Notes under the pieces: model-generated | What the model was told of the DNA's origin: nothing | What the model saw: only the letters and a program-made list of their open reading frames with translations | The model's database searches: none | Source of the DNA: a virus | Taxonomy: Duplodnaviria > Heunggongvirae > Uroviricota > Caudoviricetes | DNA: 54,213 bases | Virus record (IMG/VR): IMGVR_UViG_2721755676_000004 | Direction: 5' to 3' (one strand) | In this document: one piece after another, positions 1-54,213 of the stretch | How the letters are laid out: every line of letters starts with the position of its first letter | How positions within the stretch are numbered: position 1 is the stretch's first letter | Program-made: the position numbers and the translations under genes

Positions 1-234
1 ATGAAATCAAAAGACACCCTAAAGTGGTTCCCTGCGCAGCTTCCTGAAGTAAGAATTATCCTAGGGGATGCTGTAGTGGAAGTAGCAAAACAGGGAAGAC
101 CTATCAATACCAGAACATTGCTTGATTACATTGAAGGAAACATAAAGAAAAAATCATGGCTGGATAACAAAGAATTATTACAAACAGCGATATCAGTTCT
201 TAAAGACAACCAAAATTTAAATGGTAAAATGTAA
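1..234 (+). CDS. ynaE: YnaE/YdfK-like small prophage protein (77 aa)
   Basis: ORF starting at window position 1; translation matches my memory of the 77-aa YnaE/YdfK proteins that sit next to pin in Rac/Qin prophages; upstream context is outside the window. Confidence 0.55.
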   Translation: MKSKDTLKWFPAQLPEVRIILGDAVVEVAKQGRPINTRTLLDYIEGNIKKKSWLDNKELLQTAISVLKDNQNLNGKM

Positions 235-550
235 TATAATAAACTTACTTTTTTATCATTTTTCCACTTTAACAACATTTTGCTCCACTTTTCCACGACC
301 AAACAACTTGAAATCTGGTTAAAATAACACGCAACACTATTCTTCTTCCTTGAGTCCGCCCGGAACTCGAAAAACAAACCGAGTTAAAGCCATTTTTCAC
401 AAAATCGATTTTGGGTCTCACCAAAATTACGGGGTTGCATACGCATTCGTTTATTTTCGAACGTGTACATACAAATATGCACAAAAATAATCATAATTAT
501 TTTCTGAGATGCATTATGATATGAACACCAATTTCGTATAGAGTCTCACT

Positions 551-1141
551 ATGTCTCAAATTTTTGCTTACTGTCGGATATCAACGCTGGATCAGACCAC
601 CGAAAATCAACGCCGGGAAATCGAAAGTGCAGGTTTTAAAATCAAACCTCAGCAAATAATCGAAGAACACATTAGTGGCTCAGCAGCAACCAGTGAGCGT
701 CCTGGTTTTAACCGGTTGCTTGCTCGCCTGAAATGTGGTGATCAATTGATTGTGACAAAACTGGATCGCCTTGGTTGTAATGCAATGGATATCAGGAAAA
801 CAGTGGAACAACTGACCGAAACAGGTATCAGAGTGCATTGCTTAGCATTGGGGGGCATTGACCTGACCAGTCCAACAGGAAAAATGATGATGCAAGTAAT
901 TTCAGCAGTCGCTGAATTTGAACGAGACCTTTTACTTGAACGCACTCATTCCGGGATAGTAAGAGCCCGCGGCGCAGGGAAACGTTTTGGTCGACCACCT
1001 GTGTTAAATGAAGAACAGAAACAGGTGGTATTCGAACGAATTAAGTCAGGTGTAAGTATAAGTGCCATTGCCCGGGAATTCAAAACCTCGCGGCAAACCA
1101 TTTTAAGAGCCAAAGCAAAACTTCAGACACCTGACATATAA
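551..1141 (+). CDS. pinR: Serine-recombinase DNA invertase (Pin/Gin/Hin family)
   Basis: 196 aa; N-terminal motif [11 protein letters not shown] typical of the resolvase/invertase catalytic serine region; C-terminal HTH; adjacent to tail fibre genes. Confidence 0.9.
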
Positions 1142-1238
1142 AAAATAATCTCGGTGTGAGATGCTTTACGTCTTCCAAGCCCCCTTCCTTGCCGTAAATG
1201 GAAAGATACATCTAATTATAGAATTTATATGTTTTACG

Positions 1239-1814
1239 CTACGGCAGTGCTGGCCATTCAATATCCTGTGAAGTTGACGTATCAACACGGTTCAGCAATA
1301 CCCGATACTTTTTCCATGCTTCCAGCAACGAGATTTCTTCCTCCGTTGCAATTTCCAGATCTGCAGCATCCTGAAGCGGCGCAATATGCTCACTGGCTAC
1401 CTGCATCAGGTTGTTTTTTGTTTCTTCCGCCTCCCGGATCCGGAACAGTTTTTCTGCTTCCGTATCCTTCACCCAGGCTGTGCCGTTCCACTTCTGAAAC
1501 TCCCCTTCCGGCGATAACCAGGTAACATTTTCCGGTAACGGACCGAGTTCAGAAATAAATAACGCGTCGCCGGAAGCCACGTCATAAACCGTTTTACCCC
1601 GATGATCTTCAACGAGATGCCACGATGCCTCATCACTGTTGAAAACAGCCACGAAGCCTGCCGGAATATCTGGCGGTGCAATATCGGTACTGTTTGCTGG
1701 CAGACCTGTATGAGGCGGAATATATGCATCACCTTCACCAATAAATTCATTAGTTCCGGCCAGCAGATTATAAATTGTTATGGTCCGTGGTTGTTCACTC
1801 ATTCTGAATACCAT
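1239..1814 (-). CDS. tfaR: Tail fibre assembly protein Tfa
   Basis: 191 aa; translation resembles lambdoid Tfa proteins; start overlaps stf stop (ATGA); immediately downstream of stf. Confidence 0.85.
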
Positions 1815-4800
1815 TATGCAAGCCTCACAATATAGTTAAATGCGATGTTTTTGACGGTGTTTTCCGCGTTACCAGCAGCGTTAACGGTGATGGTGTGTCC
1901 ATGTGAACCAATCGCAACGGAGTGCGTATGAGCACCAATACCGACAGTATGCGCGTGTGCACCTGCAGATGCTGCTGTGCCGGACAGTGAGTGGCTATGA
2001 TTACCATCTGTACTGGTATTAGCTAACCACCCCGTAGACATACCTACTGAGCCTTGTACACCCCAGGTATTTTGACCTGAGCTTGTATAACCATATTGAT
2101 AAGTATCTTTAAAAACACTGGGGTTAAATCGACGGCCATCTCTATGGCTGTGATTACCAGCTGCATTCGTGCTGCCACTTAAACTATGGGTATGCGCACC
2201 AGTGTTATTCGTGGATTTAGTGCCGTAATCAAACGACGATGTGGTTTTCGTCCCCAAATCCGTACTGGATGCGCTGGCGCTGTGGGTATGCGATTTAATG
2301 CCGTCCTGTTCCTGAGACAATACGGCCCGACCACTGGCAGGTTTGCCCTTAATCGTCCAGCCACGCATATCAGGGATCACGCCTGACGGATAAGCCGCTG
2401 CAAGTTTCGGGTATGCAGATTTGTCAAAAGTCTGCCCCTGCATCAGGGCATAGCCAGACGGAACGGTATCTGATGGCCACGGGATTGGTGCACCGACTGG
2501 ATAAAACTCTGCAGGAGGATGAGCCGAGGTGTAAAGCTGCGCCCACGGCGACCAGTTTGCGTCGGTCGTATCCCGTCGTGAACGAATAAATGCCGGAGCA
2601 TGAGCACCGCTTGTACCACTCCAGCCGATGAGTAACTCACCTTCGCCAACGGCTGTCATCCCTTTCAGGTGAATGATATTTCCATACGCTGTTGGATATC
2701 CGTTGTTATACACCTCGTATAACTCAAGACCTGTTGCCCCCTGCGTATTGTCTGTCAGCGCGGTTACCCGACCTTTTGAAGACAGATTAACTGATGATAC
2801 TGCTGTTCCACCTGACGGTAATGCCCCGATCTCTGATGCCGTTGGCTTATTTCTGGAGTTATAGTCCCTTCGCCAGCCAGGTGAATAATCTGTTCCGTGA
2901 TTAATATAGGTAAACTGGGCGTTAGTTGTTCCGCCACCAGTGGAGGTAGTCGGTGTGGTAATGCGGATCGTCATCGCTGACTTTATCCCCATTACTTCAA
3001 TGACAGCTCCTGCGAGATGAATATTACCGCAGCCAGTATCAGTAATGATTTTATTATTGCCATAAGACCAGGAACCCTTGCACATCCAGTATGGATGGTT
3101 AAATGCTCCCTGAGAATCCAGCCACTCGATAAACTGTGCAGTCGTCCAGTCTCCTGTTGTTGTGCTTACTGACCCACCGAAGGCACGGCTGGCACCAATA
3201 TTTTTCGTAAAGGTGTCTTTGCCAGGGATATCCGCACCGTTCTTATCTTTCTGCAGACGTTTCTCAGCATTGTCATTGGCTGCTTTTACTGCCTTTGGCG
3301 TTGCTGCCAGCGTTTCAGACGTGCTGTTGGTCGCGCTGCTTAGCTGGACTATCCCTTTCTGTGCTGTCGTTGCATCCTGTGCGGTGTATTTCCCGTCAGC
3401 CAGGTCATACGCGGCCTTAACTGCTTTTGGCGTTGCCGCCAGTGACTCGGAAGTGCTGTTGGTCGCACTGCTGAGCTGTACTATCCCCTTTTTCGTCGTG
3501 CTCGCATCCTCAAGCGCCACGGCGGATGCAATATCCTCTGCCCGTTTTGCCGCTGTCTCAGCGCGCGTTGCCGCGGATTCCGCCGTACTTTTGCTCTGTG
3601 CTGCCGCCGTCGCACTGCCAGCTGCCTCTGTCGCCTTCGTGGATGCTGTCGTGGCGCTGCCCTTCGCTGCTGACGCTTGTCTGGTCGCCTCATCTTTTGA
3701 AGCAGACGCAGATGATGCCGATGACGCCGCCGAACTGGCGGACGATGCGGCAGCCGTTTTTGAGGATTCTGCGCTGGTTTCCGACGCTTTCGCGTTCGTC
3801 TCGGATGTCTTCGCTGCGGAAGCAGACCTCGCTGCTGCGCTGGCCTGTTCAGTGGCTTCGCCAGCCTTCGTTGTGGCTGTTGAAGCAGACGATGCGGCAC
3901 TTTCTGCCGATTTTCCGGCGGCGGTGGCACTGGCTGAGGCCTGCCCGGCACTTGTTGACGCGGCACTGGCAGACGACGCAGCCGCTGTTTTTGAGCCTGC
4001 CGCAGCCGAGGCGCTCTGTCCCGCTGCCGTTTCAGAAGACCTGGCGTTTGTCTCAGACGTCTTTGCCGCCTTCGCGGAATTGCCTGCCGCCGTTGCCGAG
4101 GAAGCGGCACTACTGGCGCTTGATGATGCGTTCGTTTCTGATGATTTCGCTGCCTCTTTTGAGGCCGCCGCATCCCGGGCTGAGGTGGCTGCTTCTGACG
4201 CCTTCGTGGTCGCGGCGGATGCAGAAGTGGCTGCTGATTGTTGTGACGCTGCCGCATTCGTTTCTGACGTTTTCGCCGCAGCGGCACTGGTAGCTGCCGC
4301 GCTTTTTGAGGACTCTGCAGCAGCAGCACTTTTCGATGCTTCACTGGCCTTTGTTGATGCCGTTCCTGCGCTGGAAGATGCTGACTGAGCCGACGACGCG
4401 GCCTGTCCGGCTGACGTGCTGGCTGCGCGTGCTGAGCCTGCAGCATCAGTCGCATGGGTTGCCGCCTCACGTGCTGATGTGCCGGCATCGCTGGCTGACT
4501 TCTTCGCGGCTGCCGTGTTCTGTGCCACCGCGGACGCGTTACGCACCACCTCTTCCACCATCAGTTCAAAACGGCGCAGAGCCTCCGGACGGGCATCATC
4601 CTCCGTCATGGCACCGAGAAAATCATTCAGCGTACCGGGTTGAGAATCTTCATACACGGTGATGGTCCCGGCATGTGACGGCGGGAATCCTTCCACCAAC
4701 AGAATAACGCTGTACTGACCGTACTCAACGTCCATGCTGTAACGCCCGGCTTCATCCGGATTTTCTGAGGCCAGCGTGTTTACCACCACCGTGGTACTGT

Positions 4801-4885
4801 TACGTTTTGCTTTCAGCTGGATTGTGCAGTTCTGTACCGGTTTTCCTGTGCCGTCTTTCAGTACACCTGAAATCTTTACTGCCAT
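1814..4885 (-). CDS. stfR: Side tail fibre protein Stf with Ala/Ser-rich repeat region
   Basis: ORF track gives 1814..4891 from a GTG; ATG at 4885 gives N-terminus [12 protein letters not shown] typical of Stf; C-terminal His/Gly/Thr-rich fibre tip; internal tandem repeats. Confidence 0.85.
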
Positions 4886-4894
4886 ATTCACCCC

Positions 4895-4923
4895 ACAAAA
4901 AAGCCCGCCTGAACCGGCGGGCT
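4895..4923 (-). terminator. Rho-independent terminator candidate between lom and stf
   Basis: GC-rich inverted repeat AGCCCGCC...GGCGGGCT followed by a T-run on the minus strand. Confidence 0.5.
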
Positions 4924-4949
4924 GTCATAACACTGTGTTACCTGGCTAA

Positions 4950-5549
4950 TCAGAATTTATAACCAACACCCACGATGAACCCGTCAGTGCGCCAGTCACC
5001 ACTGCCGGAGCCTTCATAAGCGACATCAATGGCCACGGATTCGGTCGGGTTAAACTGCACGCCAGCCCCCCACACCAGAGACGTGTTGCTGTGGCGACCG
5101 TCATCACTTCCGGTCAGCACATCGTGCGTTTTCCCCTTATTGTCAGTTACGCGGATATAATCCCCGGAAAAAGTCGACACACGGCTGTAAGCCACACCCG
5201 CCATCGCATACGCGCTGAACCATTCATTCACGCGTACAGACGGCCCCGCCATCACGCTGAACCAGCGGTTACGCACGGAATCTTCATACCAGCGGGTATC
5301 GCTGTAACGGGTCAGCTGGCGATTCTTGTCTCCTGCATAGCTGAACGACGTCACCATCCCCAGTGTGTCCGTAAACTCATAACGGTATTTCACGTTAATC
5401 CCGTTCAGATCATCACTGCCGGGAACGTTCGTCCGGGCATGAAGATACCCCGCGCTCAGCGTGGACTGATGTTCAGATGCCCATGCAGGCGCACCGGATA
5501 CGGCCAGACAAATGGCTGCGGAAAAAATGGCGGCATAAAGTTTACGCAT
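4950..5549 (-). CDS. lom: Outer membrane beta-barrel protein Lom (Ail/Lom family)
   Basis: 199 aa; signal peptide; alternating amphipathic strands; C-terminal aromatic residue (GYKF); position between J and stf as in lambda. Confidence 0.85.
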   Translation of the reverse strand: MRKLYAAIFSAAICLAVSGAPAWASEHQSTLSAGYLHARTNVPGSDDLNGINVKYRYEFTDTLGMVTSFSYAGDKNRQLTRYSDTRWYEDSVRNRWFSVMAGPSVRVNEWFSAYAMAGVAYSRVSTFSGDYIRVTDNKGKTHDVLTGSDDGRHSNTSLVWGAGVQFNPTESVAIDVAYEGSGSGDWRTDGFIVGVGYKF

Positions 5550-5572
5550 AATTACCTCTCGCTTTTCTGCAA

Positions 5573-5600
5573 TAAAAAAGGCACCATTTCTGGTGCCCTT
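5573..5600 (-). terminator. Rho-independent terminator candidate downstream of J
   Basis: Hairpin GGCACCAGAAATGGTGCC followed by TTTTTTATT on the minus strand. Confidence 0.5.
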
Positions 5601-5618
5601 ATATGGGTTATAACAATT

Positions 5619-8600
5619 TCAACGAATACTGATGCCGGAAGCGGCTTTTTTGGTCACAATCACCGTACAGTCGGTGATATTGCCTGCCCCCTGATTGCCT
5701 TTCTGGAAAATCTTAAACTCCAGAGTGACGCTACCACCACCACTAGGCATATCAATAACTGCACTGTAACTACCGGGAATGGCCCCTTTAGTTTCTCTGG
5801 ATGCGATTAATACGCCGTTTTTGCGAACTTCAAAACCATAACCCGTGTATCGCGTGCCTCCTGGGTTATTTCCGCTCCCCGGATCGTCATACGCTATACC
5901 GTTAAAAATAATGGGCGGAATAATAATCTGGCGGTCAAAGTTATGATCATCGCTGATGGTGACTGTAACCGTACCGTTTGGTGTTTCCGTGTTACCCCAC
6001 GTACCGACTTTTTTCGGGAAGGCTTTTGATACAGCTTTAACGAAATCCCCTCTGACCTGGGTCGCCTCCAGCATGCCCTTAATCGTACAGTTCTGGTTAA
6101 TCGTGACATTGTTGAGCGTTCCTGAGTTCGCATTCACACTACCACTGATATCCGCATTTTTAGCGGTCAGCTTTCCGTCTGATGTCAGGGAAAATACCGG
6201 AGGACTGCCACCGCTGGTAATGGTGGGGGCTGTCAGGCGCTTCAGGAACACGTCGTTCATGAATATCTGGTTGCCCTGCGCCACAAACATCGGCGTTTCA
6301 TTCCCGTTTGCCGGGTCAATAAACGCGATACGGTTAGCGGCAACCAGAAACTGGCTCAGCTTGCCTTCCTCCGTGTCCTCCATGCTGAGGCCAATACCCG
6401 CGACATAATGTTTGCCGTCTTTGGTCTGCTCAATTTTGACGCCCCACATGGCATTCCATTTATCGTTAGCGTCCTTCCACTCTTTCGAAAACTCATCCAG
6501 TCTGCTGGCGTTATCCTCCGTCAGATCAACTTTTTCCAGCAGCTCTTTACCGAGATGGGATTCGGTTATCTTGCCTTTGAAAAAATCCAGGTAACCTTCC
6601 GCATCATCGCTCGCCCGACCGACAGCCTCCACGAATGCCGATGTGCCAACGGTGTTCACACTGCGAACGTAAAAATAATAATCATGGCCCGGTTTGATAT
6701 TGATACTGGCGGCTATCCAGTACAGCGCCGTACCAAGATAGCGGGCTGTGGTTTCAACCTGCCTGATATCGGTAATCCGCTTTTCCGAGAACCAGAACTC
6801 AAACTGTACCGTCGGGTCATAAACAGCAAGATGCGGCGTGGCGGTTATCTGAAAATAGCCCGGCGTCAGCTCAATCCTCGACGGTGCTGCCGGTGCGGCA
6901 ATCCGGAACGATACCGACGCCGGATCACCCTGCTGCCCCCGGGCATTTACCGCCCGGACTGTCAGCCTGTAGTTCCCCAGCGCCAGTTGCGTGAAGCGGT
7001 ATGTGGTTTCCGTCGTCCGGGCCGTGCTGACCAGCCGCTCACTGCCGTCGTCCGCTGTTACGGTCAGACGGAGCAGGAAGCTCACGCCCTTCACCACCTT
7101 CGGTGTGTCCCATCGCGCCAGCACCTGGTATTCCCCACTGTCTGCGGTGACTTCTGCGGTCAGGTGCTGCACCGCTGGCGGCGTGACACCATTCACCGTG
7201 CCGCTCTGGTCGCCGTCAAAGTGCGCCCCGTTATCCACGATGGCTTCTTTTTCCGGTACATGCTGCACGGCGGTGATGGCATACGTGCCGTCGTCGTTCT
7301 CACGGATACTCACGCAGCGGAACAGGCGCTGGCGCAGCGTCGGCAGCTTCAGCCCCCACACGCTGTATTCAGCAACGCCGTCAGGAACACGGCTCACTTT
7401 CACCTTCACGCCGTCGGTGACGGACTGAACCTCCACGCTGACCGGATTGCCACTTCCGTCAACCAGGCTTATCAGCGTGGTACCGGAGGATGGCAGCGTG
7501 ATTTCACGGTCGAGCGTCAGCGTCCGGGTCTGGCTGTTTACCGCCAGCACGCGCCCGCCGGTGCTGATACCGGCATAGTCATCATCACAGATTTCAATGA
7601 CATCGCCCGGCACATGGCGAAGCCCTTCGGCACCCACGCTGAAGTCCACGGTCTGCGTTTCCAGCAGTTCTGTTTTAATCAGCCACAGCCCGGCTCGGTG
7701 CGCCTGCCCCCGACTGGTACAGCCAAACGCATCCATCTTCGTGACGTTACGACCGTAACGGGCAATGGCCTGCGAGTCCTCCACAAGCTCTGTTGCCGTC
7801 TCCCAGCCGTTATCCGGGTCAATCCAGTTCACCTCAACGGCATTATGGCGGTCTTTCAGGGCGCTGAAGCTGTAGCGGAACGGCGCGCCATCATCCGGCA
7901 TCACCACATTACTGCGGTTATAGGTCCACACCTTATCCGACGGTCGGTCCTGCACGAACATCAGCGTCTGCCCGTTCCATACCGGCATACAGCGCATCGC
8001 CGAGCAGAAATCACTGAGCACATCCCACGCCTTGCGCTGTGTGGTCAGGTACGCATTACAGGTGATGCGCGGCTCCGTGCCGCCAAAACCGTCCGGCACC
8101 GACTGATCGCAATGCTGGCCGATGACATACAGCGCCCATTTGTCCACATCCGCCGCACCAAGACGTTTCCCCATGCCGTAGCGCGGATGGGTCAGCATAT
8201 CCCACAGACACCAGGCCATGTTGTTGCTGTATGCTGGCTTAAACGTTCCGTCCCAGATACCGCTGTATTGCCGCGTCTGCGGGTTATAGTTCGACGGCAC
8301 CTGCAGAATGCGCCCGCGCAGATGATAATTACGGCTCACCTGCTGGCTGCCGAACTGCTCCGAATCCACCTGCACGCCGACCAGTGCCGTGTTCGGGTAG
8401 CACTGTTTCACATCGATGATTTCGGTGTATGACGACCAGAGCGTTTTGTTCTGCAGCTGGTCTGTGGTGCTGTCCGGCGTCATCCTGCGCATCCGGATAT
8501 TGAACGGGCGCGGCGGCAGGTTACCCACCACCACCGATGCCAGATACTGTGAGGTGGTTTTGCCTTTAATGGTGATGTCTTTTTCCGTCACCCAGCCACC

Positions 8601-9032
8601 GTTACGCTGTATCTGAACCAGCAGGCGGACTTCCGACGGATTCCGGTCCCCCTTTGAGGTGGTTTCCACCAGTGCCTGCACACCGAAGGTAAAGCGCAGA
8701 CGGTCGATGTTTGCCGACGTGATGGTCCGGGTAATCGGCGTGTCGTACTTCACTTCCGTACCCAGCACCGTCTCGGAGCCGGAGGATTCAAATCCCTCCG
8801 GCGGTGTCTGCTCCTGCTCACCTGCCCGGAAAACCACCGTGACACCGGAGATATTGGTATTCCCCTCACTGTCCAGCACCGGCGTACTGTTCAGCAGCAC
8901 ACTTTTTAATCCGTCCACCGGACCTTCAACCGGCCCTTCACTGATGGCGTCTATCACGCTCAGCATCTGGGATGATTTCAGGTTGTCCTTCGCTTCGCGC
9001 GGGGTATGCCCCTTACTGCTGCCTTTACCCAT
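5619..9032 (-). CDS. J: Tail tip / host specificity protein J
   Basis: 1137 aa; N-terminus [20 protein letters not shown] and most of the length match lambda gpJ as I remember it; C-terminal ~150 aa diverge. Confidence 0.9.
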
Positions 9033-9092
9033 TCCTCACGCTCCATAAACGACAAAACCGCCCGGAGGCGGTTTCACATAAAACGTTTTTCA

Positions 9093-9740
9093 TCAGCGAC
9101 CAATCACCACAACCTGACCACCATCCCCTTCGTCTGCCGTGCTGATCTCCTGAGAGACCACCCGCGACCCCACGCGCATTTCACCGTACAGAACGGGCAG
9201 AACATTGCCCTGGGCAACCATGTTATCCAGTGACGAGAAATACGTGTTCTGTTTGCCGTTATCTGTACTGGCTGCCGTGGGCGTCCTGGCTTTCGGTGCC
9301 AACATCTGCGCCACACCGCCCAGGATCATACTGGCCCCTGCCGCATACATACCCGATACAGCCGTGGCCCCCAGCCAGCCCACAGGGTTCCACCATGCAA
9401 CCGCAATCAGCGCCGCCCCCAGCACTGCCTGAAAAATACCGCCACTTTTAGCACCCGCCGGACGCGGTACGATGTGGATCACGGCACCATTTTCCAGCGG
9501 CTCATTAAGACGGGCAGACAATTCAGTTTCACCTGCATCACGCCCGGCAATGCGTACCTGGTACCAGCCGTCGCTCAGTTTCTGACGAAATGCCGGGATC
9601 TGCATGGCCAGCGCCCGGATGGCTTCGGACCCCGTTTTCACTCGAAGGTCGATGCGGCGGCCAAATCGTTGTAAATCCCCGTAAAGGCAGATGCGTGCCA
9701 TGCCCGGTGACGCCAGAGGGAGTGTGTGCGTCGCTGCCAT
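9093..9740 (-). CDS. I: Tail assembly protein I
   Basis: 215 aa; translation resembles lambda gpI; overlaps K by ~100 nt as in lambda. Confidence 0.85.
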   Translation of the reverse strand: MAATHTLPLASPGMARICLYGDLQRFGRRIDLRVKTGSEAIRALAMQIPAFRQKLSDGWYQVRIAGRDAGETELSARLNEPLENGAVIHIVPRPAGAKSGGIFQAVLGAALIAVAWWNPVGWLGATAVSGMYAAGASMILGGVAQMLAPKARTPTAASTDNGKQNTYFSSLDNMVAQGNVLPVLYGEMRVGSRVVSQEISTADEGDGGQVVVIGR

Positions 9741-10381
9741 TTGTCGGTGTACCTCTCTCGTTTGCTCAGTTGTTCAGGAATATGGTGCAGCAGCTCGCTG
9801 TCACCACAGTAAATGGCGGCATGATTCGGCACCGATGAACCAAAACAGCACAGCAGCACATCGCCCGGCTGCGCCGCTGACAACGGCACCTGATACAGCC
9901 CTGTGGCCTCCAGATTATCCAGATAGAGATTCTGACCGTGACGCCACCAGTTATCCCCGCGATGAAAATCCGGCATCTCAATTCCCGCCAGATGGTAAGC
10001 GTCCCGGAACAGCGTGTAACAGTCCGTCACCCCGTGCTCAAAGCGCCGCCCGGTGAGATGCGGCACACAGCGGAATTTATGAATCGCCCCCCGGCAGACC
10101 AGCCACCACGGCAAATCACTCTGTACCTGCAGCCGCCGGTCGGCCTCACTCAGCCAGGGCAGACCACCGGGGTGGCTGTGGACCAGCGCCACAATCTCTC
10201 CCTGCATTTCTGCACTCAGCCAGTCCTCCGGCGACATCCGGAAATACGCCTCCGGCTCACCGGAGATATTCACGCAGGGAAAATATCTTTCCTCCTCCGG
10301 CGTTCTCACCACGAAGCCGCACGACTCCGCTGGCGCACATCGCCGGGCGTGCGCCAGAATCGCTGATTCTGTCTCTGTCAT
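9638..10381 (-). CDS. K: Tail assembly protein K (JAMM/MPN plus NlpC/P60-like)
   Basis: HSHP metal-binding motif and downstream Cys/His motif; synteny L-K-I; true start may be internal to the 247-aa ORF. Confidence 0.8.
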   Translation of the reverse strand: MTETESAILAHARRCAPAESCGFVVRTPEEERYFPCVNISGEPEAYFRMSPEDWLSAEMQGEIVALVHSHPGGLPWLSEADRRLQVQSDLPWWLVCRGAIHKFRCVPHLTGRRFEHGVTDCYTLFRDAYHLAGIEMPDFHRGDNWWRHGQNLYLDNLEATGLYQVPLSAAQPGDVLLCCFGSSVPNHAAIYCGDSELLHHIPEQLSKRERYTDKWQRRTHSLWRHRAWHASAFTGIYNDLAAASTFE

Positions 10382-10386
10382 GGGAT

Positions 10387-11085
10387 TTACTGCGAAAGTT
10401 TGTTAATGGAAAGGAAGCTGCCAAAGTTGCCGACATTATTGCGAAACTTACAGCCACTCAGGCATTTGCTGCATTTATCCTTCGTGATATCGGACGTCGG
10501 CTGGTCATATTCATCCGCGACCGCCGGACCGCTATAACCGCACTCATCGCCGCGATAGGTCCAGGTGCAGGTGTTGGCCAGCATGATACGTCCCGGAAAA
10601 ACAGCGCCATCCGTTTCAGTCGGCGTGGACAGTACAAAAGAGGCACTGACCGCGCTCAGTTCGCTGCACTGCTCGATGCGCCAGCGGCTGATCACCTCCT
10701 GCTCCGGATCGGCTTCGCTGTTTCCGTTGACGAAGTTCACCGCATCCAGAAAGCGGGCGTAAACCTTACGCCGGACCACCGTTCCGCCGACCAGACTCTG
10801 CAGATCTTCCGCCATCCCGGTGATCATGCCGTGCAGGTTAGAGACCGTCAGTGTCGGACGGGCAGCACTGCCCTTGCCGTTCATCTCAAATCCACTCCCC
10901 TGAATGGGATAGGCCTGATACTGCCGACTCTGCCAGGTGACAGACTCACCTTTTTCGTTCTGCTCATTACAGAAAAAGTAGCGATCCCCGCCTACCTCGG
11001 TCAGGTCGATTTCCCAGAGCACCACGCTGGCCGACTGCTCCGCACGAATGCATTCATTCAGCGTTTCCTGTTGTATGTCCTGCAT
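10387..11085 (-). CDS. L: Minor tail protein L
   Basis: 232 aa; resembles lambda gpL including C-terminal Cys cluster; synteny. Confidence 0.85.
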   Translation of the reverse strand: MQDIQQETLNECIRAEQSASVVLWEIDLTEVGGDRYFFCNEQNEKGESVTWQSRQYQAYPIQGSGFEMNGKGSAARPTLTVSNLHGMITGMAEDLQSLVGGTVVRRKVYARFLDAVNFVNGNSEADPEQEVISRWRIEQCSELSAVSASFVLSTPTETDGAVFPGRIMLANTCTWTYRGDECGYSGPAVADEYDQPTSDITKDKCSKCLSGCKFRNNVGNFGSFLSINKLSQ

Positions 11086-11423
11086 CAGATCACCACTTCG
11101 TCAAACTGACACGAAAAATCTGTATAGGTGATATGTTCTGTCGCTGACCACGTTCGACACACCACTCTGATTTTTCTGTTAATACCCGGCGGGCGCCAAA
11201 AAAAAGATTTATAGCCTTCATGCCGGGCTAAAAATTTTTCAAATGAATCACGTTCATTCGCCTCAACTTTGAAATCACAGGTGAAAACGCGCAGAGAATG
11301 ATTAAGTCCATTTGGACTTCGTTGCTCATAACCATCGCCAAATCTTACAGTTTTTATCGATGGTTTATTTTCTGTTTTCATTCCATCCTCTGGTAACCAG
11401 TGAAATTCTTCCGTATTAGCCAC
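11085..11423 (-). CDS. M: Minor tail protein M
   Basis: 112 aa; VRFGDGY motif as in lambda gpM; ATGA overlap with L. Confidence 0.8.
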
Positions 11424-14400
11424 TTAATATTCCCCCATCACGTCGCATATTTAACAGATTGCCCTGCACCCGCTGATCAACCATCCCCATAAGTGCTTTT
11501 ATTGCCTGAGGGCCAATCTCTCCATTCTGGCCGTCATTTTGAATAGTGATTTGGTATACAGGGGCATAGGTAATATCTCCGCCTCCATTACCACTTTTAC
11601 TATTAATAGCTCTGACACCAAGAGAACCATCGGAAGTTCGTGTTAATGGCATAATGGCTTCCGGTCCAGCCTCACCAAAAACACCAGCCCCTTTTGCAAA
11701 AGCAAAAAATTGCGGGGAATCATAAATACCGTTCGAATACGTGCTCAATGACGGAGACTCATAAACACCGCCCTTTGCATTCGGAATAAATTTACTAATA
11801 GCACTCCCGATAGTTCCTAAAATCTCCCCAGAAGAACTGTTACTAATGCTGTCGAAAATCCCAGTAATTGAAGCCTTTAATGCCATTCGACTAAGATCCG
11901 AAATCACGGAAGTAGCGAAAGAACGAAAATTTGCCTTGCCTGTCGTGACAAAATCACCCAGCGCATCGGTCATCCCATCAAACATCTGAGTCGTGGTTGA
12001 TTTTATCTGCTCACTGATATCCTTAGTGTCATCCAGCCAGTTATTGAATCCCTGGGAGGCACCACTAACCCAGTCTCCTGCCTGAATATCGAGTTGCTCG
12101 TTTTTCTGTCTGACAATTTCTTTTTCCCGTTCCAGAGCATCATTCAGAGCCTGCATTTTCTCTTGAAAAACATGATCTGACATTCCACGGGATTTATCTG
12201 CATAGTCACGTTCAAGTTGCAGACGCTGATTGTTATATCCATGTTCAATCCGCAGTAATTCCTGCTGGCGTTGCTGATTTTTATCGCCAACCCCATAACC
12301 AGCAATCTGAATATCATACCCCTGCTGACGATTATCAATCGAAGCCTGCAATGAATCACGCCATGCTGTTATTTCGGCGGATTCCTTGATTAGCCTGTTA
12401 TTCTTTTCAATCGCAACATTTTTCTCCATCAACGCGGTTATTTCTTCCCGGTGTAAGAGAAGCGATTTCTGATCCTGGGTTAATTTCGATGATGGTCGTG
12501 ACTCTAGGTCGGCAATCCGCTGACGCCACTTAACCAGTTCCTGTTCAGAGGAACTTAATTTAACGGTCAACTCAGCTTGTGAACTTAGTAACGCATTCTG
12601 TTGATTCAGATGATCAATCATTCGTTGGGCTGCATCATCAGAATAACCTTTCGCCTTTGGTTGCTTTGGATCTTTATAACGCTCATTTATTTGAGCGATA
12701 AGATTATTATATTCTTCCTTTGAATACTGATTCTTTAGCTTTTCCAGTTTTGCAAGTTCACTAGCTCTCTGCTGCTCCCGGGTCTGATATTGTTTTGAAA
12801 AGGCATCTGCTCTCTGTCTGAGTTCAATTCCTTCCTGTTGTCGCTTGTTGTAATCGTTTATTGATGAATTTAGTACGTCCTGAGCAATTTTTTCTGCTTG
12901 AAGTACGCCCAATTGCTGCTTTAATCGTGCCAGCCTTTTATTTTGAGCTCCGCCATCTCCAATGCCACCTAACCCGAAAACTCCGGGTCGGGTATTTTTT
13001 TCTATTTCATCAATTTGACGGAGAACATCTGAGATTTTTTGATCAAGGGAGGCCTCACGGCCAATATCCAGCATGGAATCCCATGCCCATTTTGCGGAGT
13101 CTGCGACAGCTTTCCATGCAGTCTCAAGATAACCAAGATTTTCTTTAATCTGGTTGGTGCGCTGGATCATTGAGGATGAGTATTCTTCTGTCGCAATGCG
13201 GGCGGCCTCCTGCTGGTTCCCTTCATCCTGTAGCGCCTTAATCTGGTTATAAGTCGCAAGTGTCAGAAAATGGTACTGATCATTAAGTTTTGATATGGCA
13301 CTGACAGGATCCTTTGCAATTTCATTGAAGTCATTAACCAGTTGTTCGGTTGATATTCCTGTTACTTCGCTCGTTTTTACTATCGCTGTCGTCACTTGCT
13401 CCAGCGAACTGCTCGCTACCTTTCCCGAACGCACAAGCTGATTTAATACTGCCGCCGCAGCACCAGTTGTCGAATCAGCCGCATTCCCGGCACGTTGAGC
13501 TATATCGCCCAATTGCCCGCTGGTTGTCCCCAACTGATTTCCGGTAAGAATAAGAGATTTATTAAATTCGTCCTGCTCCTGAGAGCCTTTATAGTAAGCC
13601 AGTCCTAAGACCCCAACGGCTGCTGCGGCCAGGGTAAAAGGATTAATTAATCCCAGCACATAAGAACCTACACCTTTGATCGCCGGGCCAATCCCACCGA
13701 ACATATCTTTTAGCTGGCCGCCCTGCTGCATTAACACCATAAATGGCGACTGACCAGTGGACAACCCAACAACAATATCCGTCATTTGTGCAGGCAACAT
13801 GCGCATAGCAAAAGCCGTTTGTTTTGCCGACATTCCGGTTTTGCTTAATTGTGATTGAGTAACCTCAAGCTCACTCCGCATAGCACGAAGTTTTCCAGAA
13901 AGCTCCTCATACATTTCAGGAGAAAGCATCCCCTTAGCTTTTGCTTCATTGAGCTGTTTCTGTTGTTCTACCAGACGATTAAAAGCAGTTCCGACAGGAT
14001 CAAGTTGAGCAATCAGACGTTGCAAAGCAACAACCTGTTCATCATGCGCTTTTGCTGCTTCTCGCTCTGCCTGAGCCTCTCCGGTAAGCTCTCGCCGTGT
14101 TTCCTGTATTTTTCGGCTATAATTCTCAAACTGAGAACCATTTATTTTCCCGGATGCAAACGCAGCATTAAGTTCATCATGCTGTTGTTCAAGATTTCTT
14201 AGCGCCGCAGCCAGAGGGTCGATCTTGTCCAGCATTCTTTGAAAGGCCTGAGCCTGCGCTTCCTGCTGGGCGGCAGCAAGTTTTCCGGCCTTCTCGGCTT
14301 CTCTCTGCGCTTGCGCAACCCCGCTCAATTCCTCTGTGGTTTCATTAAGTTTACGGACAAGAAATTCATATTCTTCTTTATCAATAAGCCCTTTATCGAA

Positions 14401-14649
14401 AAATTTCTTTAATTCAGAATAGCGTCGACCGACAGTATCAATTGCGGCACCAACTGGATCAATAGCTGCTTTTAATTTTGCGAGCGCGTTCTTCTCATCT
14501 TCTGTTGCCTTAGTCACTTTCCCTGCGCTATTTGCAGCAGTTTCCCCAGCCTGCGTCATTTTGACTAATGAGGAGGTCAGATTGTCAGCATTATTTTTCG
14601 CTCCAGTGCTATCAATAATTATTGCGAGACGCGAGGTTTGCTCTGCCAT
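11416..14649 (-). CDS. H: Tail tape measure protein
   Basis: 1077 aa; long coiled-coil N-terminal half, hydrophobic central segment, glycine-rich C-terminus; positioned between G/GT and M. Confidence 0.85.
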
Positions 14650-14814
14650 TTATTAAAACTCCTGACAACAAAAAACCCACCGCGAAGTGGGTTTCAGGCG
14701 ACATAATAGTAGATATAGCGATTACGAGGCCACGCAATGCTTTTCTCCAGGAGCATCATCGATTTAATTAAAGACACCATCACATCTCTGTAACAGAGTG
14801 TACGTAATTAACAA

Positions 14815-15135
14815 CTACACACACTGCTCCTGAAAATACTGGTCATCCAGTGCAAAGATCACTGCTTCAAATTCATCGCGCTCAATCAATACCGGATGAG
14901 TGGCTAAATATTCATTTATCTCTGTCAGAGATAAAGGCAAAGGCACCCCAGCCATTCCAGCATAACGTCGGGCACGGGATATTACCGAATAGGCGTACAA
15001 CAACTCCTTAAGCACCGGGTCTATTTCTGGTTCCGGTATCGGTGGCAACCTGAGTTTTTCTCGCTTCCATCTTGCCTTTTCCCCCCTTTCTCCCCCGAAC
15101 TCCGATAACCACCGCTGGGCAGCTATGGCTTTTTT
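14815..15135 (-). CDS. T-frame segment of tail assembly chaperone GT (-1 frameshift product)
   Basis: The -1 frame is open from the slippery site at 15129..15135 through to the stop at 14815; the annotated 77-aa ORF is only the part after the first in-frame start. Confidence 0.65.
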   Translation of the reverse strand, partial: KKAIAAQRWLSEFGGERGEKARWKREKLRLPPIPEPEIDPVLKELLYAYSVISRARRYAGMAGVPLPLSLTEINEYLATHPVLIERDEFEAVIFALDDQYFQEQCV

Positions 15136-15584
15136 ATCGTATCCTGCTTCTGCTGCTCTTTACCCTGGGCGATGCTGGCTGCTTCTGCAAGGATCTGCCA
15201 GTACAACTCTGGATTCTGCTTAAGCAGCGCGATCCCTCGTTCTGCCGTATATTCCAGTGCAACCTCAACACCATTAACCAGTTCACCAACCCCTTTCCAG
15301 TCTTTCAGCAGATAACGAGCGGCATTATCAATGAGTAAATCATCAACAGAATCCACCTCGGAAACCTTTGAAATATCAAACTCCTTCGTTCCGACGTGCA
15401 AACTGGCATCCATTTTCTCAATGTGGCGACGGATTAATGCATTACGGGAGCGATACTGATCGTTATCGCTGCTTGCCACCAACAGTTTTAACCCGTCTAC
15501 AGGTTTTAAGTCCTTCATTGGCGTAAACCAGCGTTCTCCACCAATGATAATTTTCTGATTAAGAATAAACATCCATAACCTCAT
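15123..15584 (-). CDS. Tail assembly chaperone G
   Basis: 153-aa acidic protein between major tail protein and tape measure; ends just after the slippery heptamer. Confidence 0.7.
   Translation of the reverse strand: MRLWMFILNQKIIIGGERWFTPMKDLKPVDGLKLLVASSDNDQYRSRNALIRRHIEKMDASLHVGTKEFDISKVSEVDSVDDLLIDNAARYLLKDWKGVGELVNGVEVALEYTAERGIALLKQNPELYWQILAEAASIAQGKEQQKQDTIKKP
15129..15135 (-). promoter_or_regulatory. Programmed -1 ribosomal frameshift slippery heptamer A AAA AAG (G to GT)
   Basis: Minus-strand sequence ACG ATA AAA AAG CCA TAG; shifting -1 at AAAAAAG joins the G frame to the T frame. Confidence 0.65.
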
Positions 15585-15632
15585 TCAATGCGTCCCCCTG
15601 TAGGGCAGTACCACAGGAGGAATAACGGAAAA

Positions 15633-16595
15633 TCAACTAATCGCCTCAGCACTGGCTTTTGCGATCACGGCAGCCGGGGAATTTTTTTTTCTGGTTATCG
15701 TAGGTGCTTCATCTGCTGCGGTAATGCTCAATTGAACCTGGATAATGTCGCTATTACCCCCATCAGGCCATTCACCTGACACCTGAACCTTCGGGAAACT
15801 GAAAGTGTATGCCCCCTCTCCATTCGAAAGCGTGAAGCTGAACGGAACTGTTTCTCCAGTCAGTGTTTTACTCCAGATTTCCCACGCGGCTTTAGACCAT
15901 GAAAGCGTCACCGTACCGGACGGTGTAAAAGTAGTCGGAATATTTGCTCCTGCATAAGGCGAGCCAGTCCCGATACAACGCTGTGTCTGGAGTTTGTTAT
16001 CGAACTGAATATCAAAACTGTCGATACAAAAACCGTTACCTCCGGCAACACCATTCAGGCTTACTGCTGAAACCTCCTTAAACGAATAACGTAGCTTTCC
16101 TGCACTATCCACAGGTTCGCCTTTGATAAAATTCGTATCATCGGCCTTTGATTCCCAGTCCAGTCCGGCAAAGGTTACGGTCGCTGTAATATCGCCGTCG
16201 TTAGGGATCTGCATTTTCCATGAGCCAACCTGCGCTCCTCTGACGACAGAGGCAATTCCGACATCGGACGCATAGGTCGCCAGAGAAAATGTTATTCGCT
16301 CATTCCCCATTGTCAGAGAATCGCCTGACCATTCCGCGCCGAAACAGGATGCAAGAAAATCATCATGTTGACCCCAGCGAAATTTGGTACCAACATCACC
16401 GCCGACATCCACAGTGCCAGGCGTCGCCCCCTGAGCCATCCGGGAGCCACCAATCTCATTATTTTCGCCTTTATTCTGGGTGGGTTTTACTCCCCAGCTT
16501 GTGCGTTTTAATAAACTCCAGTCACCACTTGCTGGCGTAGTGCCTGCAACCGTCTCCCGGATAAATGCCGAGATAACCTTTGCACCTGAACTCAC
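15633..16595 (-). CDS. Major tail protein (V-like, C-terminal Ig-like extension)
   Basis: 320 aa; position immediately upstream of G/GT; Gly/Ser/Thr-rich composition; family assigned by position. Confidence 0.75.
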   Translation of the reverse strand: MSSGAKVISAFIRETVAGTTPASGDWSLLKRTSWGVKPTQNKGENNEIGGSRMAQGATPGTVDVGGDVGTKFRWGQHDDFLASCFGAEWSGDSLTMGNERITFSLATYASDVGIASVVRGAQVGSWKMQIPNDGDITATVTFAGLDWESKADDTNFIKGEPVDSAGKLRYSFKEVSAVSLNGVAGGNGFCIDSFDIQFDNKLQTQRCIGTGSPYAGANIPTTFTPSGTVTLSWSKAAWEIWSKTLTGETVPFSFTLSNGEGAYTFSFPKVQVSGEWPDGGNSDIIQVQLSITAADEAPTITRKKNSPAAVIAKASAEAIS

Positions 16596-16621
16596 AGGAG
16601 CCTCCTATGTCATTAATTGCG

Positions 16622-17014
16622 CTAGAGCGCGCGATATGGAATTTGAAGATTAAGCTGGAACCAGCCATTCTTTTCGCCAACGGCTATTGAGGAAACAGCC
16701 TGGTAACTGAGACGATCGTCATCCTGAAACTCAAACAGTTCCCGCAATTTATCGGCTGTCTCAGTAATGAGTTTTGAACCAGAACCTGCGGGGACAAATA
16801 ACTGAATAATGATTATCCCCGTGCGATAAACAATCGGCCCCGCGCCAATTTCATTAACTCCAGCCTGCCCGGGAATATTACTTAACCGCGCCCAGATTAA
16901 CTTACCGGAAGGATCGAACGTTGGCGCGTTCGGATACAATACGTCTTTTCCATCAATAATCGTCTGTGCCGTCATTCTGGAAATAACCGTATTTCTGATT
17001 TCAGTAAACGTCAT
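16622..17014 (-). CDS. Tail terminator protein (U-like)
   Basis: 130 aa; assigned by conserved gene order. Confidence 0.55.
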   Translation of the reverse strand: MTFTEIRNTVISRMTAQTIIDGKDVLYPNAPTFDPSGKLIWARLSNIPGQAGVNEIGAGPIVYRTGIIIIQLFVPAGSGSKLITETADKLRELFEFQDDDRLSYQAVSSIAVGEKNGWFQLNLQIPYRAL

Positions 17015-17391
17015 TTGTAAGCCTGTAAAACACCATGAAAAGCGTTGGCATACACGCCAGTTGGCGCTTGTTGTGAATGACCGTTTTCAAGAGCCTCTGC
17101 ATAAGGAAGGTTATTCTGGATATAAATAACTCCGTAATTTGCAGCTTTCGAAATAACCCCGATCCCACGCTGAACAGCAATCGTACCGTTCGGATCCACG
17201 TTATCAGATATACCAAAATCGGGATGCTGTAACGACACCAGGTTGTTATTTCTGAAACGTCCGGTATCAACCGGAGCAGCAATATCAATAGCAGTAAGAA
17301 TCTGAATAGCGATGTAGCGAATCTTCAGCCCTACATCTTCCTCAATCATCCCGGCAAATATTGACGGTTCTATATCCCATGCCTTTGCCAT
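17011..17391 (-). CDS. Tail completion protein (Z-like / HK97 gp10-like)
   Basis: 126 aa; assigned by gene order and size; overlaps neighbours. Confidence 0.55.
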   Translation of the reverse strand: MAKAWDIEPSIFAGMIEEDVGLKIRYIAIQILTAIDIAAPVDTGRFRNNNLVSLQHPDFGISDNVDPNGTIAVQRGIGVISKAANYGVIYIQNNLPYAEALENGHSQQAPTGVYANAFHGVLQAYK

Positions 17392-17775
17392 TTACGCTCT
17401 CCTTAACTGGATAGAGTAAACTGATGCGGAAGGATCTACACTTGCTGTAATTACCTCGTATCGTTGTAACTGCCTTGATACAGGATCATAAATCTCAATA
17501 ATATGGTCGACAGCTGGTTTATCCGTAACCTCGCATACCAGAGCGGTTAATTTAAGGTCACCATGCAAAATATTAATCCCATCAATTCTGCCCAGCTTAT
17601 AACGTGTCAACACGCCTCGCCCGGTATAGATTGCGGTGGATTCGCCGCCAGTTTCCGTCACAGGATCCCAGTGCCGGTGCGTAACGTAAGAACCAGAAAA
17701 ATCACTCACGGCGTCCGTTAAATCCTCATCAAAAGCAGCGGCAACCTCTGACTGAATCTCTTCACGAAGCCCCAT
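17392..17775 (-). CDS. Head-tail joining protein
   Basis: 127 aa; translationally coupled between connector and tail completion genes. Confidence 0.5.
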   Translation of the reverse strand: MGLREEIQSEVAAAFDEDLTDAVSDFSGSYVTHRHWDPVTETGGESTAIYTGRGVLTRYKLGRIDGINILHGDLKLTALVCEVTDKPAVDHIIEIYDPVSRQLQRYEVITASVDPSASVYSIQLRRA

Positions 17776-18170
17776 TATCCCCCCCTCACAACCCTGACTT
17801 GTGAGCGACTAAGTCCGTACGGTTTCAGCAGTGCTATCGCAAGCTGTAAATCGGGTTCAAGCAATGCAGTGCTGTTTGCTGGCAACTCAGAAAATGATTT
17901 CGATACACTGACCCCGTCAGCCGACACGGCTTTACTGATAACAACGCCAGAATCATTTTTCTGCTGAAACAACTTACCGAATGAGGCAATTCTGGCTGCA
18001 TATGCTCCCGCAAGTTTTACCTCTTCCGGAATACGGGATGGGTTAATTTTCAGGTTGAAGCCATTAAGCCAGGCATTAGCCATTAAAACAGCTTTATTTT
18101 TAGCGTTCTCACTCGTCCAGGCGTTCCCAAACGCATTATCAACGTCATCACAGGTCACGTAAGTGATCAT
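17775..18170 (-). CDS. Head-tail connector protein
   Basis: 131 aa; ATGA overlap with downstream gene. Confidence 0.5.
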   Translation of the reverse strand: MITYVTCDDVDNAFGNAWTSENAKNKAVLMANAWLNGFNLKINPSRIPEEVKLAGAYAARIASFGKLFQQKNDSGVVISKAVSADGVSVSKSFSELPANSTALLEPDLQLAIALLKPYGLSRSQVRVVRGG

Positions 18171-18173
18171 GTG

Positions 18174-18350
18174 TTACTCCTGAGTTTTCCAGCCCATAGC
18201 CTTCCAGTTGTCAACTTCATCAGGATGAACATTAGCGATAGTTGGTGCGCCGGGAAACATCTGATAATCGGTCACCATAACCACTAACTCAATTTGCGTT
18301 TTTTGTGCGGCTTCACGCTGTGCTCTTTGCTCTTTAGTTAATCCGGCCAT
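18174..18350 (-). CDS. Small hypothetical head-module protein (58 aa)
   Basis: Not in ORF track (below cutoff); ATG at 18350 after a G-rich SD; stop 3 nt before the next gene start. Confidence 0.4.
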   Translation of the reverse strand: MAGLTKEQRAQREAAQKTQIELVVMVTDYQMFPGAPTIANVHPDEVDNWKAMGWKTQE

Positions 18351-18360
18351 ATGCCCCCCA

Positions 18361-18382
18361 TTAAAAATGGGGCCGAAGCCCC
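18361..18382 (-). terminator. Terminator/attenuator hairpin after major capsid gene
   Basis: GGGGC-TTCG-GCCCC hairpin followed by a T-run on the minus strand, just downstream of the capsid stop. Confidence 0.5.
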
Positions 18383-18392
18383 GTTTGAATGT

Positions 18393-19532
18393 TTAACCAA
18401 GAATCAGACAACCATGTGCCGGCTTCACTGATGAAACACCCCATGCCAGTCCAACTTCATAGCGCACCTGGCGATACTGACGATACAGTGCAATCTGGAA
18501 CGTAATCCCTGAAATCGGGTCCGTAACATTCATTACATCATCAGCATTATCGCCACCTTCCGGCATTGCCGGAGTACGGGATGCCAGCAGAAACGCGTTG
18601 CGATCAAACGCCATATTTGCCGTAAAGGCCCCAACAACTGTGATGGCAGTATCATCGGCCAGATCCTGACGCAGTCCGGGCGCTGCAAGAGTAATCAGAT
18701 TGCTGGTCGCTGCTGCCACAACATACTGATTCGGATCACCAGCGAACGTAACAATCTGACCTGCAGAAATACTCCCCGAACCAGTATCAATGGAAATAAG
18801 AACATCGCCTTCTTTTTTCTCTCCATTCACGAGATAACCAGTTGCAGCAACCTTTGGCGCTCGTTTCACACCTGCCGAACTGTGAATATTGAATCCCTCC
18901 AGACGCCCCAACACGCCCTCACGCAGTAGCTGTTCAGTGCCGGATTCATTCACTTTAAACAATACAGACTGTTTTCCGCGCAAATTAGCAATGGCAGTGG
19001 AGCCAAGCACCATCTGCAGATCGGTTGTCGGTGCGCCGTTATCCTCCAGAACCTGACGAGCCAGAGCAGCATCAGAAAGATCATCTTTAACACCAAACGG
19101 CGTTGTCCCTGCGGTTCCCACGGCGCGGGAAGCACCGAAATACAACGCACCAAGATCAGCCTCAACCTCGTTTGCAAGGGCGCGAAAAGCCTGCTTGAAC
19201 TGATCAGCCAGAATGGTGTTGTAAGTCCCTGAAGGGCCAAGAGCCAGTTGTTCTTCACCATTCCATTTAACCGGTGCCATTTTGGATTTAGTAATTTTTA
19301 CATCAACAGTGCCAATATTTTGATCACCGGTATTCGGAGCTGACGGCCCCGGTACGATATCTTCGGTTTTCGCCTCAGGCGCAACTGGCGCGGTTACCGT
19401 CTGATCTTTTGCTGCGGCGTCAGCTTTTGCGTTTTTTGCTACCGCAGGGATAAAACCTACCTGCTCACAGGATACAACATCCAGGGCGGTATAAATAGTC
19501 GGGATCAACCCGGTCAGGGTATTTCCAGCCAT
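18393..19532 (-). CDS. Major capsid protein
   Basis: ATG at 19532 is preceded by AAGGAA; the upstream 31 codons of the 410-aa track ORF lack an RBS; lies between scaffold and connector genes. Confidence 0.75.
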   Translation of the reverse strand: MAGNTLTGLIPTIYTALDVVSCEQVGFIPAVAKNAKADAAAKDQTVTAPVAPEAKTEDIVPGPSAPNTGDQNIGTVDVKITKSKMAPVKWNGEEQLALGPSGTYNTILADQFKQAFRALANEVEADLGALYFGASRAVGTAGTTPFGVKDDLSDAALARQVLEDNGAPTTDLQMVLGSTAIANLRGKQSVLFKVNESGTEQLLREGVLGRLEGFNIHSSAGVKRAPKVAATGYLVNGEKKEGDVLISIDTGSGSISAGQIVTFAGDPNQYVVAAATSNLITLAAPGLRQDLADDTAITVVGAFTANMAFDRNAFLLASRTPAMPEGGDNADDVMNVTDPISGITFQIALYRQYRQVRYEVGLAWGVSSVKPAHGCLILG

Positions 19533-19630
19533 AATTAAATATTCCTTAAAAATTTGCGTAATTGTGAATAGATGGAGTAATGAGCTATCCAGCCCTGACA
19601 CCAGCTCCCATCCGGAAGCTGACAAATGTG

Positions 19631-20395
19631 TTAATCAACGATTGTGATACCGTCTTTCAATGCGTTTTGCTTACCTGCAACATCCAGTGCATCAAAAGCA
19701 GAGCGTTTCATCGTTTTCTGACCAATATCATGCTGTGTCGGACGGGAGCCGCCGCCATTGTTGCCACTGGCTTTCAGGATGTAGTCTTTCTGAGGGTAAT
19801 TTTCGACAAGGAACTCCAGCGCCTCATCAAACTGCGCCAGTTCGCCAGGCTTCGCGCGGGAATAAATTTTGTTGCCGGAAGCGTCATAAGCAACGATCCT
19901 CCCTTCTTCCACTTTGAATGCCTGCCCGAAGCGGGCTTGTAATAAATCTGCCGGGATCGCAATTTTATCGGCAATATATTTTGAACCCGCAAAACTACCG
20001 CCAATCATAGAATCGTAAAGCTGCTTCTCCAGCATCTGAGAGCGTTGCTTTTCTTCATCTAATTGCTGCTGAAAATTTTTCGTAATTTCTGCCTTAACCT
20101 GGTCAACCTGTCCCGCATCGAGCAGCTTTTTCTGGTCGATTTTTGACAGCATTTCCAGTGCCTCGATCGCCTTCTTCGGGTCTTCGATAGCGGCAAACTT
20201 AGCCAGTTTTTCCTCTGCAGCTTCTTTAGCCAGGCGATGATTTTTTGCCTCGCCATTAAGCTCTGTAATTTTTTTTGTCGCCAGCGGTGCATCGAAGCCA
20301 ATTTCTTTACCATCGTCGTGCACATAAACTGGCAGGCCAGCAGTATCAATTTCTGCGTATTGTTTTCCGTTAATCTCGACCGTTTTCAGTTTCAT
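19631..20395 (-). CDS. Head scaffolding protein
   Basis: Coiled-coil-rich acidic protein directly upstream of capsid gene; ATG at 20395 chosen over the longer track ORF. Confidence 0.6.
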   Translation of the reverse strand: MKLKTVEINGKQYAEIDTAGLPVYVHDDGKEIGFDAPLATKKITELNGEAKNHRLAKEAAEEKLAKFAAIEDPKKAIEALEMLSKIDQKKLLDAGQVDQVKAEITKNFQQQLDEEKQRSQMLEKQLYDSMIGGSFAGSKYIADKIAIPADLLQARFGQAFKVEEGRIVAYDASGNKIYSRAKPGELAQFDEALEFLVENYPQKDYILKASGNNGGGSRPTQHDIGQKTMKRSAFDALDVAGKQNALKDGITIVD

Positions 20396-20499
20396 ATTAG
20401 TACCTGGTTTAAGTCTTCCGACAGTTACGCTGCTCACCATCCGGATCGCAGCAATAAAAAAGGCCACCCGAAGGTAGCCTGTTGTAATAAATGATTTAT

Positions 20500-21615
20500 T
20501 TAAATCCCTGCTTTTCTGAATACCTGTGCATCACGCTCACGGAGCTGCTTCAGCGTCAGCCATTCGCCTTTATCGGTGTAAAATTCATCTGGCGACATAC
20601 CACCATCCCGAATCAGCTTTGCTCGGGTTTCCCCCACAATCTGTTTTTGTCTGGTGTAAGGCTGACGCAAAAACCATTCCCTGTAGGTTGTATCTCCGGC
20701 CACCACGCCATCCATGCTGGCCCGCTCAGCCGGGGAAATATCGCGAACATCAATACCCAGTTCCTTCGCTGATTTCAGAATGAACGTTTCCGTTGAGCGG
20801 CAGCAGAAATGAATTTTTCCCGGCCCCTGCAAATAAGGCACGCTGTGACCTACAGGTTTATTATTCAGCGTATATTTGAGGCGATCCCTGATTCGACATT
20901 GTGGCGTAGTACGATTATCAAGCGTTGATAACCATTGCTTACCCTTAATCAAATCATTATTCGCGCTGGCAAAACTCTCACGGGCAGTAGCAGCAAGATG
21001 TCCAACCGCTGTTTTTGCAATGCTGGCCGCATTAGCCCGGCTCATCTGCAATGCACCATCCTGAAATCCCTTACTGACATGTCCCCGAATTTTTCTTGCG
21101 ATCTGCTCATTGGTATCCCCCAGCAAAAAACCCTGACGCACTGTATTTGTTATGCGTCTGAGCCGATCCGCCTCAAGATCTGAGGCCCACTCACTGAGCA
21201 GTCGTCCCTGGAATGGTCGCGCCATTGCAGCGGCATAAAGTGCATCAGGAGAGATACCAACCAGAGGGTGAACATCAGCAACAAAATCAGGTAGCATAGA
21301 ATCAAACAGACTTAACTGATAACCAGCCTCATAAATTGCCAGCTCGTTCAGCTCTCCGGAGAGACTGGTAAACATGCTGTTAATAGCAGTGCGGTTAACC
21401 TTTCTGACGCTCGCCAGAAGTGACTCCAGGCGCTTAACGGTAAAATTACCTGGATCGAGGCTGTCCAGTGCTATCAGCAGGCGAGCAGTAAGTTCCGCAT
21501 CGCTGTCATTCAGTATTTTCACCATTCTGGCAGCCACGCCAGTGCTATAGCGGGATATCCAGACTGCATGAGCAATTGATTCATCACGCAGCCGTTCATT
21601 CACGGTTTGCATCAT
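20500..21615 (-). CDS. Head morphogenesis protein (Mu gpF / SPP1 gp7-like)
   Basis: 371 aa; follows portal; composition typical of this family. Confidence 0.7.
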   Translation of the reverse strand: MMQTVNERLRDESIAHAVWISRYSTGVAARMVKILNDSDAELTARLLIALDSLDPGNFTVKRLESLLASVRKVNRTAINSMFTSLSGELNELAIYEAGYQLSLFDSMLPDFVADVHPLVGISPDALYAAAMARPFQGRLLSEWASDLEADRLRRITNTVRQGFLLGDTNEQIARKIRGHVSKGFQDGALQMSRANAASIAKTAVGHLAATARESFASANNDLIKGKQWLSTLDNRTTPQCRIRDRLKYTLNNKPVGHSVPYLQGPGKIHFCCRSTETFILKSAKELGIDVRDISPAERASMDGVVAGDTTYREWFLRQPYTRQKQIVGETRAKLIRDGGMSPDEFYTDKGEWLTLKQLRERDAQVFRKAGI

Positions 21616-23002
21616 TGATTTCCATCAGCATTACACTCTGATTTTTTAATTCATCGATCACTTCCTCTGGACGGGAATCCTGATCGATAAATTTCAACGC
21701 CTGCAACACCCGAACCGCATCAATCTGACGTATATCACCGCCCTGACGCAATGACTGAACAGCCAGCGCGGAGGATGAGTCAAACACCTGGGCAGATACA
21801 TCCAGTTCAGTGCGCACATCCACATTGCCACCGCAACTCTCTCCGATCCATTCCGCCATTATCTGGAGAATATTATCGAGGGCATCTTCGAGGGAGTTCG
21901 CCATTGTATAAAGCGGCGAGTTTTCCTGCATTCGCTCTTCATTAGTCTGATCAACAGATTTGGTGGATGTATTTTCAGCACGCAGAAGTTTAGCGCCGGC
22001 ATGACGCATCTGATTTTCCAGCTTCTCAAGTGATGTTTCGCCAGATTCTATCGCTGCGCCACTATGTTCAACATATTCGAGGCCATTTTTTGTTCTGTCC
22101 TCAAAAATCGTAGCGGTGGATGCACCAACCGTCAGTTCTTCATTCCTGTCCAGCCCGTAGGCCACCAGCAATGGAACGCGGGTAACATGAAGAATATTGT
22201 CCTGCTCGCTCTGGCTTTGCCAGTGCTTGATATTCAGCAAGCCAAGATTAAGCAATGGCGGTGTACCACGCATAAATCCTGTTTTCTTCGTGTACAGTGT
22301 TACCAGAGGAATATCATCACGGCTGGTATTCCATGACTCATGAAGCGTCCAGACAGATTCGCCATTAGTGCCTTCGCTACGTCGATAAATTTCAACTCGA
22401 CGGGGCATAATATGGCGGATCTGCTCCACCTTCTTCTGCCCGAAATCATCACCATCAATAATGATGACCTCTTTTATACGCAAATCAGTGAGAACAACTT
22501 TCCCTTTTTCAACTTTCGATTTCCATCCAATAACCTGGCGTGGATTCAGCATCGTAACGTACGGACGACCACCGGTCGCGTTTTCATCGGCTTTTGTACG
22601 AATCTCTTTCATATCCGTTCGTGGATAGTCCACCAGCGCATGTGCCACACCATACTGAAATGCGAGGCTGAAAAATTGCTGCGCCCACACATCCAGTCGG
22701 CTCCCCTCCATGTCGATATTTTCTGCATATTCCCTGATTTTTGCCGGCGTTTCCTCACTCAATACTGTCGGCTCTGCAAATATGCGCCCAATATTTTGCT
22801 TGATGCTTTCTTCATACACAGGAAGTAGCGTAGCCACAGACAGGCGTTTTTTATAAGCGTCTTCATCTTCGTTAGGCCATTTTGGGAGATAATTTTCCCC
22901 CTGCCTGCGCATTTCAAGCGTACCGCCCATCAGTGCGTCGTTAATATCCCACGCCTCCAGCATATCGTTATAGTCGAGGTTGGGTGTTGATATATCAGCC
23001 AT
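21596..23002 (-). CDS. Portal protein
   Basis: 468 aa; immediately downstream of large terminase. Confidence 0.8.
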   Translation of the reverse strand: MADISTPNLDYNDMLEAWDINDALMGGTLEMRRQGENYLPKWPNEDEDAYKKRLSVATLLPVYEESIKQNIGRIFAEPTVLSEETPAKIREYAENIDMEGSRLDVWAQQFFSLAFQYGVAHALVDYPRTDMKEIRTKADENATGGRPYVTMLNPRQVIGWKSKVEKGKVVLTDLRIKEVIIIDGDDFGQKKVEQIRHIMPRRVEIYRRSEGTNGESVWTLHESWNTSRDDIPLVTLYTKKTGFMRGTPPLLNLGLLNIKHWQSQSEQDNILHVTRVPLLVAYGLDRNEELTVGASTATIFEDRTKNGLEYVEHSGAAIESGETSLEKLENQMRHAGAKLLRAENTSTKSVDQTNEERMQENSPLYTMANSLEDALDNILQIMAEWIGESCGGNVDVRTELDVSAQVFDSSSALAVQSLRQGGDIRQIDAVRVLQALKFIDQDSRPEEVIDELKNQSVMLMEINDANRE

Positions 23003-23004
23003 AA

Positions 23005-24315
23005 TTAAATCCGAAGTGATGTGACTCTTCCGGTCGGTTTGACAATAGGGAATTGCTTAACGATGAAATAACCTCCGGCATCATTCGGGTGATCATTGCC
23101 AGATTTTTTATCAGGCTCCCCCTTCTCATCCCAGACCTGTTGCTCCAGAGATTCGGCATATAACGGGCAACGCTTCACATTAACTTTATAGCGACGCTCA
23201 CCATTGGCATTGCAGAACATTGCATTCATTGAGTTAACGCGATCTTTTACTGGCGGGTTCGAGCTGTTCACCACAACGTTAAAACCAGCCTGCTTAAGCT
23301 GGGCTATATCCGTCGTACTTGCGTTACTTGATTTTCTGGAATCCCCGGAAGCATCTGGATAAATATAAATTTCCCTCACTTTCCGGTAATCATTCCCATC
23401 ATACAGCCAGAAGCGTTCTTTAATGATGCGGATCATATCCGGCGTATCGTAGGCATTGATGATTTCAGTTACCGCACATGGAAGCCCCAAACGCAGCACA
23501 TGGACGATTCCCGCCATCTTTCCAACGTTAAAATCCATCCCAATATAAATCGGCTCCCCTGGCTGCTCCACTTCTTCGCAATTATTCAGTTTCCGGTCAA
23601 ACTGATGGTAAACAGTACCACTTGTCAGGTTAGTAAACTGTCCTCGAAGATAGGCTTTAATCAGCTCTGGAGGGTATGATTCAAGAAGCGAAGGAATGTA
23701 ATCTGCTGGCAGGTTCTTTTCATTATCGAAAGTAGATGCCTGCACCAGACCATACAGTGAGGCCAGCTCTGTTTTTTCACGCACGGCTTTAACAAACTGC
23801 TCGTAGACAAATTTGAATCCTTCCGGCGTGGTTGTAACGTCAATACCGTTGCGAAGTCCATCAATCTTATAACGCATACGTGCAATTATCTTGCGCCACG
23901 CCGTTCTGGCTTTTTCCTTCGGCAAAATGTCCAGTTCATCCACCAACGCATTACCAATTTTGAAACCGACGATCGTTTGTGGCTTCTCCATCGATCTGCA
24001 GATAGTGGTTCCCCGATACTGGCGTCCGTAATAAAAGTGAACCTCTTTATTTCCCTCATTAATTTTTACGTTCAATCCCCAGTCAGCAGCAACTTCTTCC
24101 ACTGTAGGGTAAAAAATATCGCGAATTTGGGGATACGTTGGCGCAAAATATCCCTGATTTATACCTGGATGCTCCCAAATCCCCTTGCATATGCCGCCAC
24201 ACCCAACCCATGTTTTGCCCGAGCCAAAACCAGCAATATAGGCTTTAAATTTATGGGGCATTGAAAGAAATCGCGCCTGAGGCACATTAAGCGTCGGAGA
24301 GATCATCTTCATCAC
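23005..24315 (-). CDS. Terminase large subunit
   Basis: 436 aa; Walker A-like GFGSGKT near N-terminus; acidic nuclease-type C-terminal region. Confidence 0.9.
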   Translation of the reverse strand: MMKMISPTLNVPQARFLSMPHKFKAYIAGFGSGKTWVGCGGICKGIWEHPGINQGYFAPTYPQIRDIFYPTVEEVAADWGLNVKINEGNKEVHFYYGRQYRGTTICRSMEKPQTIVGFKIGNALVDELDILPKEKARTAWRKIIARMRYKIDGLRNGIDVTTTPEGFKFVYEQFVKAVREKTELASLYGLVQASTFDNEKNLPADYIPSLLESYPPELIKAYLRGQFTNLTSGTVYHQFDRKLNNCEEVEQPGEPIYIGMDFNVGKMAGIVHVLRLGLPCAVTEIINAYDTPDMIRIIKERFWLYDGNDYRKVREIYIYPDASGDSRKSSNASTTDIAQLKQAGFNVVVNSSNPPVKDRVNSMNAMFCNANGERRYKVNVKRCPLYAESLEQQVWDEKGEPDKKSGNDHPNDAGGYFIVKQFPIVKPTGRVTSLRI

Positions 24316-25381
24316 TCCTTACTCTGGCATCAACCACATTAATATTGATCGCCACAGGCTGGGGATGTTCATTATCTTCCACCGTTTCGATCTCTTTGCG
24401 CAGCTTCTGGTTTTCCATTCTGCGCCGTTCAATTTCCAGTTCTTGTAGCCGTTTATCTGCACATAAAGCCCCGCCAGCAGAAAACAAACGCAACAATTCA
24501 CGCCGGGCGGCAGCCTTATCCTCCAGCAGGATCTCAACGCCGAATTTTCCGAATTTTGCCCCTGCATATAATTGCCGCGCATCCCCATCAAGCAGAGTGG
24601 TATCAGCCATATAAAGCTGTCCCGTTCCCTCACCGCAGCACTTCGGGCAGTCCGGATTGGGTATGGCGTTATCAACAAAGCCGAGGCCTCCATATTCCGG
24701 TTCGGGTTTGCCATCTCTGGAAGCCTGCGCCGCTGCCTTGTCGAATTCTGCTATATCGCGCCACTGGTAGAGATGATTCTCGCCCCAGCAATAACGGCAG
24801 TTAACACGGCGAAATTGTGCAAGCTGATTGGGGTCGGCCAGGACAATAGCCATCAACTGACTCACTAGTAAATCCAGGTCTGCGGTATAGCGTTTCTGGT
24901 ACTGATTGCGGAAGTAGCTGATAGCGCGAAAAACCCTGGCATTTCTAAGCATACGACTGGCGTTGCTGTTAGCTGTCGCACCTTGCCCCTCATAACCGGC
25001 TAGTCGGTACGCCTCTGTCGGCTTTTTACCCTGAGCAACAAGCATCGCAAACTTAGCCTGCTGGTCAGAAATGCCGAATTCATCGGGACAGAACGAAAAT
25101 TCCTCCGCGTCGCCCTCATTCAGGCCCGCATCGAATACTGGCTTTTTTTCCTGAGATTTTTCGTTCCGCTTTTGTGCAGTCTGCGCAGATTTTTTCTGCG
25201 CACTTTTTTGCGCAGTTTTGCACATTTCTGTCTGCGCATTTTTCGGAGTTTTTTTGATGTAACGACGGGCTGTTGCGTAATTCAGTCCCCTTGCTTCACA
25301 CCATGCCACCGGAGATATACCGGAGCGGGTGTATTCAGCAATATACTCCTGCTGCAACGCCCCCCAGTCCGGTCTGCTCAT
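24287..25381 (-). CDS. Terminase small subunit with C-terminal Cys-rich extension
   Basis: 364 aa; N-terminal HTH; central AYRLAGY...ASRMLRN motif typical of P27-type small terminases; overlaps terL start. Confidence 0.7.
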   Translation of the reverse strand: MSRPDWGALQQEYIAEYTRSGISPVAWCEARGLNYATARRYIKKTPKNAQTEMCKTAQKSAQKKSAQTAQKRNEKSQEKKPVFDAGLNEGDAEEFSFCPDEFGISDQQAKFAMLVAQGKKPTEAYRLAGYEGQGATANSNASRMLRNARVFRAISYFRNQYQKRYTADLDLLVSQLMAIVLADPNQLAQFRRVNCRYCWGENHLYQWRDIAEFDKAAAQASRDGKPEPEYGGLGFVDNAIPNPDCPKCCGEGTGQLYMADTTLLDGDARQLYAGAKFGKFGVEILLEDKAAARRELLRLFSAGGALCADKRLQELEIERRRMENQKLRKEIETVEDNEHPQPVAININVVDARVRSDEDDLSDA

Positions 25382-25384
25382 CAG

Positions 25385-25636
25385 TTAGTCCTGATTTTTA
25401 TCCACCCTGAGTAGTTCGCGCAGAGCAAAGGCATCCCCTTTTCTGGCAAGCTTAAACAATGCCGCTCGTAACTCGGCTTCACCTTTCGCTCTGCCCTTAC
25501 GGATGGCCGCATAAAAATCTGTCATTGCTTCCCGATTTTCTTTCAGTCGGTTCAGATCAACATCCAGAACGTCAGCGATTTGTTGTGCAGTCATCCGGCA
25601 CGCTGCCAGAGACTCGACTTTCGAATACGGAATCAT
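25385..25636 (-). CDS. Small HTH DNA-binding protein
   Basis: 83 aa; predicted HTH (TAQQIADVLDVDLNRL); overlaps the upstream gene end, so true start may be internal. Confidence 0.45.
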   Translation of the reverse strand: MIPYSKVESLAACRMTAQQIADVLDVDLNRLKENREAMTDFYAAIRKGRAKGEAELRAALFKLARKGDAFALRELLRVDKNQD

Positions 25637-26525
25637 TTGTCACCCCCATTGATATGCAGGGTGTCTTCTTCCTGTATTTTTCGTGAAGGATTTTTACTGC
25701 AGCGTTGTTCCAGGTGACCTGATGGTGAATGCGTTTATGGCTGGCACCCATCAGTGAGATTTTTACGCACGACGGCGCATACATGACGGAGTAAAAACTT
25801 TTAACGTAGGTTCCGGAATCCAGATACAGCTCGGTCATTCCGCCGCTGTTTTTCTGCGTCTGTTTCTGCCCTAACTGGACAGCACCGATCGTCATAAACA
25901 ATTCACCACAGCGACCGAGATTCGTGTACGTATTCACATCCTCGTTAATGCGCCCCATGAATGAGAACGGTCGATCAACCGAACAGATAAAGCTGTTCAT
26001 TGCCTTGCGTTTCACCCACGAAGCATGGCCGCCATTGTCACCAAGAAAATCCCCGCCCTGCGACATAGCGATGGAAAGAGCAGGTATTGATTCGTAGTAC
26101 GCCAGCATTTCAGAAAGGATCGCATCCAGTTTCCTTATCGGAAAATAGGCCTGGTCATAGTTGCGATCCACCCGAAACTGGAACTCGTGATAATCATCAT
26201 CGAGCTGAATGAAGTATTTACACCCGACCAGTTTTGCCAGGTCGAAACAGGCATTACGGGCGTAAAAAATTGAGCGGCGGTCACAGAAATTATCGGCTTC
26301 GTCAAAACGACTGGCGATATCGGCTTTGGAAAACACCAGCACCTGTTCACCAAATTCAGCCATGTACTGATTCCGTGTCTTATCTTCATCATCAACAACG
26401 ATAAAAATTTTCCCGGTATAGCCAGCACGACGCAACGTCCGGTAAGTCAGAACTTTGTCCGGTCGCCCGTGAGTCAGAATAAAGGCGCAAAAATCATCAC
26501 GCATATTCCTCCTCCTCACCACCAT
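25572..26525 (-). CDS. Soluble GT-A-fold glycosyltransferase-like protein
   Basis: 317 aa; N-terminal ILTHGRP...IFIVVDDED and later QLDDDY resemble GT2 strand-loop and DxD motifs; no TM segments. Confidence 0.55.
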   Translation of the reverse strand: MVVRRRNMRDDFCAFILTHGRPDKVLTYRTLRRAGYTGKIFIVVDDEDKTRNQYMAEFGEQVLVFSKADIASRFDEADNFCDRRSIFYARNACFDLAKLVGCKYFIQLDDDYHEFQFRVDRNYDQAYFPIRKLDAILSEMLAYYESIPALSIAMSQGGDFLGDNGGHASWVKRKAMNSFICSVDRPFSFMGRINEDVNTYTNLGRCGELFMTIGAVQLGQKQTQKNSGGMTELYLDSGTYVKSFYSVMYAPSCVKISLMGASHKRIHHQVTWNNAAVKILHEKYRKKTPCISMGVTNDSVFESRVSGSVPDDCTTNR

Positions 26526-27288
26526 GCATGATCTCCACCATGCGCTGCGTCATCCGGACAAATCCATTTTCAATAGCCTGCTGATAATCAATGATCACCA
26601 GCGCCGACTCCTCGAAAAAACACTGAATTTCAGAGGGGGCGTGAGCGTAATAGTCCGCAATTCTGCTGAAATTAAACACCGTGTGACGTTCTGCCGCACA
26701 CAGGAGGAATTTCTCAATATCAGGCTCAAGGGACGCCGAACGTATCCGGCTGATCAGCTCCTGAGTTTTCGTATCGTCGTACAGTTCACTGATATCCGGT
26801 TTACCGCCCGACGGCTCATAAACAGGCGTATCAATTTTCGTCGTATACGGCTCCTCCTCATTTCCTGTACCGGGCAAAACATCCGTCAACAGTTCATCAA
26901 TTTCTGTCGGGATGAAGCCTGTCAGGGAGACATCAAAATCAGCATTGATTAGGTCCGACAGCTCCATCCGCAACAGATCTTCATCCCAGCCAGCATTCAT
27001 CGGCAGGCGATTATCTGCCAGGCGGTACGCCTTTTTCTGCTCATCCGTCAGGCCAGACAGAACAATGACCGGAACAGAATCCATTTTGAGCATTTCAGCC
27101 GCCATAACACGACCGTGACCCGCAATAATTTCGCCCTTTTCGTCAATCAGCACCGGATTAGTCCAGCCGAATTGCTTAATACTTTCTACCAGTTGTGCCA
27201 CCTGCTCAGGGCTGTGCGTCCTGGCGTTGTGCGCATACGGTGACAATTCTTGTAATGGGCGATAGACTATCTTTAATTTCTCGCTCAT
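26497..27288 (-). CDS. ParB/Srx N-terminal domain (ParB-like nuclease) protein
   Basis: 263 aa; IIAGHGRVMAA core motif typical of the ParB N-terminal domain; acidic C-terminus. Confidence 0.8.
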   Translation of the reverse strand: MSEKLKIVYRPLQELSPYAHNARTHSPEQVAQLVESIKQFGWTNPVLIDEKGEIIAGHGRVMAAEMLKMDSVPVIVLSGLTDEQKKAYRLADNRLPMNAGWDEDLLRMELSDLINADFDVSLTGFIPTEIDELLTDVLPGTGNEEEPYTTKIDTPVYEPSGGKPDISELYDDTKTQELISRIRSASLEPDIEKFLLCAAERHTVFNFSRIADYYAHAPSEIQCFFEESALVIIDYQQAIENGFVRMTQRMVEIMHGGEEEEYA

Positions 27289-27302
27289 ACAGCCTTGCTT
27301 TA

Positions 27303-27339
27303 TGAATAAAACGCACCCCAGCAGCCAGTGCTACTGGGG
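27303..27339 (-). terminator. Terminator candidate downstream of trkG
   Basis: CCCCAG...CTGGGG hairpin followed by a T-rich tract on the minus strand. Confidence 0.35.
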
Positions 27340-27425
27340 ACGGAGGGGTTGCTGGTAAAGTTAGGTATTGGATCAATGAGTGAGTCAACATAATATTAAA
27401 CTCACAATTATAAATCAGCCATATA

Positions 27426-28901
27426 TTAGGAGCGCCAAAAAAAACCTGAAAACAATATAATAACAGGATAAATTTCAAGGCGACCAAGAATCATAGCTAT
27501 GCACATTAAACATTTTGCAATGTCATTAAGCACTCCGAATGACGATGCAGTAGCCCCAAAACCTAATCCCATATTATTAATACATGCAGCCACTGTTGCA
27601 AATGATGTAAGAAAATCATATCCCATACCATTTAACACCAGTATAAAAAACACCGTGAAGAGAGTATAAAGAAAAAAGAAACTCCATACAGACCTCATTA
27701 CACGATCTGTAACTATCTTCCCTCCTACATTTACACTCAACAACGCTCTGGGATGAGAAAGCTGATTTATCTCGTGTTTGCTTTGTTTGAAAAGTATAAG
27801 AAATCGAAGTGACTTAATTCCACCACAAGTTGAACCTATACATCCCCCAAAGAAACTTGACAACAGCAAAAACACTATCGTGTGCGTGGGCCAACTTGCA
27901 TAATCCTGCGTAGCTAAACCATTATCAGTGAGCATGGAGCTGGCAAGAAAAAACGAATGAATAAAACTTCCATGCAAGTCATACATACCTATATGCCAGA
28001 CCTGGAAAGAGGTAACAATGATCACCCCTAAGGCTATTAACAGAAAGAAACGAAGTTCAATATCTCTGATTAAAGGTTTTATCGTTTTCCTGCTAATAAC
28101 AATATACCAAAGAGTGAAGTTGAAAGCCGATAGCAGGGAAAAAGAACCAGCCACCAGCTCAACCAAATAGTTATTAAAATATCCGATACTCTCGCTATGA
28201 GTTGAGAAACCACCAAGCGAAACTGTGGAAATCCCGTGACAAATAGCATCAAACAAAGGCATTCCTGCAAGTCTATAACAGACAATACAAGCAATACCTA
28301 ATAAAGAATAAGTTATCCACAGTGTCCGTGACGTATCGGCCAGGCGGGGAGTGAGTTTGTCATCCTTAAATGGCCCCGGCATTTCTGACTGATAAAGCTT
28401 TGCACCACCAATACCCAATAATGGCAATACAGCAACCGCCAGAACAATAACTCCTAAACCACCTATAAAATTTAACTGTGACCGATAGTACAAATATGCC
28501 CGAGGTAATGAACTAACATCATCAATTACAGTTGCTCCTGTTGTTGTTATTCCAGAAACCCCTTCAAACAGAGCATCAATGAACGTTAAATTAAGTTCTG
28601 AGTCAATCCATAAAGGGAATGCACTAATAACAGAAAACAAAATCCAAAACATTACAATTATAATAAACCCATCACGGGTACGTAATTGAATGCCAGATTT
28701 CTTAGTTGTATACCACGCTCCGCCACCAATGCAAAAAAATATAACGAAAGTTATAAAGAAAACGAACAGGCTTTTTTCTTTATAAAACAATGCTACAACC
28801 ATTGGTGGCAACATTGAAAGACTATAGAGCCAAACCAGGAACCCACACATATGAGTAACAACTCTTACATGAGATGTATTCATATCTAAATATTCTTTCA
28901 A
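27426..28901 (-). CDS. trkG: Trk-system potassium uptake protein (TrkH/TrkG family)
   Basis: 491 aa polytopic membrane protein with repeated GG-containing pore-loop motifs; visibly AT-rich relative to flanks. Confidence 0.85.
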   Translation of the reverse strand: MKEYLDMNTSHVRVVTHMCGFLVWLYSLSMLPPMVVALFYKEKSLFVFFITFVIFFCIGGGAWYTTKKSGIQLRTRDGFIIIVMFWILFSVISAFPLWIDSELNLTFIDALFEGVSGITTTGATVIDDVSSLPRAYLYYRSQLNFIGGLGVIVLAVAVLPLLGIGGAKLYQSEMPGPFKDDKLTPRLADTSRTLWITYSLLGIACIVCYRLAGMPLFDAICHGISTVSLGGFSTHSESIGYFNNYLVELVAGSFSLLSAFNFTLWYIVISRKTIKPLIRDIELRFFLLIALGVIIVTSFQVWHIGMYDLHGSFIHSFFLASSMLTDNGLATQDYASWPTHTIVFLLLSSFFGGCIGSTCGGIKSLRFLILFKQSKHEINQLSHPRALLSVNVGGKIVTDRVMRSVWSFFFLYTLFTVFFILVLNGMGYDFLTSFATVAACINNMGLGFGATASSFGVLNDIAKCLMCIAMILGRLEIYPVIILFSGFFWRS

Positions 28902-29020
28902 TTATAACCACCTTGCTGCAATATTATGATTATACTGTATAAAATTTAACTCCTCTTAGATCTTACTTCACTGTTCCTTATGAAACAATCATCAAAATGA
29001 ATCATATTGTAGTTAAGATT

Positions 29021-29485
29021 TTACTTTAAACACTGCTCGGTTATGTATTGCTGAGCACCTTCAAGTTGGGCCTGCATCATTACCAGTCGTTCCCGGAGGG
29101 TGAAATAATCCCGTTCAGCGGTGTCTGCCAGTCGGGGGGAGGCTGCATTATCCACGCCGGAGGCGGTGGTGGCTTCACGCACTGACTGACAGACTGCTTT
29201 GATGTGCAACCGACGACGACCAGCGGCAACATCATCACGCAGAACATCATTTTCAGCTTTCGCATCAGCTAACTCCTTCGTGTATTTTGCATCGAGCGCA
29301 GCAACATCACGCTGACGCATCTGCATGTCAGTAATTGCCGCGTTCGCCAGCTTCAGTTCTCTGGCATTTTTGTCGCGCTGTTCTTTGTAGGCGATGGCGT
29401 TATCACGGTAATGATTAACACCCCATGACAGGCAGACGACGATGCAGATAACCAGAGCGGAGATAATCGCGGTTACTCTGTTCAT
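29021..29485 (-). CDS. Rz i-spanin
   Basis: N-terminal TM then coiled coil; start [12 protein letters not shown] at 29485 overlaps endolysin stop (ATGA); resembles lambda Rz. Confidence 0.8.
29080..29265 (-). CDS. Rz1 o-spanin lipoprotein embedded in Rz (+1 frame)
   Basis: 61 aa; lipobox LVVVGC; proline-rich (PPPPPAW); fully nested in Rz. Confidence 0.75.
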
Positions 29486-29711
29486 TGCTGACCCCACAAA
29501 CAGATTTCACGCTCAATCTCACGACGAGTCATGAGACCTTTCCATTGCTTACCGCCAGCATATGTCCAGCGACGTAGCTGATCACATGCGCCTTTGATAT
29601 CGCCCTGGTTTATTTTGCGAAGAAGCGTCGATGTTCTGAAATTGCCAGCACCCACGTTGTAAACGAATGAGTAAAGAGCGCCGCGCGTTGTTTCCGGTAT
29701 ATCGACTTTGA
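29482..29711 (-). pseudogene. SAR endolysin, C-terminal fragment (IS2-disrupted)
   Basis: Encodes ...[23 protein letters not shown]...CLWGQQ; reading frame runs into the IS2 left end. Confidence 0.85.
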
Positions 29712-29802
29712 TAGACTGGCCCCCTGAATCTCCAGACAACCAGTATCACTTATTTAAGTGATAGTCTTAATACTAGTTTTTAGACTAGTCATTGGAGAGC
29801 AG

Positions 29803-30168
29803 ATGATTGATGTCTTAGGACCGGAGAAACGCAGACGGCGTACCACACAGGAAAAGATCGCAATTGTTCAGCAGAGCTTTGAACCGGGGATGACGGTCTC
29901 CCTCGTTGCCCGGCAACATGGTGTAGCAGCCAGCCAGTTATTTCTCTGGCGTAAGCAATACCAGGAAGGAAGTCTTACTGCTGTCGCCGCCGGAGAACAG
30001 GTTGTTCCTGCCTCTGAACTTGCTGCCGCCATGAAGCAGATTAAAGAACTCCAGCGCCTGCTCGGCAAGAAAACGATGGAAAATGAACTCCTCAAAGAAG
30101 CCGTTGAATATGGACGGGCAAAAAAGTGGATAGCGCACGCGCCCTTATTGCCCGGGGATGGGGAGTAA
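29803..30168 (+). CDS. insC: IS2 transposase OrfA (InsC)
   Basis: 121 aa from [13 protein letters not shown]; HTH; A AAA AAG slippery site at 30120..30126 near its end. Confidence 0.85.
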
Positions 30169-31031
30169 GCTTAGTCAGCCGTTGTCTCCGGGTGTCGCGT
30201 GCGCAGTTGCACGTCATTCTCAGACGAACCGATGACTGGATGGATGGCCGCCGCAGTCGTCACACTGATGATACGGATGTGCTTCTCCGTATACACCATG
30301 TTATCGGAGAGCTGCCCACGTATGGTTATCGTCGGGTATGGGCGCTGCTTCGCAGACAGGCAGAACTTGATGGTATGCCTGCGATCAATGCCAAACGTGT
30401 TTACCGGATCATGCGCCAGAATGCGCTGTTGCTTGAGCGAAAACCTGCTGTACCGCCATCGAAACGGGCACATACAGGCAGAGTGGCTGTGAAAGAAAGT
30501 AATCAGCGATGGTGCTCTGACGGGTTCGAGTTCCGCTGTGATAACGGAGAAAAACTGCGAGTCACGTTCGCGCTGGACTGCTGTGACCGTGAGGCACTGC
30601 ACTGGGCGGTCACTACGGGCGGCTTCAACAGTGAAACAGTACAGGACGTCATGCTGGGAGCGGTGGAACGCCGCTTCGGCAACGAGCTTCCGGCGTCTCC
30701 AGTAGAGTGGCTGACGGATAATGGTTCATGCTACCGGGCTAATGAAACACGGCAGTTTGCCCGGATGTTGGGGCTTGAACCGAAGAGCACGGCGGTGCGG
30801 AGTCCGGAGAGTAACGGCATAGCAGAGAGCTTCGTGAAAACGATAAAGCGTGACTACATCAGTGTCATGCCCAAACCAGACGGGTTAACGGCAGCAAAGA
30901 ACCTTGCAGAGGCGTTCGAGCATTATAACGAATGGCATCCGCATAGTGCACTGGGTTATCGCTCGCCACGGGAATATCTACGGCAGCAAGCCAGTAATGG
31001 GTTAAGTGATAACAGGTGTCTGGAAATATAG
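30126..31031 (+). CDS. insD: IS2 transposase OrfB (InsD), DDE catalytic domain
   Basis: 301 aa in the -1 frame relative to insC; rve/DDE-type integrase core. Confidence 0.85.
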
Positions 31032-31042
31032 GGGCAAATCCA

Positions 31043-31315
31043 TTTGATGTACGGGTTAATTTGTCTGGCGACCGTGGCAAGGTCTTTATTCAAGAGTGTT
31101 TTGCATTCTGCTTTGGTATACGTTTTACCGAGCATGATGTCTTTTCCTGTATGCCCGTGACATACAGTCCATACACCAACAATATCTTTGTATGGTATGT
31201 AGCTGACACCTTCCAGACCATCGTTACCACTTGGGCCAGTGATTAACACTGATGCTATAGCAATTGCTCCGCCACCAATAGCAGCAGCAACGACTTTTCG
31301 TAATGATGGAGGCAT
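31043..31315 (-). pseudogene. SAR endolysin, N-terminal fragment (IS2-disrupted)
   Basis: [27 protein letters not shown]... signal-anchor-release domain as in phage 21 R; frame continues into IS2 right end after INPYIK. Confidence 0.85.
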
Positions 31316-31530
31316 TATTCACCTCTCGCAGCCTTGCGCTTATCTTCTTTAATCTTGAAATAAAGGTTTGTCAGGTACGTCAGCAGGCCAAATACCAGAC
31401 TACCCAGCACACCGATTGCAGCCCACTGTGACGGAGTTACTCTATCGAGCAACTGTAAAAACCAGTAGCCAGCACTGCCTGCGGAGGTGCCGTAGGCAAT
31501 GCCTGTTGAAATTTTGTCCATGGATTTCAT
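31315..31530 (-). CDS. Pinholin (phage 21 S-like), dual-start motif
   Basis: Starts [10 protein letters not shown] (two Met codons three codons apart); two TM helices; AGGTGAGG SD upstream; ATGA overlap with endolysin start. Confidence 0.8.
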
Positions 31531-31781
31531 AGCCTCACCTCCGCACGGAACGGATGGCATAGTTATTATGTGTAGGCTTTCAGACACATCAATCAGAGCC
31601 TTAATTGATATATATGCTGGAGACGATGCAATATAAAAAGCTCGCCGTAGCGAGCTAATAAAATGTATTTCTCTGATATTATGTTTATTTGTATTAGCTC
31701 AGACTTGACATCACAGGTTTCGTATATAGAACATCATCAAATCTGTCAGTTTGCTATGAATGAGATATAGTAATTGAAGAG

Positions 31782-32177
31782 CTAACCTCGCATGTCAAAG
31801 CCAGATTTCTGAAAATCTCTGTAGACTTCCGGATTGTTGAAGGCCGGAAATTTGGCTTTATGAGCTGCGGACTTTATCGCTTCGCAATAGGCTTTATCAC
31901 CGTTACTGGTAGATATTTTTAACGCCGTGCCATCCTGAGAGAATTCCATATGCAACCTGCATTTTTTCCCTTTCCAGTTATGCGGCTCATCAAGTTTGGC
32001 ATTAATTGCAGCTCTGATTCCCCGCGCTTGCGCCCCCCATTCATCCTGATCATCCCAGCGTCCTGAACTGCAACTACCTGTAGCAGTAGTTTTGTGGCAA
32101 TCTGAAGGGTGTAAAGGTGTGCATCCCGCAACAAAACCGACCCAAAAAGTCAACATAACGATTTTCTTTAATCCCAC
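31782..32177 (-). CDS. Lipoprotein with TolA domain III-like C-terminal domain (paralog 1)
   Basis: 131 aa; signal peptide with lipobox FVAGC; C-terminal KGKKCRLHMEF...CEAIKSAAHKAKFPAFNNPEVYRDF matches the TolA C-terminal pattern. Confidence 0.65.
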   Translation of the reverse strand: MGLKKIVMLTFWVGFVAGCTPLHPSDCHKTTATGSCSSGRWDDQDEWGAQARGIRAAINAKLDEPHNWKGKKCRLHMEFSQDGTALKISTSNGDKAYCEAIKSAAHKAKFPAFNNPEVYRDFQKSGFDMRG

Positions 32178-32327
32178 TTCTTGCTCCTCAATCCATTAAA
32201 ATCTCAGCAATAGTAGTTGTTACGTCCGCCACTGGCTCAGAGCTGACTATCCGCTAAATTTAGCTCAGTGCCGTAGCTGTGTCAGAACAAACCTAAGCCG
32301 AAACCGTTTATTACAAAACAATAAATA

Positions 32328-32756
32328 TCAGGGTTTAAAATCCAGCACCCCATTTTGAAATACTTTATATACTTCCGGCGAAGGGGGGGCAGGTATATCA
32401 GCATTCTTTATCGCATTCATCGCTTCACGACATAAATCGAGGTCTCCACTTTCTCTTTTAACCTCCAGTAGAAGGCCATTCGGGGCCATATGCATTCTCA
32501 GTGTACACTCTTTTCCTGAATACTTACTCGCATCCCCGAACTGTTTTTCGATGGCGCTCTTGATTTGATGGGCATACAGACGGATATCCTCACTAACATC
32601 AGAAGTACGTTCAGATGAACTCACATACTGTGTCTCTATTGCTTTATCGGAGTAATATGATGTACGGTCATGATAATTTGTCGATACAGCATCAGTGCAC
32701 CCGATAATAATCCCACTAATAATCAACGTAAGAATTGATGCGCTACGAAAACCCAT
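32328..32756 (-). CDS. Lipoprotein with TolA domain III-like C-terminal domain (paralog 2)
   Basis: 142 aa; lipobox IIIGC; C-terminal YAHQIKSAIEKQFGDASKYSGKECTLRMHMAPNGLLLEV...PPSPEVYKVFQNGVLDFKP closely resembles the E. coli TolA C-terminus as I remember it. Confidence 0.7.
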   Translation of the reverse strand: MGFRSASILTLIISGIIIGCTDAVSTNYHDRTSYYSDKAIETQYVSSSERTSDVSEDIRLYAHQIKSAIEKQFGDASKYSGKECTLRMHMAPNGLLLEVKRESGDLDLCREAMNAIKNADIPAPPSPEVYKVFQNGVLDFKP

Positions 32757-33344
32757 TTTTCCTCACATATGTCATATAGTAAAGGATTATATATACCGTT
32801 GTTTTGGACGCTCAAACAGCGAATCAGATCAAATAAAACGCACATTTGTTAACATTTACACAAAGTCTGCGTGGGATATTCTGAAAGAATATCCATAATG
32901 TGGATAGAATCTATTGAAGTGCATGGTGCCGGGTGCCTCCCGGTGAACAAAATGTTCGTGATACCTGTCGGCGACAGAAAAGGTTAATGGTATCACCCCA
33001 CCGCACAGGGGGATTCACCATGCAGGAGTTTTCTTAGCAAACTCACTGCGCGCCCGGCAACTCCCAACCACATAAAATGCGGAGTTTGTGGTATTTATGC
33101 ATATAACTCGCAGGAATTATCTTAAAAAACTGATGTCGATCCGGATTAAAAAGAAGCAGGTCATCATCAGATGACTGGAAAAAAGGAAAACAAAAAATAC
33201 TCATCATACAGTTTTGATTGCAGGGATGAGCCTGCTATGCACAATATGCAGAATATAAGCAAGATAAAAATATGCAGGCATATTATTTCGGATTTTGTTA
33301 TTAACACAACCTTTTTAATAATCATTTGGCATACAATAAACCAG

Positions 33345-33373
33345 CCCAAAAAGAACCGCCTAAACAGGCGGTT
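33345..33373 (-). terminator. Rho-independent terminator candidate in Q-to-lysis spacer
   Basis: AACCGCCT-loop-AGGCGGTT hairpin followed by CTTTTTGGG on the minus strand; a TATAAT hexamer lies ~40 nt upstream on the same strand. Confidence 0.4.
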
Positions 33374-33693
33374 GGTCAATACAAAGGATGCTTCGTCTTT
33401 ATTATAGTAATCTGAGGCGTCGGGTGTCTTGTATCAGACAACATATTGTCCCGCTAAACAGCGAATTACAAACCACCCTGCAATGATCTCTCATCTCATT
33501 TTATATGAGTTGACGACATCAGGATAACGCATCATCAGCCCCTGCCAAGAAATATCAAAACTCCCGCCAGCAATGTGTTATCACAATATTGTAAAAAAAA
33601 CACAGCACCGAAACTATAACTGGTCTCTGTTATAATTTGGAGCAGAAAGACCAGTTGCCCAACTAGCAGCATTCTCCCCTGCTTTCCTGACGT

Positions 33694-33722
33694 AAAAAAA
33701 CCGCATTAAGCGGTTTTTTTAC
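33694..33722. terminator. Bidirectional terminator-like hairpin downstream of Q-like gene
   Basis: AAAAAAACCGCATTAAGCGGTTTTTTT: short GC stem flanked by A-run and T-run. Confidence 0.45.
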
Positions 33723-33800
33723 GATGTCCATGTCTGCAATCCGCCTCGCGATACAGCTTTGCGAAGCATAGCAAAATTGAAGCAGTTTATACGTAAGAAA

Positions 33801-34343
33801 TCAAGCCATTTTCTCAGCAAATGATTCACGCATGGGAATATATAGGGCATACTCAGCAACAGCTAACCAATTAGCAATCCGTTTTTCGCATGTGCTAAAA
33901 CACCACTCTGGGTGTGCATCATTTAGCAATTCAGCCATTTTGCGCTTAGTCATCCCCCGCCCTTCATAGCGTTGCCGGAGAATGCAAATCAATCCTGGAT
34001 GCTCTGCCAGCACCTCACTTATGACTCGATCAATACATAACGCCTCTGCATCAGTACAATGCGCCAGCCAGCTCTTTTGCTTGCCGTTGATCATCTCTCG
34101 CAAAAACGCTTCCAGCTCAGCTTTCTCTATTCCCGCTTTTTTCATTCTGCGCAGGGCTTCATTAATGGCTGTTTTCGTCAGTTTTTTGGATGCCAACAAC
34201 TGATTGAACATATTCCCTGACCTGCCACCGCCAATATACGACCAGCGCCCCCACATACGTAGTTTTCCCTGAATCCAGACACTTTCCAGCGTGGTGAGGC
34301 GAAGGTGTTCTCCGCTTTTTCCTGTATTCGTTGGGTAAATCAT
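33801..34343 (-). CDS. Putative late-gene antiterminator (Q-like by position)
   Basis: 180-aa basic protein immediately upstream of terminator/promoter-like spacer and lysis genes; family not confirmed; start may be internal. Confidence 0.4.
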   Translation of the reverse strand: MIYPTNTGKSGEHLRLTTLESVWIQGKLRMWGRWSYIGGGRSGNMFNQLLASKKLTKTAINEALRRMKKAGIEKAELEAFLREMINGKQKSWLAHCTDAEALCIDRVISEVLAEHPGLICILRQRYEGRGMTKRKMAELLNDAHPEWCFSTCEKRIANWLAVAEYALYIPMRESFAEKMA

Positions 34344-34630
34344 AAATGACCTTTCTTTCTCCAGATTTCTTGTGTGCGAAAAACCCCTTCAGCATGCATC
34401 AGGCGCAATTCTTCTTTGGTGTAATCGCTGGTTTTTACCCGCCCGTCGATTAGATCGTGGCATGAGCTACAGGCTATCGCCGCCTGCATATCGTGTGGTT
34501 TTGTCGCTGTTCCGCACGTCCCCGCCAGCCTGTAATGCGCCAGCACAGAGGTTTCGGGATTGTGATTGCAGTAGCCAGGGATTCTGATCTGGCACATCTG
34601 GCCTTTAGCCGCTTTACGTAAATTCACCAT
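34340..34630 (-). CDS. Cys-rich nin-region protein (YbcO/DUF1364-like)
   Basis: 96 aa; conserved Cys/His pattern (CQIRIPGYCNHNPETSVLAHYR...CSSCHD) resembling DLP12 YbcO. Confidence 0.55.
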   Translation of the reverse strand: MVNLRKAAKGQMCQIRIPGYCNHNPETSVLAHYRLAGTCGTATKPHDMQAAIACSSCHDLIDGRVKTSDYTKEELRLMHAEGVFRTQEIWRKKGHL

Positions 34631-35229
34631 TACGCAAACTCCAGTAGTTGTGCGGCCACATTTTCAACTTCCTCCTGAGAGGAGAATTTACGGAACAGAA
34701 TCCAGTTCCACAGCACATTCAGTACAGATTTATAAACCTGCTGAAACTCGACTTCGTCCATATTCGCAAAAGCGATGGATTTTGCCCGACGCCCACGGCT
34801 ACCGTCCGGATAAATATGCTCGGTGTAAAATCCGGCCTGAATGGTTACCCACTCGCGGAAAGCCTCAAACGACTTTAGCAACGCCGTATCCCGGGTTCTA
34901 CGAGTCGCAACGGTGTTAAGGTATTGCTCTGCGGCATCACTCAGGGCTGGCGTGTGTTCCCGACCAACTGATTCGCACAGGTAATCAACGAAACCAGACA
35001 GCAGTTCTCGTTCGCGAGGCGTGATCGCCCCACCGACCGGAGTCCAGTAATCGAATCCCAGTTGCAGGAGTTTGAAAAAACGCTTGTGGAATGCGTAGTT
35101 ACGCACACGCTTAAAGTCTGCGTGTATCCACTCACCTATTTTGATTTGATGCAGAAAATCGCAACTCTCCGGCGTCGCCGGGAGAAGTAAACCAGAAGAA
35201 GTTTGTTTGACCAGTTGTATATGCGCCAT
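34630..35229 (-). CDS. Hypothetical nin-region protein (possibly DUF1367-like)
   Basis: 199 aa; translationally coupled to the downstream gene; family assignment tentative. Confidence 0.45.
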   Translation of the reverse strand: MAHIQLVKQTSSGLLLPATPESCDFLHQIKIGEWIHADFKRVRNYAFHKRFFKLLQLGFDYWTPVGGAITPRERELLSGFVDYLCESVGREHTPALSDAAEQYLNTVATRRTRDTALLKSFEAFREWVTIQAGFYTEHIYPDGSRGRRAKSIAFANMDEVEFQQVYKSVLNVLWNWILFRKFSSQEEVENVAAQLLEFA

Positions 35230-35509
35230 TTCTCAATCTCTCGATGGCGCAGCGCAGCAGATGCCAGTTGTTCAGGCTGACGAATAAAGTATAAATAAAC
35301 TGGCTATGGTGTAAAGCCCCACATAGCATGAACAAACACTACATATCAAATAGCTGGTACAAGGATAGAAATACGACATTTATTATTAAAAACGATTAGA
35401 TAAATTACATTTTAATGTTATGCAAAAGTTCTTTTTTATCATAACATTTCAATAAAAGCATTACAGATGCAATCATCCCGTCATCATCAATTATTTAAGG
35501 TGGTTAAAC

Positions 35510-35596
35510 ATGGAAAATAACAAGTTCGCACATCTCGCTCCTTTTTTATCCGTAATCCTTTTCGCTTGTTGTTTTATATGGGCATTATTTTTATAA
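35510..35596 (+). CDS. Small hydrophobic peptide (28 aa), candidate small membrane protein
   Basis: ATG preceded by AAGGTGG at optimal spacing; MENNKFAHLAPFLSVILFACCFIWALFL; lies in a very AT-rich spacer. Confidence 0.3.
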   Translation: MENNKFAHLAPFLSVILFACCFIWALFL

Positions 35597-36042
35597 AGTA
35601 GCCACATGATAAGTTGCTGGAATCATATTTCCCACTCAAGTCATTAACATTTGATAAGATATATCTAAAAGGACGCCTTTACATTATTTATGTGTATATA
35701 ATTTATTTATATACACAGTAAAGGTATCCTGGGAAAATACTTATCGTTAAAAAATACATCATAAATAATCAAGCTGAAATTTCAGAACACAACTAATACA
35801 CACAATAAGGTTCAGTAACAATAATCTATGTGGACTACATCGAGATTTTTTGATTAAACTTTAATAACTTATTCCTAACACACAGAATGCATAAACTAAA
35901 AGTAAAACAAATAGTTATACGAAAAACAACCATATTTATTATATCTTCTCCTCTAATCAACATATCAATTATGTGTTTCATAACAGCTTGACATAACCCT
36001 CAAAAACACGCATTTATAATGCATGTTTTTGAGGAGGTGGTT

Positions 36043-36381
36043 ATGACACACAAGAGAATTCCTAAAGATTGGGTAATCAAACGCTCAACTCCGTTCTTCA
36101 CAAAAGAGAACGTACCTTCAGCGTTATTAACACATCATAATACAGCAGCAGGTGTTTTTGGGCAGTTGTGCGTAATGGAAGGCACTGTAACATATTATGG
36201 TTTTACTGATGAGAATGCTACTGAACCGGAGATAAAAGTAGTCATTAATGCTGGCGCTTTTGCAACAAGCCCACCACAATACTGGCACCGTGTTGAACTA
36301 AGCGATGATGCTCAGTTTAATATTAACTTTTGGGTCGCTCCAGACTTCTCGGGCGAAAAAGTCTATAGCACCAAAAAATAG
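36043..36381 (+). CDS. YeaR-like DUF1971 protein
   Basis: GAGGAGG SD before ATG at 36043; RSTPFF...VMEGTVTYYGFTDE...AGAFATSPPQYWH...FNINFWVAP resembles E. coli YeaR. Confidence 0.7.
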   Translation: MTHKRIPKDWVIKRSTPFFTKENVPSALLTHHNTAAGVFGQLCVMEGTVTYYGFTDENATEPEIKVVINAGAFATSPPQYWHRVELSDDAQFNINFWVAPDFSGEKVYSTKK

Positions 36382-37104
36382 ATGATCATATTAAAAATGC
36401 TTTAACAGTCAGACCCGGCAGGGCTATCCCCGACGGGTCTCATTTTTGTAAATATATTGGTTCTACATTGACAGGAGACTTCAACCATAAGAAGTAATCT
36501 GAATACTTGAGCAATAAATTTACTTAAGATTAATGAGCGCACCTTGCCGGACAAAGATAAACCAAGGTAACACCTTTTTTCTAGCCAGTATGTAATCAAT
36601 CAGAAAGCCGCTCCATAAGAACAACAGCAAGACAATAAATTGCCATTACAGCCGCAATAGCTAGCGCACATTTGAGAACCAGCACGACAACCTCCTGTAT
36701 TGGACGTACACCAGTTCTGATAAATATGAGGCTGTCTCATCATTGATTCAATATAACTATTGGGTATAGTTTCTGTGATTTTGTTCTGTAGAAATGGAAC
36801 ACAACAACCAGTCACCACCAGCACTTCTTTAAATACGCCAAGTCCGACGCAAGCTAACCTTCTAGTCCGCTTTGAGCGAGGAGCGGACCAAACCCGGCCA
36901 ACTGACTCTTAAAGGGGCCGCAGGAATTTTTCGTCTGAACTTTCGAAGCTCCTCTCCCTGAAGACAGAAAACTTCTGTGTGCTGTGGGAATATTGAATCT
37001 TTGCCTTAGATATAAATAATTTTATCCCGCCTGAAGTTTACATTATTTTATTTATCTGTTTTTCTAAATCAGACTGCACTCCTTACTTAAATCAGGAGCC
37101 AGTC

Positions 37105-38304
37105 ATGCCATTTGTTATTTATGTGTTTACTATCAGTGCCTTTGCGCTCGGACTCGCGGAATTTGTCCCCATTGGGCTGACAGACGTTATGGCTCAGGGG
37201 TTGTGTGTGGGTGTGGAGCAGACCGGGGCAGCGGTTACAACCTATGCACTGGGGGCAACGTTCGCGGCACCCGTACTGTCTGCGCTGACAGCAAGCTGGA
37301 GCCGGAAAAATGTAATGCTTACAACTGCCGTTGTGTTTACTGCCGGTAGTCTGGCGGCCGCGTTTGCAGCCACATTACCTCAGCTCCTGTTAGCGCGGTT
37401 CATTGCTGGTCTGGGACACGGCCTGTTTCTGGCTGCGGCATCCAGTACCGCAGCTCGTCTTGCTGGACCGGGTAAAGCAGGCAGAGCGGTGGCTGTGGTA
37501 TTTGGTGGCTTTACTCTGGCGATGGCAATCGGCGTACCGCTGAGTACATGGTTGGGGGGGGTGGTCTCATGGCGTCCAGTTCTCGGCGCTATTGCCGCTT
37601 TTGGCGCGTTCGGATTCCTTGGACTGTTGTTCGGTATGAAAGATCCCGTACGCAGCGTGCCCGGTGAACATAGTGACTCAGCAATGCAGAATATCGGCAT
37701 GCTGTTTAACCGTAAGTTGCTGGCCGGCGCGCTGGTTACGGTGCTGGCGTATGCAGGCTCGTTTACGGCTTACACCTTTATCGCACCTATTCTGACGCAG
37801 GTGACAGGGGTTACCGGAGCAACGGTGAGTCTGTTTATGCTGGTTTACGGTATTACAGCTGCGGTAGGTAATATTCTTGGTGGGAAACTTACCGACAGCA
37901 TGGGGGTTAATCGTGCCAATATACTCATCATTAGCGGCATTGTTGTTGTCGTGCTTGGTATGTGGCTGCTGTCATCCTCACCGGTGAGCATGGGCATTCT
38001 GGTTGCGCTGCTGGGTATGGTGACATTTGCCGCAGTGCCGGCACTGCAGGCCCGTCTGATTGGTGTCGCTGAGCAACATGCTCCTCATGCGCATGGTGTT
38101 GCTGCCGGCCTGAATATTGCGGGCTTCAACTCAGGTATAGCGCTGGGATCAGTACTGGGCAGCATTACTATAAGCCACGCCGGTATCGTGTATACCGGTA
38201 TCAGCGGTGCGATTGTTTCTCTGCTCGGCCTGCTGTTGCTGCTTGCACAAATCCGTCGCAGCCACAGTCGTAAATTTCAACAGGTTAAAATCGTAGGCCA
38301 GTAA
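37105..38304 (+). CDS. MFS transporter (12 TM)
   Basis: 399-aa polytopic hydrophobic protein with MFS-like loop motifs. Confidence 0.85.
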   Translation: MPFVIYVFTISAFALGLAEFVPIGLTDVMAQGLCVGVEQTGAAVTTYALGATFAAPVLSALTASWSRKNVMLTTAVVFTAGSLAAAFAATLPQLLLARFIAGLGHGLFLAAASSTAARLAGPGKAGRAVAVVFGGFTLAMAIGVPLSTWLGGVVSWRPVLGAIAAFGAFGFLGLLFGMKDPVRSVPGEHSDSAMQNIGMLFNRKLLAGALVTVLAYAGSFTAYTFIAPILTQVTGVTGATVSLFMLVYGITAAVGNILGGKLTDSMGVNRANILIISGIVVVVLGMWLLSSSPVSMGILVALLGMVTFAAVPALQARLIGVAEQHAPHAHGVAAGLNIAGFNSGIALGSVLGSITISHAGIVYTGISGAIVSLLGLLLLLAQIRRSHSRKFQQVKIVGQ

Positions 38305-38315
38305 AGGGAGGTTAT

Positions 38316-39008
38316 ATGCTTACCCGTGAAAATATGCTTAATGGCACATTTGTCAGGGTGCATGAAGCGCTGCTCCCGGCGAATATGCTCTGGGACGCTG
38401 AAAAAATACGCGCATCAATGAACTCTACTCTGGAGGAGCGCCCGACGGGTGCTCCTGTCTGGATATTTGCCTACGGGTCATTGATGTGGAATCCCGTGCT
38501 GGCGATTGAAGAAATGCAACGGGCCCGTCTGAAAGGATGGCAGCGCAGTTTCTGCATTCGTTTGATATCCGGACGAGCGACTCCTGATGTCCCCGGCAGG
38601 ATGTTATCGCTCGACGAAGGTGGAATTACCGAAGGTATTGCGTTCAGACTGCCGGAATCGACTCTTATTAATGAGCTGGAAATTGTCTGGACGCGCGAGA
38701 TGATAACCGGTCTTTACCGTCCGGTCTGGGCAGACGTTTCGCTAGGAAACGGTGAGGAAATTCAGGCGCTGGCTTTCGTATCAGACAGACTGCATCCGCA
38801 TTATGAACAGGACAATCTTACAGCGACCGTAGCGTTGAGCATCGCATCTGCCCGTGGAGACATTGGCACGAATGCAGATTATGTATGGAAACTGCAGGCC
38901 ACTCTGGGTGCGTTGGGAATACGGAATGATTACGTGAGTGAACTGGCCCTTGCTCTGCATGAGGCTCCCTGTAACGATAAACTTCATCAGCGAGGCGCTT
39001 CACTATGA
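38316..39008 (+). CDS. ChaC-family gamma-glutamylcyclotransferase-like protein
   Basis: 230 aa; VWIFAYGSLMWNP motif and overall similarity to E. coli ChaC. Confidence 0.75.
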   Translation: MLTRENMLNGTFVRVHEALLPANMLWDAEKIRASMNSTLEERPTGAPVWIFAYGSLMWNPVLAIEEMQRARLKGWQRSFCIRLISGRATPDVPGRMLSLDEGGITEGIAFRLPESTLINELEIVWTREMITGLYRPVWADVSLGNGEEIQALAFVSDRLHPHYEQDNLTATVALSIASARGDIGTNADYVWKLQATLGALGIRNDYVSELALALHEAPCNDKLHQRGASL

Positions 39009-39886
39009 GCCATCTGAGCCATCTGCGAACGTTTCTTGAGGCCTATCGCTCTGGCTCCTTTTCAAAGGCGGCAGAACTACTGGGCATCACTCAGCCCGCG
39101 GCGTCACAGCATATCCAGTCTCTTGAGACTCTGGTTGGTAAGCGTCTGTTTATCAGGCAGGCCAGAGGCGTGACGGCAACCGAAGCTGCGGATGAGCTTG
39201 CCCGCTCAGTTTCACCCTTCATTGATGGTCTGGAAGAAAAGCTGTCCTCTTTCCGGTCAGGCTCTGTACGCGGGGGAACAATTAATCTGGCAGGACCGCC
39301 AGATTTTATTCATTCCCGGCTTGGGACAGTAATGGCTCCACTAATGAAGGAGGGGTATCGCCTACGCTTTCATACCGGCAATAAGCAACGTATTTATTCC
39401 CTTTTGCATGACGGGAGCGCCGATCTCGCTGTTACCGCATCTATGCCTGATGACCGTCTGTACGGCTATGCACATCTACTGACTGAACGCATGCTCCTTG
39501 TTCATGCTCCCGCCATGTCAGAGATCATCGGATCAGAACCTGGTGCTGAAACGCTTGCCTCATTACCGCTGATTGCTTATGACGAAGAGTTGCCACTGAT
39601 TAGAGCGCTCTGGGCCTCCATGTTTCAGAGAGCCCCTGAGATGCAGGCTACATTCACCATTCCGGATTTACGTATTATCCGCGACTTGGTCTGTGACGGC
39701 CACGGGTGGACAGTGCTGCCGGATTATCACTGTGACAATGACCTGAAAAGTGGTCGCCTGATTTCAGTGACACCTGCAGACCTCGCTCCGACTAATCATC
39801 TTTATCTGGTCTGGAACAAAAGGACGGCTAATAACAGCCGAACCGCCTATGTTCGGGATTACATTCTTAAAACGTTTCCGCGTTGA
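39005..39886 (+). CDS. LysR-family transcriptional regulator
   Basis: 293 aa; N-terminal HTH (FSKAAELLGITQPAASQHIQSLE) plus LysR substrate-binding domain; overlaps ChaC-like stop. Confidence 0.85.
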   Translation: MSHLSHLRTFLEAYRSGSFSKAAELLGITQPAASQHIQSLETLVGKRLFIRQARGVTATEAADELARSVSPFIDGLEEKLSSFRSGSVRGGTINLAGPPDFIHSRLGTVMAPLMKEGYRLRFHTGNKQRIYSLLHDGSADLAVTASMPDDRLYGYAHLLTERMLLVHAPAMSEIIGSEPGAETLASLPLIAYDEELPLIRALWASMFQRAPEMQATFTIPDLRIIRDLVCDGHGWTVLPDYHCDNDLKSGRLISVTPADLAPTNHLYLVWNKRTANNSRTAYVRDYILKTFPR

Positions 39887-39932
39887 TGTTTGAAACGGAT
39901 GATTGGCGATGCGTATCATAAGTTACGTATGT

Positions 39933-39960
39933 CCGCTTCTGGCACAAAGCAGACGCCCAC
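39933..39960. repeat. 28-bp repeat copy A (TTGGCACAAAGCNGAC..CCAC core)
   Basis: Near-identical to 43606..43633, direct orientation. Confidence 0.5.
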
Positions 39961-40016
39961 TCTCACGCGAATGCTTTGCCCTTGACTTGCCAACAACCGT
40001 ATCGCTTGCTCCGCAA

Positions 40017-41309
40017 CTATGGTTTTTTATTAGAATCTTCGCCACTAAATAAATTATAATAAATTGATTTTATTAGATATCTATCAGAATCTATATGGTC
40101 AGCACGAGTAGCATGCTCTAATGTTTCAAATGCTAGGGTTTGTGCGGCTTCAGCAAAAATTCCAGGCCAACCCTTACTCAGCATCGACAGTCCTTTAAGT
40201 ACCCTTATCTGAATTTCCCTCATACTGGCACCATCGCGCGCAACAGGTGAGAAAAAGTCTTCAAGTAGATCGTTATTCTGAAGTGGTGCAACATGTACAG
40301 AAGGATATTTCACTTCTATTTCATCAGATTTATTCTGCGCGTAAGCGGAAAGTATACGTACACCTCTGCCAATGACATCAATGGCGGTTCCAGGATCGTT
40401 CACTGCGGGGGAAAGGGCTCGGCAGGCTATTTCGGCCATGACGCTAAGACAAAATCGGGGGTCCTGAGCAAATGAACGTACATCCGAGACAATAATCGTC
40501 TCAAGTAAATCGGTGCTGATTGATGACTCCTGGCCCTGACTCAGGTACAAAACTGGCGTGGACGGATGTATGAAACTGCCCGGCTGCGCCACGAGGTATA
40601 CATGACGGGGATCATTGGTCAGCAGCTTGCTGAGTTTCACCATATCAACATATTCAACATAGCCAATCTTTTTCGGATAAACTGCAACCGTTCCTTTCGG
40701 CTGTTCATTGTTCTCAAGCCATGGATATCCGCCGAGACAGGGATTTCTTGCTCTCGCAATAAATGTTTCGATGGCCGCCTGTTCTACTTTTGCCGTTGTC
40801 TCACCAACCCTCCCCAGAGAGGTCAAATGCTGTATCCAGCGAAGCAATGTGATGAGGATTAAGGCAATGACAACCAGTGTTACAATGAATAAAATGACTC
40901 TCCCCCTTTCTCCATAAGCTCCCATATTGAGGGCAATAATCCCTACCAGACTGAAGAGAAAAGAACCGATGAAGGTGGCCAGTACATTTTGTGTGGTGAC
41001 GTCTTCAACAACTAAACGAGTAGCTCTGGGAGTCACATTAGTAGTGGCTGAACCGTAGGCTGTGACCATGATGCTCAGCGAAAATGTGGTCACGGCCAGC
41101 ATACTCGATGCCAGTATGTTCAGAATGTTATCGACTGCTTCCGCACCAACCTTCACGGAAACCGACTCAGGTATCATTGATTTAAAAAGAATTGATAAAA
41201 GGGCCGTTATTATTGCGACAATTGCGAATAACGTTGCCCTGAACCATAGTTTTTTAAATGTCTGCTTCAGCATCCATTTCCAGCGTGAAATCATTCTGCA
41301 TTCTCTCAT
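40017..41309 (-). CDS. Integral membrane protein with C-terminal soluble domain
   Basis: 430 aa; several N-terminal TM helices; start may be internal. Confidence 0.6.
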   Translation of the reverse strand: MRECRMISRWKWMLKQTFKKLWFRATLFAIVAIITALLSILFKSMIPESVSVKVGAEAVDNILNILASSMLAVTTFSLSIMVTAYGSATTNVTPRATRLVVEDVTTQNVLATFIGSFLFSLVGIIALNMGAYGERGRVILFIVTLVVIALILITLLRWIQHLTSLGRVGETTAKVEQAAIETFIARARNPCLGGYPWLENNEQPKGTVAVYPKKIGYVEYVDMVKLSKLLTNDPRHVYLVAQPGSFIHPSTPVLYLSQGQESSISTDLLETIIVSDVRSFAQDPRFCLSVMAEIACRALSPAVNDPGTAIDVIGRGVRILSAYAQNKSDEIEVKYPSVHVAPLQNNDLLEDFFSPVARDGASMREIQIRVLKGLSMLSKGWPGIFAEAAQTLAFETLEHATRADHIDSDRYLIKSIYYNLFSGEDSNKKP

Positions 41310-41357
41310 ATTGCAGCCGGGATAAATAAATGCCGCCTCTGTGGCGGCATGTTGCTG

Positions 41358-43361
41358 TTAACGAACCAGATGCAGGAAGTGCAGGTGTTTTTCGTACTGG
41401 TCCAGTATGTCATTAATCAGCTGTTCCTGATTCCAGCCCATTACATCATAATTTTGGCCGCCCTCTTTGAGATAGACTTCAGCGCGATAATATCGATGTT
41501 GTTCACTCTGCTGCTCATCATTATCCAGCGCAGCGAGCGCGAAGGTCGGTGAGTTATACCCGCGAAGCCTCACTTCATATATATAATTCAGCTCGTTGCC
41601 CAAATCGACTTCAAGGCGAATACGATCCTCGGCGGCGTCACTGATGTGGCTTATCGTTCCCTGCTTGTTAAGTTCCTCCTGAACCAGCGTCATGGCGGGT
41701 TGGATAATGTCGTCCATAAAACGTTTCACAAGAGAGCGCTTCGGCAAATACGCGATATTGCGTAACCTTCTCTGCCAGGGAATTGGGTTACGTGCAGCCG
41801 TAGGAGCAATAGTCGCCATGCTAAGGCTTTCACGCTTGGTCAAATCCCGACGCAGGGCTTTTAACAGTCCGTATATGGATATTAATAAGATAACTGAGAA
41901 GGGCAATGCACTCGCTATCGTTACGGTTTGCAACGCACTCAGCCCCCCTGCGATCAGCAGGGCAATAGCAACAACGCCCATGAGCGATGCCCAGAAAATT
42001 CGCTGCCAGACGGGCGTGTTTGCCACCCCACCTGATGCCAGAGTATCCACAACCATTGCCCCCGAATCAGCAGACGTTACAAAGAAGACGATGACCATCG
42101 CCATTGCAATGAATGACAGCACGGAAGAGAACGGGAAATGCTCCAGGAAATTAAACAGGGCAAGCGCAACATCCTGCTGAACGGTATTGGCGAGGTCAGT
42201 GGCGCCCTGGTTCATGATGAGATAGATGGCGCTGTTTCCAAACACCGTCATCCACATGAGCGTAAAGCCGGCGGGAACAAACAACACGCCAGTCACGAAC
42301 TCACGAATTGTCCTGCCGCGGGAAACGCGTGCAATGAACATACCTACAAACGGCGACCATGAAAGCCACCATCCCCAGTATAATAATGTCCAGCCCCCCA
42401 GCCAGTTGCTCGACTTGGGTTCATACGCGTAAAGGTTGAACGTTTTACTCACCAGTTCCGACAGATAACCACCCGTATTTTCCACAAATGACTTCAGCAG
42501 AAGCACAGTGGGACCCAGGCACAAGACCAGCGCCAGGAGCAACACTGCCAGGCCCAGATTAAGCTCAGACAGGATGCGTATTCCCTTGTCCAGGCCGGAC
42601 ACCACCGAAATCGTCGCTAACCCCGTGATGACCACGATCAAAATGACCTGTACCGTTTCATTGATGGGCACGCCGAAAAGATGGTTCAAACCGGCATTCA
42701 CCTGCAATACACCGTAACCCAGCGATGTTGCAACGCCAAAGACAGTGCCTATCACGGCGAAGATATCAACCGCGTGGCCTATAGGCCCGTAAATGCGATC
42801 GCCGATAATGGGATAGAGCGCAGAACGCAGCGTTAAAGGCAGACCGTGACGGTAACTGAAAAAGGCCAGAATCAGCGCCACGATGGCATAAATTGCCCAT
42901 GCGTGCAGACCCCAGTGGAAGAACGTCAGGCGCATGGCTTCCTTCGCTGCCGCAACGGTCTCTGGAGTGCCGACAGGTGGCGAAAGATAATGCATCACAG
43001 GTTCGGCAACGCCAAAGAACATCAGGCCGATCCCCATCCCTGCCGAAAAAAGCATCGCGAACCAGGAGTGGTAGCTGAAATCAGGCTGCGCATGGTCTGG
43101 GCCCAGCTTTATATCACCGTAACGTGAGAGTCCAAGGAACGTGACGCTCAGTAAAATCAGGGCCACAGCAAGTATGTAGAACCAGCTGGCATTCGTGAAG
43201 ATTTGTTGCTGAAGTAGTTTAAAATTTTTGTCGGCGACATCCGGGAATACGGCGGCAAAGGCGACAAGAAGGAAAATTAGCAAAGCAGATGTAAAGAATA
43301 CCGCTTTGTTAATCTGGCTTGTAGACTTCTTTGGGGTTGTATCATTTTCACTCATAATCAT
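41358..43361 (-). CDS. BCCT-family transporter (BetT/CaiT-like)
   Basis: 667 aa; strong resemblance to E. coli BetT including WTLFYW/WWxAWSPFVG-type motifs and long cytoplasmic C-tail. Confidence 0.85.
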   Translation of the reverse strand: MIMSENDTTPKKSTSQINKAVFFTSALLIFLLVAFAAVFPDVADKNFKLLQQQIFTNASWFYILAVALILLSVTFLGLSRYGDIKLGPDHAQPDFSYHSWFAMLFSAGMGIGLMFFGVAEPVMHYLSPPVGTPETVAAAKEAMRLTFFHWGLHAWAIYAIVALILAFFSYRHGLPLTLRSALYPIIGDRIYGPIGHAVDIFAVIGTVFGVATSLGYGVLQVNAGLNHLFGVPINETVQVILIVVITGLATISVVSGLDKGIRILSELNLGLAVLLLALVLCLGPTVLLLKSFVENTGGYLSELVSKTFNLYAYEPKSSNWLGGWTLLYWGWWLSWSPFVGMFIARVSRGRTIREFVTGVLFVPAGFTLMWMTVFGNSAIYLIMNQGATDLANTVQQDVALALFNFLEHFPFSSVLSFIAMAMVIVFFVTSADSGAMVVDTLASGGVANTPVWQRIFWASLMGVVAIALLIAGGLSALQTVTIASALPFSVILLISIYGLLKALRRDLTKRESLSMATIAPTAARNPIPWQRRLRNIAYLPKRSLVKRFMDDIIQPAMTLVQEELNKQGTISHISDAAEDRIRLEVDLGNELNYIYEVRLRGYNSPTFALAALDNDEQQSEQHRYYRAEVYLKEGGQNYDVMGWNQEQLINDILDQYEKHLHFLHLVR

Positions 43362-43605
43362 TTATTCCATTAATTAAATCCGCACTGGATAGAAGGTACT
43401 ACCTCTCACAGAGTAGCAAAGTTCAACTGGCTATGCGGGGTTAATCGGAATGCATGGTGGAATGAGTGCCGATACAAATCATCCTATATTCTAAGGAGTT
43501 TTAAGTTACTCAGCCTGCCAATTACTGGGGCATTTAATTTGTATGATCTGTATCAAAGCTGGGATATAAGTTAAGTGAAGTATATTAGGCACGAATTACC
43601 AGCGT

Positions 43606-43633
43606 CTGCTCTTGGCACAAAGCGGACAACCAC
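43606..43633. repeat. 28-bp repeat copy B (TTGGCACAAAGCNGAC..CCAC core)
   Basis: Direct repeat of 39933..39960; sits upstream of the BCCT gene. Confidence 0.5.
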
Positions 43634-43695
43634 GCTAGCTCTACCCTGTGCCACAAAATGTCAATTTGCATCTGAACTAATGCACTTTAATCTCG

Positions 43696-44118
43696 TCACT
43701 TCAATAAATACCGAACATCCCCCTGATAAAACGACAATATGCGCTGCATAACTTCGCTCTTCCGGCACTCGCGACAGATTATGTTTAGGCGACTGTCGTA
43801 GCGACGTATTTCTCCGTCAGGTAATGACCAGATAAGGTCCGGATCAACCACAACCGGTTTCTTCAGCTTTGCCCTCGATAATTTTTTGCGGGCATTTTGC
43901 CAGTCTTTACGAGCCTGTTCAGACGGGAATAACCCGTAGCCAGAATTGTATACATCGCCACTGGCAACCAGCTCTCTGGCCAGAACGCTCATCAGATATC
44001 TTGTTGCCCCAGTTTTAGCTTCCAGTTGTCGTAACGTCTCGCGCCCACTCTGGCGTACGAGTTCAAGAACCTGCCCTTTAATTTTTTCCCGCTCTTCTTG
44101 TGTAAAAACTTTTGCCAC
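43696..44118 (-). CDS. Hypothetical early-region protein with C-terminal Cys cluster
   Basis: 140 aa; downstream of replication initiator; CRECR motif. Confidence 0.5.
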   Translation of the reverse strand: MAKVFTQEEREKIKGQVLELVRQSGRETLRQLEAKTGATRYLMSVLARELVASGDVYNSGYGLFPSEQARKDWQNARKKLSRAKLKKPVVVDPDLIWSLPDGEIRRYDSRLNIICRECRKSEVMQRILSFYQGDVRYLLK

Positions 44119-44158
44119 AAGCCCTCCTGAAAATTACCTCATGACCAGAAATTAACAC

Positions 44159-45235
44159 TTACCCCCTGAAGCCCGGCGGAATTTCGTTATCCGGTTCAGA
44201 AATATGATTCACACAACGCTGGTTGTTCGTGCCGCTTACCGGGAGCAACCAGGGGTTCTCAAAATTCCGGTCCGGTCCAAAAAACGTCGTCGCTCGCTGA
44301 ACAAATTCCGTTCCCGTTTTCCCGGTAGCCGCCAAGTATCTTGCGTAACGCCTCACGCCATCCAGCATGGCCTCTGGTGGCACCCCCTCGCGTAATCTGG
44401 CCTTCCAGGCACTGAAAGCGGATTTCTTCGGGTTTGCCCCAGCACGCAACGGGTACTCCCGCCAGACCTGTTCGAACACATCCGGATAATCCACTCGTCC
44501 CACAGACTGCCCGGTGTTTTCCGGGACTACCCGATCGGCTTCCCGCTGAATGGCGGAATCGGCTTCAGGCTGCTGCAGTTGGTGTGATTGCTCCGCCCTT
44601 GCGGTCATCACCTGCTGCACAGCGCCCGAATCGGCTTTCAGCGCATACGCTGAATCGGCTTCCGGTGTCGTGCCTGCTGGCTGACCAAGATTGACGGTCT
44701 GAACATCCCCTGCCTGGTTCGTGGCGTTTTTTACGCCATGGACCATAGTGTTTTGATCTTCTTGATCTGTATCTTTATCTGTATCTTTATCTGTCGTGAC
44801 TCGTCGTGACATGTGCGTGACATTTCGTGACGCGCCGTGACAATCGCCATTTTGTTCCCGCTTTCTTTCCCTCTCTCGCTGCGCCCTCTTGCGCTCTGCA
44901 GGAGATTTTGCGGTTTGCGAAATATTGCCGTTGTCCTCTTTAAGCACCTGGCGTTTTTCCCATCCAGTGATTAAATCACCATCAAGTACCCGCCCCTGCA
45001 TCGTCTGCAAAATTGAATCAATTACCTCTTCTGTCACGTCGAGCGCACTTGCCAAATCTTCTGTCGTGACATCAATGTGACCTCGCGTGACATTTCGTGA
45101 CGCGCTCACCAGGAGGTGGATATACACTGCCATCACTGTTGCAATTGGCTGTCCTGACACCCTGGCAATTGTTCGCCACTTAGGGTCATTTGGCATGTCA
45201 TGCCATAATCTGAGCCAGGCGTTAGCCATACTCAC
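44159..45235 (-). CDS. Phage replication initiation protein with internal iterons
   Basis: 358 aa; N-terminal winged-helix-like region, basic linker, C-terminal domain; contains two clusters of CGTGAC direct repeats. Confidence 0.65.
   Translation of the reverse strand: MSMANAWLRLWHDMPNDPKWRTIARVSGQPIATVMAVYIHLLVSASRNVTRGHIDVTTEDLASALDVTEEVIDSILQTMQGRVLDGDLITGWEKRQVLKEDNGNISQTAKSPAERKRAQRERERKREQNGDCHGASRNVTHMSRRVTTDKDTDKDTDQEDQNTMVHGVKNATNQAGDVQTVNLGQPAGTTPEADSAYALKADSGAVQQVMTARAEQSHQLQQPEADSAIQREADRVVPENTGQSVGRVDYPDVFEQVWREYPLRAGANPKKSAFSAWKARLREGVPPEAMLDGVRRYARYLAATGKTGTEFVQRATTFFGPDRNFENPWLLPVSGTNNQRCVNHISEPDNEIPPGFRG
44784..44831. repeat. Iteron cluster 1 (5 x CGTGAC at ~10-bp spacing), candidate ori
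   Basis: tgtCGTGACtcgtCGTGACatgtgCGTGACatttCGTGACgcgcCGTGACa; preceded by ATCTTTATCTGT tandem repeats. Confidence 0.6.
45061..45105. repeat. Iteron cluster 2 (CGTGAC repeats)
   Basis: ctgtCGTGACatcaatGTGACctcgCGTGACatttCGTGACgcg. Confidence 0.55.
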
Positions 45236-45300
45236 CTCTTTTGATACCGAATCTTTTTACTCACAAATTGCCGGAAGTGATCCGGTATGAATATTGCGAG

Positions 45301-45726
45301 TCAATGCACAGCCACAATATTTCCTGCAGGGCCACCACGATTCATCTGGTTGAAACCAGCGATCGCCACTGCGACAAAATCATCAGCGTCTCTCACCAGT
45401 CGTTCCCGCGTCTCCACTAGTTCCCGAAAATAGGCTGAGCTATGGCTGCGCATTCGGGCCACCAGCAGAGGTGGCATTGCTTTTTCGATAGCTGGTAACA
45501 ACGCCTGAATTTTTTCAACTGCATCAGGGGTGTCTTTCTCTACCCAGCGGAAAATTTTCTGGGTATTGCGAGCCAGGGCTTCCGGATGGCTGTCGTCATA
45601 CAGTTCTGGGAACGTCATACCCAGTTCAAAATAAGCCCTGGTTATTTCAGCTGCCGGAACTTTTTCACCGTCCGGATGCGCCCAGGCATTCATCGCCATG
45701 CGGATGTGTTCATGCTTGATTTTCAT
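45301..45726 (-). CDS. ydaT: YdaT-like protein
   Basis: 141 aa; position downstream of Cro-like gene as in Rac; assignment from memory of Rac gene order and size. Confidence 0.55.
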   Translation of the reverse strand: MKIKHEHIRMAMNAWAHPDGEKVPAAEITRAYFELGMTFPELYDDSHPEALARNTQKIFRWVEKDTPDAVEKIQALLPAIEKAMPPLLVARMRSHSSAYFRELVETRERLVRDADDFVAVAIAGFNQMNRGGPAGNIVAVH

Positions 45727-45991
45727 GAATCAAGCTCCTAGAAAGTGGTTGTGTTAACATTTTGGTATCTTCCAGCTCGGGCCAAATATTCATCCAATCA
45801 AAAGGCCTTAGTTGCTGACGTGTAACTTCACCATTACTGGCTCGCTCAATAAGGACACATAACGATGCCCCTAACACTTGACCTTTACTCAATGCCTTTC
45901 TTAGATAACCGATGCTGGTACCACACTCGCATGCAAACATACGCTGTTCATCTGACGAAAGAGAATTGAGAAATATTCTTAATTCTTCCAT
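45710..45991 (-). CDS. ydaS: Cro/YdaS-like HTH regulator
   Basis: 93 aa; divergent from repressor gene; HTH region; overlaps ydaT-like start. Confidence 0.6.
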   Translation of the reverse strand: MEELRIFLNSLSSDEQRMFACECGTSIGYLRKALSKGQVLGASLCVLIERASNGEVTRQQLRPFDWMNIWPELEDTKMLTQPLSRSLIHENQA

Positions 45992-46091
45992 AGCTACTCC
46001 TTAGTAAACACAGCAAAGAATACCCATAGGTAAACAAAAGTCAATACCCACAGGTTGTTTACCTTGCAGTAATCGCATCTATTATTTACCT
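45992..46091. promoter_or_regulatory. Divergent promoter/operator region between Cro-like and repressor genes
   Basis: Inverted copies of TACCCATAGGTAAAC / TTTACCTATGG; related palindromes recur at 46553..46592. Confidence 0.5.
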
Positions 46092-46511
46092 ATGGACAAA
46101 TATGAATTTAGACGACAGCAACTCATCAAAATTCGTGATGAGAAATGCGATGGTAAAGCGGTTAACGTGGCCAGAAAGATCGGGCGCGAGCCTTCTTATG
46201 TATCAAGAATGTTGTACCCAGAGGGGAAAAAGGGAAAAAAACGGATCGCTGATGATATGGTGGAGATTATCGAAGAGTCCTTTGGGTTACCCCGGGGATG
46301 GATGGATGGTATCGTTTCATCATCAACGAACACAGCCTCCAGTTATGAAACAAGGGTTCTAACGCCACGACAACGTATTTTTTTAGATCTCTTAGACGAA
46401 CTGCCAGAAAGTGAAGCGGATAACTTATTAAAAACTCTTGAAGAGAAAAAACAGTATTACAATATGATCTACGAAGAAATCCGTAAAAAGAAAGCACAAA
46501 ACGCATCATAG
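46092..46511 (+). CDS. racR: Prophage repressor (RacR-like)
   Basis: 139 aa; HTH; divergently transcribed from Cro-like gene. Confidence 0.65.
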   Translation: MDKYEFRRQQLIKIRDEKCDGKAVNVARKIGREPSYVSRMLYPEGKKGKKRIADDMVEIIEESFGLPRGWMDGIVSSSTNTASSYETRVLTPRQRIFLDLLDELPESEADNLLKTLEEKKQYYNMIYEEIRKKKAQNAS

Positions 46512-46765
46512 CTCACCAAACAACTAGTCACCAGTTAAGACACCGCAAAAAGTTACCCATGGGTATTTACTTTTTAAATACCTATGGGTATCCTTCTTTT
46601 CATACCAACCCACCCCGCCCCACAGAATGCAGGGCAATACTTCGAGTTACCAGGCAGTGGTCAGGGGTTAAGTAGCCAGCCCGAGGCGTAAGAACATGAC
46701 GGCGGGATTCAAATTTTGCAGTGCAGCAGTTAGTTCCGCCACCCGGCGTTAAGGGGAGAGATAAG

Positions 46766-46900
46766 ATGGTGCATTACGAAGTAGTTCAGTATTTGATGGA
46801 TTGTTGCGGTATCACTTACAACCAGGGTGTGCAGGCTTTACGCAGCAACGACTGGGATCTCTGGCAGGCAGAAGTCGCTATACGTAGCAACAAGATGTGA
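46766..46900 (+). CDS. Small protein (44 aa), YdaG-like
   Basis: Not in ORF track; AAGGGGAGAG SD before ATG at 46766; MVHYEVVQYLMDCCGITYNQGVQALRSNDWDLWQAEVAIRSNKM. Confidence 0.4.
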   Translation: MVHYEVVQYLMDCCGITYNQGVQALRSNDWDLWQAEVAIRSNKM

Positions 46901-46910
46901 GATTCGCAAA

Positions 46911-47066
46911 ATGCAAAAAATCGACCTCGGCAACAACGAATCCCTGGTGTGCGGCGTGTTCCCCAACCAGGATGGAACGTTCACTGCCATGACGTATACC
47001 AAAAGCAAAACATTTAAAACCGAAACTGGTGCGCGCCGATGGTTGGAGAAGCACACAGTAAGCTAA
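46911..47066 (+). CDS. Small protein (51 aa), YdaF-like
   Basis: Internal ATG of the 79-aa track ORF gives MQKIDLGNNESLVCGVFPNQDG...; size matches Rac YdaF. Confidence 0.45.
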   Translation: MQKIDLGNNESLVCGVFPNQDGTFTAMTYTKSKTFKTETGARRWLEKHTVS

Positions 47067-47551
47067 CGATTAAAACGTCTACTCCTGCTGTTCCATAATA
47101 ACTTCATAAAATGGGAGTATTTTTCGGTGACGAGATAATAAGAACAGTTTGCGCTATCACTCTGATGTTGAATGATGCCCTTCCGTTCTAATTTTTTCAT
47201 AACCGGGTTACGGCAAGGAGAAGTGATAATAAGATTTCCTGTTTTAAGGAAATCTTTAAATACAGCGATTTCTTTCTCAGATAAACGAAGCAATACTCGT
47301 TGCTCTGGTAGTAATGAATAATGCTTTTGAATATGTGCTCGCAATCTTGAGAAGGAAATGGCGACCACGAAAGAAAAGGCAAAAACGATAATCTGAAAGA
47401 GCCAAGGTATTTCAGTATAAGCATTGAATGCGACAGTAAACTCTTTCGGTATCAGCCAGAGAGTGAGACCAAAAATGATAATCGTATACATAAGTCTTTC
47501 GAGTGGCTCGTTAGCAAAAAGTTTCAACAATGGAGTAAATACATCCAACAT
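47063..47551 (-). CDS. sieB: Superinfection exclusion protein SieB-like
   Basis: 162 aa from internal start MLDVFTPLLK; two TM segments. Confidence 0.65.
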   Translation of the reverse strand: MLDVFTPLLKLFANEPLERLMYTIIIFGLTLWLIPKEFTVAFNAYTEIPWLFQIIVFAFSFVVAISFSRLRAHIQKHYSLLPEQRVLLRLSEKEIAVFKDFLKTGNLIITSPCRNPVMKKLERKGIIQHQSDSANCSYYLVTEKYSHFMKLLWNSRSRRFNR

Positions 47552-47992
47552 ATCAATAACTCTCAACTGTAAGGGTATTGAAATGTTAACACAAGCTCTC
47601 GCTGTAGGGGTATAGCCGAGACCACCGAAGCCCGGAGGTGGTGAAATAAAACCGGGCACAACACGAAGGCGCATTTCCGATATCCATAAAGAGTCGGTCT
47701 TGTCTGTTAAATTTAAATGGTGGGAGTGCGCCTCCGGTTGTAAATAACGACATTGCTGTGTGTAGTCCTGGCGGCATCAGTTTTTTTCTTGAAGTTCGGC
47801 TGATGTCCGCCCTTTTTAAAGTGAATTTTGTGATGCGGTGAATGCGGCTAAGCGCACGTGGCACAGTTAAAAGTCATGTCAGTCCTTATTGGTTTGGGTG
47901 GGAAAGCCGACTGTAATTGTTAACTGGTTGCAGTCACCTGGAGGCACCAGACACCGCATCAACAAAGTTCATTTGTAAAAATGGAGATAATT

Positions 47993-48214
47993 ATGATTGC
48001 ACATCACTTCGGAACTGATGAAATACCACGTCAGTGTGTGACTCCTGGCGATTATGTTCTTCATGAAGGCCGGACATATATTGCCTCGGCAAACAATATT
48101 AAAAAGCGAAAACTATATATTCGTAACCTGACCACAAAAACATTCATTACTGACCGCATGATTAAAGTCTTCCTCGGTCGTGATGGTTTACCTGTAAAGG
48201 CGGAGTCATGGTGA
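47993..48214 (+). CDS. kilR: Killing protein KilR
   Basis: 73 aa from [14 protein letters not shown]; matches Rac KilR from memory. Confidence 0.75.
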
Positions 48215-48385
48215 TGACTAAGAAAATAAAATGTGCTTACCACCTTTGCAAAAAAGACGTTGAAGAAAGCAAAGCTATTGAAAGAATGCTTCACTTCATG
48301 CACGGGATTTTATCAAAAGACGAACCGAGAAAATATTGCAGTGAAGCTTGTGCCGAAAAAGACCAGATGGCACATGAACTTTAAT
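48215..48385 (+). CDS. Small Cys-containing protein (56 aa), YdaE-like
   Basis: Not in ORF track; ATG directly after kilR stop; [56 protein letters not shown]. Confidence 0.5.
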
Positions 48386-48458
48386 TAATTGACTATTCGA
48401 AACTGAATTTATGCCAGAAATGGCAGGTATTCGCTCAACCTTAATTAAGGAGAAAAAC

Positions 48459-48734
48459 ATGATTACCAATTATGAAGCCACTGTTGTAACTACCGATGAC
48501 ATTGTTCACGAGGTGAATCTGGAAGGAAAGCGCATTGGCTACGTAATTAAAACAGAAAATAAAGAAACCCCATTCACTGTGGTTGATATCGATGGTCCAT
48601 CAGGCAACGTAAAAACACTTGATGAAGGTGTCAAAAAAATGTGCCTGGTGCATATCGGAAAGAATCTGCCCGCAGAAAAAAAAGCCGAATTTCTGGCAAC
48701 TCTAATTGCAATGAAATTAAAAGGTGAAATCTGA
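48459..48734 (+). CDS. racC: RacC-like small protein (91 aa)
   Basis: AAGGAGAAAAAC SD before ATG at 48459; position just upstream of recE. Confidence 0.55.
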   Translation: MITNYEATVVTTDDIVHEVNLEGKRIGYVIKTENKETPFTVVDIDGPSGNVKTLDEGVKKMCLVHIGKNLPAEKKAEFLATLIAMKLKGEI

Positions 48735-48835
48735 AAGAAATAGCCTGCGTATGGCGCAGGCTATGAACAGTGTGTATCCGGCAAGATCATTCACTGAACA
48801 AAACGAATTTTAATCTGAGTTGAGGTTAAAAAACA

Positions 48836-51427
48836 ATGAGCACAAAACCACTCTTCCTGTTACGGAAAGCGAAAAAATCATCCGGTGAACCTGACGTCGT
48901 CCTGTGGGCAAGCAACGATTTTGAATCGACCTGTGCCACTCTGGACTACCTGATCGTTAAGTCAGGTAAAAAACTGAGCAGCTATTTTAAAGCTGTTGCC
49001 ACGAATTTTCCTGTCGTTAATGACCTGCCCGCTGAAGGTGAGATCGATTTTACCTGGAGTGAACGCTATCAACTCAGCAAAGACTCCATGACATGGGAAC
49101 TAAAACCGGGAGCAGCACCAGACAACGCTCACTATCAAGGCAATACCAACGTCAACGGCGAAGACATGACTGAGATTGAGGAGAATATGCTACTCCCAAT
49201 TTCTGGCCAGGAACTGCCCATTCGTTGGCTTGCTCAACACGGCAGCGAAAAACCGGTAACGCACGTTTCACGCGACGGACTCCAGGCATTACACATTGCT
49301 CGGGCTGAAGAACTACCGGCTGTTACTGCCCTGGCTGTTTCCCACAAAACCAGCCTGCTCGACCCGCTGGAAATTCGCGAACTCCACAAACTGGTTCGTG
49401 ACACTGACAAAGTTTTCCCTAATCCTGGTAATTCAAACCTGGGACTGATAACTGCTTTTTTCGAAGCATACCTGAACGCTGACTACACCGATCGAGGACT
49501 GCTGACAAAAGAGTGGATGAAGGGTAATCGTGTTTCACACATCACTCGCACGGCTTCCGGTGCTAATGCTGGCGGCGGAAACCTCACCGATCGCGGCGAA
49601 GGTTTCGTACACGATCTGACGTCACTGGCGCGCGACGTAGCCACTGGCGTACTGGCCCGTTCAATGGATCTGGACATCTATAACCTTCATCCGGCACACG
49701 CTAAACGCATTGAGGAAATTATCGCTGAAAATAAACCGCCCTTTTCTGTTTTCCGCGACAAATTCATCACCATGCCTGGCGGGCTGGATTATTCCCGCGC
49801 CATCGTGGTTGCGTCCGTAAAAGAAGCACCAATTGGGATCGAGGTCATCCCCGCGCACGTCACTGAATATCTGAACAAAGTACTGACTGAAACCGATCAT
49901 GCCAACCCTGATCCGGAAATCGTGGATATTGCCTGCGGTCGCTCCTCTGCCCCGATGCCGCAGCGAGTAACAGAAGAAGGAAAACAGGATGATGAAGAAA
50001 AACCGCAACCATCTGGAACAACGGCAGTTGAACAGGGAGAGGCTGAAACAATGGAACCGGACGCAACTGAACATCATCAGGACACGCAGCCGCTGGATGC
50101 TCAGTCACAGGTAAATTCTGTTGATGCGAAATATCAGGAACTGCGGGCAGAACTCCATGAAGCCCGGAAAAACATTCCATCAAAAAATCCTGTCGATGAC
50201 GATAAATTGCTTGCTGCATCACGTGGTGAATTTGTTGACGGAATTAGCGATCCGAAATGGGTAAAGGGGATCCAGACTCGCGATTGTGTGTACCAGAACC
50301 AGCCAGAAACGGAAAAAACCAGCCCAGATATGAATCAACCTGAGCCAGTAGTGCAACAGGAACCGGAAATAGCCTGCAATGCCTGCGGCCAGACTGGCGG
50401 GGATAACTGCCCTGACTGTGGTGCGGTGATGGGCGACGCAACATACCAGGAAACATTCGCTGAAGAGAGTCAGGTTGAAGCTAAGGAAAATGATCCGGAG
50501 GAAATGGAAGGCGCTGAACATCCGCACAATGAGAATGCTGGCAGCGATCCGCATCGCGATTGCAGTGATGAAACTGGCGAAGTCGCAGATCCCGTAATCG
50601 TAGAAGACATAGAGCCAGGTATTTATTACGGAATTTCGAATGAGAATTACCACGCGGGTCCCGGTATCAGTAAGTCTCAGCTCGATGACATTGCTGATAC
50701 TCCGGCACTATATTTGTGGCGTAAAAATGCCCCCGTGGACACCACAAAGACAAAAACGCTCGATTTAGGAACTGCTTTCCACTGCCGGGTACTTGAACCG
50801 GAAGAATTCAGTAACCGCTTTATCGTAGCACCTGAATTTAACCGCCGTACAAACGCCGGAAAAGAAGAAGAGAAAGCGTTTCTGATGGAATGCGCAAGCA
50901 CAGGAAAAACGGTTATCACTGCGGAAGAAGGCCGGAAAATTGAACTCATGTATCAAAGCGTTATGGCTTTGCCGCTGGGGCAATGGCTTGTTGAAAGCGC
51001 CGGACACGCTGAATCATCAATTTACTGGGAAGATCCTGAAACAGGAATTTTGTGTCGGTGCCGTCCGGACAAAATTATCCCTGAATTTCACTGGATCATG
51101 GACGTGAAAACTACGGCGGATATTCAACGATTCAAAACCGCTTATTACGACTACCGCTATCACGTTCAGGATGCATTCTACAGTGACGGTTATGAAGCAC
51201 AGTTTGGAGTGCAGCCAACTTTCGTTTTTCTGGTTGCCAGCACAACTATTGAATGCGGACGTTATCCGGTTGAAATTTTCATGATGGGCGAAGAAGCAAA
51301 ACTGGCAGGTCAACAGGAATATCACCGCAATCTGCGAACCCTGTCTGACTGCCTGAATACCGATGAATGGCCAGCTATTAAGACATTATCACTGCCCCGC
51401 TGGGCTAAGGAATATGCAAATGACTAA
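48836..51427 (+). CDS. recE: Exodeoxyribonuclease VIII (RecE)
   Basis: 863 aa; long acidic N-terminal region and C-terminal nuclease domain; followed by overlapping recT. Confidence 0.9.
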
Positions 51428-52229
51428 GCAACCACCAATCGCAAAAGCCGATCTGCAAAAAACTCAGGGAAACCGTGCACCAGCAGCAGTTAAAAATAGC
51501 GACGTGATTAGTTTTATTAACCAGCCATCAATGAAAGAGCAACTGGCAGCAGCTCTTCCACGCCATATGACGGCTGAACGTATGATCCGTATCGCCACCA
51601 CAGAAATTCGTAAAGTTCCGGCGTTAGGAAACTGTGACACTATGAGTTTTGTCAGTGCGATCGTACAGTGTTCACAGCTCGGACTTGAGCCAGGTAGCGC
51701 CCTCGGTCATGCATATTTACTGCCTTTTGGTAATAAAAACGAAAAGAGCGGTAAAAAGAACGTTCAGCTAATCATTGGCTATCGCGGCATGATTGATCTG
51801 GCTCGCCGTTCTGGTCAAATCGCCAGCCTGTCAGCCCGTGTTGTCCGTGAAGGTGACGAGTTTAGCTTCGAATTTGGCCTTGATGAAAAGTTAATACACC
51901 GCCCGGGAGAAAACGAAGATGCCCCGGTTACCCACGTCTATGCTGTCGCAAGACTGAAAGACGGAGGTACTCAGTTTGAAGTTATGACGCGCAAACAGAT
52001 TGAGCTGGTGCGCAGCCTGAGTAAAGCTGGTAATAACGGGCCGTGGGTAACTCACTGGGAAGAAATGGCAAAGAAAACGGCTATTCGTCGCCTGTTCAAA
52101 TATCTGCCCGTATCAATTGAGATCCAGCGTGCAGTATCAATGGATGAAAAGGAACCACTGACAATCGATCCTGCAGATTCCTCTGTATTAACCGGGGAAT
52201 ACAGTGTAATCGATAATTCAGAGGAATAA
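51420..52229 (+). CDS. recT: Single-strand annealing protein RecT
   Basis: 269 aa from [14 protein letters not shown]; start overlaps recE stop. Confidence 0.9.
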
Positions 52230-52285
52230 TTCAGCCTGGCGGTGTAATGCACCGCCAACTTGAAATATTTTTTATGAGAAAAATT

Positions 52286-52480
52286 ATGAGATATGACAAT
52301 GTTAAACCATGTCCATTTTGTGGTTGTCCATCAGTAACGGTGAAAGCCATTTCAGGATATTACCGAGCGAAGTGTAACGGATGCGAATCCCGAACCGGTT
52401 ATGGTGGAAGTGAAAAAGAAGCACTCGAAAGATGGAATAAACGAACCACTGGAAATAATAATGGAGGTGTTCATGTATAA
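52286..52480 (+). CDS. ralR: RalR (Lar) restriction-alleviation / DNase toxin protein
   Basis: 64 aa from MRYDNVKPCPFCGCPSVTV; Cys4 motif. Confidence 0.7.
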   Translation: MRYDNVKPCPFCGCPSVTVKAISGYYRAKCNGCESRTGYGGSEKEALERWNKRTTGNNNGGVHV

Positions 52481-52682
52481 AATTACCGCCACTATTGAAA
52501 AGGAAGGTGGCACTCCTACTAACTGGACAAGATATTCAAAATCTAAACTAACGAAATCAGAATGCGAAAAAATGCTCTCAGGTAAAAAAGAAGCAGGCGT
52601 TTCCAGAGAGCAGAAAGTAAAACTGATAAATTTTAATTGCGAGAAACTTCAGTCCTCGAGAATTGCATTGTATTCAAATTAA
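52473..52682 (+). CDS. Small protein (69 aa), YdaC-like
   Basis: GGAGGTG SD before ATG at 52473; overlaps ralR end. Confidence 0.5.
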   Translation: MYKITATIEKEGGTPTNWTRYSKSKLTKSECEKMLSGKKEAGVSREQKVKLINFNCEKLQSSRIALYSN

Positions 52683-52760
52683 AACTTCATAGCTGATTAT
52701 TAATAATCAACATCGGGCGTCAATTTCAGTCTAACATTGGCGCCTGCCAGAGGTGATGCG

Positions 52761-52976
52761 ATGGCACAAGTAATCTTTAATGAAGAGTGGATGGTTGAAT
52801 ACGGCCTGATGCTTCGCACTGGTCTGGGGGCCAGACAAATTGAAGCATACCGCCAGAACTGTTGGGTGGAGGGCTTCCACTTCAAACGAGTATCTCCTTT
52901 AGGTAAGCCAGACAGCAAACGAGGGATTATCTGGTACAACTATCCAAAGATAAATCAGTTTATCAAAGACTCATGA
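52761..52976 (+). CDS. xisR: Excisionase
   Basis: 71 aa from [10 protein letters not shown]; AGGTGA SD; immediately upstream of and coupled to integrase. Confidence 0.6.
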
Positions 52977-52977
52977 T

Positions 52978-54213
52978 ATGTCTAAATTACCAACAGGTGT
53001 CGAGATTAGAGGTAGATACATTCGCATCTGGTTCATGTTTCGAGGAAAACGATGTCGGGAAACATTAAAAGGCTGGGAGATTACAAACAGTAATATTAAA
53101 AAGGCCGGAAATTTAAGATCGCTGATAGTTCATGAAATAAACTCCGGTGAATTTGAGTATTTAAGACGTTTTCCCCAGTCCAGCACTGGGGCAAAAATGG
53201 TGACAACGAGAGTCATAAAAACGTTCGGAGAGCTTTGTGATATCTGGACAAAAATTAAAGAGACAGAGTTAACAACAAACACAATGAAGAAAACGAAATC
53301 ACAATTAAAAACACTCAGAATAATAATTTGTGAAAGTACCCCGATATCACATATTCGTTATAGCGATATCTTAAACTACCGGAATGAACTGCTGCATGGA
53401 GAAACGCTTTACCTGGATAATCCAAGATCCAACAAAAGAGGAAGAACCGTGCGCACAGTTGATAACTATATCGCCCTGCTCTGTTCGCTGTTGCGTTTTG
53501 CGTATCAGTCGGGATTTATATCAACTAAACCATTTGAAGGAGTAAAAAAATTACAGCGAAACAGAATAAAGCCTGATCCGTTATCTAAAACAGAATTCAA
53601 TGCATTAATGGAAAGTGAAAAAGGACAGAGCCAGAACTTGTGGAAATTTGCCGTTTACTCAGGACTTCGTCACGGGGAACTGGCAGCTCTGGCGTGGGAG
53701 GATGTGGATCTCGAAAAGGGAATAGTGAATGTCAGAAGAAACCTGACGATACTTGATATGTTCGGTCCCCCAAAAACAAATGCCGGGATCCGAACAGTAA
53801 CACTACTGCAGCCTGCTCTTGAAGCACTGAAGGAGCAATACAAACTGACCGGGCATCATCGCAAAAGCGAAATCACCTTTTATCATCGGGAGTACGGCAG
53901 AACCGAAAAGCAAAAACTGCATTTTGTTTTCATGCCCAGGGTGTGTAACGGAAAACAAAAACCTTATTACTCGGTAAGCAGTTTGGGGGCAAGGTGGAAT
54001 GCAGCAGTAAAACGTGCTGGTATTCGCCGCCGTAATCCGTACCATACGCGGCATACTTTTGCCTGCTGGCTGTTGACGGCAGGAGCGAACCCGGCATTTA
54101 TAGCCAGCCAAATGGGGCATGAAACTGCGCAGATGGTGTATGAAATTTACGGTATGTGGATTGATGACATGAACGACGAACAGATAGCCATGTTGAATGC
54201 GCGGTTATCGTAG
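52978..54213 (+). CDS. intR: Tyrosine integrase
   Basis: 411 aa; C-terminal catalytic motifs (HTRHTF...VYEIYG) of the tyrosine recombinase family. Confidence 0.9.
   Translation: MSKLPTGVEIRGRYIRIWFMFRGKRCRETLKGWEITNSNIKKAGNLRSLIVHEINSGEFEYLRRFPQSSTGAKMVTTRVIKTFGELCDIWTKIKETELTTNTMKKTKSQLKTLRIIICESTPISHIRYSDILNYRNELLHGETLYLDNPRSNKRGRTVRTVDNYIALLCSLLRFAYQSGFISTKPFEGVKKLQRNRIKPDPLSKTEFNALMESEKGQSQNLWKFAVYSGLRHGELAALAWEDVDLEKGIVNVRRNLTILDMFGPPKTNAGIRTVTLLQPALEALKEQYKLTGHHRKSEITFYHREYGRTEKQKLHFVFMPRVCNGKQKPYYSVSSLGARWNAAVKRAGIRRRNPYHTRHTFACWLLTAGANPAFIASQMGHETAQMVYEIYGMWIDDMNDEQIAMLNARLS

Follow-up and report, generated by a model that had tools for sequence, protein, structure and literature searches.

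The 54,213-nt stretch of DNA analysed here (the window) covers nearly all of a Rac-family lambdoid prophage of E. coli and contains every one of its virion genes. Comparison of its sequence makes it very probable that the window is the full-length body of a Rac-family lambdoid temperate siphovirus at ttcA, without its att sites, and that K-12 Rac belongs to the same lineage in decayed form. The window begins with ynaE and ends with the stop codon of intR, and a colinear lambdoid prophage lies between these limits (Table 1). The modules follow the canonical order of int/xis, recET, kil and sieB, immunity, replication, nin, the Q-like gene, lysis, trkG, packaging/head/tail and lom-stf-tfa-pin (ORF map with PGAP, PHROG and Pfam). 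There is a single integrase, immunity region, replication module, lysis cassette and virion gene set. The 26-bp att core was searched for in the window and is absent. Near-identical siblings have this core at two places, 76-101 bp downstream of the intR stop codon and 735-760 bp ahead of ynaE, and ttcA is adjacent; in the sibling AH01, ttcA comes after intR. The att cores of these siblings imply a total element length of about 55.07 kb.

Table 1. Features of the window and the K-12 deletions that map to it (positions in nucleotides of the window).
Feature	Position	Strand	Evidence or remark
ynaE/ydfK	1-234	+	98.7% protein identity to K-12
pinR (pin)	551-1141	+	99.5% protein identity to K-12
tfa	1239-1814	-	97.4% protein identity to K-12
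stf, side tail fibre	1814-4885	-	mosaic, 76-78% protein identity to K-12
lom, intact	4950-5549	-	K-12 alignment
K-12 deletion 2, 8,369 bp	5346-13714		blastn; inside lom to inside tape measure gene (ynaA)
J	5619-9032	-	PHROGs
M, L, K, I	9093-11423	-	PHROGs
Tape measure	11416-14649	-	PHROGs
Chaperone G	15123-15584	-	PHROGs; -1 frameshift to GT
K-12 deletion 1, 11,560 bp	15475-27034		blastn; inside chaperone G (ydaY) to inside ParB-like gene (ynaK)
Tube	15633-16595	-	PHROGs
Connectors Ad1, Hc1, Neck1, tail terminator	16622-18170	-	PHROGs
P22-type major capsid protein	18393-19532	-	PHROGs
Scaffold	19631-20395	-	PHROGs
MuF-like head morphogenesis protein	20500-21612	-	PHROGs
Portal	21596-23002	-	PHROGs
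TerL	23005-24306	-	PHROGs
TerS	24287-25381	-	PHROGs
69-aa ORF	25385-25594	-	
TAGT/GREB1-related GT-A glycosyltransferase	25572-26504	-	Pfam TAGT 7.6e-35
ParB-N-domain protein	26497-27288	-	Pfam ParB_N
trkG, potassium transporter, 482 aa	27426-28883	-	100% to K-12 TrkG; cargo gene between lysis and packaging genes
Rz	29021-29485	-	ORFs; PGAP
Rz1, embedded in Rz	29080-29265	-	ORFs; PGAP
SAR endolysin, 3' part	29482-29711	-	translations
IS2, 1331 bp	29712-31042	+	junctions against empty site in M8; antisense to late operon
IS2 transposase ORFs, overlapping	29758-30168, 30126-31031	+	
SAR endolysin, 5' part	31043-31315	-	translations
Holin, 71 aa	31315-31530	-	PGAP EssD / class II holin in near-identical siblings
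Two tandem TolA C-terminal-domain genes, between Q-like gene and holin	32328-32756, 31782-32156	-	Pfam, both proteins
STnc100-like RNA	32865-33053	-	Rfam STnc100, 85.6 bits
DUF1133 Q-like antiterminator	33801-34343	-	Pfam DUF1133 2.5e-107; Phage_antitermQ marginal
DUF1364	34340-34630	-	PGAP
DUF1367/NinB-like	34630-35229	-	phrog_319 NinB; PGAP
Cargo block, ~8 kb, two variable slots	~35598-43695		PGAP names from AH01; NCBIfam
Cargo slot 1: DUF1971/TehB-N-like gene	36043-36381		
Cargo slot 2: MFS transporter, gamma-glutamylcyclotransferase, LysR regulator, DUF2254 protein, BetT-like BCCT transporter	37105-43355		
Immunity and replication module, non-K-12 type	43696-46511	mixed	PHROG and Pfam; no K-12 nucleotide match
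DUF977 protein	43696-44118	-	PHROG/Pfam
Replication initiator	44159-45229	-	PHROG/Pfam
cII/YdaT-like	45301-45726	-	PHROG/Pfam
Cro/YdaS-like	45710-45991	-	PHROG/Pfam
Repressor-position protein, 139 aa	46092-46511	+	position
Early-left: ydaG, ydaF, sieB (minus), kilR, ydaE, racC, recE, recT, ralR, rcbA	46766-52682	+	K-12 alignment
Antisense RalA sRNA	52479-52657	-	Rfam RalA, 225 bits
xisR	52761-52976	+	100% protein identity to K-12
intR	52978-54213	+	99.5% protein identity to K-12

We aligned the window with the cryptic prophage Rac of K-12 (NC_000913 1411899-1434958) and placed the breakpoints by blastn. K-12 Rac is colinear with the window at 99.1-99.9% identity, apart from a mosaic stf/lom stretch at 86-96%. 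The fragments are ynaK-trkG-Rz (99.67%), ydaY-ynaA (99.94%), tfaR-pinR-ynaE (99.1%) and ydaG-intR (99.7%, window 46601-54213); lomR-stfR is also colinear. The late relics of K-12 (rzpR/rzoR, trkG, ynaK, ydaY, ynaA, lomR, stfR, tfaR, pinR and ynaE) are all present in order, at 86-99.9% nucleotide identity. The IntR/XisR module and the recE-recT-ralR / racC-kilR-sieB operon are those of the Rac family. The early-left proteins are 97.7-100% identical to those of K-12 (100% for ralR, rcbA, recT, racC, ydaE, kilR and ydaF, as for xisR; 99.5% for recE and 99.4% for sieB). Colinear fragments occur in both halves of the window, and the alignment supports assigning both to the K-12 Rac lineage. An origin of the two halves from unrelated phages, named in an earlier sequence-only reading as the outcome that would overturn it, is not what the alignment gave.

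K-12 Rac shares with the window the ttcA-side integrase module, the early-left operon, trkG, the spanins, the tail-fibre arm and pinR-ynaE. Absent from it are 5346-13714, 15475-27034 and the whole interval between ydaW and Rz codon ~11, as well as the IS2 and the cargo block, and its lom is split by IS5. It would have arisen by at least three internal deletions and the IS5 insertion in lom, with a different immunity and replication cassette. Deletion 1 removed the tube, connector, head, portal, terminase and glycosyltransferase genes and has a 2-bp TT microhomology at its junction. Deletion 2 removed J, I, K, L, M and approximately the C-terminal 70% of the tape measure, and its junction is blunt. 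In K-12, ynaK is thus the stump of the ParB-like gene (its first ~85 codons), ydaY that of the tail chaperone gene G, and ynaA that of the tape measure gene. For the third deletion, the window fixes only the right-hand end, at 29465. Window 29466-46600 (~17 kb) has no nucleotide match to K-12 racR-ydaW, and therefore the window says little on the ydaW-side loss. This central stretch holds the start of Rz, the endolysin, the holin, IS2, the nin/Q region, the cargo block and the replication and immunity genes. The idea that the window can show what K-12 lost thus holds to the base for two deletions and for one end of the third. That the prophage is near-complete stands; 'close to ancestral' was an overstatement, as 29466-46600 has no K-12 match. 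Given the lack of K-12 homology in this central 17 kb, descent from one ancestor is a simplified picture of a mosaic history.

The packaging/head/tail module is complete, as had been proposed. PHROGs identify TerS, TerL, portal, MuF-like protein, scaffold, P22-type coat, four connectors, tube, tape measure, M, L, K, I and J. The G/GT slippery site A_AAA_AAG is intact at 15135-15129, and the T frame is open to 14817 (frameshift analysis). Among sampled phage records with conventional cultured-phage names, the closest major capsid protein is that of Escherichia phage HK639 (NC_016158; 74.7% amino acid identity over 99%). The likeness is at the protein level only; HK639 does not appear among the nucleotide matches listed for the late module. 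No convincing repeats of an invertible segment were observed in the right arm (1-5549).

On the basis of lambdoid synteny, IntR and XisR would integrate and excise the prophage at the 26-bp core in ttcA. The repressor and the divergent Cro-like and cII-like genes would set the immunity, with a specificity type other than that of K-12 RacR/YdaS/YdaT, and a replisome-organiser protein would initiate replication. The DUF1133 Q-like antiterminator would switch on one long minus-strand late operon, predicted to contain the pinholin, SAR endolysin, spanins, trkG, ParB-like/glycosyltransferase genes, terminase, P22-type head, lambda-type tail tip and side fibres.

The lysis cassette is of the phage-21/DLP12 type, with a SAR endolysin of the R21/RrrD type followed by Rz/Rz1. 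PGAP names the lysis genes essD, rrrD, rzpD and rzoD in siblings, and the putative class II holin is so called after its PGAP name there. The uninterrupted endolysin of strain M8 matches PDB 4zpu (RrrD) over its full length by phmmer (E 9e-111, 162/165 residues identical). It matches PDB 3hde, which we take to be the phage 21 endolysin, also at full length with a similar score (E 3.4e-110). The suggestion that K-12 lacks such a cassette was right as to its type and the loss of holin and endolysin; K-12, however, keeps most of Rz/Rz1 and is without only the first ~11 Rz codons. The endolysin of the window, when reconstructed across the IS2, is near-identical to RrrD; the IS2 interrupts it at approximately codon 91/165. 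The insertion had been noticed from the letters alone, and the empty site in M8 and the 5-bp target duplication TTTGA (29707-29711 and 31043-31047) bear it out. This IS2 (IS3 family) has 1331 bp and two overlapping transposase ORFs and is 97.8-99.85% identical to annotated IS2 copies.

The genes essential for lytic growth are therefore not all uninterrupted; the others checked are full length. Judged from the reading frame, no active endolysin can come from the window copy, and the insertion would abolish the muralytic enzyme. Lying antisense in the late transcript, IS2 may also lower downstream expression, but Q-modified polymerase may read through it, against polarity on the late genes. With the endolysin lost, excision would still be expected, perhaps with replication and killing by the holin, but release of phage would be unlikely. 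We considered whether the prophage could still be working and inducible, the IS2 being tolerated through an endolysin from another prophage, release by holin and spanins, or excision of IS2. Every other phage gene looks intact, and rrrD-type lysis cassettes occur several per genome (an IS-free lysis query has a median of 3 matching places). Antitermination of the Q type is able to override terminators, as is established for lambda. Precise excision of IS2, however, is rare. In strain PKF8, where a separate IS2 insertion interrupts this endolysin, window 4941-18159 and 19601-26939 are missing as well. These losses take away most of the late genes, as expected once phage production has stopped, and they are decay of the kind seen in K-12. 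A working phage is therefore an unlikely reading, and we favor a full-length Rac-family prophage that has lost its endolysin.

IS elements have inserted into this endolysin independently several times, with five independent IS2/IS3 insertions in 498 bp. These repeated insertions could reflect selection for lysis-dead Rac prophages instead of a target-site preference.

The immunity of the window is of a different type within the Rac family. Where K-12 Rac has racR-ydaSTUVW, the repressor of the window is unrelated, its Cro/cII pair is distant and its replication gene is a different one. Comparison of the 139-aa protein at the repressor position with RacR gave no detectable similarity. The YdaS-like match is marginal (28 aa covered, under the Pfam cutoff), the YdaT homologue is only 33% identical to K-12 YdaT, and ydaU, ydaV and ydaW are replaced by other genes. 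The RacR-YdaS-YdaT specificity of K-12 was thus not found in the window. Differing immunity types within one family are usual among lambdoid phages. The list of Rac genes in a consistent order drawn up in the sequence-only reading agrees in content and order with the K-12 protein and nucleotide alignments, except that racR is absent and ydaS/T are only distant.

Prophages of the Rac type and of full size are frequent in sequenced genomes and have been published; those in print have other late modules. Among 5,426 complete genomes, 508 contain at least 80% of window 1-25000. M8 (NZ_CP010191) matches window 1-29712 at 99.74% with zero indels, and its late genes are annotated as intact. ON470595 (deposited as vB_EcoS-683R6, predicted from a clinical isolate) and M8 carry the late module of the window at 99.3-99.7%, including trkG and the ParB-like and glycosyltransferase genes, and are ttcA-adjacent. 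They differ from the window in having K-12-type ydaT/U/V/W replication genes and an intact endolysin, and 683R6 also has racR. In the variable slot, 683R6 has an S8 peptidase and an AAA-type protein, and M8 has hokD and a NACHT protein. Two tRNA genes lie downstream of Q in 683R6. ON470595 joins the K-12-type racR-ydaW to the late module of the window, which gives L005 25111 to 33310 as the site of the third K-12 deletion. By this comparison it is a better proxy than the window for that deletion.

KingRac is a full-sized Rac-like prophage at ttcA that is inducible, forms particles and lysogenises (Frazao et al. 2019, PMC6731689). Sp10/CP-933R of O157:H7 is likewise full-sized, Rac-like and at ttcA, with only its leftmost ~8 kb reported as matching K-12 (PMC4632033). 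Rac-SA53 (KU052037) is described as a full-sized Rac-like prophage by Jobling 2016, as cited in PMC5917428. All three have a Rac-like int and early genes, as in the window; none has the late module ancestral to K-12 Rac. The head module of KingRac, unlike that of the window, is of the lambda type, with a 1929-nt terminase gene and an sppA-type protease, and the activity of KingRac is therefore uninformative here. In Rac-SA53, 4% of a late-module query (window 11000-27300) was matched. The late module of the window could, in principle, have been swapped in from an unrelated phage, in which case it would not be ancestral to K-12 Rac and would not reveal the K-12 losses. In favor of such a swap, lambdoid genomes are mosaic, Rac-like early genes are paired with other late modules in KingRac and Rac-SA53, and the central 17 kb is non-homologous to K-12. 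This explanation fails on the K-12 alignment: ynaK, ydaY, the T frame and ynaA survive in K-12 at 99.7-99.9% with order and orientation unchanged, and each K-12 junction, set against the window, is a simple two-ended deletion. We regard it as highly improbable next to descent of both late modules within one Rac lineage.

The cargo block was taken for a lesion when only the sequence had been read. The block is real and 99.94% identical in AH01, and at least 80% of it was found in 281 genomes. Its flanks are common to siblings with other cargo in place (NACHT, AbiH, an FRG-domain protein, or an S8 peptidase and AAA-type protein). Because the slot is variable among siblings, the block is not clearly a lesion and probably is none. 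No recombinase was found in it. The ~55 kb length, large for a lambdoid phage, and the 8 kb non-phage block and IS2 inside might suggest a Rac remnant next to or nested with a second prophage or island, but one copy of each module in canonical order, a recombinase-free block in a sibling-variable slot and a distance of ~50.1 kb between the att cores of M8 make this reading highly improbable.

RecET, KilR, RalR and TrkG come from Rac, the textbook 'fossil' prophage. With a full-length relative to which each K-12 remnant can be aligned, two of the deletions behind the K-12 Rac defect now have coordinates at base level, which is of use for annotation and for attempts at rebuilding an active Rac. 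The understanding of Rac is unchanged: Rac-like prophages of full size are already in print, and hundreds of complete genomes contain this exact type. Of greater interest as leads are the IS knock-outs of the endolysin and the conserved ParB-like and glycosyltransferase pair at the terminase.

The cargo gene trkG has a low GC content of 0.37-0.42. Beyond it, the conserved pair of a ParB-like protein and a TAGT glycosyltransferase (phrog_620 and phrog_842) adjoins the terminase. The glycosyltransferase scores 121 bits against TAGT (PF20691; cutoff 27.5), and its DDD motif (D102-D104) is invariant in 24 sequences. The structural model has a GT-A fold that matches SpsA and SunS/ThuS; it is confident only for residues 1-150. 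Among the genes annotated in the window (sibling PGAP; PHROG, Pfam and NCBIfam scans), there is no TET/JBP (5mYOX) dioxygenase or C5-methyltransferase, and the only neighbor of the glycosyltransferase is the ParB-like protein. The same adjacent pair occurs upstream of the terminase in tailed viruses of Lactobacillus, Nocardia and the archaeal Haloarcula (directly upstream in two of the three), at 40-47% identity. We tentatively suggest, as a possibility short of an even chance, that the pair is a self-contained, packaging-linked modification system that works without a TET/JBP dioxygenase. In this scheme, phage DNA or the packaging complex would be loaded with the ParB-like protein, which would guide the glycosyltransferase there, and the outcome would be protection from restriction. 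If the pair does modify DNA or the virion, K-12 Rac would be what remains of a phage that modified DNA or virions.

The ORF map, the composition profile and a megablast search of 5,426 complete E. coli genomes showed a single large prophage set in a chromosomal background. PGAP gene names were taken from two near-identical E. coli prophages, AH01 (99.94% identical across window 33770-54213) and M8 (99.74% identical across 1-29712, with no indel). Read from the right-hand end of the window, the gene order is canonical for lambdoid phages. The integration and early-left genes (intR, xisR, rcbA, ralR, recT, recE, racC, ydaE, kilR, sieB, ydaF and ydaG) are followed by immunity genes (a repressor with divergent Cro-like and cII-like genes), replication genes (a replication initiator and DUF977), ~8 kb of non-phage cargo, the nin region with the late activator (DUF1367/NinB-like, DUF1364 and the Q-like DUF1133), two TolA-C-domain genes, the lysis genes (holin, endolysin and Rz/Rz1) and a further cargo gene, trkG. 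A ParB-like protein and a glycosyltransferase are encoded upstream of the packaging and head genes (TerS, TerL, portal, MuF-like, scaffold and a P22-type coat). The connector and tail genes (four connectors, tube, G/GT, tape measure, M, L, K, I and J) and the right arm (lom, stf, tfa, pinR and ynaE) complete the order. All virion gene assignments are backed by PHROG scans. These scans and the PGAP annotation of near-identical loci confirm the gene content and order that the sequence-only reading had assigned to a near-complete Rac-type prophage. The tail-chaperone frameshift is intact, with a slippery A_AAA_AAG sequence. The Rfam match to RalA lies mostly within rcbA and is antisense to the overlap of ralR and rcbA. 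No tRNA genes were found in the window by ARAGORN.

The Rac locus of the K-12 derivative ER1709 was used as the K-12 reference for blastn, and the pattern of matches is strictly colinear (see table). The stfR-lomR stretch is mosaic, and an IS5 separates the lomR halves in K-12. Both gaps in the late region arose by simple deletion in K-12. At the junction of the 15475-27034 gap there is a 2-bp TT microhomology, and that of the 5346-13714 gap is blunt. K-12 ynaA is the N-terminal third of the 1077-aa tape measure protein, whose length predicts a tail about one quarter longer than that of lambda. K-12 ydaY is tail chaperone G with its 5' end fused to ynaK sequence, and ynaK itself is the first ~85 codons of the 263-aa ParB-like gene. 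In the K-12 Rz the first ~11 codons are missing and the remainder is fused to ydaW sequence. The window is of use as a map of two K-12 Rac deletions, and it allows the K-12 pseudogenes to be named. A recombination hot spot in ynaK was considered and rejected, as the breakpoints in K-12 and in the sibling prophage PKF8 differ (27035 vs 26940).

Coordinates of features in the window and identity to the K-12 (ER1709) Rac locus
Feature	Window position	Content	K-12 match
Right arm	1-1999	ynaE, pinR, tfaR, 3' end of stfR	99.1%
Right arm	2174-5345	stfR and both lomR halves	86-96%
First late gap	5346-13714		absent
Retained late segment	13715-15474	ynaA and ydaY	99.94%
Second late gap	15475-27034		absent
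ynaK to Rz segment	27035-29465	ynaK, trkG, rzpR/rzoR	99.67%
Central region	29466-46600		no match
Early-left and integration segment	46601-54213	ydaG to intR	99.70%
IS009 candidate sRNA	1273-1471 (-)	221 bits	
Tail-chaperone slippery site	15135-15129		
Tail-chaperone -1 frame	15162 to 14817	open	
ParB-like and glycosyltransferase genes	25572-27288 (-)	263 aa and 310 aa, overlapping	
IS2 of the window	29712-31042	1331 bp; target duplication TTTGA; empty site seen in M8	
Endolysin insertion, window	29711	IS2	
Endolysin insertion, 400660	29639-29644	IS2	
Endolysin insertion, PKF8	29581-29591	IS2	
Endolysin insertion, 2018-01-1CC	31242-31247	IS2	
Endolysin insertion, VTB96816v	29673-29676	IS3	
TolA-C-domain gene	31782-32156 (-)		
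TolA-C-domain gene	32328-32756 (-)		
STnc100-like RNA	32865-33053 (-)	85.6 bits	
Promoter-like site	33430-33401		
Terminator-like hairpin	33373-33354		
Cargo block	35598-43695	DUF1971/TehB-N-like gene, MFS transporter, gamma-glutamylcyclotransferase, LysR regulator, DUF2254 protein, BetT-like BCCT transporter	
Cargo flank	36584-36887		
Cargo flank	43696-44118	DUF977 gene	

The window had been proposed to be a close-to-ancestral Rac that would show what K-12 has lost. This holds for the late region, where the two deletions are mapped on a colinear alignment, but not for the central 17 kb, in which blastn found no nucleotide homology to K-12 racR-ydaW. No similarity to RacR was found for the 139-aa protein at the repressor position. 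The match of the Cro-like protein to YdaS is limited to 28 residues and falls short of the Pfam cutoff; between the cII-like protein and YdaT there is 33% identity. For replication, a replisome organiser other than that of K-12 is encoded, and neither ydaV nor ydaW is present in the window. The window is a sibling with another immunity/replication cassette and not the K-12 progenitor. For the third K-12 deletion, the 683R6 prophage contig (ON470595, L005), which was deposited as a phage, is a better proxy. Its racR-ydaSTUVW region is 98% identical to K-12, and it also has the late module seen in the window. On this contig the K-12 ydaW-to-Rz deletion is ~8.2 kb, from L005 25111 to 33310, and takes in the rest of ydaW and DUF977, then a variable cargo slot, the nin region and Q, and finally two tRNA genes with the holin and endolysin genes.

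Full-sized Rac-like prophages have already been published. They include Jobling's LT-II prophages, KingRac, and Sp10 and CP-933R of O157:H7; in Sp10/CP-933R the reported match to K-12 is confined to the leftmost 8 kb (PMC4632033). Rac-SA53 (KU052037) shares 4% of the late-module query (window 11000-27300), and KingRac has a lambda-type head module, unlike that of the window. The closest capsid protein among the sampled conventionally named phage records is that of HK639, with 74.7% amino acid identity. The published full-sized Rac-like prophages differ in their late genes, and thus the late module in the window is the type from which K-12 Rac descends. The advance is a modest refinement, in that the late module of K-12 Rac is identified, rather than a novel sort of element; follow-up would be better spent on the side observations.

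At least 80% of window 1-25000 is present in one place in 508 of the 5,426 complete E. coli genomes, and at least 80% of window 29214-54213 in 244 of them. A contiguous trkG-linked lysis cassette occurs in 653 genomes. The window belongs to a known prophage family, of which it is an ordinary and well-represented member, disabled by the IS2 in its endolysin gene. KingRac can be induced, produces particles and displaces K-12 Rac in the mouse gut (PMC6731689). Neither KingRac nor Rac-SA53 was accepted as proof that the late module is active, as their late genes differ from those of the window. The vB_EcoS-xxxRx records come from a preprint on phages located in clinical-isolate genomes, and ON470595 includes ~14 kb of host DNA; we therefore take these records to be predicted prophages and not virion sequences. 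The 'phage' records that match seem to be either predicted prophages or contigs reaching host DNA, and no evidence of virion production by the window's late module was found among them, KingRac and Rac-SA53.

The record ON032529 ('Salmonella phage SPF_0923, complete genome'; L017) is a Rac-type late half, 99.7% identical over window 11000-27300. It has sitABCD in place of pinR-ynaE at the right end and runs on through sitABCD into host uspF, ompN and ydbK. It was rejected as evidence of virion production because the contig extends into host genes. Either the contig is mislabelled or the record represents DNA packaged in situ from the prophage outwards, on into the flanking chromosome.

The window does not include the 26-bp att core, TTGTTCAGGTTGTATTGTTCTTTCTT, and given where the window stops this was expected. 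Sibling prophages have the core at 76-101 bp beyond the stop codon of intR and, on the other side, 735-760 bp ahead of window position 1, which gives an inferred prophage length of ~55.07 kb, IS2 included. The argument that ~55 kb might exceed the capsid capacity is weak and was dropped, as the M8 sibling prophage is already ~50.1 kb.

The IS2 splits the 165-aa SAR endolysin at about codon 91, and the endolysin is lost. The transposase genes of the IS2 lie on the plus strand and run antisense to the late operon, and the insertion may be polar on downstream late genes. The uninterrupted M8 endolysin has a full-length, near-identical match to PDB 4zpu (RrrD) and a match of similar score to 3hde, the phage 21 endolysin. 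The sequence-only reading was therefore right in calling the lysis cassette phage 21-type. The 71-aa holin is of the EssD, or class II holin, type according to PGAP.

Comparison of window 29482-31315 with loci L011, L014, L015, L016 and L001 showed five separate sites in the 498-bp Rac-type SAR endolysin gene at which IS elements have inserted independently (see table). The IS2 copies inside the endolysin have the same orientation in all four cases. IS2 with its lysis-gene flanks was matched within one place in 56 genomes. Two further IS elements are an IS2 of AH01, immediately upstream of the Q-like gene, and an IS1 of HCP6S3_I1, located in the stretch from trkG to the holin. The repeated endolysin hits could mean that the gene is a hot spot for insertion, or that prophages unable to lyse the cell are selected. 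PKF8 (L011, NZ_CP156813 728500-763000) has also shed most of its late genes: window 4941-18159 and 19601-26939 are gone, and the coat-gene island alone is left between them. PKF8 is an independent case of stepwise decay paralleling K-12 Rac.

The sequence-only reading also counted the cargo island as a lesion, which is unwarranted, since siblings differ in what lies between DUF977 and the nin region. The flanks of the block are common to siblings bearing other cargo there, and the block therefore occupies a variable cargo slot. The slot holds hokD and a NACHT protein in M8, AbiH and a hypothetical protein in MARGA_3, an S8 peptidase and an AAA-type protein in 683R6, and an FRG-domain protein or S1 peptidase in other strains. 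It often holds defence-type genes and looks like a defence/cargo hot spot. No recombinase was found in the block. At least 80% of the block is present in 281 genomes. Copies of the BCCT-DUF2254 pair (window 39935-43464), ~94% identical, occur outside Rac in roughly 3,000 genomes; one is in an IS3/IS66-flanked island of O104:H4 C227-11.

Just upstream of TerS, the gene for a ParB-N-domain protein overlaps that for a TAGT/GREB1-family glycosyltransferase. The glycosyltransferase matches Pfam PF20691 (E 7.6e-35) and has an invariant DDD motif. It is predicted to have a GT-A fold, in a model that is confident for residues 1-150 only, and a PDB sequence search with it gave no match. The pair is also found upstream of terminase genes in Lactobacillus phage phi jlb1, Nocardia phage NTR1 and archaeal HHTV-2, with 40-47% amino acid identity. 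Recent work has shown that ParB-like proteins activate phage thymidine dioxygenases; no TET/JBP dioxygenase was found among the annotated genes of the window. PGAP flags ynaK as 'incomplete' in M8 and PKF8. The ParB-like ORF is open in the window, and a full-length ParB gene is annotated in ON470595 and SPF_0923. The flag may stem from comparison with the truncated K-12 YnaK.

A Pin-invertible segment was sought around tfa/stf, and no convincing inverted repeats were found there; pinR is therefore apparently an orphan, as in K-12. Inside the tfa coding region, Rfam reports a match to the IS009 candidate sRNA. Rfam also reports an STnc100-like RNA downstream of the Q-like gene. Window 33342-33430 contains a promoter-like site and, after it, a terminator-like hairpin, an order that would fit a pR'/tR' late-leader region. 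Pfam identifies two tandem TolA C-terminal-domain genes in the interval from the Q-like gene to the holin, one of which PGAP calls a partial tolA in siblings. Their products might serve to decoy TolA-dependent colicins or filamentous phages.

Follow-up and report, generated by a model that had tools for sequence, protein, structure and literature searches.

In phage lambda, J residues 960–1132 are referred to as the "specificity region", which evolves and recombines as a module independently of the rest of J and carries lineage-defining indels at residues 1012, 1048–1049, 1077–1078 and 1107 (Maddamsetti et al. 2018, PMC6646904). Two of these residues, 1012 and 1107, are also the ones that lambda needs for its laboratory shift from LamB to OmpF (PMC6646904). 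Lambda structures reveal three Ig-like domains at the fibre tip that insert four distal loops into the LamB trimer; the base of the domains spreads, a twist runs up the central straight fibre, and the tail tip opens. Between one and four substitutions in the specificity region are enough to alter receptor use in lambda and in phage 21, and a single J mutation permits phage 21 to use OmpC, with further ones permitting OmpF. For phage 434, the primary reference for OmpC use is Hantke 1978. Reviews describe 434 as using OmpC, and lambda equipped with the 434 tail-fibre gene as binding OmpC instead of LamB (PMC11101478, PMC3509688).

Natural J ends have since been transplanted. When the gpJ end is exchanged at lambda amino acid 964 in a background with a replaced stf, lambda switches from LamB to OmpC (Brodel et al. 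2024, PMC11338833). In particles with a replaced side fibre, the J ends designated A8 and 1A2 both use OmpC (PMC11338833), and the 1A2 end accepts OmpC of EDL933, not that of MG1655 (K-12) (PMC11338833). The phi330 J end is likewise OmpC-dependent, and the receptor-binding domains (RBDs) of phi330, 434 and lambda share 35–40% pairwise identity (PMC12502783).

Here we describe the J gene of a 54,213-nucleotide stretch of viral DNA (the window). An initial annotation had noted that its J protein resembles lambda gpJ except at the C-terminus. The best explanation of our data is a lambda-family J whose last ~170 residues are the h434 allele of the specificity module, with OmpC rather than LamB as the probable receptor.

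A lambda-type J gene in a Rac-type prophage

The features discussed below, all on the minus strand, are as follows.

5619..9032, minus: J gene (tip attachment / central tail fibre protein), 1137 amino acids plus stop, from the ORF list and translation
6123..9032, minus: conserved structural part of J, residues 1–970 (hub domains, FNIII/Ig, helical shaft, central straight fibre), ~97% amino acid identity to lambda and 434 J
5619..6122, minus: J specificity region, a 434-type receptor-binding module, residues 971–1137 plus stop, 39% amino acid identity to lambda and 163/167 residues shared with 434
5625..6032, minus: Ig-like RBD proper, J residues 1001–1136, from PF12421 (Ig_GpJ_C), the AlphaFold2 model and Foldseek
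5976..5978, minus: codon 1019, the fourth RBD difference from 434; Asn in the window, Asp in 434, Ser in lambda
5676..5711, minus: variable distal loop region, J residues 1108–1119, with three of the four differences from 434 (I1108V, Q1110H, G1115R), from the alignment and the model
4950..5549, minus: lom (Ail/Lom outer-membrane protein), 434 type, co-inherited with the J end; Pfam Ail_Lom, 392 bits
1814..4891, minus: side tail fibre, 1025 amino acids, a second host-range determinant; Pfam phage_tail_N, Phage_fiber_2 and Collar
1239..1814, minus: tail fibre assembly protein Tfa; Pfam Caudo_TAP, 94% amino acid identity to lambda Tfa, annotated tfaR in a near-identical genome

The J reading frame is full-length, running unbroken from an ATG start to the stop. 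Six Pfam families, each exceeding its curated cut-off, occur in it in the expected order: FNIII-A_GpJ, Phage-tail_3, Ig_J, Ig_J_second, Phage_Tail_Tip and Ig_GpJ_C. Together they make up the lambda-like gpJ architecture of an FNIII-A domain, a hub, two Ig/FNIII domains, a tail-tip fibre and a C-terminal Ig-like RBD. Over its full length, the gene is 96–97% identical at the nucleotide level to the J genes of PhiR29_1, Perceval, mEp460_ev081 and 434.

J lies where expected, at the end of an H-M-L-K-I-J tail-tip cluster and ahead of lom and stf/tfa. The reading frames upstream match Lambda_tail_I and the JAB/NlpC-P60 protein K. A near-identical genome is annotated in the order tape measure, tail protein, L, C40 peptidase, tail assembly protein, gpJ, Lom, tail fibre and tfaR. 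The Lom protein of the window shares 45% amino acid identity with lambda Lom. In the side tail fibre, the N-terminal ~118 codons match 434 stf, the C-terminal ~230 amino acids are 71% identical to lambda Stf (orf-314), and residues ~907–966 form a divergent stretch.

The window as a whole is a full-length Rac-type prophage. In strain M8, a near-identical region adjoins ompN, uspF and ydfK-pinR-tfaR; the other end of the Rac-type prophage carries kilR, racC, recE, recT, ralR, xisR and intR and adjoins ttcA. The endolysin gene is interrupted by an IS3-family element: the ORF at 30956–31315 matches only profile positions 3–60 of 125 and abuts the element at ~29758–31031. Owing to this interruption, the J protein of the window may not currently reach released infectious particles. 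It also accounts for the initial annotation's mention of a lysis repair ahead of adsorption assays.

The J end diverges from lambda within the specificity region

We aligned the window J with lambda J (NC_001416, 1132 amino acids) and 434 J (OL657226, 1137 amino acids) in a three-way protein alignment. Across alignment columns 1–950, the window and lambda proteins are identical at 924 of 950 positions (97%), which bears out the initial annotation's view that J tracks lambda gpJ closely from its N-terminus. Residues 902–933, F924 included, match lambda without exception. Differences are scattered from residue 943 and become dense from residue 974, and in the last four alignment blocks identity falls to 76%, 42%, 28% and 30% (86/193 overall). 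The contrast between body and end is far beyond chance.

The nucleotide sequence gives the same picture: identity to lambda J is 90–99% per 100 nucleotides up to J nucleotide ~2900, then 68%, then 41–57%, with the drop starting at J nucleotide ~2911 (window ~6122). The divergence had been placed in the last ~150 residues, at 5619–6100, which is right to within ~20 nucleotides; on the minus strand, these coordinates cover the last ~160 codons. The peptide proposed as the start of divergence (residues ~975–992) lies in the transition zone. Base composition also shifts within the gene, from a GC content of 0.578 (0.697 at third codon positions, GC3) in the rest of J to 0.478 (GC3 0.497) in the module, a change that fits a separate history for the module.

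By BLASTP, residues 971–1137 share 67 of 172 positions (39%) with lambda, with an E value of 2e-35. The pairwise comparison suggested earlier thus returned no high-identity alignment of the C-terminal end to lambda J. Five indels distinguish the module from lambda: two residues are inserted directly before S1012, six near 1043, one after Q1078 and two after 1099, and six are deleted at 1109–1114. All lie at or beside the four hotspots reported in PMC6646904. The window J therefore departs from the lambda-type, LamB-binding allele, which is defined by high identity to residues 960–1132 including S1012 and D1107. Lambda S1012 aligns with Asn, just behind the 2-residue insertion, and lambda D1107 also aligns with Asn (N1118), flanked by a 2-residue insertion and the 6-residue deletion.

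A specificity module of the phage 434 type

Against 434 J, residues 971–1137 align without gaps and are identical at 163 of 167 positions, and both proteins share one set of indels relative to lambda. In total, 22 residues differ between the window J and 434 J, 4 of them in the last 167. The last 482 nucleotides of J are 100% identical to mEp460_ev081, 99.8% to several Stx2-converting phages, 98.8% to 434 and 98.5% to lambda h434 imm21. The linkage expected of the h434 allele is also present, as a 434-type lom follows J directly. A contiguous match to 434 at 96.4% nucleotide identity extends from window position 9100 to 4536, from upstream of J through lom and into the first ~118 stf codons, and between 6065 and 5029 BLASTN finds no similarity to lambda. 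The block unlike lambda hence consists of the J end and most of lom, as in 434. The J end is the long-known phage 434 (h434) version of an exchangeable specificity module, and as such is already known and ordinary.

The four differences within the module are, from window to 434, N1019D, I1108V, Q1110H and G1115R. In the alignment, lambda H1104 pairs with G1115 and lambda D1107 with N1118. Three of the four differences sit in or beside the loop aligned with lambda 1104–1107. Among natural 434-type alleles, position 1115 is G, R or W. These substitutions are ordinary allelic variation, and they may tune which OmpC variants are recognised.

The predicted fold is that of the lambda gpJ receptor-binding domain

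Residues 1001–1136 match positions 1–134 of 135 in the PF12421 Ig_GpJ_C profile, scoring 88.3 bits where the cut-off is 26.2. Among solved chains, those most similar in sequence are 9wca and 9wcb ("A8 gpJ 713"; E = 1.7e-50), followed by lambda gpJ 8xcj, 8xck and 8iyk (E ~1e-41). A protein-database search with the last 167 amino acids yielded chiefly incomplete or fused entries located on short contigs. They served for a small alignment, from which five chimeric or truncated rows were taken out before structure prediction. The AlphaFold2 monomer model of residues 971–1137, made with an alignment of 13 sequences, is all-beta, with a mean pLDDT of 75 (moderate confidence), and has the Ig-like beta-sandwich of gpJ RBDs. 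In the model, residues 1112–1116 form a loop between the last two long strands.

A Foldseek search against the PDB placed four entries at the top, 9wcb, 8xck, 8xcj and 9wca (E ~1e-13, TM 0.71–0.73), with the next matches at E > 6e-4. Of these, 9wcb is open A8 gpJ713 with OmpC of E. coli EDL933, 9wca is closed A8 gpJ713, 8xck is closed lambda gpJ and 8xcj is the lambda gpJ713–LamB complex. We therefore rejected replacement of the J end by a non-homologous or foreign domain: the end belongs to the same Pfam domain as lambda's, is 39% identical to it (E = 2e-35) and has the same predicted fold. What sets the divergent end apart is the replacement of one module by a homologue from the same domain family. 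The initial annotation had proposed that the end does not resemble the LamB-binding C-terminus of lambda and that a domain had been swapped. Divergence holds, at 39% identity, but lack of resemblance does not, given a homologue in the same Pfam domain. Similarly, a swap is correct in the sense of an exchanged C-terminal module, the 434 J end at 163/167 residues, and incorrect in the sense of a foreign domain, as PF12421 and the shared fold attest.

434-type ends are common in E. coli and lambda-type ends are rare

By megablast at a minimum coverage of 80%, 2112 of 5426 complete E. coli genomes carry the 434-type J end, with up to 7 copies per genome. Matching records at least 99% identical in nucleotide sequence to the window J end number 627. 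The lambda J end was found in 98 of the 5426 genomes, in all cases at an identity of at least 99%, and the eight genomes listed with it were laboratory strains of the K-12, B and BL21(DE3) types. The 434-type end is thus the commonest J version in E. coli genomes and that of lambda is the exception. For natural E. coli prophages, among which it is rare, the lambda J end should not serve as the reference state.

OmpC is the most likely receptor

The initial annotation suggested a receptor other than LamB, and the near-identity to 434, which is reported to use OmpC, supports this. On that resemblance, the receptor of the window J is most likely OmpC. Binding to OmpC and triggering of ejection would follow from three lines of evidence: near-identity to 434, the use of OmpC by other J ends of the same fold, and the solved lambda–LamB and A8 gpJ–OmpC complexes. 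By analogy, then, the window J would bind OmpC and trigger ejection as lambda does. The junction of the module falls within the conserved stretch at residues ~943–975, a place at which lambdoid prophages can trade the module by homologous recombination. Three RBD copies at the tip of the trimeric central fibre would insert their distal loops into a trimeric porin, OmpC and not LamB. The base of the domain trimer would spread, sending a twist up the central fibre; the tail tip would open and DNA would be ejected.

Several other readings of the data merit consideration. That the module still uses LamB is the least probable. The fold and domain family are those of the LamB-binding domain, and LamB, OmpC and OmpF are all trimeric porins, of which J variants can use several. 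However, the module is only 39% identical to lambda's, has indels at or close to each of the four hotspots, among them the two residues on which receptor choice hinges, and is nearly identical to that of 434, which is reported to use OmpC, not LamB. It is also quite improbable that the OmpC dependence of 434 stems from its side tail fibre and that the 434-type J end binds some other receptor. In the sequenced hybrid lambda h434 imm21, 434 J came in as a single block with lom, stf, tfa and more, and the side fibre of Ur-lambda is reported to bind OmpC. We accordingly rejected this hybrid as proof that J alone carries the OmpC host range, since J and stf are co-inherited in it. As the hybrid cannot separate J from Stf, the assignment of OmpC to J rests on the essential contact between J and its receptor and on analogous chimeras. 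A lambda-like side fibre only speeds reversible adsorption, whereas the J–receptor contact triggers ejection; complete resistance of cells lacking OmpC therefore points to J. In addition, reviews credit the h434 switch to the J gene (PMC11101478, PMC3509688), and direct binding to OmpC is known for further natural gpJ ends with this fold, one of them in a solved complex (9wcb), in particles whose side fibre had been replaced.

Accepting a 434-type module that reads OmpC through J, one may ask whether its four substitutions have shifted specificity away from the K-12 OmpC that 434 uses, towards certain natural OmpC variants only or towards a related trimeric porin, for example OmpF. The position of I1108V, Q1110H and G1115R in or next to the loop aligned with lambda 1104–1107, the variation among G, R and W at 1115 in natural alleles, the discrimination of OmpC variants by gpJ ends (1A2 accepts EDL933 and refuses MG1655) and the gain of OmpC by phage 21 through a single J mutation, and of OmpF through further ones, all make such a shift conceivable. 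Yet 163 of 167 residues and all indels are common to the window and 434, and the exact allele is very common (627 records at a nucleotide identity of at least 99%), including phages grown on K-12 or laboratory hosts at 98.8–100% nucleotide identity. The shared residues and the commonness of the allele fit ordinary polymorphism within one receptor class, and we regard a shift of this kind as unlikely. Somewhat less unlikely, though still speculative, is a broader proposal, that the common G1115/Q1110/I1108/N1019 sub-allele and the R- and W-1115 alleles are functionally distinct from the 434 allele, each being fitted to other natural variants of the OmpC surface loops. If so, J sub-alleles would track ompC polymorphism across E. 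coli lineages and would partly set which strains swap lambdoid or Stx prophages. A last reading concerns expression: the module could be functionally silent in the window genome, a lysis-defective prophage with no current J phenotype whose intact ORF reflects recent insertion. This is possible, although on balance we doubt it. In its favour, the endolysin ORF is partial and abuts the IS3-family element, and in the annotation of the near-identical prophage of strain PKF8, an IS3 transposase adjoins a lysozyme gene and a glycoside hydrolase fragment with a frameshift. Against it, the reading frames of J, lom, stf, tfa and the tail genes upstream are unbroken, the prophage has holin and Rz, and recombination can rescue tail modules into other lambdoid phages. 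Silence would in any case bear on expression in this strain and not on the identity of the module.

For annotation, OmpC rather than LamB can be predicted as the likely receptor of the virions of this prophage. In general terms, the finding at the J end restates a textbook modularity, established by the host-range hybrids of the 1970s, an evolutionary analysis in 2018 and the gpJ chimeras with solved complexes of 2024–2026.

Comparison with known systems

Lambda gpJ (NC_001416; PDB 8iyk, 8xck, 8xcj) shares its domain architecture with the window J and ~97% identity through residue ~950. It differs in its last 167 residues, which are 39% identical and set apart by five indels, and in its receptor, LamB; the trigger mechanism is presumably shared. 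The natural junction in the window J is essentially at the same place as the engineering junction at lambda amino acid 964 in the gpJ chimeras (PMC11338833).

Of all solved structures, the A8 gpJ chimera (9wca, 9wcb) comes closest to the window J in sequence, and the entry with bound OmpC, 9wcb, also heads the fold search (TM 0.71). The A8 end stems from a natural E. coli prophage; attached to lambda J at amino acid 964, it uses OmpC. The A8 RBD is nevertheless of another type, 44% identical to that of the window over the modelled domain. The 1A2 and phi330 J ends are E. coli prophage or phage modules for which genetic evidence demonstrates a need for OmpC. Both are distinct sequence types, and 1A2 has a C-terminus (...MKKATAGITIS) unlike that of the window. 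A search of the supplements of Brodel et al. for peptides of the window RBD found none. We thus rejected identity of the window J end with the engineered A8 or 1A2 end: the supplements hold no such peptides, the printed 3′ end of 1A2 encodes another C-terminus, and A8 is 44% identical. Because A8 and 1A2 are other RBD types, the experimental data of Brodel et al. do not transfer to the window allele. The literature was also searched for the receptors of phages whose allele is identical to or nearest that of the window (mEp460 and the ECOR13 PhiR phages), with no relevant result.

The closest described system is the J of phage 434, the h434 host-range allele (OL657226, CPT_434_21). It has the same length, 1137 amino acids, the same indel pattern relative to lambda and the same type of lom directly downstream. 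The two phages differ in the side tail fibre, which has 1025 amino acids in the window and 437 in 434, and in setting, as the window J sits in a Rac-type prophage.

Prophage layout

The entire window (1-54213) is a full-length Rac-type lambdoid prophage, with ydfK, pinR and tfaR at its low end and kilR, racC, recE, recT, ralR, xisR and intR at its high end. Natural E. coli strains of mouse, cat, chicken, wild-bird and human origin carry near-identical copies of the prophage (99.4-99.8%).

27426-28901, trkG, inside the prophage
48836-51427, recE
52978-54213, intR

The non-phage cargo genes form a block within the prophage, at approximately 36000-43400, placed between the late-regulation region and the replication region. 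As annotated in a near-identical relative, these genes encode a DUF1971 protein, an MFS transporter, a gamma-glutamylcyclotransferase, a LysR regulator, a DUF2254 protein and a BCCT/BetT-type choline transporter. The ORFs of the window that correspond to the relative's cargo genes lie at 36019-36381, 37105-38304, 38316-39008, 39005-39886, 40017-41309 and 41358-43361.

Lysis genes

The endolysin gene of the prophage is interrupted (window 29758-31315), with an IS3-family element carrying two transposase ORFs adjoining the endolysin ORF at 30956-31315. Holin and Rz are intact. The prophage probably has a lysis defect.

29021-29497, Rz, intact
29758-30168, plus strand, IS3-family transposase ORF with HTH_Tnp_1
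30126-31031, plus strand, IS3-family transposase ORF with rve
30956-31315, minus strand, endolysin ORF, matching only positions 3-60 of 125 of the Phage_lysozyme profile
31315-31587, holin, intact

Tail-tip protein, Lom and side tail fibre

The 434-type lom (4950-5549), whose 199-aa product is 45% identical to lambda Lom, and the end of J, the tail-tip gene, are co-inherited. A stretch without nucleotide similarity to lambda, window 5029-6065, comprises the J receptor-binding domain and most of lom. Further upstream in J, residues 902-933 (window 6234-6329), including F924, are identical in the window, phage 434 and lambda. These 32 residues belong to the central straight fibre of J and are the reported trigger of HepS, a prophage-encoded abortive-infection nuclease (PMC13043305). 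The J of the window would be expected to activate HepS.

The side tail fibre, of 1025 aa, is encoded together with the tail fibre assembly protein Tfa at 1239-4891, and is a mosaic. Its first ~118 codons, at the N-terminal end, match phage 434 stf. The ~230 aa at the C-terminal end share 71% identity with lambda Stf and include a divergent stretch at residues ~907-966; Tfa is 94% identical to its lambda counterpart. As the Stf of Ur-lambda has been reported to bind OmpC, both host-range determinants of the prophage, J and the side fibre, might target this one porin.

Comparison with phage 434 and lambda h434 imm21

In the public records of phage 434 and of the laboratory hybrid lambda h434 imm21, genes or gene fragments for NleB-, NleC- and NleH-like type III secretion effectors lie in the b-region, 3′ of stf/tfa. 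These effector genes have no counterpart in the window, where the tail-fibre genes are instead followed directly by pinR and ydfK.

Follow-up and report, generated by a model that had tools for sequence, protein, structure and literature searches.

A putative lambda-type -1 frameshift site, A AAA AAG, in the tail assembly chaperone locus of a Rac-type Escherichia coli prophage

The programmed -1 frameshift that joins the tail assembly chaperone genes G and T of phage lambda is the described system closest to the locus analyzed here (Levin, Hendrix and Casjens 1993; Xu, Hendrix and Duda 2004, 2013, 2014, all as cited in PMC5009743). In lambda, the tape measure protein is bound by the G part and the major tail protein by the T part, G and GT are made at a ratio of about 30:1, and it is usual for such tail chaperones to share no sequence similarity (PMC5009743). 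In systems of this type, by which long-tailed phages obtain a short and a long chaperone from one pair of genes, the two proteins are described as being made at a fixed low GT:G ratio, as necessary for tail assembly and as missing from virions (Xu et al. 2004). Two HK97-like chaperone genes showed 6-7% frameshifting in E. coli (PMC3711429). The heptamer AAAAAAG is listed for the G/GT genes of VT1-Sakai, psiM2, PVL, PV83, ul36 and a Borrelia prophage (PMC3483164, citing Xu et al. 2004), and it is present at the chaperone junction of Paenibacillus (larvae) phages (PMC6003738). A_AAA_AAG is among the most shift-prone sequences of E. coli, because the single tRNA-Lys of this bacterium pairs better with AAA than with AAG, and CC is the most shift-prone 3' context tested for it (PMC5009743). 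The same heptamer serves dnaX, where a Shine-Dalgarno-like sequence lies 5' and a stem-loop 3' of it, and where about half of the ribosomes shift (PMC3711429).

Here we describe a locus on a stretch of viral DNA of 54,213 nucleotides, which we refer to as the window. It forms the tail module of a Rac-type E. coli siphovirus prophage. According to the ORF list and to Pfam and PHROG matches, the minus strand carries first the tube gene, then G, then T, which is in the -1 frame, and finally the tape measure gene. The features concerned are the following:

15633..16595, minus strand: tail tube (major tail) protein gene, directly 5' of G (PF18906 Phage_tube_2, E 9.4e-32)
15123..15572, minus strand: gene G, zero-frame tail assembly chaperone of 149 aa (phrog_313), 'ydaY' in E. 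coli annotation
15160..15162, minus strand: -1-frame TAA that closes the -1 frame on its 5' side (sequence reading)
15129..15135, minus strand: slippery heptamer A AAA AAG, placed by position and phase in G, 3 nt 5' of the G stop
14815..15135, minus strand: T segment, -1 frame, from the heptamer to TAG 14817..14815, 106 codons, predicted to be made solely as the C-terminal part of GT (phrog_1189)
14815..15572, minus strand: predicted GT fusion, 252 aa from the Met at 15572 (256 aa from 15584)
11416..14649, minus strand: tape measure protein gene, 3' of T (PF06791 TMP_2, E 1.4e-81)

The tape measure gene also matches the lambda tape-measure C-terminal domain (PF09718, E 4.4e-26) and phrog_24. 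The prophage copy in the window has an IS2 inserted in its lysozyme gene, and it may perhaps never be expressed productively.

The protein families of the locus were assigned by profile comparison. G alone matches phrog_313, 'Tail assembly chaperone', with E 4e-46 and 158.7 bits over profile positions 13-149 of 258. The predicted GT fusion matches the same profile in one stretch, positions 13-246 of 258, with 174.4 bits and E 6.3e-51; compared with G alone the score rises by 16 bits and the end of the match moves from position 149 to position 246. This suggests that the phrog_313 profile takes in fused relatives, with which the GT predicted here would be collinear. The T segment alone matches phrog_1189, a family of unknown function with 86 positions, with E 1.4e-36, and it scores 20.6 bits (E 4.9e-4) against PF23812 Phage_TAC_18, which is below the gathering cut-off of 27 bits; 4 of 12 diverse T segments match the latter family at E <= 0.01. 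G gave no match above threshold in the local copy of Pfam-A and none in NCBIfam, and all G homologues in a large protein database carry the tag PF27119, a family absent from the results of the local Pfam scan. When homologues of G were sought a second time, by profile, the same close family alone came up and the alignment became no deeper, and no relative of G, T or GT was found among the solved structures of the PDB by sequence or by profile. The AlphaFold2 model of G, built on an alignment of 17 sequences, had a mean pLDDT of 44, too low for a fold search.

The longest ORF of G, 15584..15123, encodes 153 aa. The coordinates given by the sequence-only reading are all right, but the start at 15584 is probably not the one that is used, and the real start is probably ATG 15572..15570, which yields 149 aa. 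GAGG lies 6 nt 5' of this ATG, Met5 of the 153-aa ORF is invariant and is the N-terminal residue in most homologues, and GenBank ON032529 carries a 450-nt G CDS annotated with the ATG 15572 start. As for the other end of the gene, the minus-strand reading of 14700..15700 bears out the earlier description of a G-like ORF ending in ACG ATA AAA AAG CCA TAG, the last codons being ...CAG GAT ACG ATA AAA AAG CCA TAG. The heptamer AAAAAAG occupies 15135..15129, and because it begins on the third base of the ATA codon it has the X_XXY_YYZ phase that tandem -1 slippage needs; both its position and its phase are thus those of the canonical -1 slippery site that had been proposed. Within G it is followed by CCA, that is, by a 3' CC, and then by the zero-frame TAG at 15125..15123.

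From the heptamer, the -1 frame reads KKAIAAQRWLSEFGGERGEKARWKREKLRLPPIPEPEID...QEQCV and ends after 106 codons at TAG 14817..14815, and the predicted GT junction is ...QDTIKK/AIAAQRWLSEF..., with the slash marking the shift. The claim that this frame is open from the heptamer to 14815 therefore holds, although the open stretch begins earlier, at 15159, and extends from 34 nt 5' of the G stop to 102 codons 3' of it. Since the -1 frame is closed on its 5' side by the TAA at 15162..15160, a productive -1 shift is confined to the 34 nt of 15159..15126. A AAA AAG at 15135..15129 is the sole canonical slippery site in this overlap, and a search of the same 34 nt for another in-phase X_XXY_YYZ that might serve as an alternative shift site found none. 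The +1 frame beyond the G stop was considered as an alternative and rejected, being short and not conserved. T has no initiation signal of its own at the overlap with G, and a search for ATG, GTG or TTG in the -1 frame, beginning at the heptamer, found none before TTG 15048, which lies 29 codons further on.

How often would such a site occur by chance? The bare sequence AAAAAAG is common: counting both strands, the window contains 24 copies, and shuffles contain 14.7 +/- 3.6. In phase, A AAA AAG is rare: it occupies 3 of the 14,244 codon positions of the 43 long ORFs of the window, one of the three being the site in G and another the site in the IS2 transposase. A stretch of 11 codons would contain an in-phase A AAA AAG by chance with a probability of about 0.2%, and any in-phase X_XXY_YYZ in which Y is A or T with a probability of about 3%.

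The locus has several characteristics in common with lambda. Two overlapping ORFs lie between the major tail and tape measure genes, the second one, which is read in the -1 frame, lacks its own start, and an in-phase heptamer is located near the end of G with no RNA stimulator. On the other hand, the heptamer is A AAA AAG, 3 nt before the stop, whereas direct reading of lambda gives G GGA AAG, and T has 106 codons here and 144 in lambda. Comparison of the G and T family alignments with lambda G and T by hhalign returned a probability of 0.1%, i.e., no detectable homology to gpG or gpT, and the Pfam scan of the locus returned no lambda-type G or T family. The locus has every sequence-level characteristic of a lambda-type system (Xu et al. 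2004). The sequence-only reading was right that the heptamer differs from that of lambda, but the difference is unremarkable, as A AAA AAG has been listed for other G/GT genes and is not new in them. Burkholderia phage AH2 has the same heptamer in its G/GT genes. In VT1-Sakai, whose lambda-like G gene we read directly, the end is ...TC A AAA AAG CAT TCG AAG GCG AGC TGA, so that the heptamer is 15 nt before the stop instead of 3 nt; G and T of VT1-Sakai are annotated as lambda-like, and a protein search with the GT fusion of the present locus did not return the VT1-Sakai record.

To compare the site across relatives, we took related loci from viral contigs and from genomes chosen one per species, and located in each the column homologous to the heptamer. 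The 249 usable loci reduce to 65 distinct 130-nt contexts, with 55-100% protein identity, from Escherichia, Citrobacter, Klebsiella, Raoultella, Siccibacter, Serratia, Pantoea, Scandinavium and other genera. The two-frame layout is present in 65 of the 65 contexts and a canonical heptamer at the homologous column in 64. The column reads A AAA AAG in 61 contexts and G GGA AAG, the heptamer of lambda, in three (Raoultella L011, Serratia L014 and Pantoea L015), and in one, from Pectobacterium (L013), it reads G GGG AAG. This family is thus a clean case of heptamer exchange at the same codons within one family, with both A AAA AAG and G GGA AAG in use. Where GTA AAA AAG has become GTG GGA AAG, Val-Lys-Lys is replaced by Val-Gly-Lys and the slipperiness is kept; a change that alters the protein and retains the slippery property is what selection on a recoding signal predicts. 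The last three bases of the heptamer do not vary in the 65 contexts, and its synonymous positions have variabilities of 0.06, 0.015 and 0, compared with 0.27-0.32 at neighbouring third positions.

Variation on the two sides of the site points to the same event. On the 5' side, the mean variability at zero-frame codon positions 1, 2 and 3 is 0.04, 0.08 and 0.27, and on the 3' side it is 0.11, 0.10 and 0.32 at positions 1, 2 and 3 of the -1 frame. The excess of third-position variability thus moves from the zero frame to the -1 frame, which indicates that the coding frame changes at the heptamer. The -1-frame peptide A[IL][EA]AQxWLxEFGGExGEKAKWxREKL is conserved beginning with the codon that directly follows the heptamer. 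Depending on the lineage, the distance from the heptamer to the zero-frame stop on its 3' side is 3, 21, 75 or 105 nt, and apart from two evidently damaged copies every relative has an open -1 frame of about 102-121 codons. The -1-frame TAA, which is part of GGT AAA, is missing in relatives that have GGA, GGC or GGG AAA. Gene order, the phrog_313 match, the conservation of the site and of the two-frame layout in the 65 contexts, and the presence of a nearly or fully identical G/T region in isolated phages all support the G/GT frameshift reading proposed from the sequence, and we consider it highly probable that the GT fusion would be made by -1 ribosomal frameshifting at A AAA AAG 15135..15129.

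The -1 frame could also be expressed in another way, namely as a separate small T protein that starts at TTG 15048 or at a later GTG, in which case the heptamer would be incidental. Such a start would agree with the stand-alone 'hypothetical protein' of 61-66 aa annotated in GenBank and RefSeq, with phrog_1189, whose 86 positions span the T part only, and with the purine-rich GGGGGAGAAAGGGGGGAAAAGG 5' of TTG 15048, which resembles a Shine-Dalgarno sequence. However, the stretch of 29 codons that separates the heptamer from TTG 15048 encodes a conserved -1 peptide and contains no ATG, GTG or TTG, and its third-position variation fits the -1 frame. A separate T would likewise leave unexplained why a canonical heptamer is kept, or swapped for another, in 64 of 65 contexts, and why GT is collinear with the 258-position chaperone profile. 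We therefore regard a separately initiated T as very improbable.

Alternatively, the shift might take place in the transcript, if RNA polymerase inserted an extra A in the A-run and the resulting mRNA were translated normally. The site does contain a run of six A, and polymerase is known to slip on homopolymer A runs (PMC1088944). Six is nevertheless short of the length of about nine nucleotides at which runs are counter-selected in most bacteria (PMC1088944), and the relatives with G GGA AAG have just three G followed by three A, which favours tRNA re-pairing over slippage of the polymerase. Transcriptional slippage seems to us slightly less probable still than an independent start of T. Finally, that G and T are one former gene, broken by a frameshift mutation or by a sequencing error in the A-run and now a pseudogene of a decaying prophage, can be given almost no credence: homopolymer indels do occur in public assemblies (the copies P0002 and P0027 are one A short), copy P0009 is an in-frame G-T fusion and the prophage carries the IS2 insertion, but all 65 contexts, from several genera, have the two-frame layout, as do isolated phages, the zero-frame stop moves between lineages while the -1 frame remains open, and P0009, the only in-frame fusion seen, results from a 35-nt deletion between two 10-nt direct repeats and is not ancestral.

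Returning to ribosomal frameshifting at the heptamer, we searched for elements that could stimulate it. The 109 nt 3' of the heptamer fold no better than shuffled sequences (z = 0.06). Among 17 diverse relatives, the mean z against shuffles was 0.18, 0.39 and -0.19 for the 35, 50 and 90 nt 3' of the heptamer, respectively, and RNAalifold on 10 sequences gave a consensus of -2.7 kcal/mol with zero covariation. A local hairpin formed by CCAUAGCUGCC and GGUGGUUAUCGG directly 3' of the heptamer in the window was rejected, as its z is about -1 and it is not conserved. We also rejected a G-quadruplex in the purine-rich tract 16-60 nt 3' of the heptamer: no relative has a three-tier motif there, and two-tier motifs, present in 10 of the 17 relatives, vary in position and are about as frequent in composition-matched shuffles. 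On the 5' side, no Shine-Dalgarno sequence was found at a stimulatory distance from the heptamer. The sole candidate, AGGA, ends 6 nt 5' of the heptamer, which is the wrong spacing, and it is missing in L012, L013 and L014. Larsen et al. reportedly found in 1994 that stimulation of -1 shifting by a Shine-Dalgarno sequence is optimal at a spacing of about 10-14 nt, and the spacing in dnaX is 10 nt. Considering that there is neither an RNA structure nor a well-placed Shine-Dalgarno sequence, the signal resembles that of lambda, i.e., the heptamer alone, and not that of dnaX.

This has consequences for the labels that the sequence-only reading had attached to the heptamer. The dnaX-type label is correct insofar as the heptamer is identical and both sites rely on the single E. 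coli tRNA-Lys, but the likeness ends there: the dnaX stimulators, the stem-loop and the well-spaced Shine-Dalgarno sequence, are absent, and the shifted product is the shorter protein in dnaX and the longer one, GT, here. The IS-type label has a basis within the window itself, although it points to nothing new for G/GT genes. The IS2 copy has an in-phase A AAA AAG at 30120..30126 on the plus strand, 39 nt before the orfA stop, after which the -1 frame is open for 303 codons. In the locus, as in the orfA/orfB genes of the IS3 family, the upstream ORF has an in-phase A AAA AAG close to its end and a long -1 extension follows, while the proteins, a transposase and a virion assembly chaperone, are unrelated.

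By analogy with lambda, expression of the locus would proceed as follows. Most ribosomes would translate G from 15572 to 15126 and stop at TAG 15125..15123, giving the 149-aa chaperone, many copies of which would coat the tape measure protein as lambda gpG does. In a minority of ribosomes, with AAA and AAG in the P and A sites, both tRNA-Lys would re-pair with AAA AAA one base back, after which GCC ATA GCT and the following -1-frame codons would be read up to TAG 14817..14815, yielding the 252-aa GT. The T domain of GT, like lambda gpT, would recruit the tube protein to the complex of tape measure protein and chaperone. With the heptamer alone as the signal, the expected yield of GT would be a few per cent and not the roughly 50% of dnaX. 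Such a yield is reasonable in view of the 6-7% of the HK97-like genes (PMC3711429) and the ratio of about 30:1 in lambda (PMC5009743). The analysis shows the layout of the sequence, the family to which G belongs, the conservation of the site, the change of coding frame and the lack of RNA structure; we infer from these and from lambda that the shift occurs, how efficient it is and what the G and T parts bind.

It should be noted that the canonical heptamer does not extend to every relative. Remote relatives, with about 32% identity, in phages of Pseudomonas and Acinetobacter share the two-frame layout, and where the frames meet they have a shifty ..A AAG. The junction of Acinetobacter phage TCUAN1 is an in-phase G GGA AAG, that of Pseudomonas phage Aurca01 is G GAA AAG, and that of Erwinia phage Gungnir39 is C GCA AAG, followed at once by TAA. 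Taking the family and these remote relatives together, the A-site half, A_AAG, is the only universal part, and the P-site half varies between AAA, GGA, GGG, GCA and GAA. The non-canonical sites (G GGG AAG, C GCA AAG TAA and G GAA AAG) imply that tandem slippage of two tRNAs is not the whole story across the family. We therefore also considered whether the essential event could be the slip of one tRNA, tRNA-Lys on A_AAG, a reading that is suggested by the invariance of A_AAG alone, the variable P-site half and the lack of an RNA stimulator, and to which we assign a small, though not trivial, likelihood. If it were true, lineages could tune the ratio of G to GT by changing which codon stands in the P site and how far away the zero-frame stop lies, and, as a side consequence, the K-12 Rac remnant, with its identical heptamer and T frame, would hold a recoding site that is missing from the annotation and is perhaps active even now.

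The locus is an unannotated member of a well-known type of system with an ordinary mechanism. Biologically it is a textbook case, to which confirmation would add little, and its practical value lies in annotation: in E. coli genomes and several phage records, ydaY is to be read as the G of a G/GT pair and its neighbour as T. No CDS joining G and T was present among the database records inspected, and a literature search on ydaY or on frameshifting in Rac found nothing relevant. Gurvich et al. are said to have surveyed A_AAA_AAG in the genes of E. coli K-12 in 2003. The inspected records call G "protein YdaY" or "hypothetical protein", and one RefSeq record has a "protein YdaY" of 119 aa that begins at an internal Met; T is either a separate 'hypothetical protein' of 61-66 aa or absent. 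A search of 5,426 complete E. coli genomes found the module in about 1,074, and the 1.1-kb G/T region is 100% identical in Salmonella phage SPF_0923 and 97.9% identical in nine vB_EcoS phages. K-12 retains, at 100% identity, the final 875 nt of the 1,101-nt query as the ydaY / ynaA remnant, which includes the heptamer and T. The gene name ydaY comes from this truncated remnant, and recognition of the gene as G would correct it.

At the position homologous to the G-T shift site, where the predicted -1 frameshift joins the tail assembly chaperone gene G to the overlapping segment T, several relatives carry non-canonical sites, as follows:

L013 (Pectobacterium odoriferum), about 2918-2926: G GGG AAG, in the context GTG GGG AAG
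L256 (Erwinia phage Gungnir39), end of the CDS 1201..1695: C GCA AAG, directly followed by TAA
L255 (Pseudomonas phage Aurca01), about 1590-1600: G GAA AAG

Because the sole element common to these sites is A_AAG, their sequences suggest that slippage of a single tRNA-Lys may operate in these members. In the case of Gungnir39, the arrangement further suggests that the neighbouring stop codon, TAA, would help such slippage.

A joined G-T CDS is present in none of the GenBank/RefSeq records inspected (L260, L001, L002 and L255-L258). In the RefSeq record of E. coli DX6 (L260, NZ_CP126345), the two genes are annotated as separate CDSs:

1719..2078: G, named "protein YdaY", which begins at an internal Met and has a length of 119 aa versus 149 aa
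2186..2386: T, a separate hypothetical protein

In Acinetobacter phage TCUAN1 (L257), T lacks any annotation. Both the name YdaY and the shortened gene model seem to go back to the Rac remnant of K-12, in which the 5' part is deleted.

The E. coli assembly NB16F79 encodes an in-frame G-T fusion of 240 aa (protein P0009), with the junction ..QILAEA|GYDKKAIAAQ... Near its end, G in the window contains two 10-nt direct repeats, 35 nt apart:

15188..15179, minus strand: GCAGAAGCAG, first copy
15153..15144, minus strand: GCAGAAGCAG, second copy

The P0009 junction fits a deletion between these repeats and, in a strain with this type of fusion, a GT-like protein would be the sole product. In two other proteins from public assemblies, P0002 and P0027, the A-run is shorter by one A, reading ..DTIKSHS.., and in the related locus L055 a G-run downstream is shorter by one G; such variants reflect either genuine mutation of homopolymers, in prophages that are decaying, or errors in the assemblies. 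Finally, several E. coli assemblies have chimeric ORFs (P0045, P0012, P0013 and P0016) that join unrelated N-terminal parts, for instance the ParB-like YnaK region, to the last two thirds of G, and these mark differing deletion end-points of Rac-type remnants, like that of K-12.

Another homopolymer is located upstream of G, in the tail tube gene:

15682..15690, minus strand: run of nine A at the 3' end of the tube gene (15633..16595), about 45 nt before its stop

At this length, slippage in transcription or replication begins to be appreciable. The longest A-run in the homologous region is 6, 7, 8 or 9 among related loci, and most of the more distant relatives lack an A-run there; for these reasons, the run does not look programmed. 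In E. coli DX6, PGAP marks the tube gene as "frameshifted".

Downstream of T, a gap of 165 nt (14650..14814) lies between its stop and the start of the tape measure gene. This gap contains no ORF of at least 50 aa and is longer than those between the other tail genes, which are tightly spaced.

Elsewhere, the window contains an insertion sequence, a putative IS2 by its resemblance to InsC/InsD:

29758..31031, plus strand: IS2-like element, orfA 136 aa and orfB 301 aa
29482..29739, minus strand: lysozyme-like ORF fragment
30956..31315, minus strand: lysozyme-like ORF fragment

Since lysozyme-like fragments lie on both flanks, the element appears to be inserted within the prophage lysozyme gene, and this prophage copy is therefore probably defective in lysis. 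The element has its own in-phase A AAA AAG (30120..30126, plus strand), with the orfA stop 39 nt further on and the -1 frame open for 303 codons, and thus both classic uses of this heptamer are present in the window.

Follow-up and report, generated by a model that had tools for sequence, protein, structure and literature searches.

In a 54,213-nt stretch of tailed-phage DNA (hereafter the window), which contains an intact E. coli prophage of Rac type, a gene for a ParB-like protein, which we call the adaptor, overlaps a gene for a glycosyltransferase of the TAGT family. Since the two genes were found side by side in every relative examined with enough sequence, the pair is an obligate cassette, probably acting as one functional unit, and this pairing is new: searching the literature on PF20691, GREB1-related proteins, ynaK and DNA glycosyltransferases with ParB, we found no study of the pair. 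We tentatively read it as an adaptor-dependent DNA glycosyltransferase that would act late, before packaging.

The two genes overlap and are coupled

Both open reading frames lie exactly where an earlier note on this DNA had placed them, at 26497..27288(-) and 25572..26525(-), the latter being the longest frame in the ORF list for the transferase (317 aa). PGAP starts the transferase at ATG 26504, a start backed by homologues, which yields a product of 310 aa. The overlap that had been described is therefore present, but its extent of 29 nt was a product of choosing the longest frame, and the supported start reduces it to 8 nt. This ATG runs over the stop of the adaptor gene (ATGCGTGA) and is preceded by GGAGGAGG, an arrangement that couples the two genes translationally (Table 1).

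As the earlier note had it, the pair sits between trkG (27426-28901) and the 83-aa ORF, TerS and TerL; matches in the terminase region were to Pfam Terminase_2 and Terminase_6N/6C and to PHROG 309, 51 and 2. The GC content of trkG is low (0.37-0.42), and its terminator has a 10-bp stem, 7 of whose pairs are GC, with TGCGTTTTAT after it. No promoter-like site was found between this terminator and the pair. With dN of 0.14-0.29 and a saturated dS, which puts a proper dN/dS value out of reach, the pair appears to be under purifying selection.

Table 1. Features of the adaptor-TAGT region, in positions of the window.
Feature	Position	Strand	Details
TAGT-family GT-A glycosyltransferase	25572..26504	(-)	310 aa; 317 aa with start at 26525
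DDD of QLDDDY (D102-D104, 310-aa numbering)	26193..26201	(-)	predicted DxD metal/NDP-sugar motif after beta-4
Translational-coupling junction	26497..26517	(-)	GGAGGAGG Shine-Dalgarno, then ATG 26504-26502 over adaptor stop ATGCGTGA
Adaptor gene (full-length ynaK)	26497..27288	(-)	ORF, 263 aa: ParB/Srx N-domain, disordered linker, conserved C-terminal module
C-terminal helical module	26524..26796	(-)	residues ~165-255; FLxxAAxRH...IA[DE][FY]Y...SALVIID..AIxxG[FY]; acidic tail at end
Short linear motif Y148-T-T-K-I-D-T-P-V-Y-E-P159	26812..26847	(-)	disordered linker; family pattern Y[TS]xK[IV]xxPxYxP
ParB/Srx N-terminal domain	26884..27288	(-)	residues 1-135; alignment to Noc/ParB chains
Hairpin terminator of trkG moron	27316..27339	(-)	28 nt upstream of adaptor ATG
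Context outside cassette: 83-aa ORF, TerS, TerL	23005..25636	(-)	Pfam and PHROG matches
83-aa ORF	25385-25636	(-)	
TerS	24287-25381	(-)	
TerL	23005-24315	(-)	

The transferase is a soluble member of the TAGT family

The TAGT family was reportedly defined by Iyer et al. in 2013. The transferase matched its Pfam profile (PF20691) with an E-value of 8.4e-35 (121 bits, cut-off 27.5), residues 15-229 spanning profile positions 4-205 of 205, and PHROG 842 matched it at 1.2e-103; PF20691 was present in all listed homologues. The stretches ILTHGRP, IFIVVDDED and QLDDDY, from which the earlier note had proposed a GT-A enzyme, are all there, and a GT-A fold with a DxD motif was found. Its DDD, the codons of which were read from the sequence, sits in the model where predicted strand E97-102 ends and does not vary among 20 homologues (59-82% identity); a second acidic cluster, VVDDED, lies upstream of it at residues 36-41. 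The acceptor-side half of the protein is basic (pI 9.5), and the last 95 residues of the model have a pLDDT below 50. No NCBIfam model matches the transferase, though its PGAP name is 'GREB1-related protein', and phmmer against PDB sequences returned no match. Judged by its sequence, the 310-aa protein is thus soluble and belongs, as a GT-A enzyme, to the TAGT family.

In HMM membership, fold, DxD motif, solubility and phage origin, the transferase resembles the TAGT/GT-A phage DNA glycosyltransferases, and second glycosyltransferases and sugar-tailoring enzymes accompany some relatives of the cassette as they do TAGT systems. The cassette clade is locked to a specific adaptor protein; the TAGTs of T-even and Aeromonas phages, 23-26% identical to the cassette transferase, have no such partner. 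By Pfam/NCBI naming and according to Pyle et al., JGT and GREB1 belong to the same GT-A superfamily lineage, from which the NCBI name stems, but JGT needs 5hmU made by JBP.

The GtrB serotype-conversion enzymes are likewise prophage-encoded and GT-A/GT2-like. They are membrane-anchored and work with GtrA and GtrC, whereas the transferase differs from them, as had been claimed, because it has no transmembrane segment (maximum KD(19) 1.08). Neither gtrA nor gtrC was seen near the pair, whose neighbours are trkG and the terminase genes, and we rejected a GtrB-type enzyme.

The adaptor combines a ParB/Srx domain with a conserved C-terminal module

The ParB/Srx assignment made earlier was borne out by the Pfam ParB_N profile (PF02195; E 1.2e-6, 28.9 bits, cut-off 26.3) and by Foldseek, with which the adaptor model matched ParB-CDP, Noc, PadC, KorB, Srx and SerK (E 6e-6). 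Neither the ParB_N nor the TAGT match is due to chance. The AF2 model comprises an N-domain (1-135), a disordered stretch (137-170) and a helical part (172-254), and the GHGR core noticed before lies at residues 57-60. When aligned with Noc/ParB, IIAGHGR stands opposite IIAGERR and LADN opposite LIEN; the P-motif GHGRVMAA keeps Arg60 and box III keeps Asn93, while His58 stands in for ParB's catalytic Glu. PHROG 620 covers the whole adaptor (E 8.5e-91), and, apart from 620 and 15396, the PHROG nearest to it is 498, 'DNA methyltransferase', aligned with residues 3-141 at 1.2e-50.

A canonical partition ParB (ParABS) was considered and rejected: against TIGR00180 the adaptor scored 38.5 bits (cut-off 58.45), through the N-domain only, its model contains no HTH parS-binding domain, and no ParA partner is annotated in the prophage. 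The nuclease-like character suggested in the earlier note found no backing, as nothing points to such activity. The AF2 model has no DNA-binding domain, the adaptor has no membrane segment (the maximum Kyte-Doolittle 19-residue means of the two proteins are 1.08 and 1.25), and the partners are strongly acidic (pI 4.1-5.2 in 26/26). Moreover, about 10% of partners lack the ParB domain and a Bacteroides-type clade has lost its GxxR arginine, implying that DNA targeting through ParB is not universal.

The best-conserved portion of the partner is the C-terminal module, above the ParB domain. In the linear motif next to it, in a region of pLDDT below 50 (AF2), all of the 19-26 partners compared, which come from several phyla and include a haloarchaeal virus, keep Y, P and Y, and nearly all keep K. 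The module had no credible relative in Pfam or the PDB, where only designed armadillo repeats and weak noise came up. It falls into 1,183 clusters at 50% identity, being C-terminal in all of the 150 listed except P0391, and is also met as a stand-alone protein of ~130 aa. We conclude that the motif and helical domain form a putative module not described previously, which, unlike the ParB domain, is the conserved element of the partner. The TAGT of Aeromonas phage Aeh1 has an extended N-terminus with a 'PRYEP' string, and we considered whether this is the partner motif in cis; we rejected it as chance because neither phage 65 nor Kuja has it in the homologous extension and its HMM score is nil.

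ParB-like partners of DNA-modifying enzymes have precedents. First, the T-dioxygenase of the 5mYOX176/ParB176 system needs ParB176 to act on double-stranded DNA (O'Toole et al. 2026, PMC13229309). ParB176 shares its layout with the adaptor: a domain for NTP binding, which in the adaptor is a predicted one, is joined by a disordered linker to a CTD, no DNA-binding domain is present, and the gene lies beside that of the cognate enzyme. The NTP-motif residues seem dispensable in both, as judged from mutation in the ParB176 system and from natural loss in the adaptor family. The cognate enzyme of the adaptor is a TAGT glycosyltransferase and not a dioxygenase, with no 5mYOX found; furthermore, its C-terminal module can serve as partner on its own, the likeness of the two CTDs being one of architecture. 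Second, the base modifier DpdA requires on double-stranded DNA the ATPase DpdB, a ParB-fold NTPase with a helical C-domain (PMC10164549). Dpd chemistry is transglycosylation, DpdB is marked by a DGQQR motif and by a C-domain that is SspE-like, and the 7-deazaguanine pathway is a bacterial restriction-modification system whereas the pair is a phage late-gene cassette. Third, the N-terminal 140 residues of the adaptor resemble those of the ParB-N6/N4 DNA methyltransferase fusions (PHROG 498; Kaljevic et al. 2025, PMC12704722), which share with the cassette an enrichment in prophages; unlike in these fusions, the effector is a separate glycosyltransferase, presumably recruited through the C-terminal module.

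The pair is kept together across viruses of Bacteria and Archaea

Starting from TAGT, we found the partner gene immediately upstream in 29/29 loci. Starting from the C-terminal module, TAGT followed the partner ORF in 79/79 viral loci (58 non-redundant), with a gap of ~20 nt or less in 77 of them; the genes abut or overlap in 29/29 and 77/79 related loci, respectively. Adjacency held in Proteobacteria, Bacteroidota, Firmicutes, Actinobacteria and a haloarchaeal virus, and the pairing was retained both in a 27%-identical Porphyromonas phage and in haloarchaeal HHTV-2. The transferases of E. coli, Lactobacillus, Nocardia and haloarchaeal viruses are 39-47% identical.

The surroundings of the pair vary. 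Its usual site is directly upstream of terminases that are not homologous to one another; elsewhere it is flanked on one side by replication/recombination genes and on the other by terminases, which belong to at least 6 Pfam families. It is ORF1 and ORF2, adjoining cos, in phage c5, and in jumbo phages it lies inside replication modules, not beside the terminase. Some phages have NTP_transf_3/IspD, CofD, CTP_transf_like, GLF, a SAM methyltransferase or a second TAGT next to the pair, probably as accessory donor-making or tailoring genes. The cassette occurs in about 1/6 of complete E. coli genomes, and it is optional, because the sister prophage L207 lacks the pair while sharing TerS (96.6% identity over 407 nt) and the 83-aa ORF.

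No source of a hydroxymethylated acceptor was found with the pair

All characterised relatives act on 5hmC, 5hmU or a sugar thereon (PMC13390438; bioRxiv 2023.12.21.572611). The TET/JBP or other nearby source of 5-hydroxymethyl-pyrimidine expected of PF20691 did not come to light: no TET/JBP (5mYOX), ThyS/dCMP-hydroxymethylase or DNA methyltransferase was found in the 54-kb window or in the complete cassette phages phi jlb1 and c5. These three classes were likewise missing from the 25 most frequent families listed for ~54 cassette neighbourhoods, a census in which single TET_JBP occurrences in some relatives are possible. Thus, the partner that gives TAGT systems their name was found in neither the prophage nor the complete phages. 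As every characterised relative requires a hydroxyl acceptor, it is a real puzzle that no enzyme making one was found, and this implies that the acceptor is either a canonical base, which would be new chemistry, or something not yet seen. The earlier note had missed this puzzle, as it had the TAGT family and the C-terminal module as the partner's conserved element. Pyle et al. noted that, of the phage contigs with relatives of DNA glycosyltransferases, ~65% lack a neighbouring 5mYOX or ThyS, and left their function open (bioRxiv 2023.12.21.572611); the cassette is a sharply defined and very widespread subset of these orphans, with an obligate partner.

What the cassette may do

The DNA modification or counter-defence role that the earlier note had raised is the best-supported reading, given TAGT membership and the phage ParB-like proteins that activate base modifiers (PMC13229309, PMC10164549). 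The two genes would form a two-component nucleotide-sugar transferase, which Rac-type phages would transcribe with the Q-dependent late operon. The C-terminal module of the partner may bind the basic acceptor-side half of the transferase, activating or positioning it, and the ParB-type domain, of the subtype fused elsewhere to DNA methyltransferases, could bring it onto double-stranded phage DNA. A sugar would then be added to replicated DNA ahead of packaging and might shield it from host nucleases or defence systems.

Several observations argue for DNA as the target. Relatives in the TAGT family are assigned to DNA glycan synthesis: a TAGT-type enzyme of T6-like phages to the second glucose on glucosyl-5hmC (PMC13390438), while GT-A phage enzymes were shown to glycosylate 5hmC (bioRxiv 2023.12.21.572611). 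The pairing is obligate and ParB-like activators have precedent, the N-domain matches PHROG 498, and the cassette is found in DNA-metabolism contexts. Donor-making or tailoring neighbours in some phages, the basic acceptor half, the optional nature of the cassette and the signs of purifying selection point the same way. Counted against a DNA target are the missing TET/JBP, ThyS-like and DNA methyltransferase enzymes, the acidity of a partner with no DNA-binding domain, the absence or erosion of its ParB domain in some lineages, and the low-confidence C-terminus of the transferase model. On balance, DNA is the target we hold to, tentatively.

The main rival, which we consider somewhat unlikely, is protein glycosylation on a hydroxyl. 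The most economical target would be the invariant Tyr or a Thr/Ser of the partner's own motif, docked by the C-terminal module, with glycogenin and the glycocin enzyme SunS as analogues; otherwise a phage or host protein would serve. This would remove the missing-acceptor problem and would suit a partner whose best-conserved features are a disordered Tyr/Thr motif and the adjoining helical domain rather than the ParB domain, whose module appears to function with no ParB domain in ~10% of loci, and whose acidity faces the basic acceptor half. In addition, the family relative GREB1 reportedly modifies a protein, by O-GlcNAcylation (PMC7968844). However, a self-glycosylated adaptor has no evident purpose, the ParB subtype is the kind fused to DNA methyltransferases, the cassette's surroundings are those of replication or DNA metabolism, and DNA is the substrate of the characterised phage members; nor are there phage proteins common to E. 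coli, Lactobacillus, Nocardia and haloarchaeal viruses, which keep such similar transferases.

Within the preferred DNA reading, a bolder proposal, unlikely in our view, is that the sugar goes straight onto a canonical constituent of DNA, no hydroxymethylated precursor being involved, with the C-terminal module as the activating subunit. If true, DNA would be modified by a so far undescribed chemistry, which would occur in virulent as well as temperate viruses of both Bacteria and Archaea.

That the enzyme is a conventional hydroxymethyl-pyrimidine glycosyltransferase, with its acceptor made elsewhere, seems distinctly improbable. Its substrate could be the 5hmC/5hmU DNA of superinfecting phages, which the prophage would thereby exclude; alternatively, the base could come from a hydroxylase that is unlinked or went unrecognised. 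The substrates of the characterised relatives speak for it; Pyle et al. raise the possibility of prophage glycosyltransferases hypermodifying invading genomes (bioRxiv 2023.12.21.572611), and O'Toole et al. count thousands of 5mYOX-like contigs with no TET/JBP annotation. By contrast, the late/packaging position and orientation, with no promoter-like site from the trkG terminator to the pair, favour lytic-cycle expression, and among the ORFs of complete pair-carrying phages of 32-38 kb, none is annotated as an unassigned one of dioxygenase size. Some cassette hosts belong to lineages with no known hydroxymethyl-pyrimidine phages.

It is very unlikely that the acceptor is neither DNA nor protein, that is, that the pair alters host surface or metabolism through a TarP-like change of an envelope polymer precursor or a small molecule. 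Enzymes of CDP-alcohol or NDP-sugar type (IspD/NTP_transf_3, CTP_transf_like, CofD, GLF) adjoin some relatives, but the transferase is soluble with no membrane anchor, the Gram-negative, Gram-positive and archaeal hosts of this highly conserved enzyme share no envelope acceptor, and both the obligate ParB-type partner and the late expression we infer speak against it. To a role in packaging, which the earlier note had entertained, or in partition, with the ParB-like protein binding near pac/cos or acting as a terminase nuclease, we give hardly any credence: the pair is directly syntenic with terminase genes in most loci and lies beside cos in c5, but L207 keeps TerS and the 83-aa ORF with no pair, the adjoining terminases are from unrelated families, jumbo phages carry the pair away from the terminase, the partner has no HTH, no ParA and a TIGR00180 score below cut-off, and the glycosyltransferase is left with no role.

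The host, E. coli, is the most tractable setting for such an orphan cassette, and the target is easy to test. If DNA is modified, either an acceptor chemistry that is new or a precursor pathway that has stayed hidden would be revealed, and the principle of ParB as an activator would widen from dioxygenases to glycosyltransferases. If protein is modified, the labels 'TET-associated' and 'beta-glucosyl-HMC-alpha-glucosyltransferase', spread by Pfam, PHROGs and pharokka-style pipelines, would be misleading for thousands of phage genes.

Relation to ynaK of K-12

The earlier note had the Rac prophage of K-12 keeping only fragments at this position, rightly so: K-12 strains match the window at 27035-27500 only and carry trkG, ynaK (87 aa), ydaY and a tape-measure fragment. 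Its idea of an intact form held as well, as the adaptor gene is the full version of which K-12 ynaK is a remnant, which explains the origin of the latter. We also noticed a recurrent PGAP artefact, by which intact adaptor genes are labelled ynaK pseudogenes.

The partner and the glycosyltransferase form a single cassette

Both open reading frames (see table) lie exactly where the earlier note had placed them, and no membrane segment was found in either protein. The gene of the enzyme, a TET-associated glycosyltransferase (TAGT), likely starts at ATG 26504, giving 310 aa, because the PGAP model and the starts of homologues agree and the site is preceded by GGAGGAGG; this ATG overlaps the partner stop codon (ATGCGTGA). 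Of 5,426 complete E. coli genomes, 866 carry the segment at full length. In K-12 strains just window 27035-27500 survives, comprising ynaK (87 aa) joined to ydaY, in agreement with the earlier note that the K-12 Rac prophage has only fragments at this position. RefSeq/PGAP labels the intact 263-aa gene "ynaK, pseudogene, missing C-terminus" (86 codons, 21732-21989 in both L001 and L002, genomes 99.9% and 100% identical to the 2.2-kb query), with ~525 nt left without annotation. This pseudogene call is apparently an artefact that stems from the truncated K-12 ynaK model.

The pair is an obligate, mobile and translationally coupled two-gene cassette. First, we collected relatives of the enzyme (50-100% identity) from species-dereplicated genomes and assemblies, covering Enterobacterales, Desulfovibrionaceae, Thiotrichales, Hyphomonadaceae, Bacteroidales, Lachnospiraceae, Faecousia, Prosthecochloris, Opitutia and Saccharibacteria. 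A partner homologue lay directly upstream, on the same strand and abutting or overlapping the enzyme gene, at 29 of 29 loci. The same arrangement was found in cultured viruses, namely Lactobacillus phages phi jlb1 and c5 (ORF1 and ORF2, adjoining cos), Nocardia phage NTR1 and Haloarcula virus HHTV-2 (genes 21 and 22), and the pairing is kept in a Porphyromonas phage though its enzyme is only 27% identical. Second, in the converse search, seeded with only the C-terminal 120 residues of the partner, a TAGT gene followed the partner ORF in 79 of 80 viral contigs (58 non-redundant), the 80th stopping at that point. The TAGT gene came within about 20 nt of the partner end in 77 contigs and after 264 nt (L124) and 430 nt (L182) in two. 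Third, the surroundings vary. Downstream lie terminase genes from at least six Pfam families unrelated to each other (Terminase_2/6, Terminase_3, Terminase_4/TerL_ATPase, GpA, GP3_package/Sf6 and T7-type), upstream genes are a mixture of replication, recombination or lysis genes, and the cassette sits at the boundary of DNA metabolism and packaging or within replication modules of jumbo phages. Moreover, the sister E. coli prophage L207 shares TerS (96.6% identity over 407 nt) and the 83-aa ORF but does not have the pair, which is therefore an optional cassette and not packaging machinery. Both genes are under purifying selection (dN is 0.14-0.19 in the enzyme gene and 0.29 in the partner gene; synonymous sites are saturated).

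Features in the window and at related loci
Feature	Position	Strand	Description
Partner ORF	26497-27288	-	263 aa; first ~100 residues ParB_N (Pfam E 1.2e-6); full length PHROG 620 (8.5e-91)
Enzyme ORF, longest	25572-26525	-	Pfam PF20691 TAGT, 121 bits (threshold 27.5); PHROG 842 (1.2e-103)
83-aa ORF	25385-25636	-	between glycosyltransferase and TerS; overlaps 3' end of glycosyltransferase gene
trkG moron with terminator	27316-28901		inserted between lysis genes and pair; GC 0.37-0.42
trkG hairpin terminator, strong	27339-27316	-	28 nt upstream of pair
IS2-type ORFs	29758-30168; 30126-31031	+	identified by translations and an "IS3-like element IS2 family" annotation in a matching genome
Endolysin, C-terminal piece	29482-29739	-	
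Endolysin, N-terminal piece	30956-31315	-	
L110, Hyphomonadaceae MAG prophage	2614-6161		partner, 564-aa fusion of TAGT and class-I SAM methyltransferase, second TAGT
L199, replication module of 123-kb gut phage	7001-11631		stand-alone module protein, CofD-like, NTP_transf_3/IspD, two TAGTs
L200, phage	1850-4418		ParB domain and C-terminal module as separate adjacent genes, then His_Phos_1-CTP_transf_like enzyme and TAGT

A conserved C-terminal module accompanies the enzyme

By aligning 26 partner sequences, we found that the ParB domain is the variable part, and in a Bacteroides-type clade even the GxxR arginine is gone (AGNG..VYEQ). Conservation is strongest in three features: a linker motif in a disordered segment, Y[TS]xK[IV]xxPxYxP (residues 148-159 in the window protein), the helical module that follows it, FLxxAAxRH..F.[FY]..IA[DE][FY]Y...Q.L[FM]E.SALVIID..AI..G[FY], and an acidic tail. 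Searches of Pfam and PDB with the module returned no credible relative. It occurs in about 1,180 clusters at 50% identity, and among the best 150 of these it is C-terminal in all but one protein (P0391). At roughly 8 of 80 viral loci the module comes without a ParB domain; Vibrio jumbo phages have, upstream of TAGT, a gene for a 139-aa protein comprising motif and module only, and the profile search returned many module-only proteins of ~130 aa, some on contigs of 35-123 kb. Since the module is found alone beside TAGT, module and TAGT would be the functional core, to which, judging from these sequences, the ParB/Srx domain is a frequent accessory.

The AlphaFold2 model of the enzyme, built from 20 homologues, has high confidence over residues 1-150 (pLDDT about 90) and is poor over 216-310; its top matches among viral models are other TAGT proteins. 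DDD 102-104 (QLDDDY), the VVDDED cluster and many further positions are invariant among homologues. The partner is predicted to consist of a ParB/Srx domain (1-135), a disordered linker (137-170) and a helical C-terminal part (172-254), with Foldseek matches to CTP/CDP-bound ParB, Noc, PadC, KorB, sulfiredoxin and a serine kinase. The phosphate-binding Arg of the P-motif (GHGRVMAA) and the box-III Asn (LADN) are retained, and a His stands where ParB CTPases have the catalytic Glu. We rejected the partner as a partition ParB: TIGR00180 scored under its cut-off, and there is no HTH and no annotated ParA.

A proposed two-component DNA glycosyltransferase

The gene families as such are already known (Pfam TAGT and ParB/Srx, PHROGs 620 and 842, NCBI name "GREB1-related protein"). 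That GT-A genes co-occur with ParB and terminase genes was noted in passing in a study that set aside the 65% of glycosyltransferases without 5mYOX/ThyS as not obviously DNA-related (bioRxiv 2023.12.21.572611), and our literature search found no study of the pair. What is new is the strict coupling in both directions, the distinct and unannotated adaptor module as the real partner element, the extension of the cassette to archaeal viruses, and an acceptor pathway not found even within complete small phage genomes.

The pair belongs with ParB-partnered nucleic-acid-modifying enzymes and TAGT glycosyltransferases, and most findings match that expected theme. A T-dioxygenase needs a phage ParB-like protein, whose NTP-motif residues are dispensable, to act on dsDNA (PMC13229309); the partner has the same NBD-linker-CTD architecture, with no DNA-binding domain. 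DpdA depends on the ParB-fold ATPase DpdB (PMC10164549), and in prophages ParB domains are often fused to DNA methyltransferases (PMC12704722); the N-domain of the partner matches a ParB-DNA methyltransferase PHROG at 1e-50. A two-component DNA glycosyltransferase is the best-supported reading. The acceptor-side half of the enzyme has a pI of 9.5 versus 5.2 for the donor half. The module and motif of the partner may dock on this basic half and activate or position TAGT; the ParB domain would raise residence on DNA and the glycosylated product would protect progeny DNA. That the acceptor is the DNA of the phage itself is a tentative proposal, at somewhat below an even chance.

Relatives that have been characterised add a sugar to 5hmC, to 5hmU or to a sugar already on them (PMC13390438; bioRxiv 2023.12.21.572611). 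No TET/JBP dioxygenase, thymidylate-synthase-type hydroxymethylase or DNA methyltransferase was found in the whole window (PGAP names, and Pfam on unnamed ORFs), in the complete phi jlb1 (38 kb) and c5 (32 kb), or among the 25 most frequent families listed for about 54 neighbourhoods, where single occurrences could escape. This missing acceptor poses a genuine puzzle; the system is directly tractable in E. coli. The puzzle would disappear if TAGT glycosylated a protein: the acidic partner, with an invariant Tyr/Thr motif in a disordered segment beside a docking domain, has the look expected of an acceptor substrate, and structural neighbours include glycogenin and SunS. We consider this unlikely. 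A conventional hydroxymethyl-pyrimidine glycosyltransferase, with foreign phage DNA as its substrate or an unrecognised hydroxylase as its supplier, seems more doubtful still. An envelope or small-molecule acceptor is quite improbable, being hard to square with a single conserved enzyme that spans Gram-negative, Gram-positive and archaeal hosts, and a packaging or partition role is hardly credible, contradicted by the pair-less L207.

Some relatives are accompanied by donor-making or tailoring enzymes: NTP_transf_3/IspD with CofD and a second TAGT, His_Phos_1-CTP_transf_like, UDP-galactopyranose mutase, and SAM methyltransferases, one fused to TAGT. Their presence fits a genuine NDP-sugar or NDP-alcohol transferase, one making variable glycans on a common acceptor.

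Distant TAGTs of about 400-446 aa (L204 3189-4388, L205 1168-2364, L206 853-2193) occur in T4-like Aeromonas phages and Vibrio phage Kuja; they are extended at the N-terminus by roughly 100-190 residues and have no adaptor gene. Those of Aeh1 and phage 65 have a ...TKSIW[WF]P... segment in common, and Kuja carries two TAGT genes in tandem.

Prophage context

An intact Rac-type lambdoid E. coli prophage makes up the window; its minus strand reads leftward intR, xisR, recET, replication genes, a Q-like gene, lysis genes, trkG, the pair, TerS, TerL, and head and tail genes. Given the trkG terminator upstream, and no promoter-like site between it and the pair, we infer that transcription of the pair belongs to the antiterminated late operon. 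The 83-aa ORF, kept beside TerS in L207, matches PHROG 309 "terminase small subunit" only in the middle of the profile (8e-23). The window TerS is long (364 aa), its Terminase_2 match being confined to residues 122-321.

The endolysin gene (29482-31315) is split by an IS2-type insertion, and this prophage copy probably has a lysis defect. A cellular-type cargo block (37105-43361) between the DUF1367/Q-like region and the replication genes comprises an MFS transporter, gamma-glutamylcyclotransferase, a LysR regulator, DUF2254 and a BCCT transporter. L207, an ETEC prophage, carries (1218-2654 and 8288-9506) an Acb1-family anti-CBASS gene after TerL and, before its lysis genes, a scabin-related ADP-ribosyltransferase and a subtilase-type B subunit. 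Finally, two neighbouring window ORFs of 131 and 142 aa (31782-32756, minus strand) have TolA C-terminal domains (Pfam 1e-14 and 2e-23).

Follow-up and report, generated by a model that had tools for sequence, protein, structure and literature searches.

IS2 interrupts the SAR endolysin gene of a full-length Rac-family prophage within a recurrently hit lysis cassette

The Rac prophage of Escherichia coli K-12 is about 23 kb long and its lysis cassette is reduced to rzpR/rzoR remnants. The literature refers to it as incomplete, and insertion of an IS element is a recognised route to the grounding of prophages (PMC6379469). Complete lysis cassettes of the type considered here are known from phage 21 (S21-R21-Rz-Rz1; 3HDE/3HDF) and from DLP12 (essD-rrrD-rzpD; 4ZPU). 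The behaviour of signal-arrest-release (SAR) endolysins and of pinholins, and the lethality of holins, have been described (PMC9239132). For IS2, target selection is non-random (PMC3299598). RefSeq genomes also include annotated rrrD pseudogenes that are interrupted by IS2 (for example in NZ_CP059929.1, NZ_CM129042.1, NZ_CP042588.1 and NZ_CP020509.1). They resemble the locus studied here in the IS, in the gene and in having 5-bp duplications, and most of them lie in the same prophage family; the insertion positions, however, are other ones, and none is at the TTTGA described below.

The window, by which we mean the whole stretch of 54,213 nucleotides analysed, carries a full-length Rac-family element of about 54 kb that extends from pinR to intR. 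A comparison of its lysis cassette with those of phage 21 and DLP12 shows the same gene order and the same overlaps, except that the endolysin gene R is split at codons 90-91 and that the cassette, with trkG as its neighbour, belongs to a Rac-family prophage. We regard it as very likely that IS2 entered R of this prophage, that the endolysin was lost while pinholin, Rz and Rz1 were kept, and that this represents ordinary decay in a stretch preferred by IS2. The mechanism and the outcome of such an R::IS2 allele are already known, and the case is most simply seen as ordinary prophage decay, not as biology of a new kind. The element and its surroundings consist of the following features.

29707..29711: 5-bp target-site duplication TTTGA, left copy
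29712..31042, plus strand: 1331-bp complete IS2 (IS3 family), an isoform that shares 97.7% identity with K-12 IS2A
29712..29753, plus strand: IS2 left inverted repeat IRL, 42 bp, outer end TA
29803..30168, plus strand: insC (orfA), 121 aa, HTH_Tnp_1 (Pfam PF01527 at 1.8e-19)
30120..30126, plus strand: A6G window A_AAA_AAG for programmed -1 frameshifting, read in the zero frame of insC
30126..31031, plus strand: insD (orfB), 301 aa, DDE integrase core (Pfam rve 4.8e-19, rve_3 9.1e-18, HTH_21 3.7e-11)
31002..31042, plus strand: IS2 right inverted repeat IRR, 41 bp, CA-3' end
31043..31047: 5-bp target-site duplication TTTGA, right copy

In ISfinder practice, copies with at least 95% nucleotide identity are treated as the same IS. 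The copy in the window lies above this value with respect to the reference IS2, as its alignment to K-12 IS2A (insC1/insD1) is free of gaps over 1331 bp and contains 30 nucleotide differences. Both elements have the same length, the same IRL/IRR architecture, the A6G window and a 5-bp duplication; InsC is identical to K-12 InsC1, whereas InsD differs from InsD1 by eight amino acid substitutions, none of them a stop codon. The element starts with TAGACTGGCCCCC and finishes with GGGGCAAATCCA. Gapped alignment of its ends (TAGACTGG... against ...CAAATCCA) reveals imperfect inverted repeats with about 41 bp aligned and a 1-bp indel. A sequence-only reading of this DNA had proposed a complete 1331-bp IS2 with imperfect inverted repeats at this position, which we reproduced to the base. 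The IRL equals the one printed in PMC3219604 except at IS position 32, where the base is a variant, and at the inner edge, where positions 42-43 have diverged from K-12 IS2A. In RefSeq, this isoform is often labelled just 'IS3 family transposase'.

An A6G motif is described for IS2 (PMC3219604), and the linking of InsC and InsD through it, proposed earlier for this copy, was borne out by simulation: a -1 slip at A_AAA_AAG produces a 409-aa OrfAB that is open throughout. Exact (100%) copies of the element are found at differing loci in at least seven other E. coli genomes. Such identical copies at several unrelated chromosomal loci of other strains suggest, indirectly, that the isoform is mobile and able to transpose.

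The TTTGA direct repeat was confirmed on both sides of the element. A natural empty site is available in the annotated prophage of NZ_CP148578.1 (strain Z1322HEC0005), where TTTGA is present as a single copy and the surrounding lysis cassette is otherwise 100% identical to that of the window. The pattern is therefore not due to chance. Deletion of 29712..31047, which removes IS2 together with one TTTGA copy, yields a single minus-strand ORF of 498 nt encoding 165 aa, with the 13-residue junction that had been expected; when IS2 is removed and both TTTGA copies are kept, a frameshift remains. That an IS2 copy was misplaced here through repeat mis-assembly has a very small probability in our view. 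Most E. coli do carry several IS2 copies (the median is three places per genome), and the junction has no second witness in the databases searched, but both junctions are clean, the perfect TTTGA duplication is what a real IS2 insertion and not a mis-join would leave, and at least 15 comparable real insertions with 5-bp duplications are present in complete genomes.

The two parts of R and the frame that now begins at its start codon are as follows.

31043..31315, minus strand: R 5' fragment, codons 1-91, including the SAR segment and the triad E35/D44/T50
30956..31315, minus strand: truncated frame R', 119 aa, endolysin residues 1-91 plus 28 residues from the IS2 right end
29482..29711, minus strand: R 3' fragment, C-terminal 74 residues plus stop, own start or promoter absent

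The identity of the restored 165-aa protein as a phage 21-type SAR endolysin (GH24, T4-lysozyme-like), put forward earlier, is well supported. It matches Pfam Phage_lysozyme (PF00959) at 1.8e-45 and is identical at 162 of 165 positions both to R of phage 21 (3HDE) and to RrrD of DLP12 (4ZPU). The catalytic triad E35/D44/T50 is present in the E-X8-D-X5-T pattern that is characteristic of SAR endolysins (PMC9239132). Residues 1-30 are those of the experimentally characterised R21 (3HDE) apart from A8V, and by this likeness the SAR segment, weakly hydrophobic and rich in Gly/Ala, is predicted at about residues 7-27. IS2 is inserted at nucleotides 269-273 of R, so that R is not encoded as one uninterrupted gene and counts, in its present state, as a pseudogene within the family of phage 21-type SAR endolysins. 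What the R' stub lacks is the last 74 residues, the C-terminal part of the lysozyme fold.

The remaining lysis genes and the candidate late regulator were located on the same strand as R.

31315..31530, minus strand: intact phage 21-type pinholin S of the P21 holin family, 71 aa, with an MKSM dual start (Pfam PF04971 at 2.1e-35)
29021..29485, minus strand: Rz i-spanin, 154 aa, intact (Pfam PF03245 at 3.7e-53)
29080..29265, minus strand: Rz1 o-spanin lipoprotein, 61 aa, intact, inside Rz in another frame (Pfam PF06085 at 2e-19)
33801..34343, minus strand: Q-like late antiterminator (DUF1133), with an identical gene annotated in the empty-site relative

These Pfam matches, and the identity of S and Rz to the genes of the empty-site relative, agree with the earlier statement that holin and Rz/Rz1 are intact. 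The S DNA is 100% identical to essD (WP_000839565.1) and Rz is identical to WP_001082755.1 of that relative, while the coordinates of Rz1 match rzoD (WP_001228688.1) as annotated in relatives. The stop codon of S and the start codon of R overlap by one base, and the ATG of Rz overlaps the stop codon of R (ATGA). The gene identical to the Q-like gene is called 'antitermination protein Q' in the ON4705xx records. Promoter-like and terminator-like sites were found by consensus scan downstream of the Q-like gene at 33430-33342. Reading the genes as one operon, the late transcript likely starts near 33430-33342 and runs through S, R::IS2 and Rz and then through the terminase, head and tail genes. 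Rz/Rz1 and all head and tail genes, being downstream of IS2 in what is probably a single late transcript, could be exposed to polarity. As no intrinsic terminators were predicted inside IS2 on the late-transcript strand, any such polarity would need Rho.

The following course of events can be suggested from these features. The IS2 isoform would have entered at TTTGA via the normal copy-out/paste-in route of the IS3 family, and R is now in two parts, the 119-aa N-terminal stub and the startless C-terminal piece. Functional endolysin would most likely not be produced from either. Upon induction, depolarisation and death of the cell would still be expected from the intact pinholin. With the murein left uncut, neither lysis nor release of virions by the enzyme of the prophage itself would follow.

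The rest of the prophage was compared with its empty-site relative. Without IS2, window positions 6087-54213 align at 99.2-99.9% identity to the annotated prophage of NZ_CP148578.1, which abuts ttcA and carries intR/xisR, ralR/RalA, recET, racC, kilR, sieB, ydaS/T and trkG. RalA was detected by Rfam in the window as well. The integration adjacent to ttcA and the early genes among these, with trkG beside the lysis genes, are likewise shared with K-12 Rac; unlike K-12 Rac, the prophage of the window is complete in its terminase, head and tail modules and, but for R, in its lysis cassette. Positions 31043-54213 differ from the relative by 11 substitutions and one intergenic indel only, and 180 substitutions, mostly in J and the tape-measure genes, are found on the other side of IS2. 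The ORF lengths throughout the window agree with the annotated genes of NZ_CP148578.1. The view of the sequence-only reading that the prophage is specifically lysis-defective thus stands in comparative terms: in about 48 kb compared with the empty-site relative, IS2 was the one difference found that disrupts a gene. The prophage family, which shares pseudogenes (ynaK and a fragment of tolA) and bears some cargo genes (about 8 kb), may not be inducible, and this counts against the predicted induction phenotype. Matches to the ON4705xx vB_EcoS 'phage' records were considered as a sign of virion production and were rejected, since the records are in-silico prophages in clinical-isolate genomes and not isolated virions.

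The loss of R may also be hidden by other genes of the host. An endolysin with 98% identity could be provided in trans by other prophages beyond the window, or R could be mended by recombination with them. Such a masked defect, through a near-identical endolysin from another lambdoid prophage (DLP12-, Qin- or iss-type) or through recombinational repair of R while late genes are still expressed, is unlikely in our estimate. The possible sources are abundant: 3,841 genomes contain a 152-bp segment of R, at 5,798 places in total and at as many as six in one genome, and the DNA identity between R alleles of different prophage backbones is 94-100%. In lambdoid prophages that are not induced, however, the endolysin genes lie behind Q-dependent late promoters and are normally unexpressed, a matter of general lambdoid biology that speaks against supply in trans. 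As for repair, recombination of temperate phages with defective prophages is documented (PMC3945230).

A search for the same insertion elsewhere gave no second example. Across 5,426 complete E. coli genomes, probes for either orientation did not detect the exact IS2/R junction at TTTGA. Neither the GTDB species representatives nor the JGI metagenomes contain the junction 42-mer, and by exact look-up no gene with the exact 119-aa truncated product is on record elsewhere. Literature searches on IS2 in prophage endolysins and on Rac, trkG and endolysin gave no report of the allele of the window or of recurrent IS2 hits in this cassette. The perfect duplication, the flanks 100% identical to the empty-site relative, the identical IS2 copies elsewhere and the unmatched junction together suggest that the insertion at TTTGA is recent, and it looks lineage-specific.

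Other IS2 insertions in the same cassette are frequent. Among the 5,426 complete genomes, IS2 was found in or just upstream of the S-R cassette in the same orientation in at least 17 genomes and in the opposite orientation in at least 29. An orientation bias, which had seemed possible when the first probe saw one orientation only, was discarded after the reverse probe gave 29 versus 17 genomes. Mapping of 18 loci revealed 12 distinct IS2 sites in addition to the TTTGA of the window. Five of the 12 are used in both orientations and in unrelated prophage backbones, four of these with the same target-site duplication in both orientations; the fifth is CCAAC, where no duplication could be scored for the copy in minus orientation (relative L018), since an IS3 abuts it. 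No target consensus was seen by eye around the 13 mapped sites. With the same probe design, R was hit in 35 genomes, compared with no matches in a capsid control window (756 places) and none in a terminase control window, where the counts are per genome, uncorrected for shared ancestry, and refer to these two control windows only. On this basis we tentatively raise the possibility, to which we give somewhat less than even weight, that the 21-type S-R cassette of E. coli lambdoid prophages is a genuine hot region for IS2, in which the hot spots are specific to the nucleotide.

The same counts could be read in terms of selection, the insertion being favoured because loss of the endolysin benefits the host. 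It might, for instance, remove holin-independent lysis by leaky SAR endolysin, since spontaneous release of SAR endolysins can lyse cells without holin (PMC9239132). That IS2 is enriched, in per-genome counts, in the S-R cassette relative to the two control windows (capsid and terminase) from this prophage family is in line with such selected domestication, as is the presence of two or three IS elements inside the cassette of the relatives L010 and L018. We nevertheless consider it quite improbable. The reuse of five sites in both orientations and in unrelated backbones is the signature of target preference and not of selection on a gene product, and the many hits in the cassette speak for a preference of IS2 at least as much as for selection. 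The holin is intact and lethal once triggered, so the induced cell still dies and the host gains little by losing the endolysin. Moreover, the allele of the window has been seen once only, with no sign of a sweep in the genomes, the GTDB representatives or the JGI metagenomes. Of the recent domestication event proposed earlier, the recent date is supported by the perfect duplication, the identical flanks and the unmatched junction; domestication would imply selection, and target preference alone could explain such an insertion. IS-mediated prophage decay at a place where IS2 prefers to land would be the simplest view, rather than selected domestication.

With IS-mediated decay as the preferred reading, the Rac-type prophage of this strain is predicted to probably still kill its host on induction, without releasing virions by its own enzyme. 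This would be of use for induction experiments, for work on phage-mediated gene transfer and for annotation, in which the two R fragments should be treated as one pseudogene. The locus provides a clean, dated-looking case of IS-mediated prophage decay with an empty-site reference at hand. If the S-R cassette is indeed a hot region, the insertion in the window would be one more event in it, at a previously unseen site, and a single resident IS would repeatedly, and in a semi-targeted way, disarm the lysis of prophages throughout the species. If the recurrence survives phylogeny-aware analysis, it would bear on whether transposon target bias or host selection drives the grounding of prophages.

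A complete IS2 interrupts R, the phage 21-type SAR endolysin gene (rrrD in DLP12), of this prophage. The sequence-only reading had described a 1331-bp element with IS2-type ends, InsC and InsD, an A_AAA_AAG motif and a TTTGA repeat, and all of these are reproduced from the sequence. The features of the insertion are the following.

29707-29711 and 31043-31047: TTTGA target duplication, five bases on each side of IS2
29712 (TAGACTGGCCCCCTGAATCTCC...) to 31042 (...GGGGCAAATCCA): IS2, 1331 bp, read directly from the sequence
29803..30168: InsC, identical to the K-12 protein, with HTH_Tnp_1 (Pfam)
30120-30126: A_AAA_AAG window, in the InsC frame
30126..31031: InsD, 8/301 residues different from K-12, no stop codon, with rve, rve_3 and HTH_21 (Pfam)

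When aligned with one gap, the ends form imperfect 42/41-bp inverted repeats, typical of IS2. The left end is the IRL printed in PMC3219604, except for a variant base at IS position 32 and diverged bases at the inner edge. The element is an isoform of K-12 IS2A, equal in length and 97.7% identical to it (30 substitutions). A simulated -1 slip at A_AAA_AAG yields an open OrfAB of 409 aa. Copies 100% identical to this isoform are found in other strains at unrelated loci (a fimbrial usher gene, a GH15 gene and ehaB among others), and the isoform is thus probably mobile in nature. A copy with 99.8% identity lies in the records of Escherichia phage PhiR11_1 (PV340547.1 and PV340548.1), so the isoform is carried in phage records as well. 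The insertion is of the standard IS2 type, with a duplication of 5 bp.

In-silico removal of the IS and one TTTGA copy (29712..31047) restores, as had been anticipated, a single minus-strand ORF of 498 nt encoding 165 aa; a frameshift remains if the IS alone is deleted. The restored protein matches Phage_lysozyme (Pfam, 1.8e-45) and is identical at 162/165 residues to the solved phage 21 endolysin (3HDE/3HDF) and to DLP12 RrrD (4ZPU). It carries the triad E35-X8-D44-X5-T50, and its N-terminus is the Gly/Ala-rich segment of R21 with one change, A8V; the catalytic motif and the SAR criteria for such endolysins are described in PMC9239132. IS2 truncates this endolysin. The present product of the locus is a 119-aa stub composed of residues 1-91 and 28 residues from the IS2 right end, and the C-terminal 74 residues of R are left without a start codon of their own. 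The holin and the Rz/Rz1 spanins had been called intact, and their ORFs and Pfam matches agree.

Upstream of R: S, an S21-family pinholin (essD), 71 aa, MKSM dual start, PF04971 (2.1e-35)
Downstream of R: Rz, PF03245
Embedded within Rz: Rz1, PF06085

A 25-kb query finds the locus in many complete E. coli genomes, with about 95% coverage where the IS is lacking. Among them, NZ_CP148578.1 (strain Z1322HEC0005) carries a full-length Rac-family prophage adjoining ttcA, and the host element of the window is likewise of this kind. The early region of this relative contains intR, xisR, rcbA, ralR, recT, recE, racC, ydaE, kilR, sieB, ydaS/ydaT-type regulators and replication genes. It is followed by an 8-kb cargo (BCCT transporter, DUF2254, LysR, gamma-glutamylcyclotransferase, MFS, DUF1971), by DUF1367, DUF1364, a DUF1133 Q-like gene, two TolA-C-terminal-like ORFs, essD-rrrD-Rz, trkG and ynaK, and finally by a full terminase, portal, head and tail set. 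The window aligns to it in two blocks, whose boundary is the one TTTGA copy of the empty site. The block at 31043-54213 differs by 11 substitutions and one intergenic 1-bp indel, the other by 180 substitutions, mostly in the J and tape-measure genes; the lysis cassettes are 100% identical. Since the two prophages are nearly identical and the window ORFs have the lengths of the annotated genes of the relative, IS2 is the only gene-disrupting difference found against an intact-cassette relative.

This intergenic indel, the sole one between the two prophages besides IS2, is a single-base deletion relative to NZ_CP148578.1 at window 33694, in 1.2 kb of unannotated sequence that separates the TolA-like ORFs from the Q-like gene. 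In the window, the 8-kb non-phage cargo (DUF1971, MFS transporter, gamma-glutamylcyclotransferase, LysR regulator, DUF2254 and BetT-like BCCT transporter) occupies 36019-43361, with the replication genes on one side and the nin/Q region on the other; a further moron, trkG, separates Rz from the terminase genes. Rfam matches are RalA, the antitoxin sRNA of the RalR toxin (52479-52657, minus strand, 225 bits), and 'IS009' within the tail-fibre-assembly gene region (1273-1471, minus strand, 221 bits). The window ends on the last base of the intR ORF (54213) and starts just before a 196-aa ORF (551-1141), taken as a pin-type invertase gene from its position and length only. It looks like an excerpt cut to the size of a prophage, not like a random slice, with the att sites themselves outside. 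Four in-silico prophage records of the same family (ON470585.1, ON470602.1, ON470581.1 and ON470587.1) all end at the equivalent of window 29500, 18 bp inside the R 3' end and just past the R/Rz overlap. A repeat, e.g. an IS in R, may have broken the contigs of those draft genomes at this point.

The late region contains the following further features.

33801-34343: Q-like gene, same strand as S, R, Rz, trkG and the morphogenetic genes
33430-33342: promoter-like and terminator-like sites, same strand as the Q-like and late genes
31782-32177, 32328-32756 and 32865-33053, all minus strand: two ORFs similar to the C-terminal domain of TolA and an Rfam STnc100 sRNA match (85.6 bits), all lying within the presumed late transcript, after the Q-like gene and before the holin
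31656-31639: terminator-like hairpin just upstream of the holin

Because the Q-like gene, the promoter- and terminator-like sites, S, R, Rz, trkG and the morphogenetic genes form one same-strand series, IS2 probably sits inside a single late transcript. No intrinsic terminator is predicted within IS2 on the late-transcript strand. IS2 is classically linked to Rho-dependent polarity, which a Q-modified polymerase is expected to resist. Translational coupling of Rz to R would be lost because the Rz ATG overlaps the R stop (ATGA). From phage 21 pinholin and SAR endolysin biology (PMC9239132 and the Young-laboratory papers cited there), pinholin would still accumulate upon induction and its triggering would be lethal. 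Without a muralytic enzyme the cell wall would stay undegraded, the spanins would have nothing to complete, and virions would remain inside the cell. The proposed lysis defect is supported by the comparison with the empty-site relative, IS2 being the only disrupting difference found, with the qualification that killing by the holin likely remains.

The insertion had also been called recent, and this holds. Junction probes detect the window's IS2 junction in none of 5,426 complete genomes in either orientation, the 119-aa product is absent among called genes on record, and a junction-spanning 42-mer is found neither in GTDB species representatives nor in JGI metagenome contigs. The junction is unique in the searched sets, the duplication is perfect, the transposase frames are intact and the flanks are identical, all of which fits an event that is recent and specific to this lineage.

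The 21-type S-R cassette of E. coli prophages has received IS2 many times, in independent insertions. Junction probes place IS2 at most about 650 bp away from the probe flank in at least 17 genomes in the same orientation and at least 29 in the opposite one, that is, in or near the cassette in at least 46 of 5,426 genomes. Eighteen of these loci, homologous to window 29482-31800, were fetched and mapped. All carry a 1331-bp IS2, with clean 5-bp duplications in 16/18, and they define 12 distinct sites besides that of the window, nine inside R and three upstream of S. At five of the sites (AATTG, TCTGG, CCAAC, GTTAC and TTAAC) IS2 occurs in both orientations, with identical duplications in the two at four of them. 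At these four the two orientations occur in different backbones, Rac-like by trkG versus iss- or KilA-N-bearing lambdoids. At CCAAC both occur in Rac-like prophages, with an extra copy in a different lambdoid; its minus-orientation copy, in L018 (NZ_CM129884.1), is abutted by IS3 and has no scorable duplication. No sequence consensus was seen around the mapped sites, and the TTTGA of the window is not among the recurrent ones.

Several loci are more complex. L018 carries IS2 and IS3 back to back within R (2423-5434), and L010 (NZ_OY754409.1, 700-5434) has IS3 in Rz, IS2 in R and a second IS3 at the holin position. In L009 (NZ_CM148383.1, ~2718-4056), the right junction of the IS2 in R contains 8 additional bases (CAAATCCA) that repeat the right tip of IS2, and a simple 5-bp duplication was not found by script; the insertion may have been aberrant, or its junction may have been rearranged.

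A probe design that combines a 300-bp flank with both ends of IS2 finds the element at R in 35 genomes; this count, like those above, is per genome and not per independent event, and the R flank is present at 5,798 places. With this one design, the two control windows in the same prophage give IS2 at 0/756 places for the capsid gene and no match for the terminase gene. IS2 is thus enriched in the cassette. Insertion of this element is known not to be random: phage P1 has a hot target region, the pattern in hemB is non-random, and there is a correlation with DNA curvature (PMC3299598). The target preference of a transposon produces just such reuse of the same nucleotides in both orientations. 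Selection may contribute to the enrichment but is not needed to explain it. Domestication, as the sequence-only reading had interpreted the event, is thus not demonstrated, and the identical sites reused in both orientations fit IS2 target preference. We only tentatively suggest that the 21-type lysis cassette is a species-wide IS2 hot region.

Apart from domestication, and with holin-mediated killing likely kept, the earlier observation and its interpretation stand. The finding is correct but ordinary: the element, the gene, the host element and the type of event are known, the insertion position alone is new, and dozens of RefSeq genomes already contain annotated rrrD pseudogenes split by IS2. 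The event in the window belongs to a recognised process, the 'grounding' of prophages by IS elements (PMC6379469).
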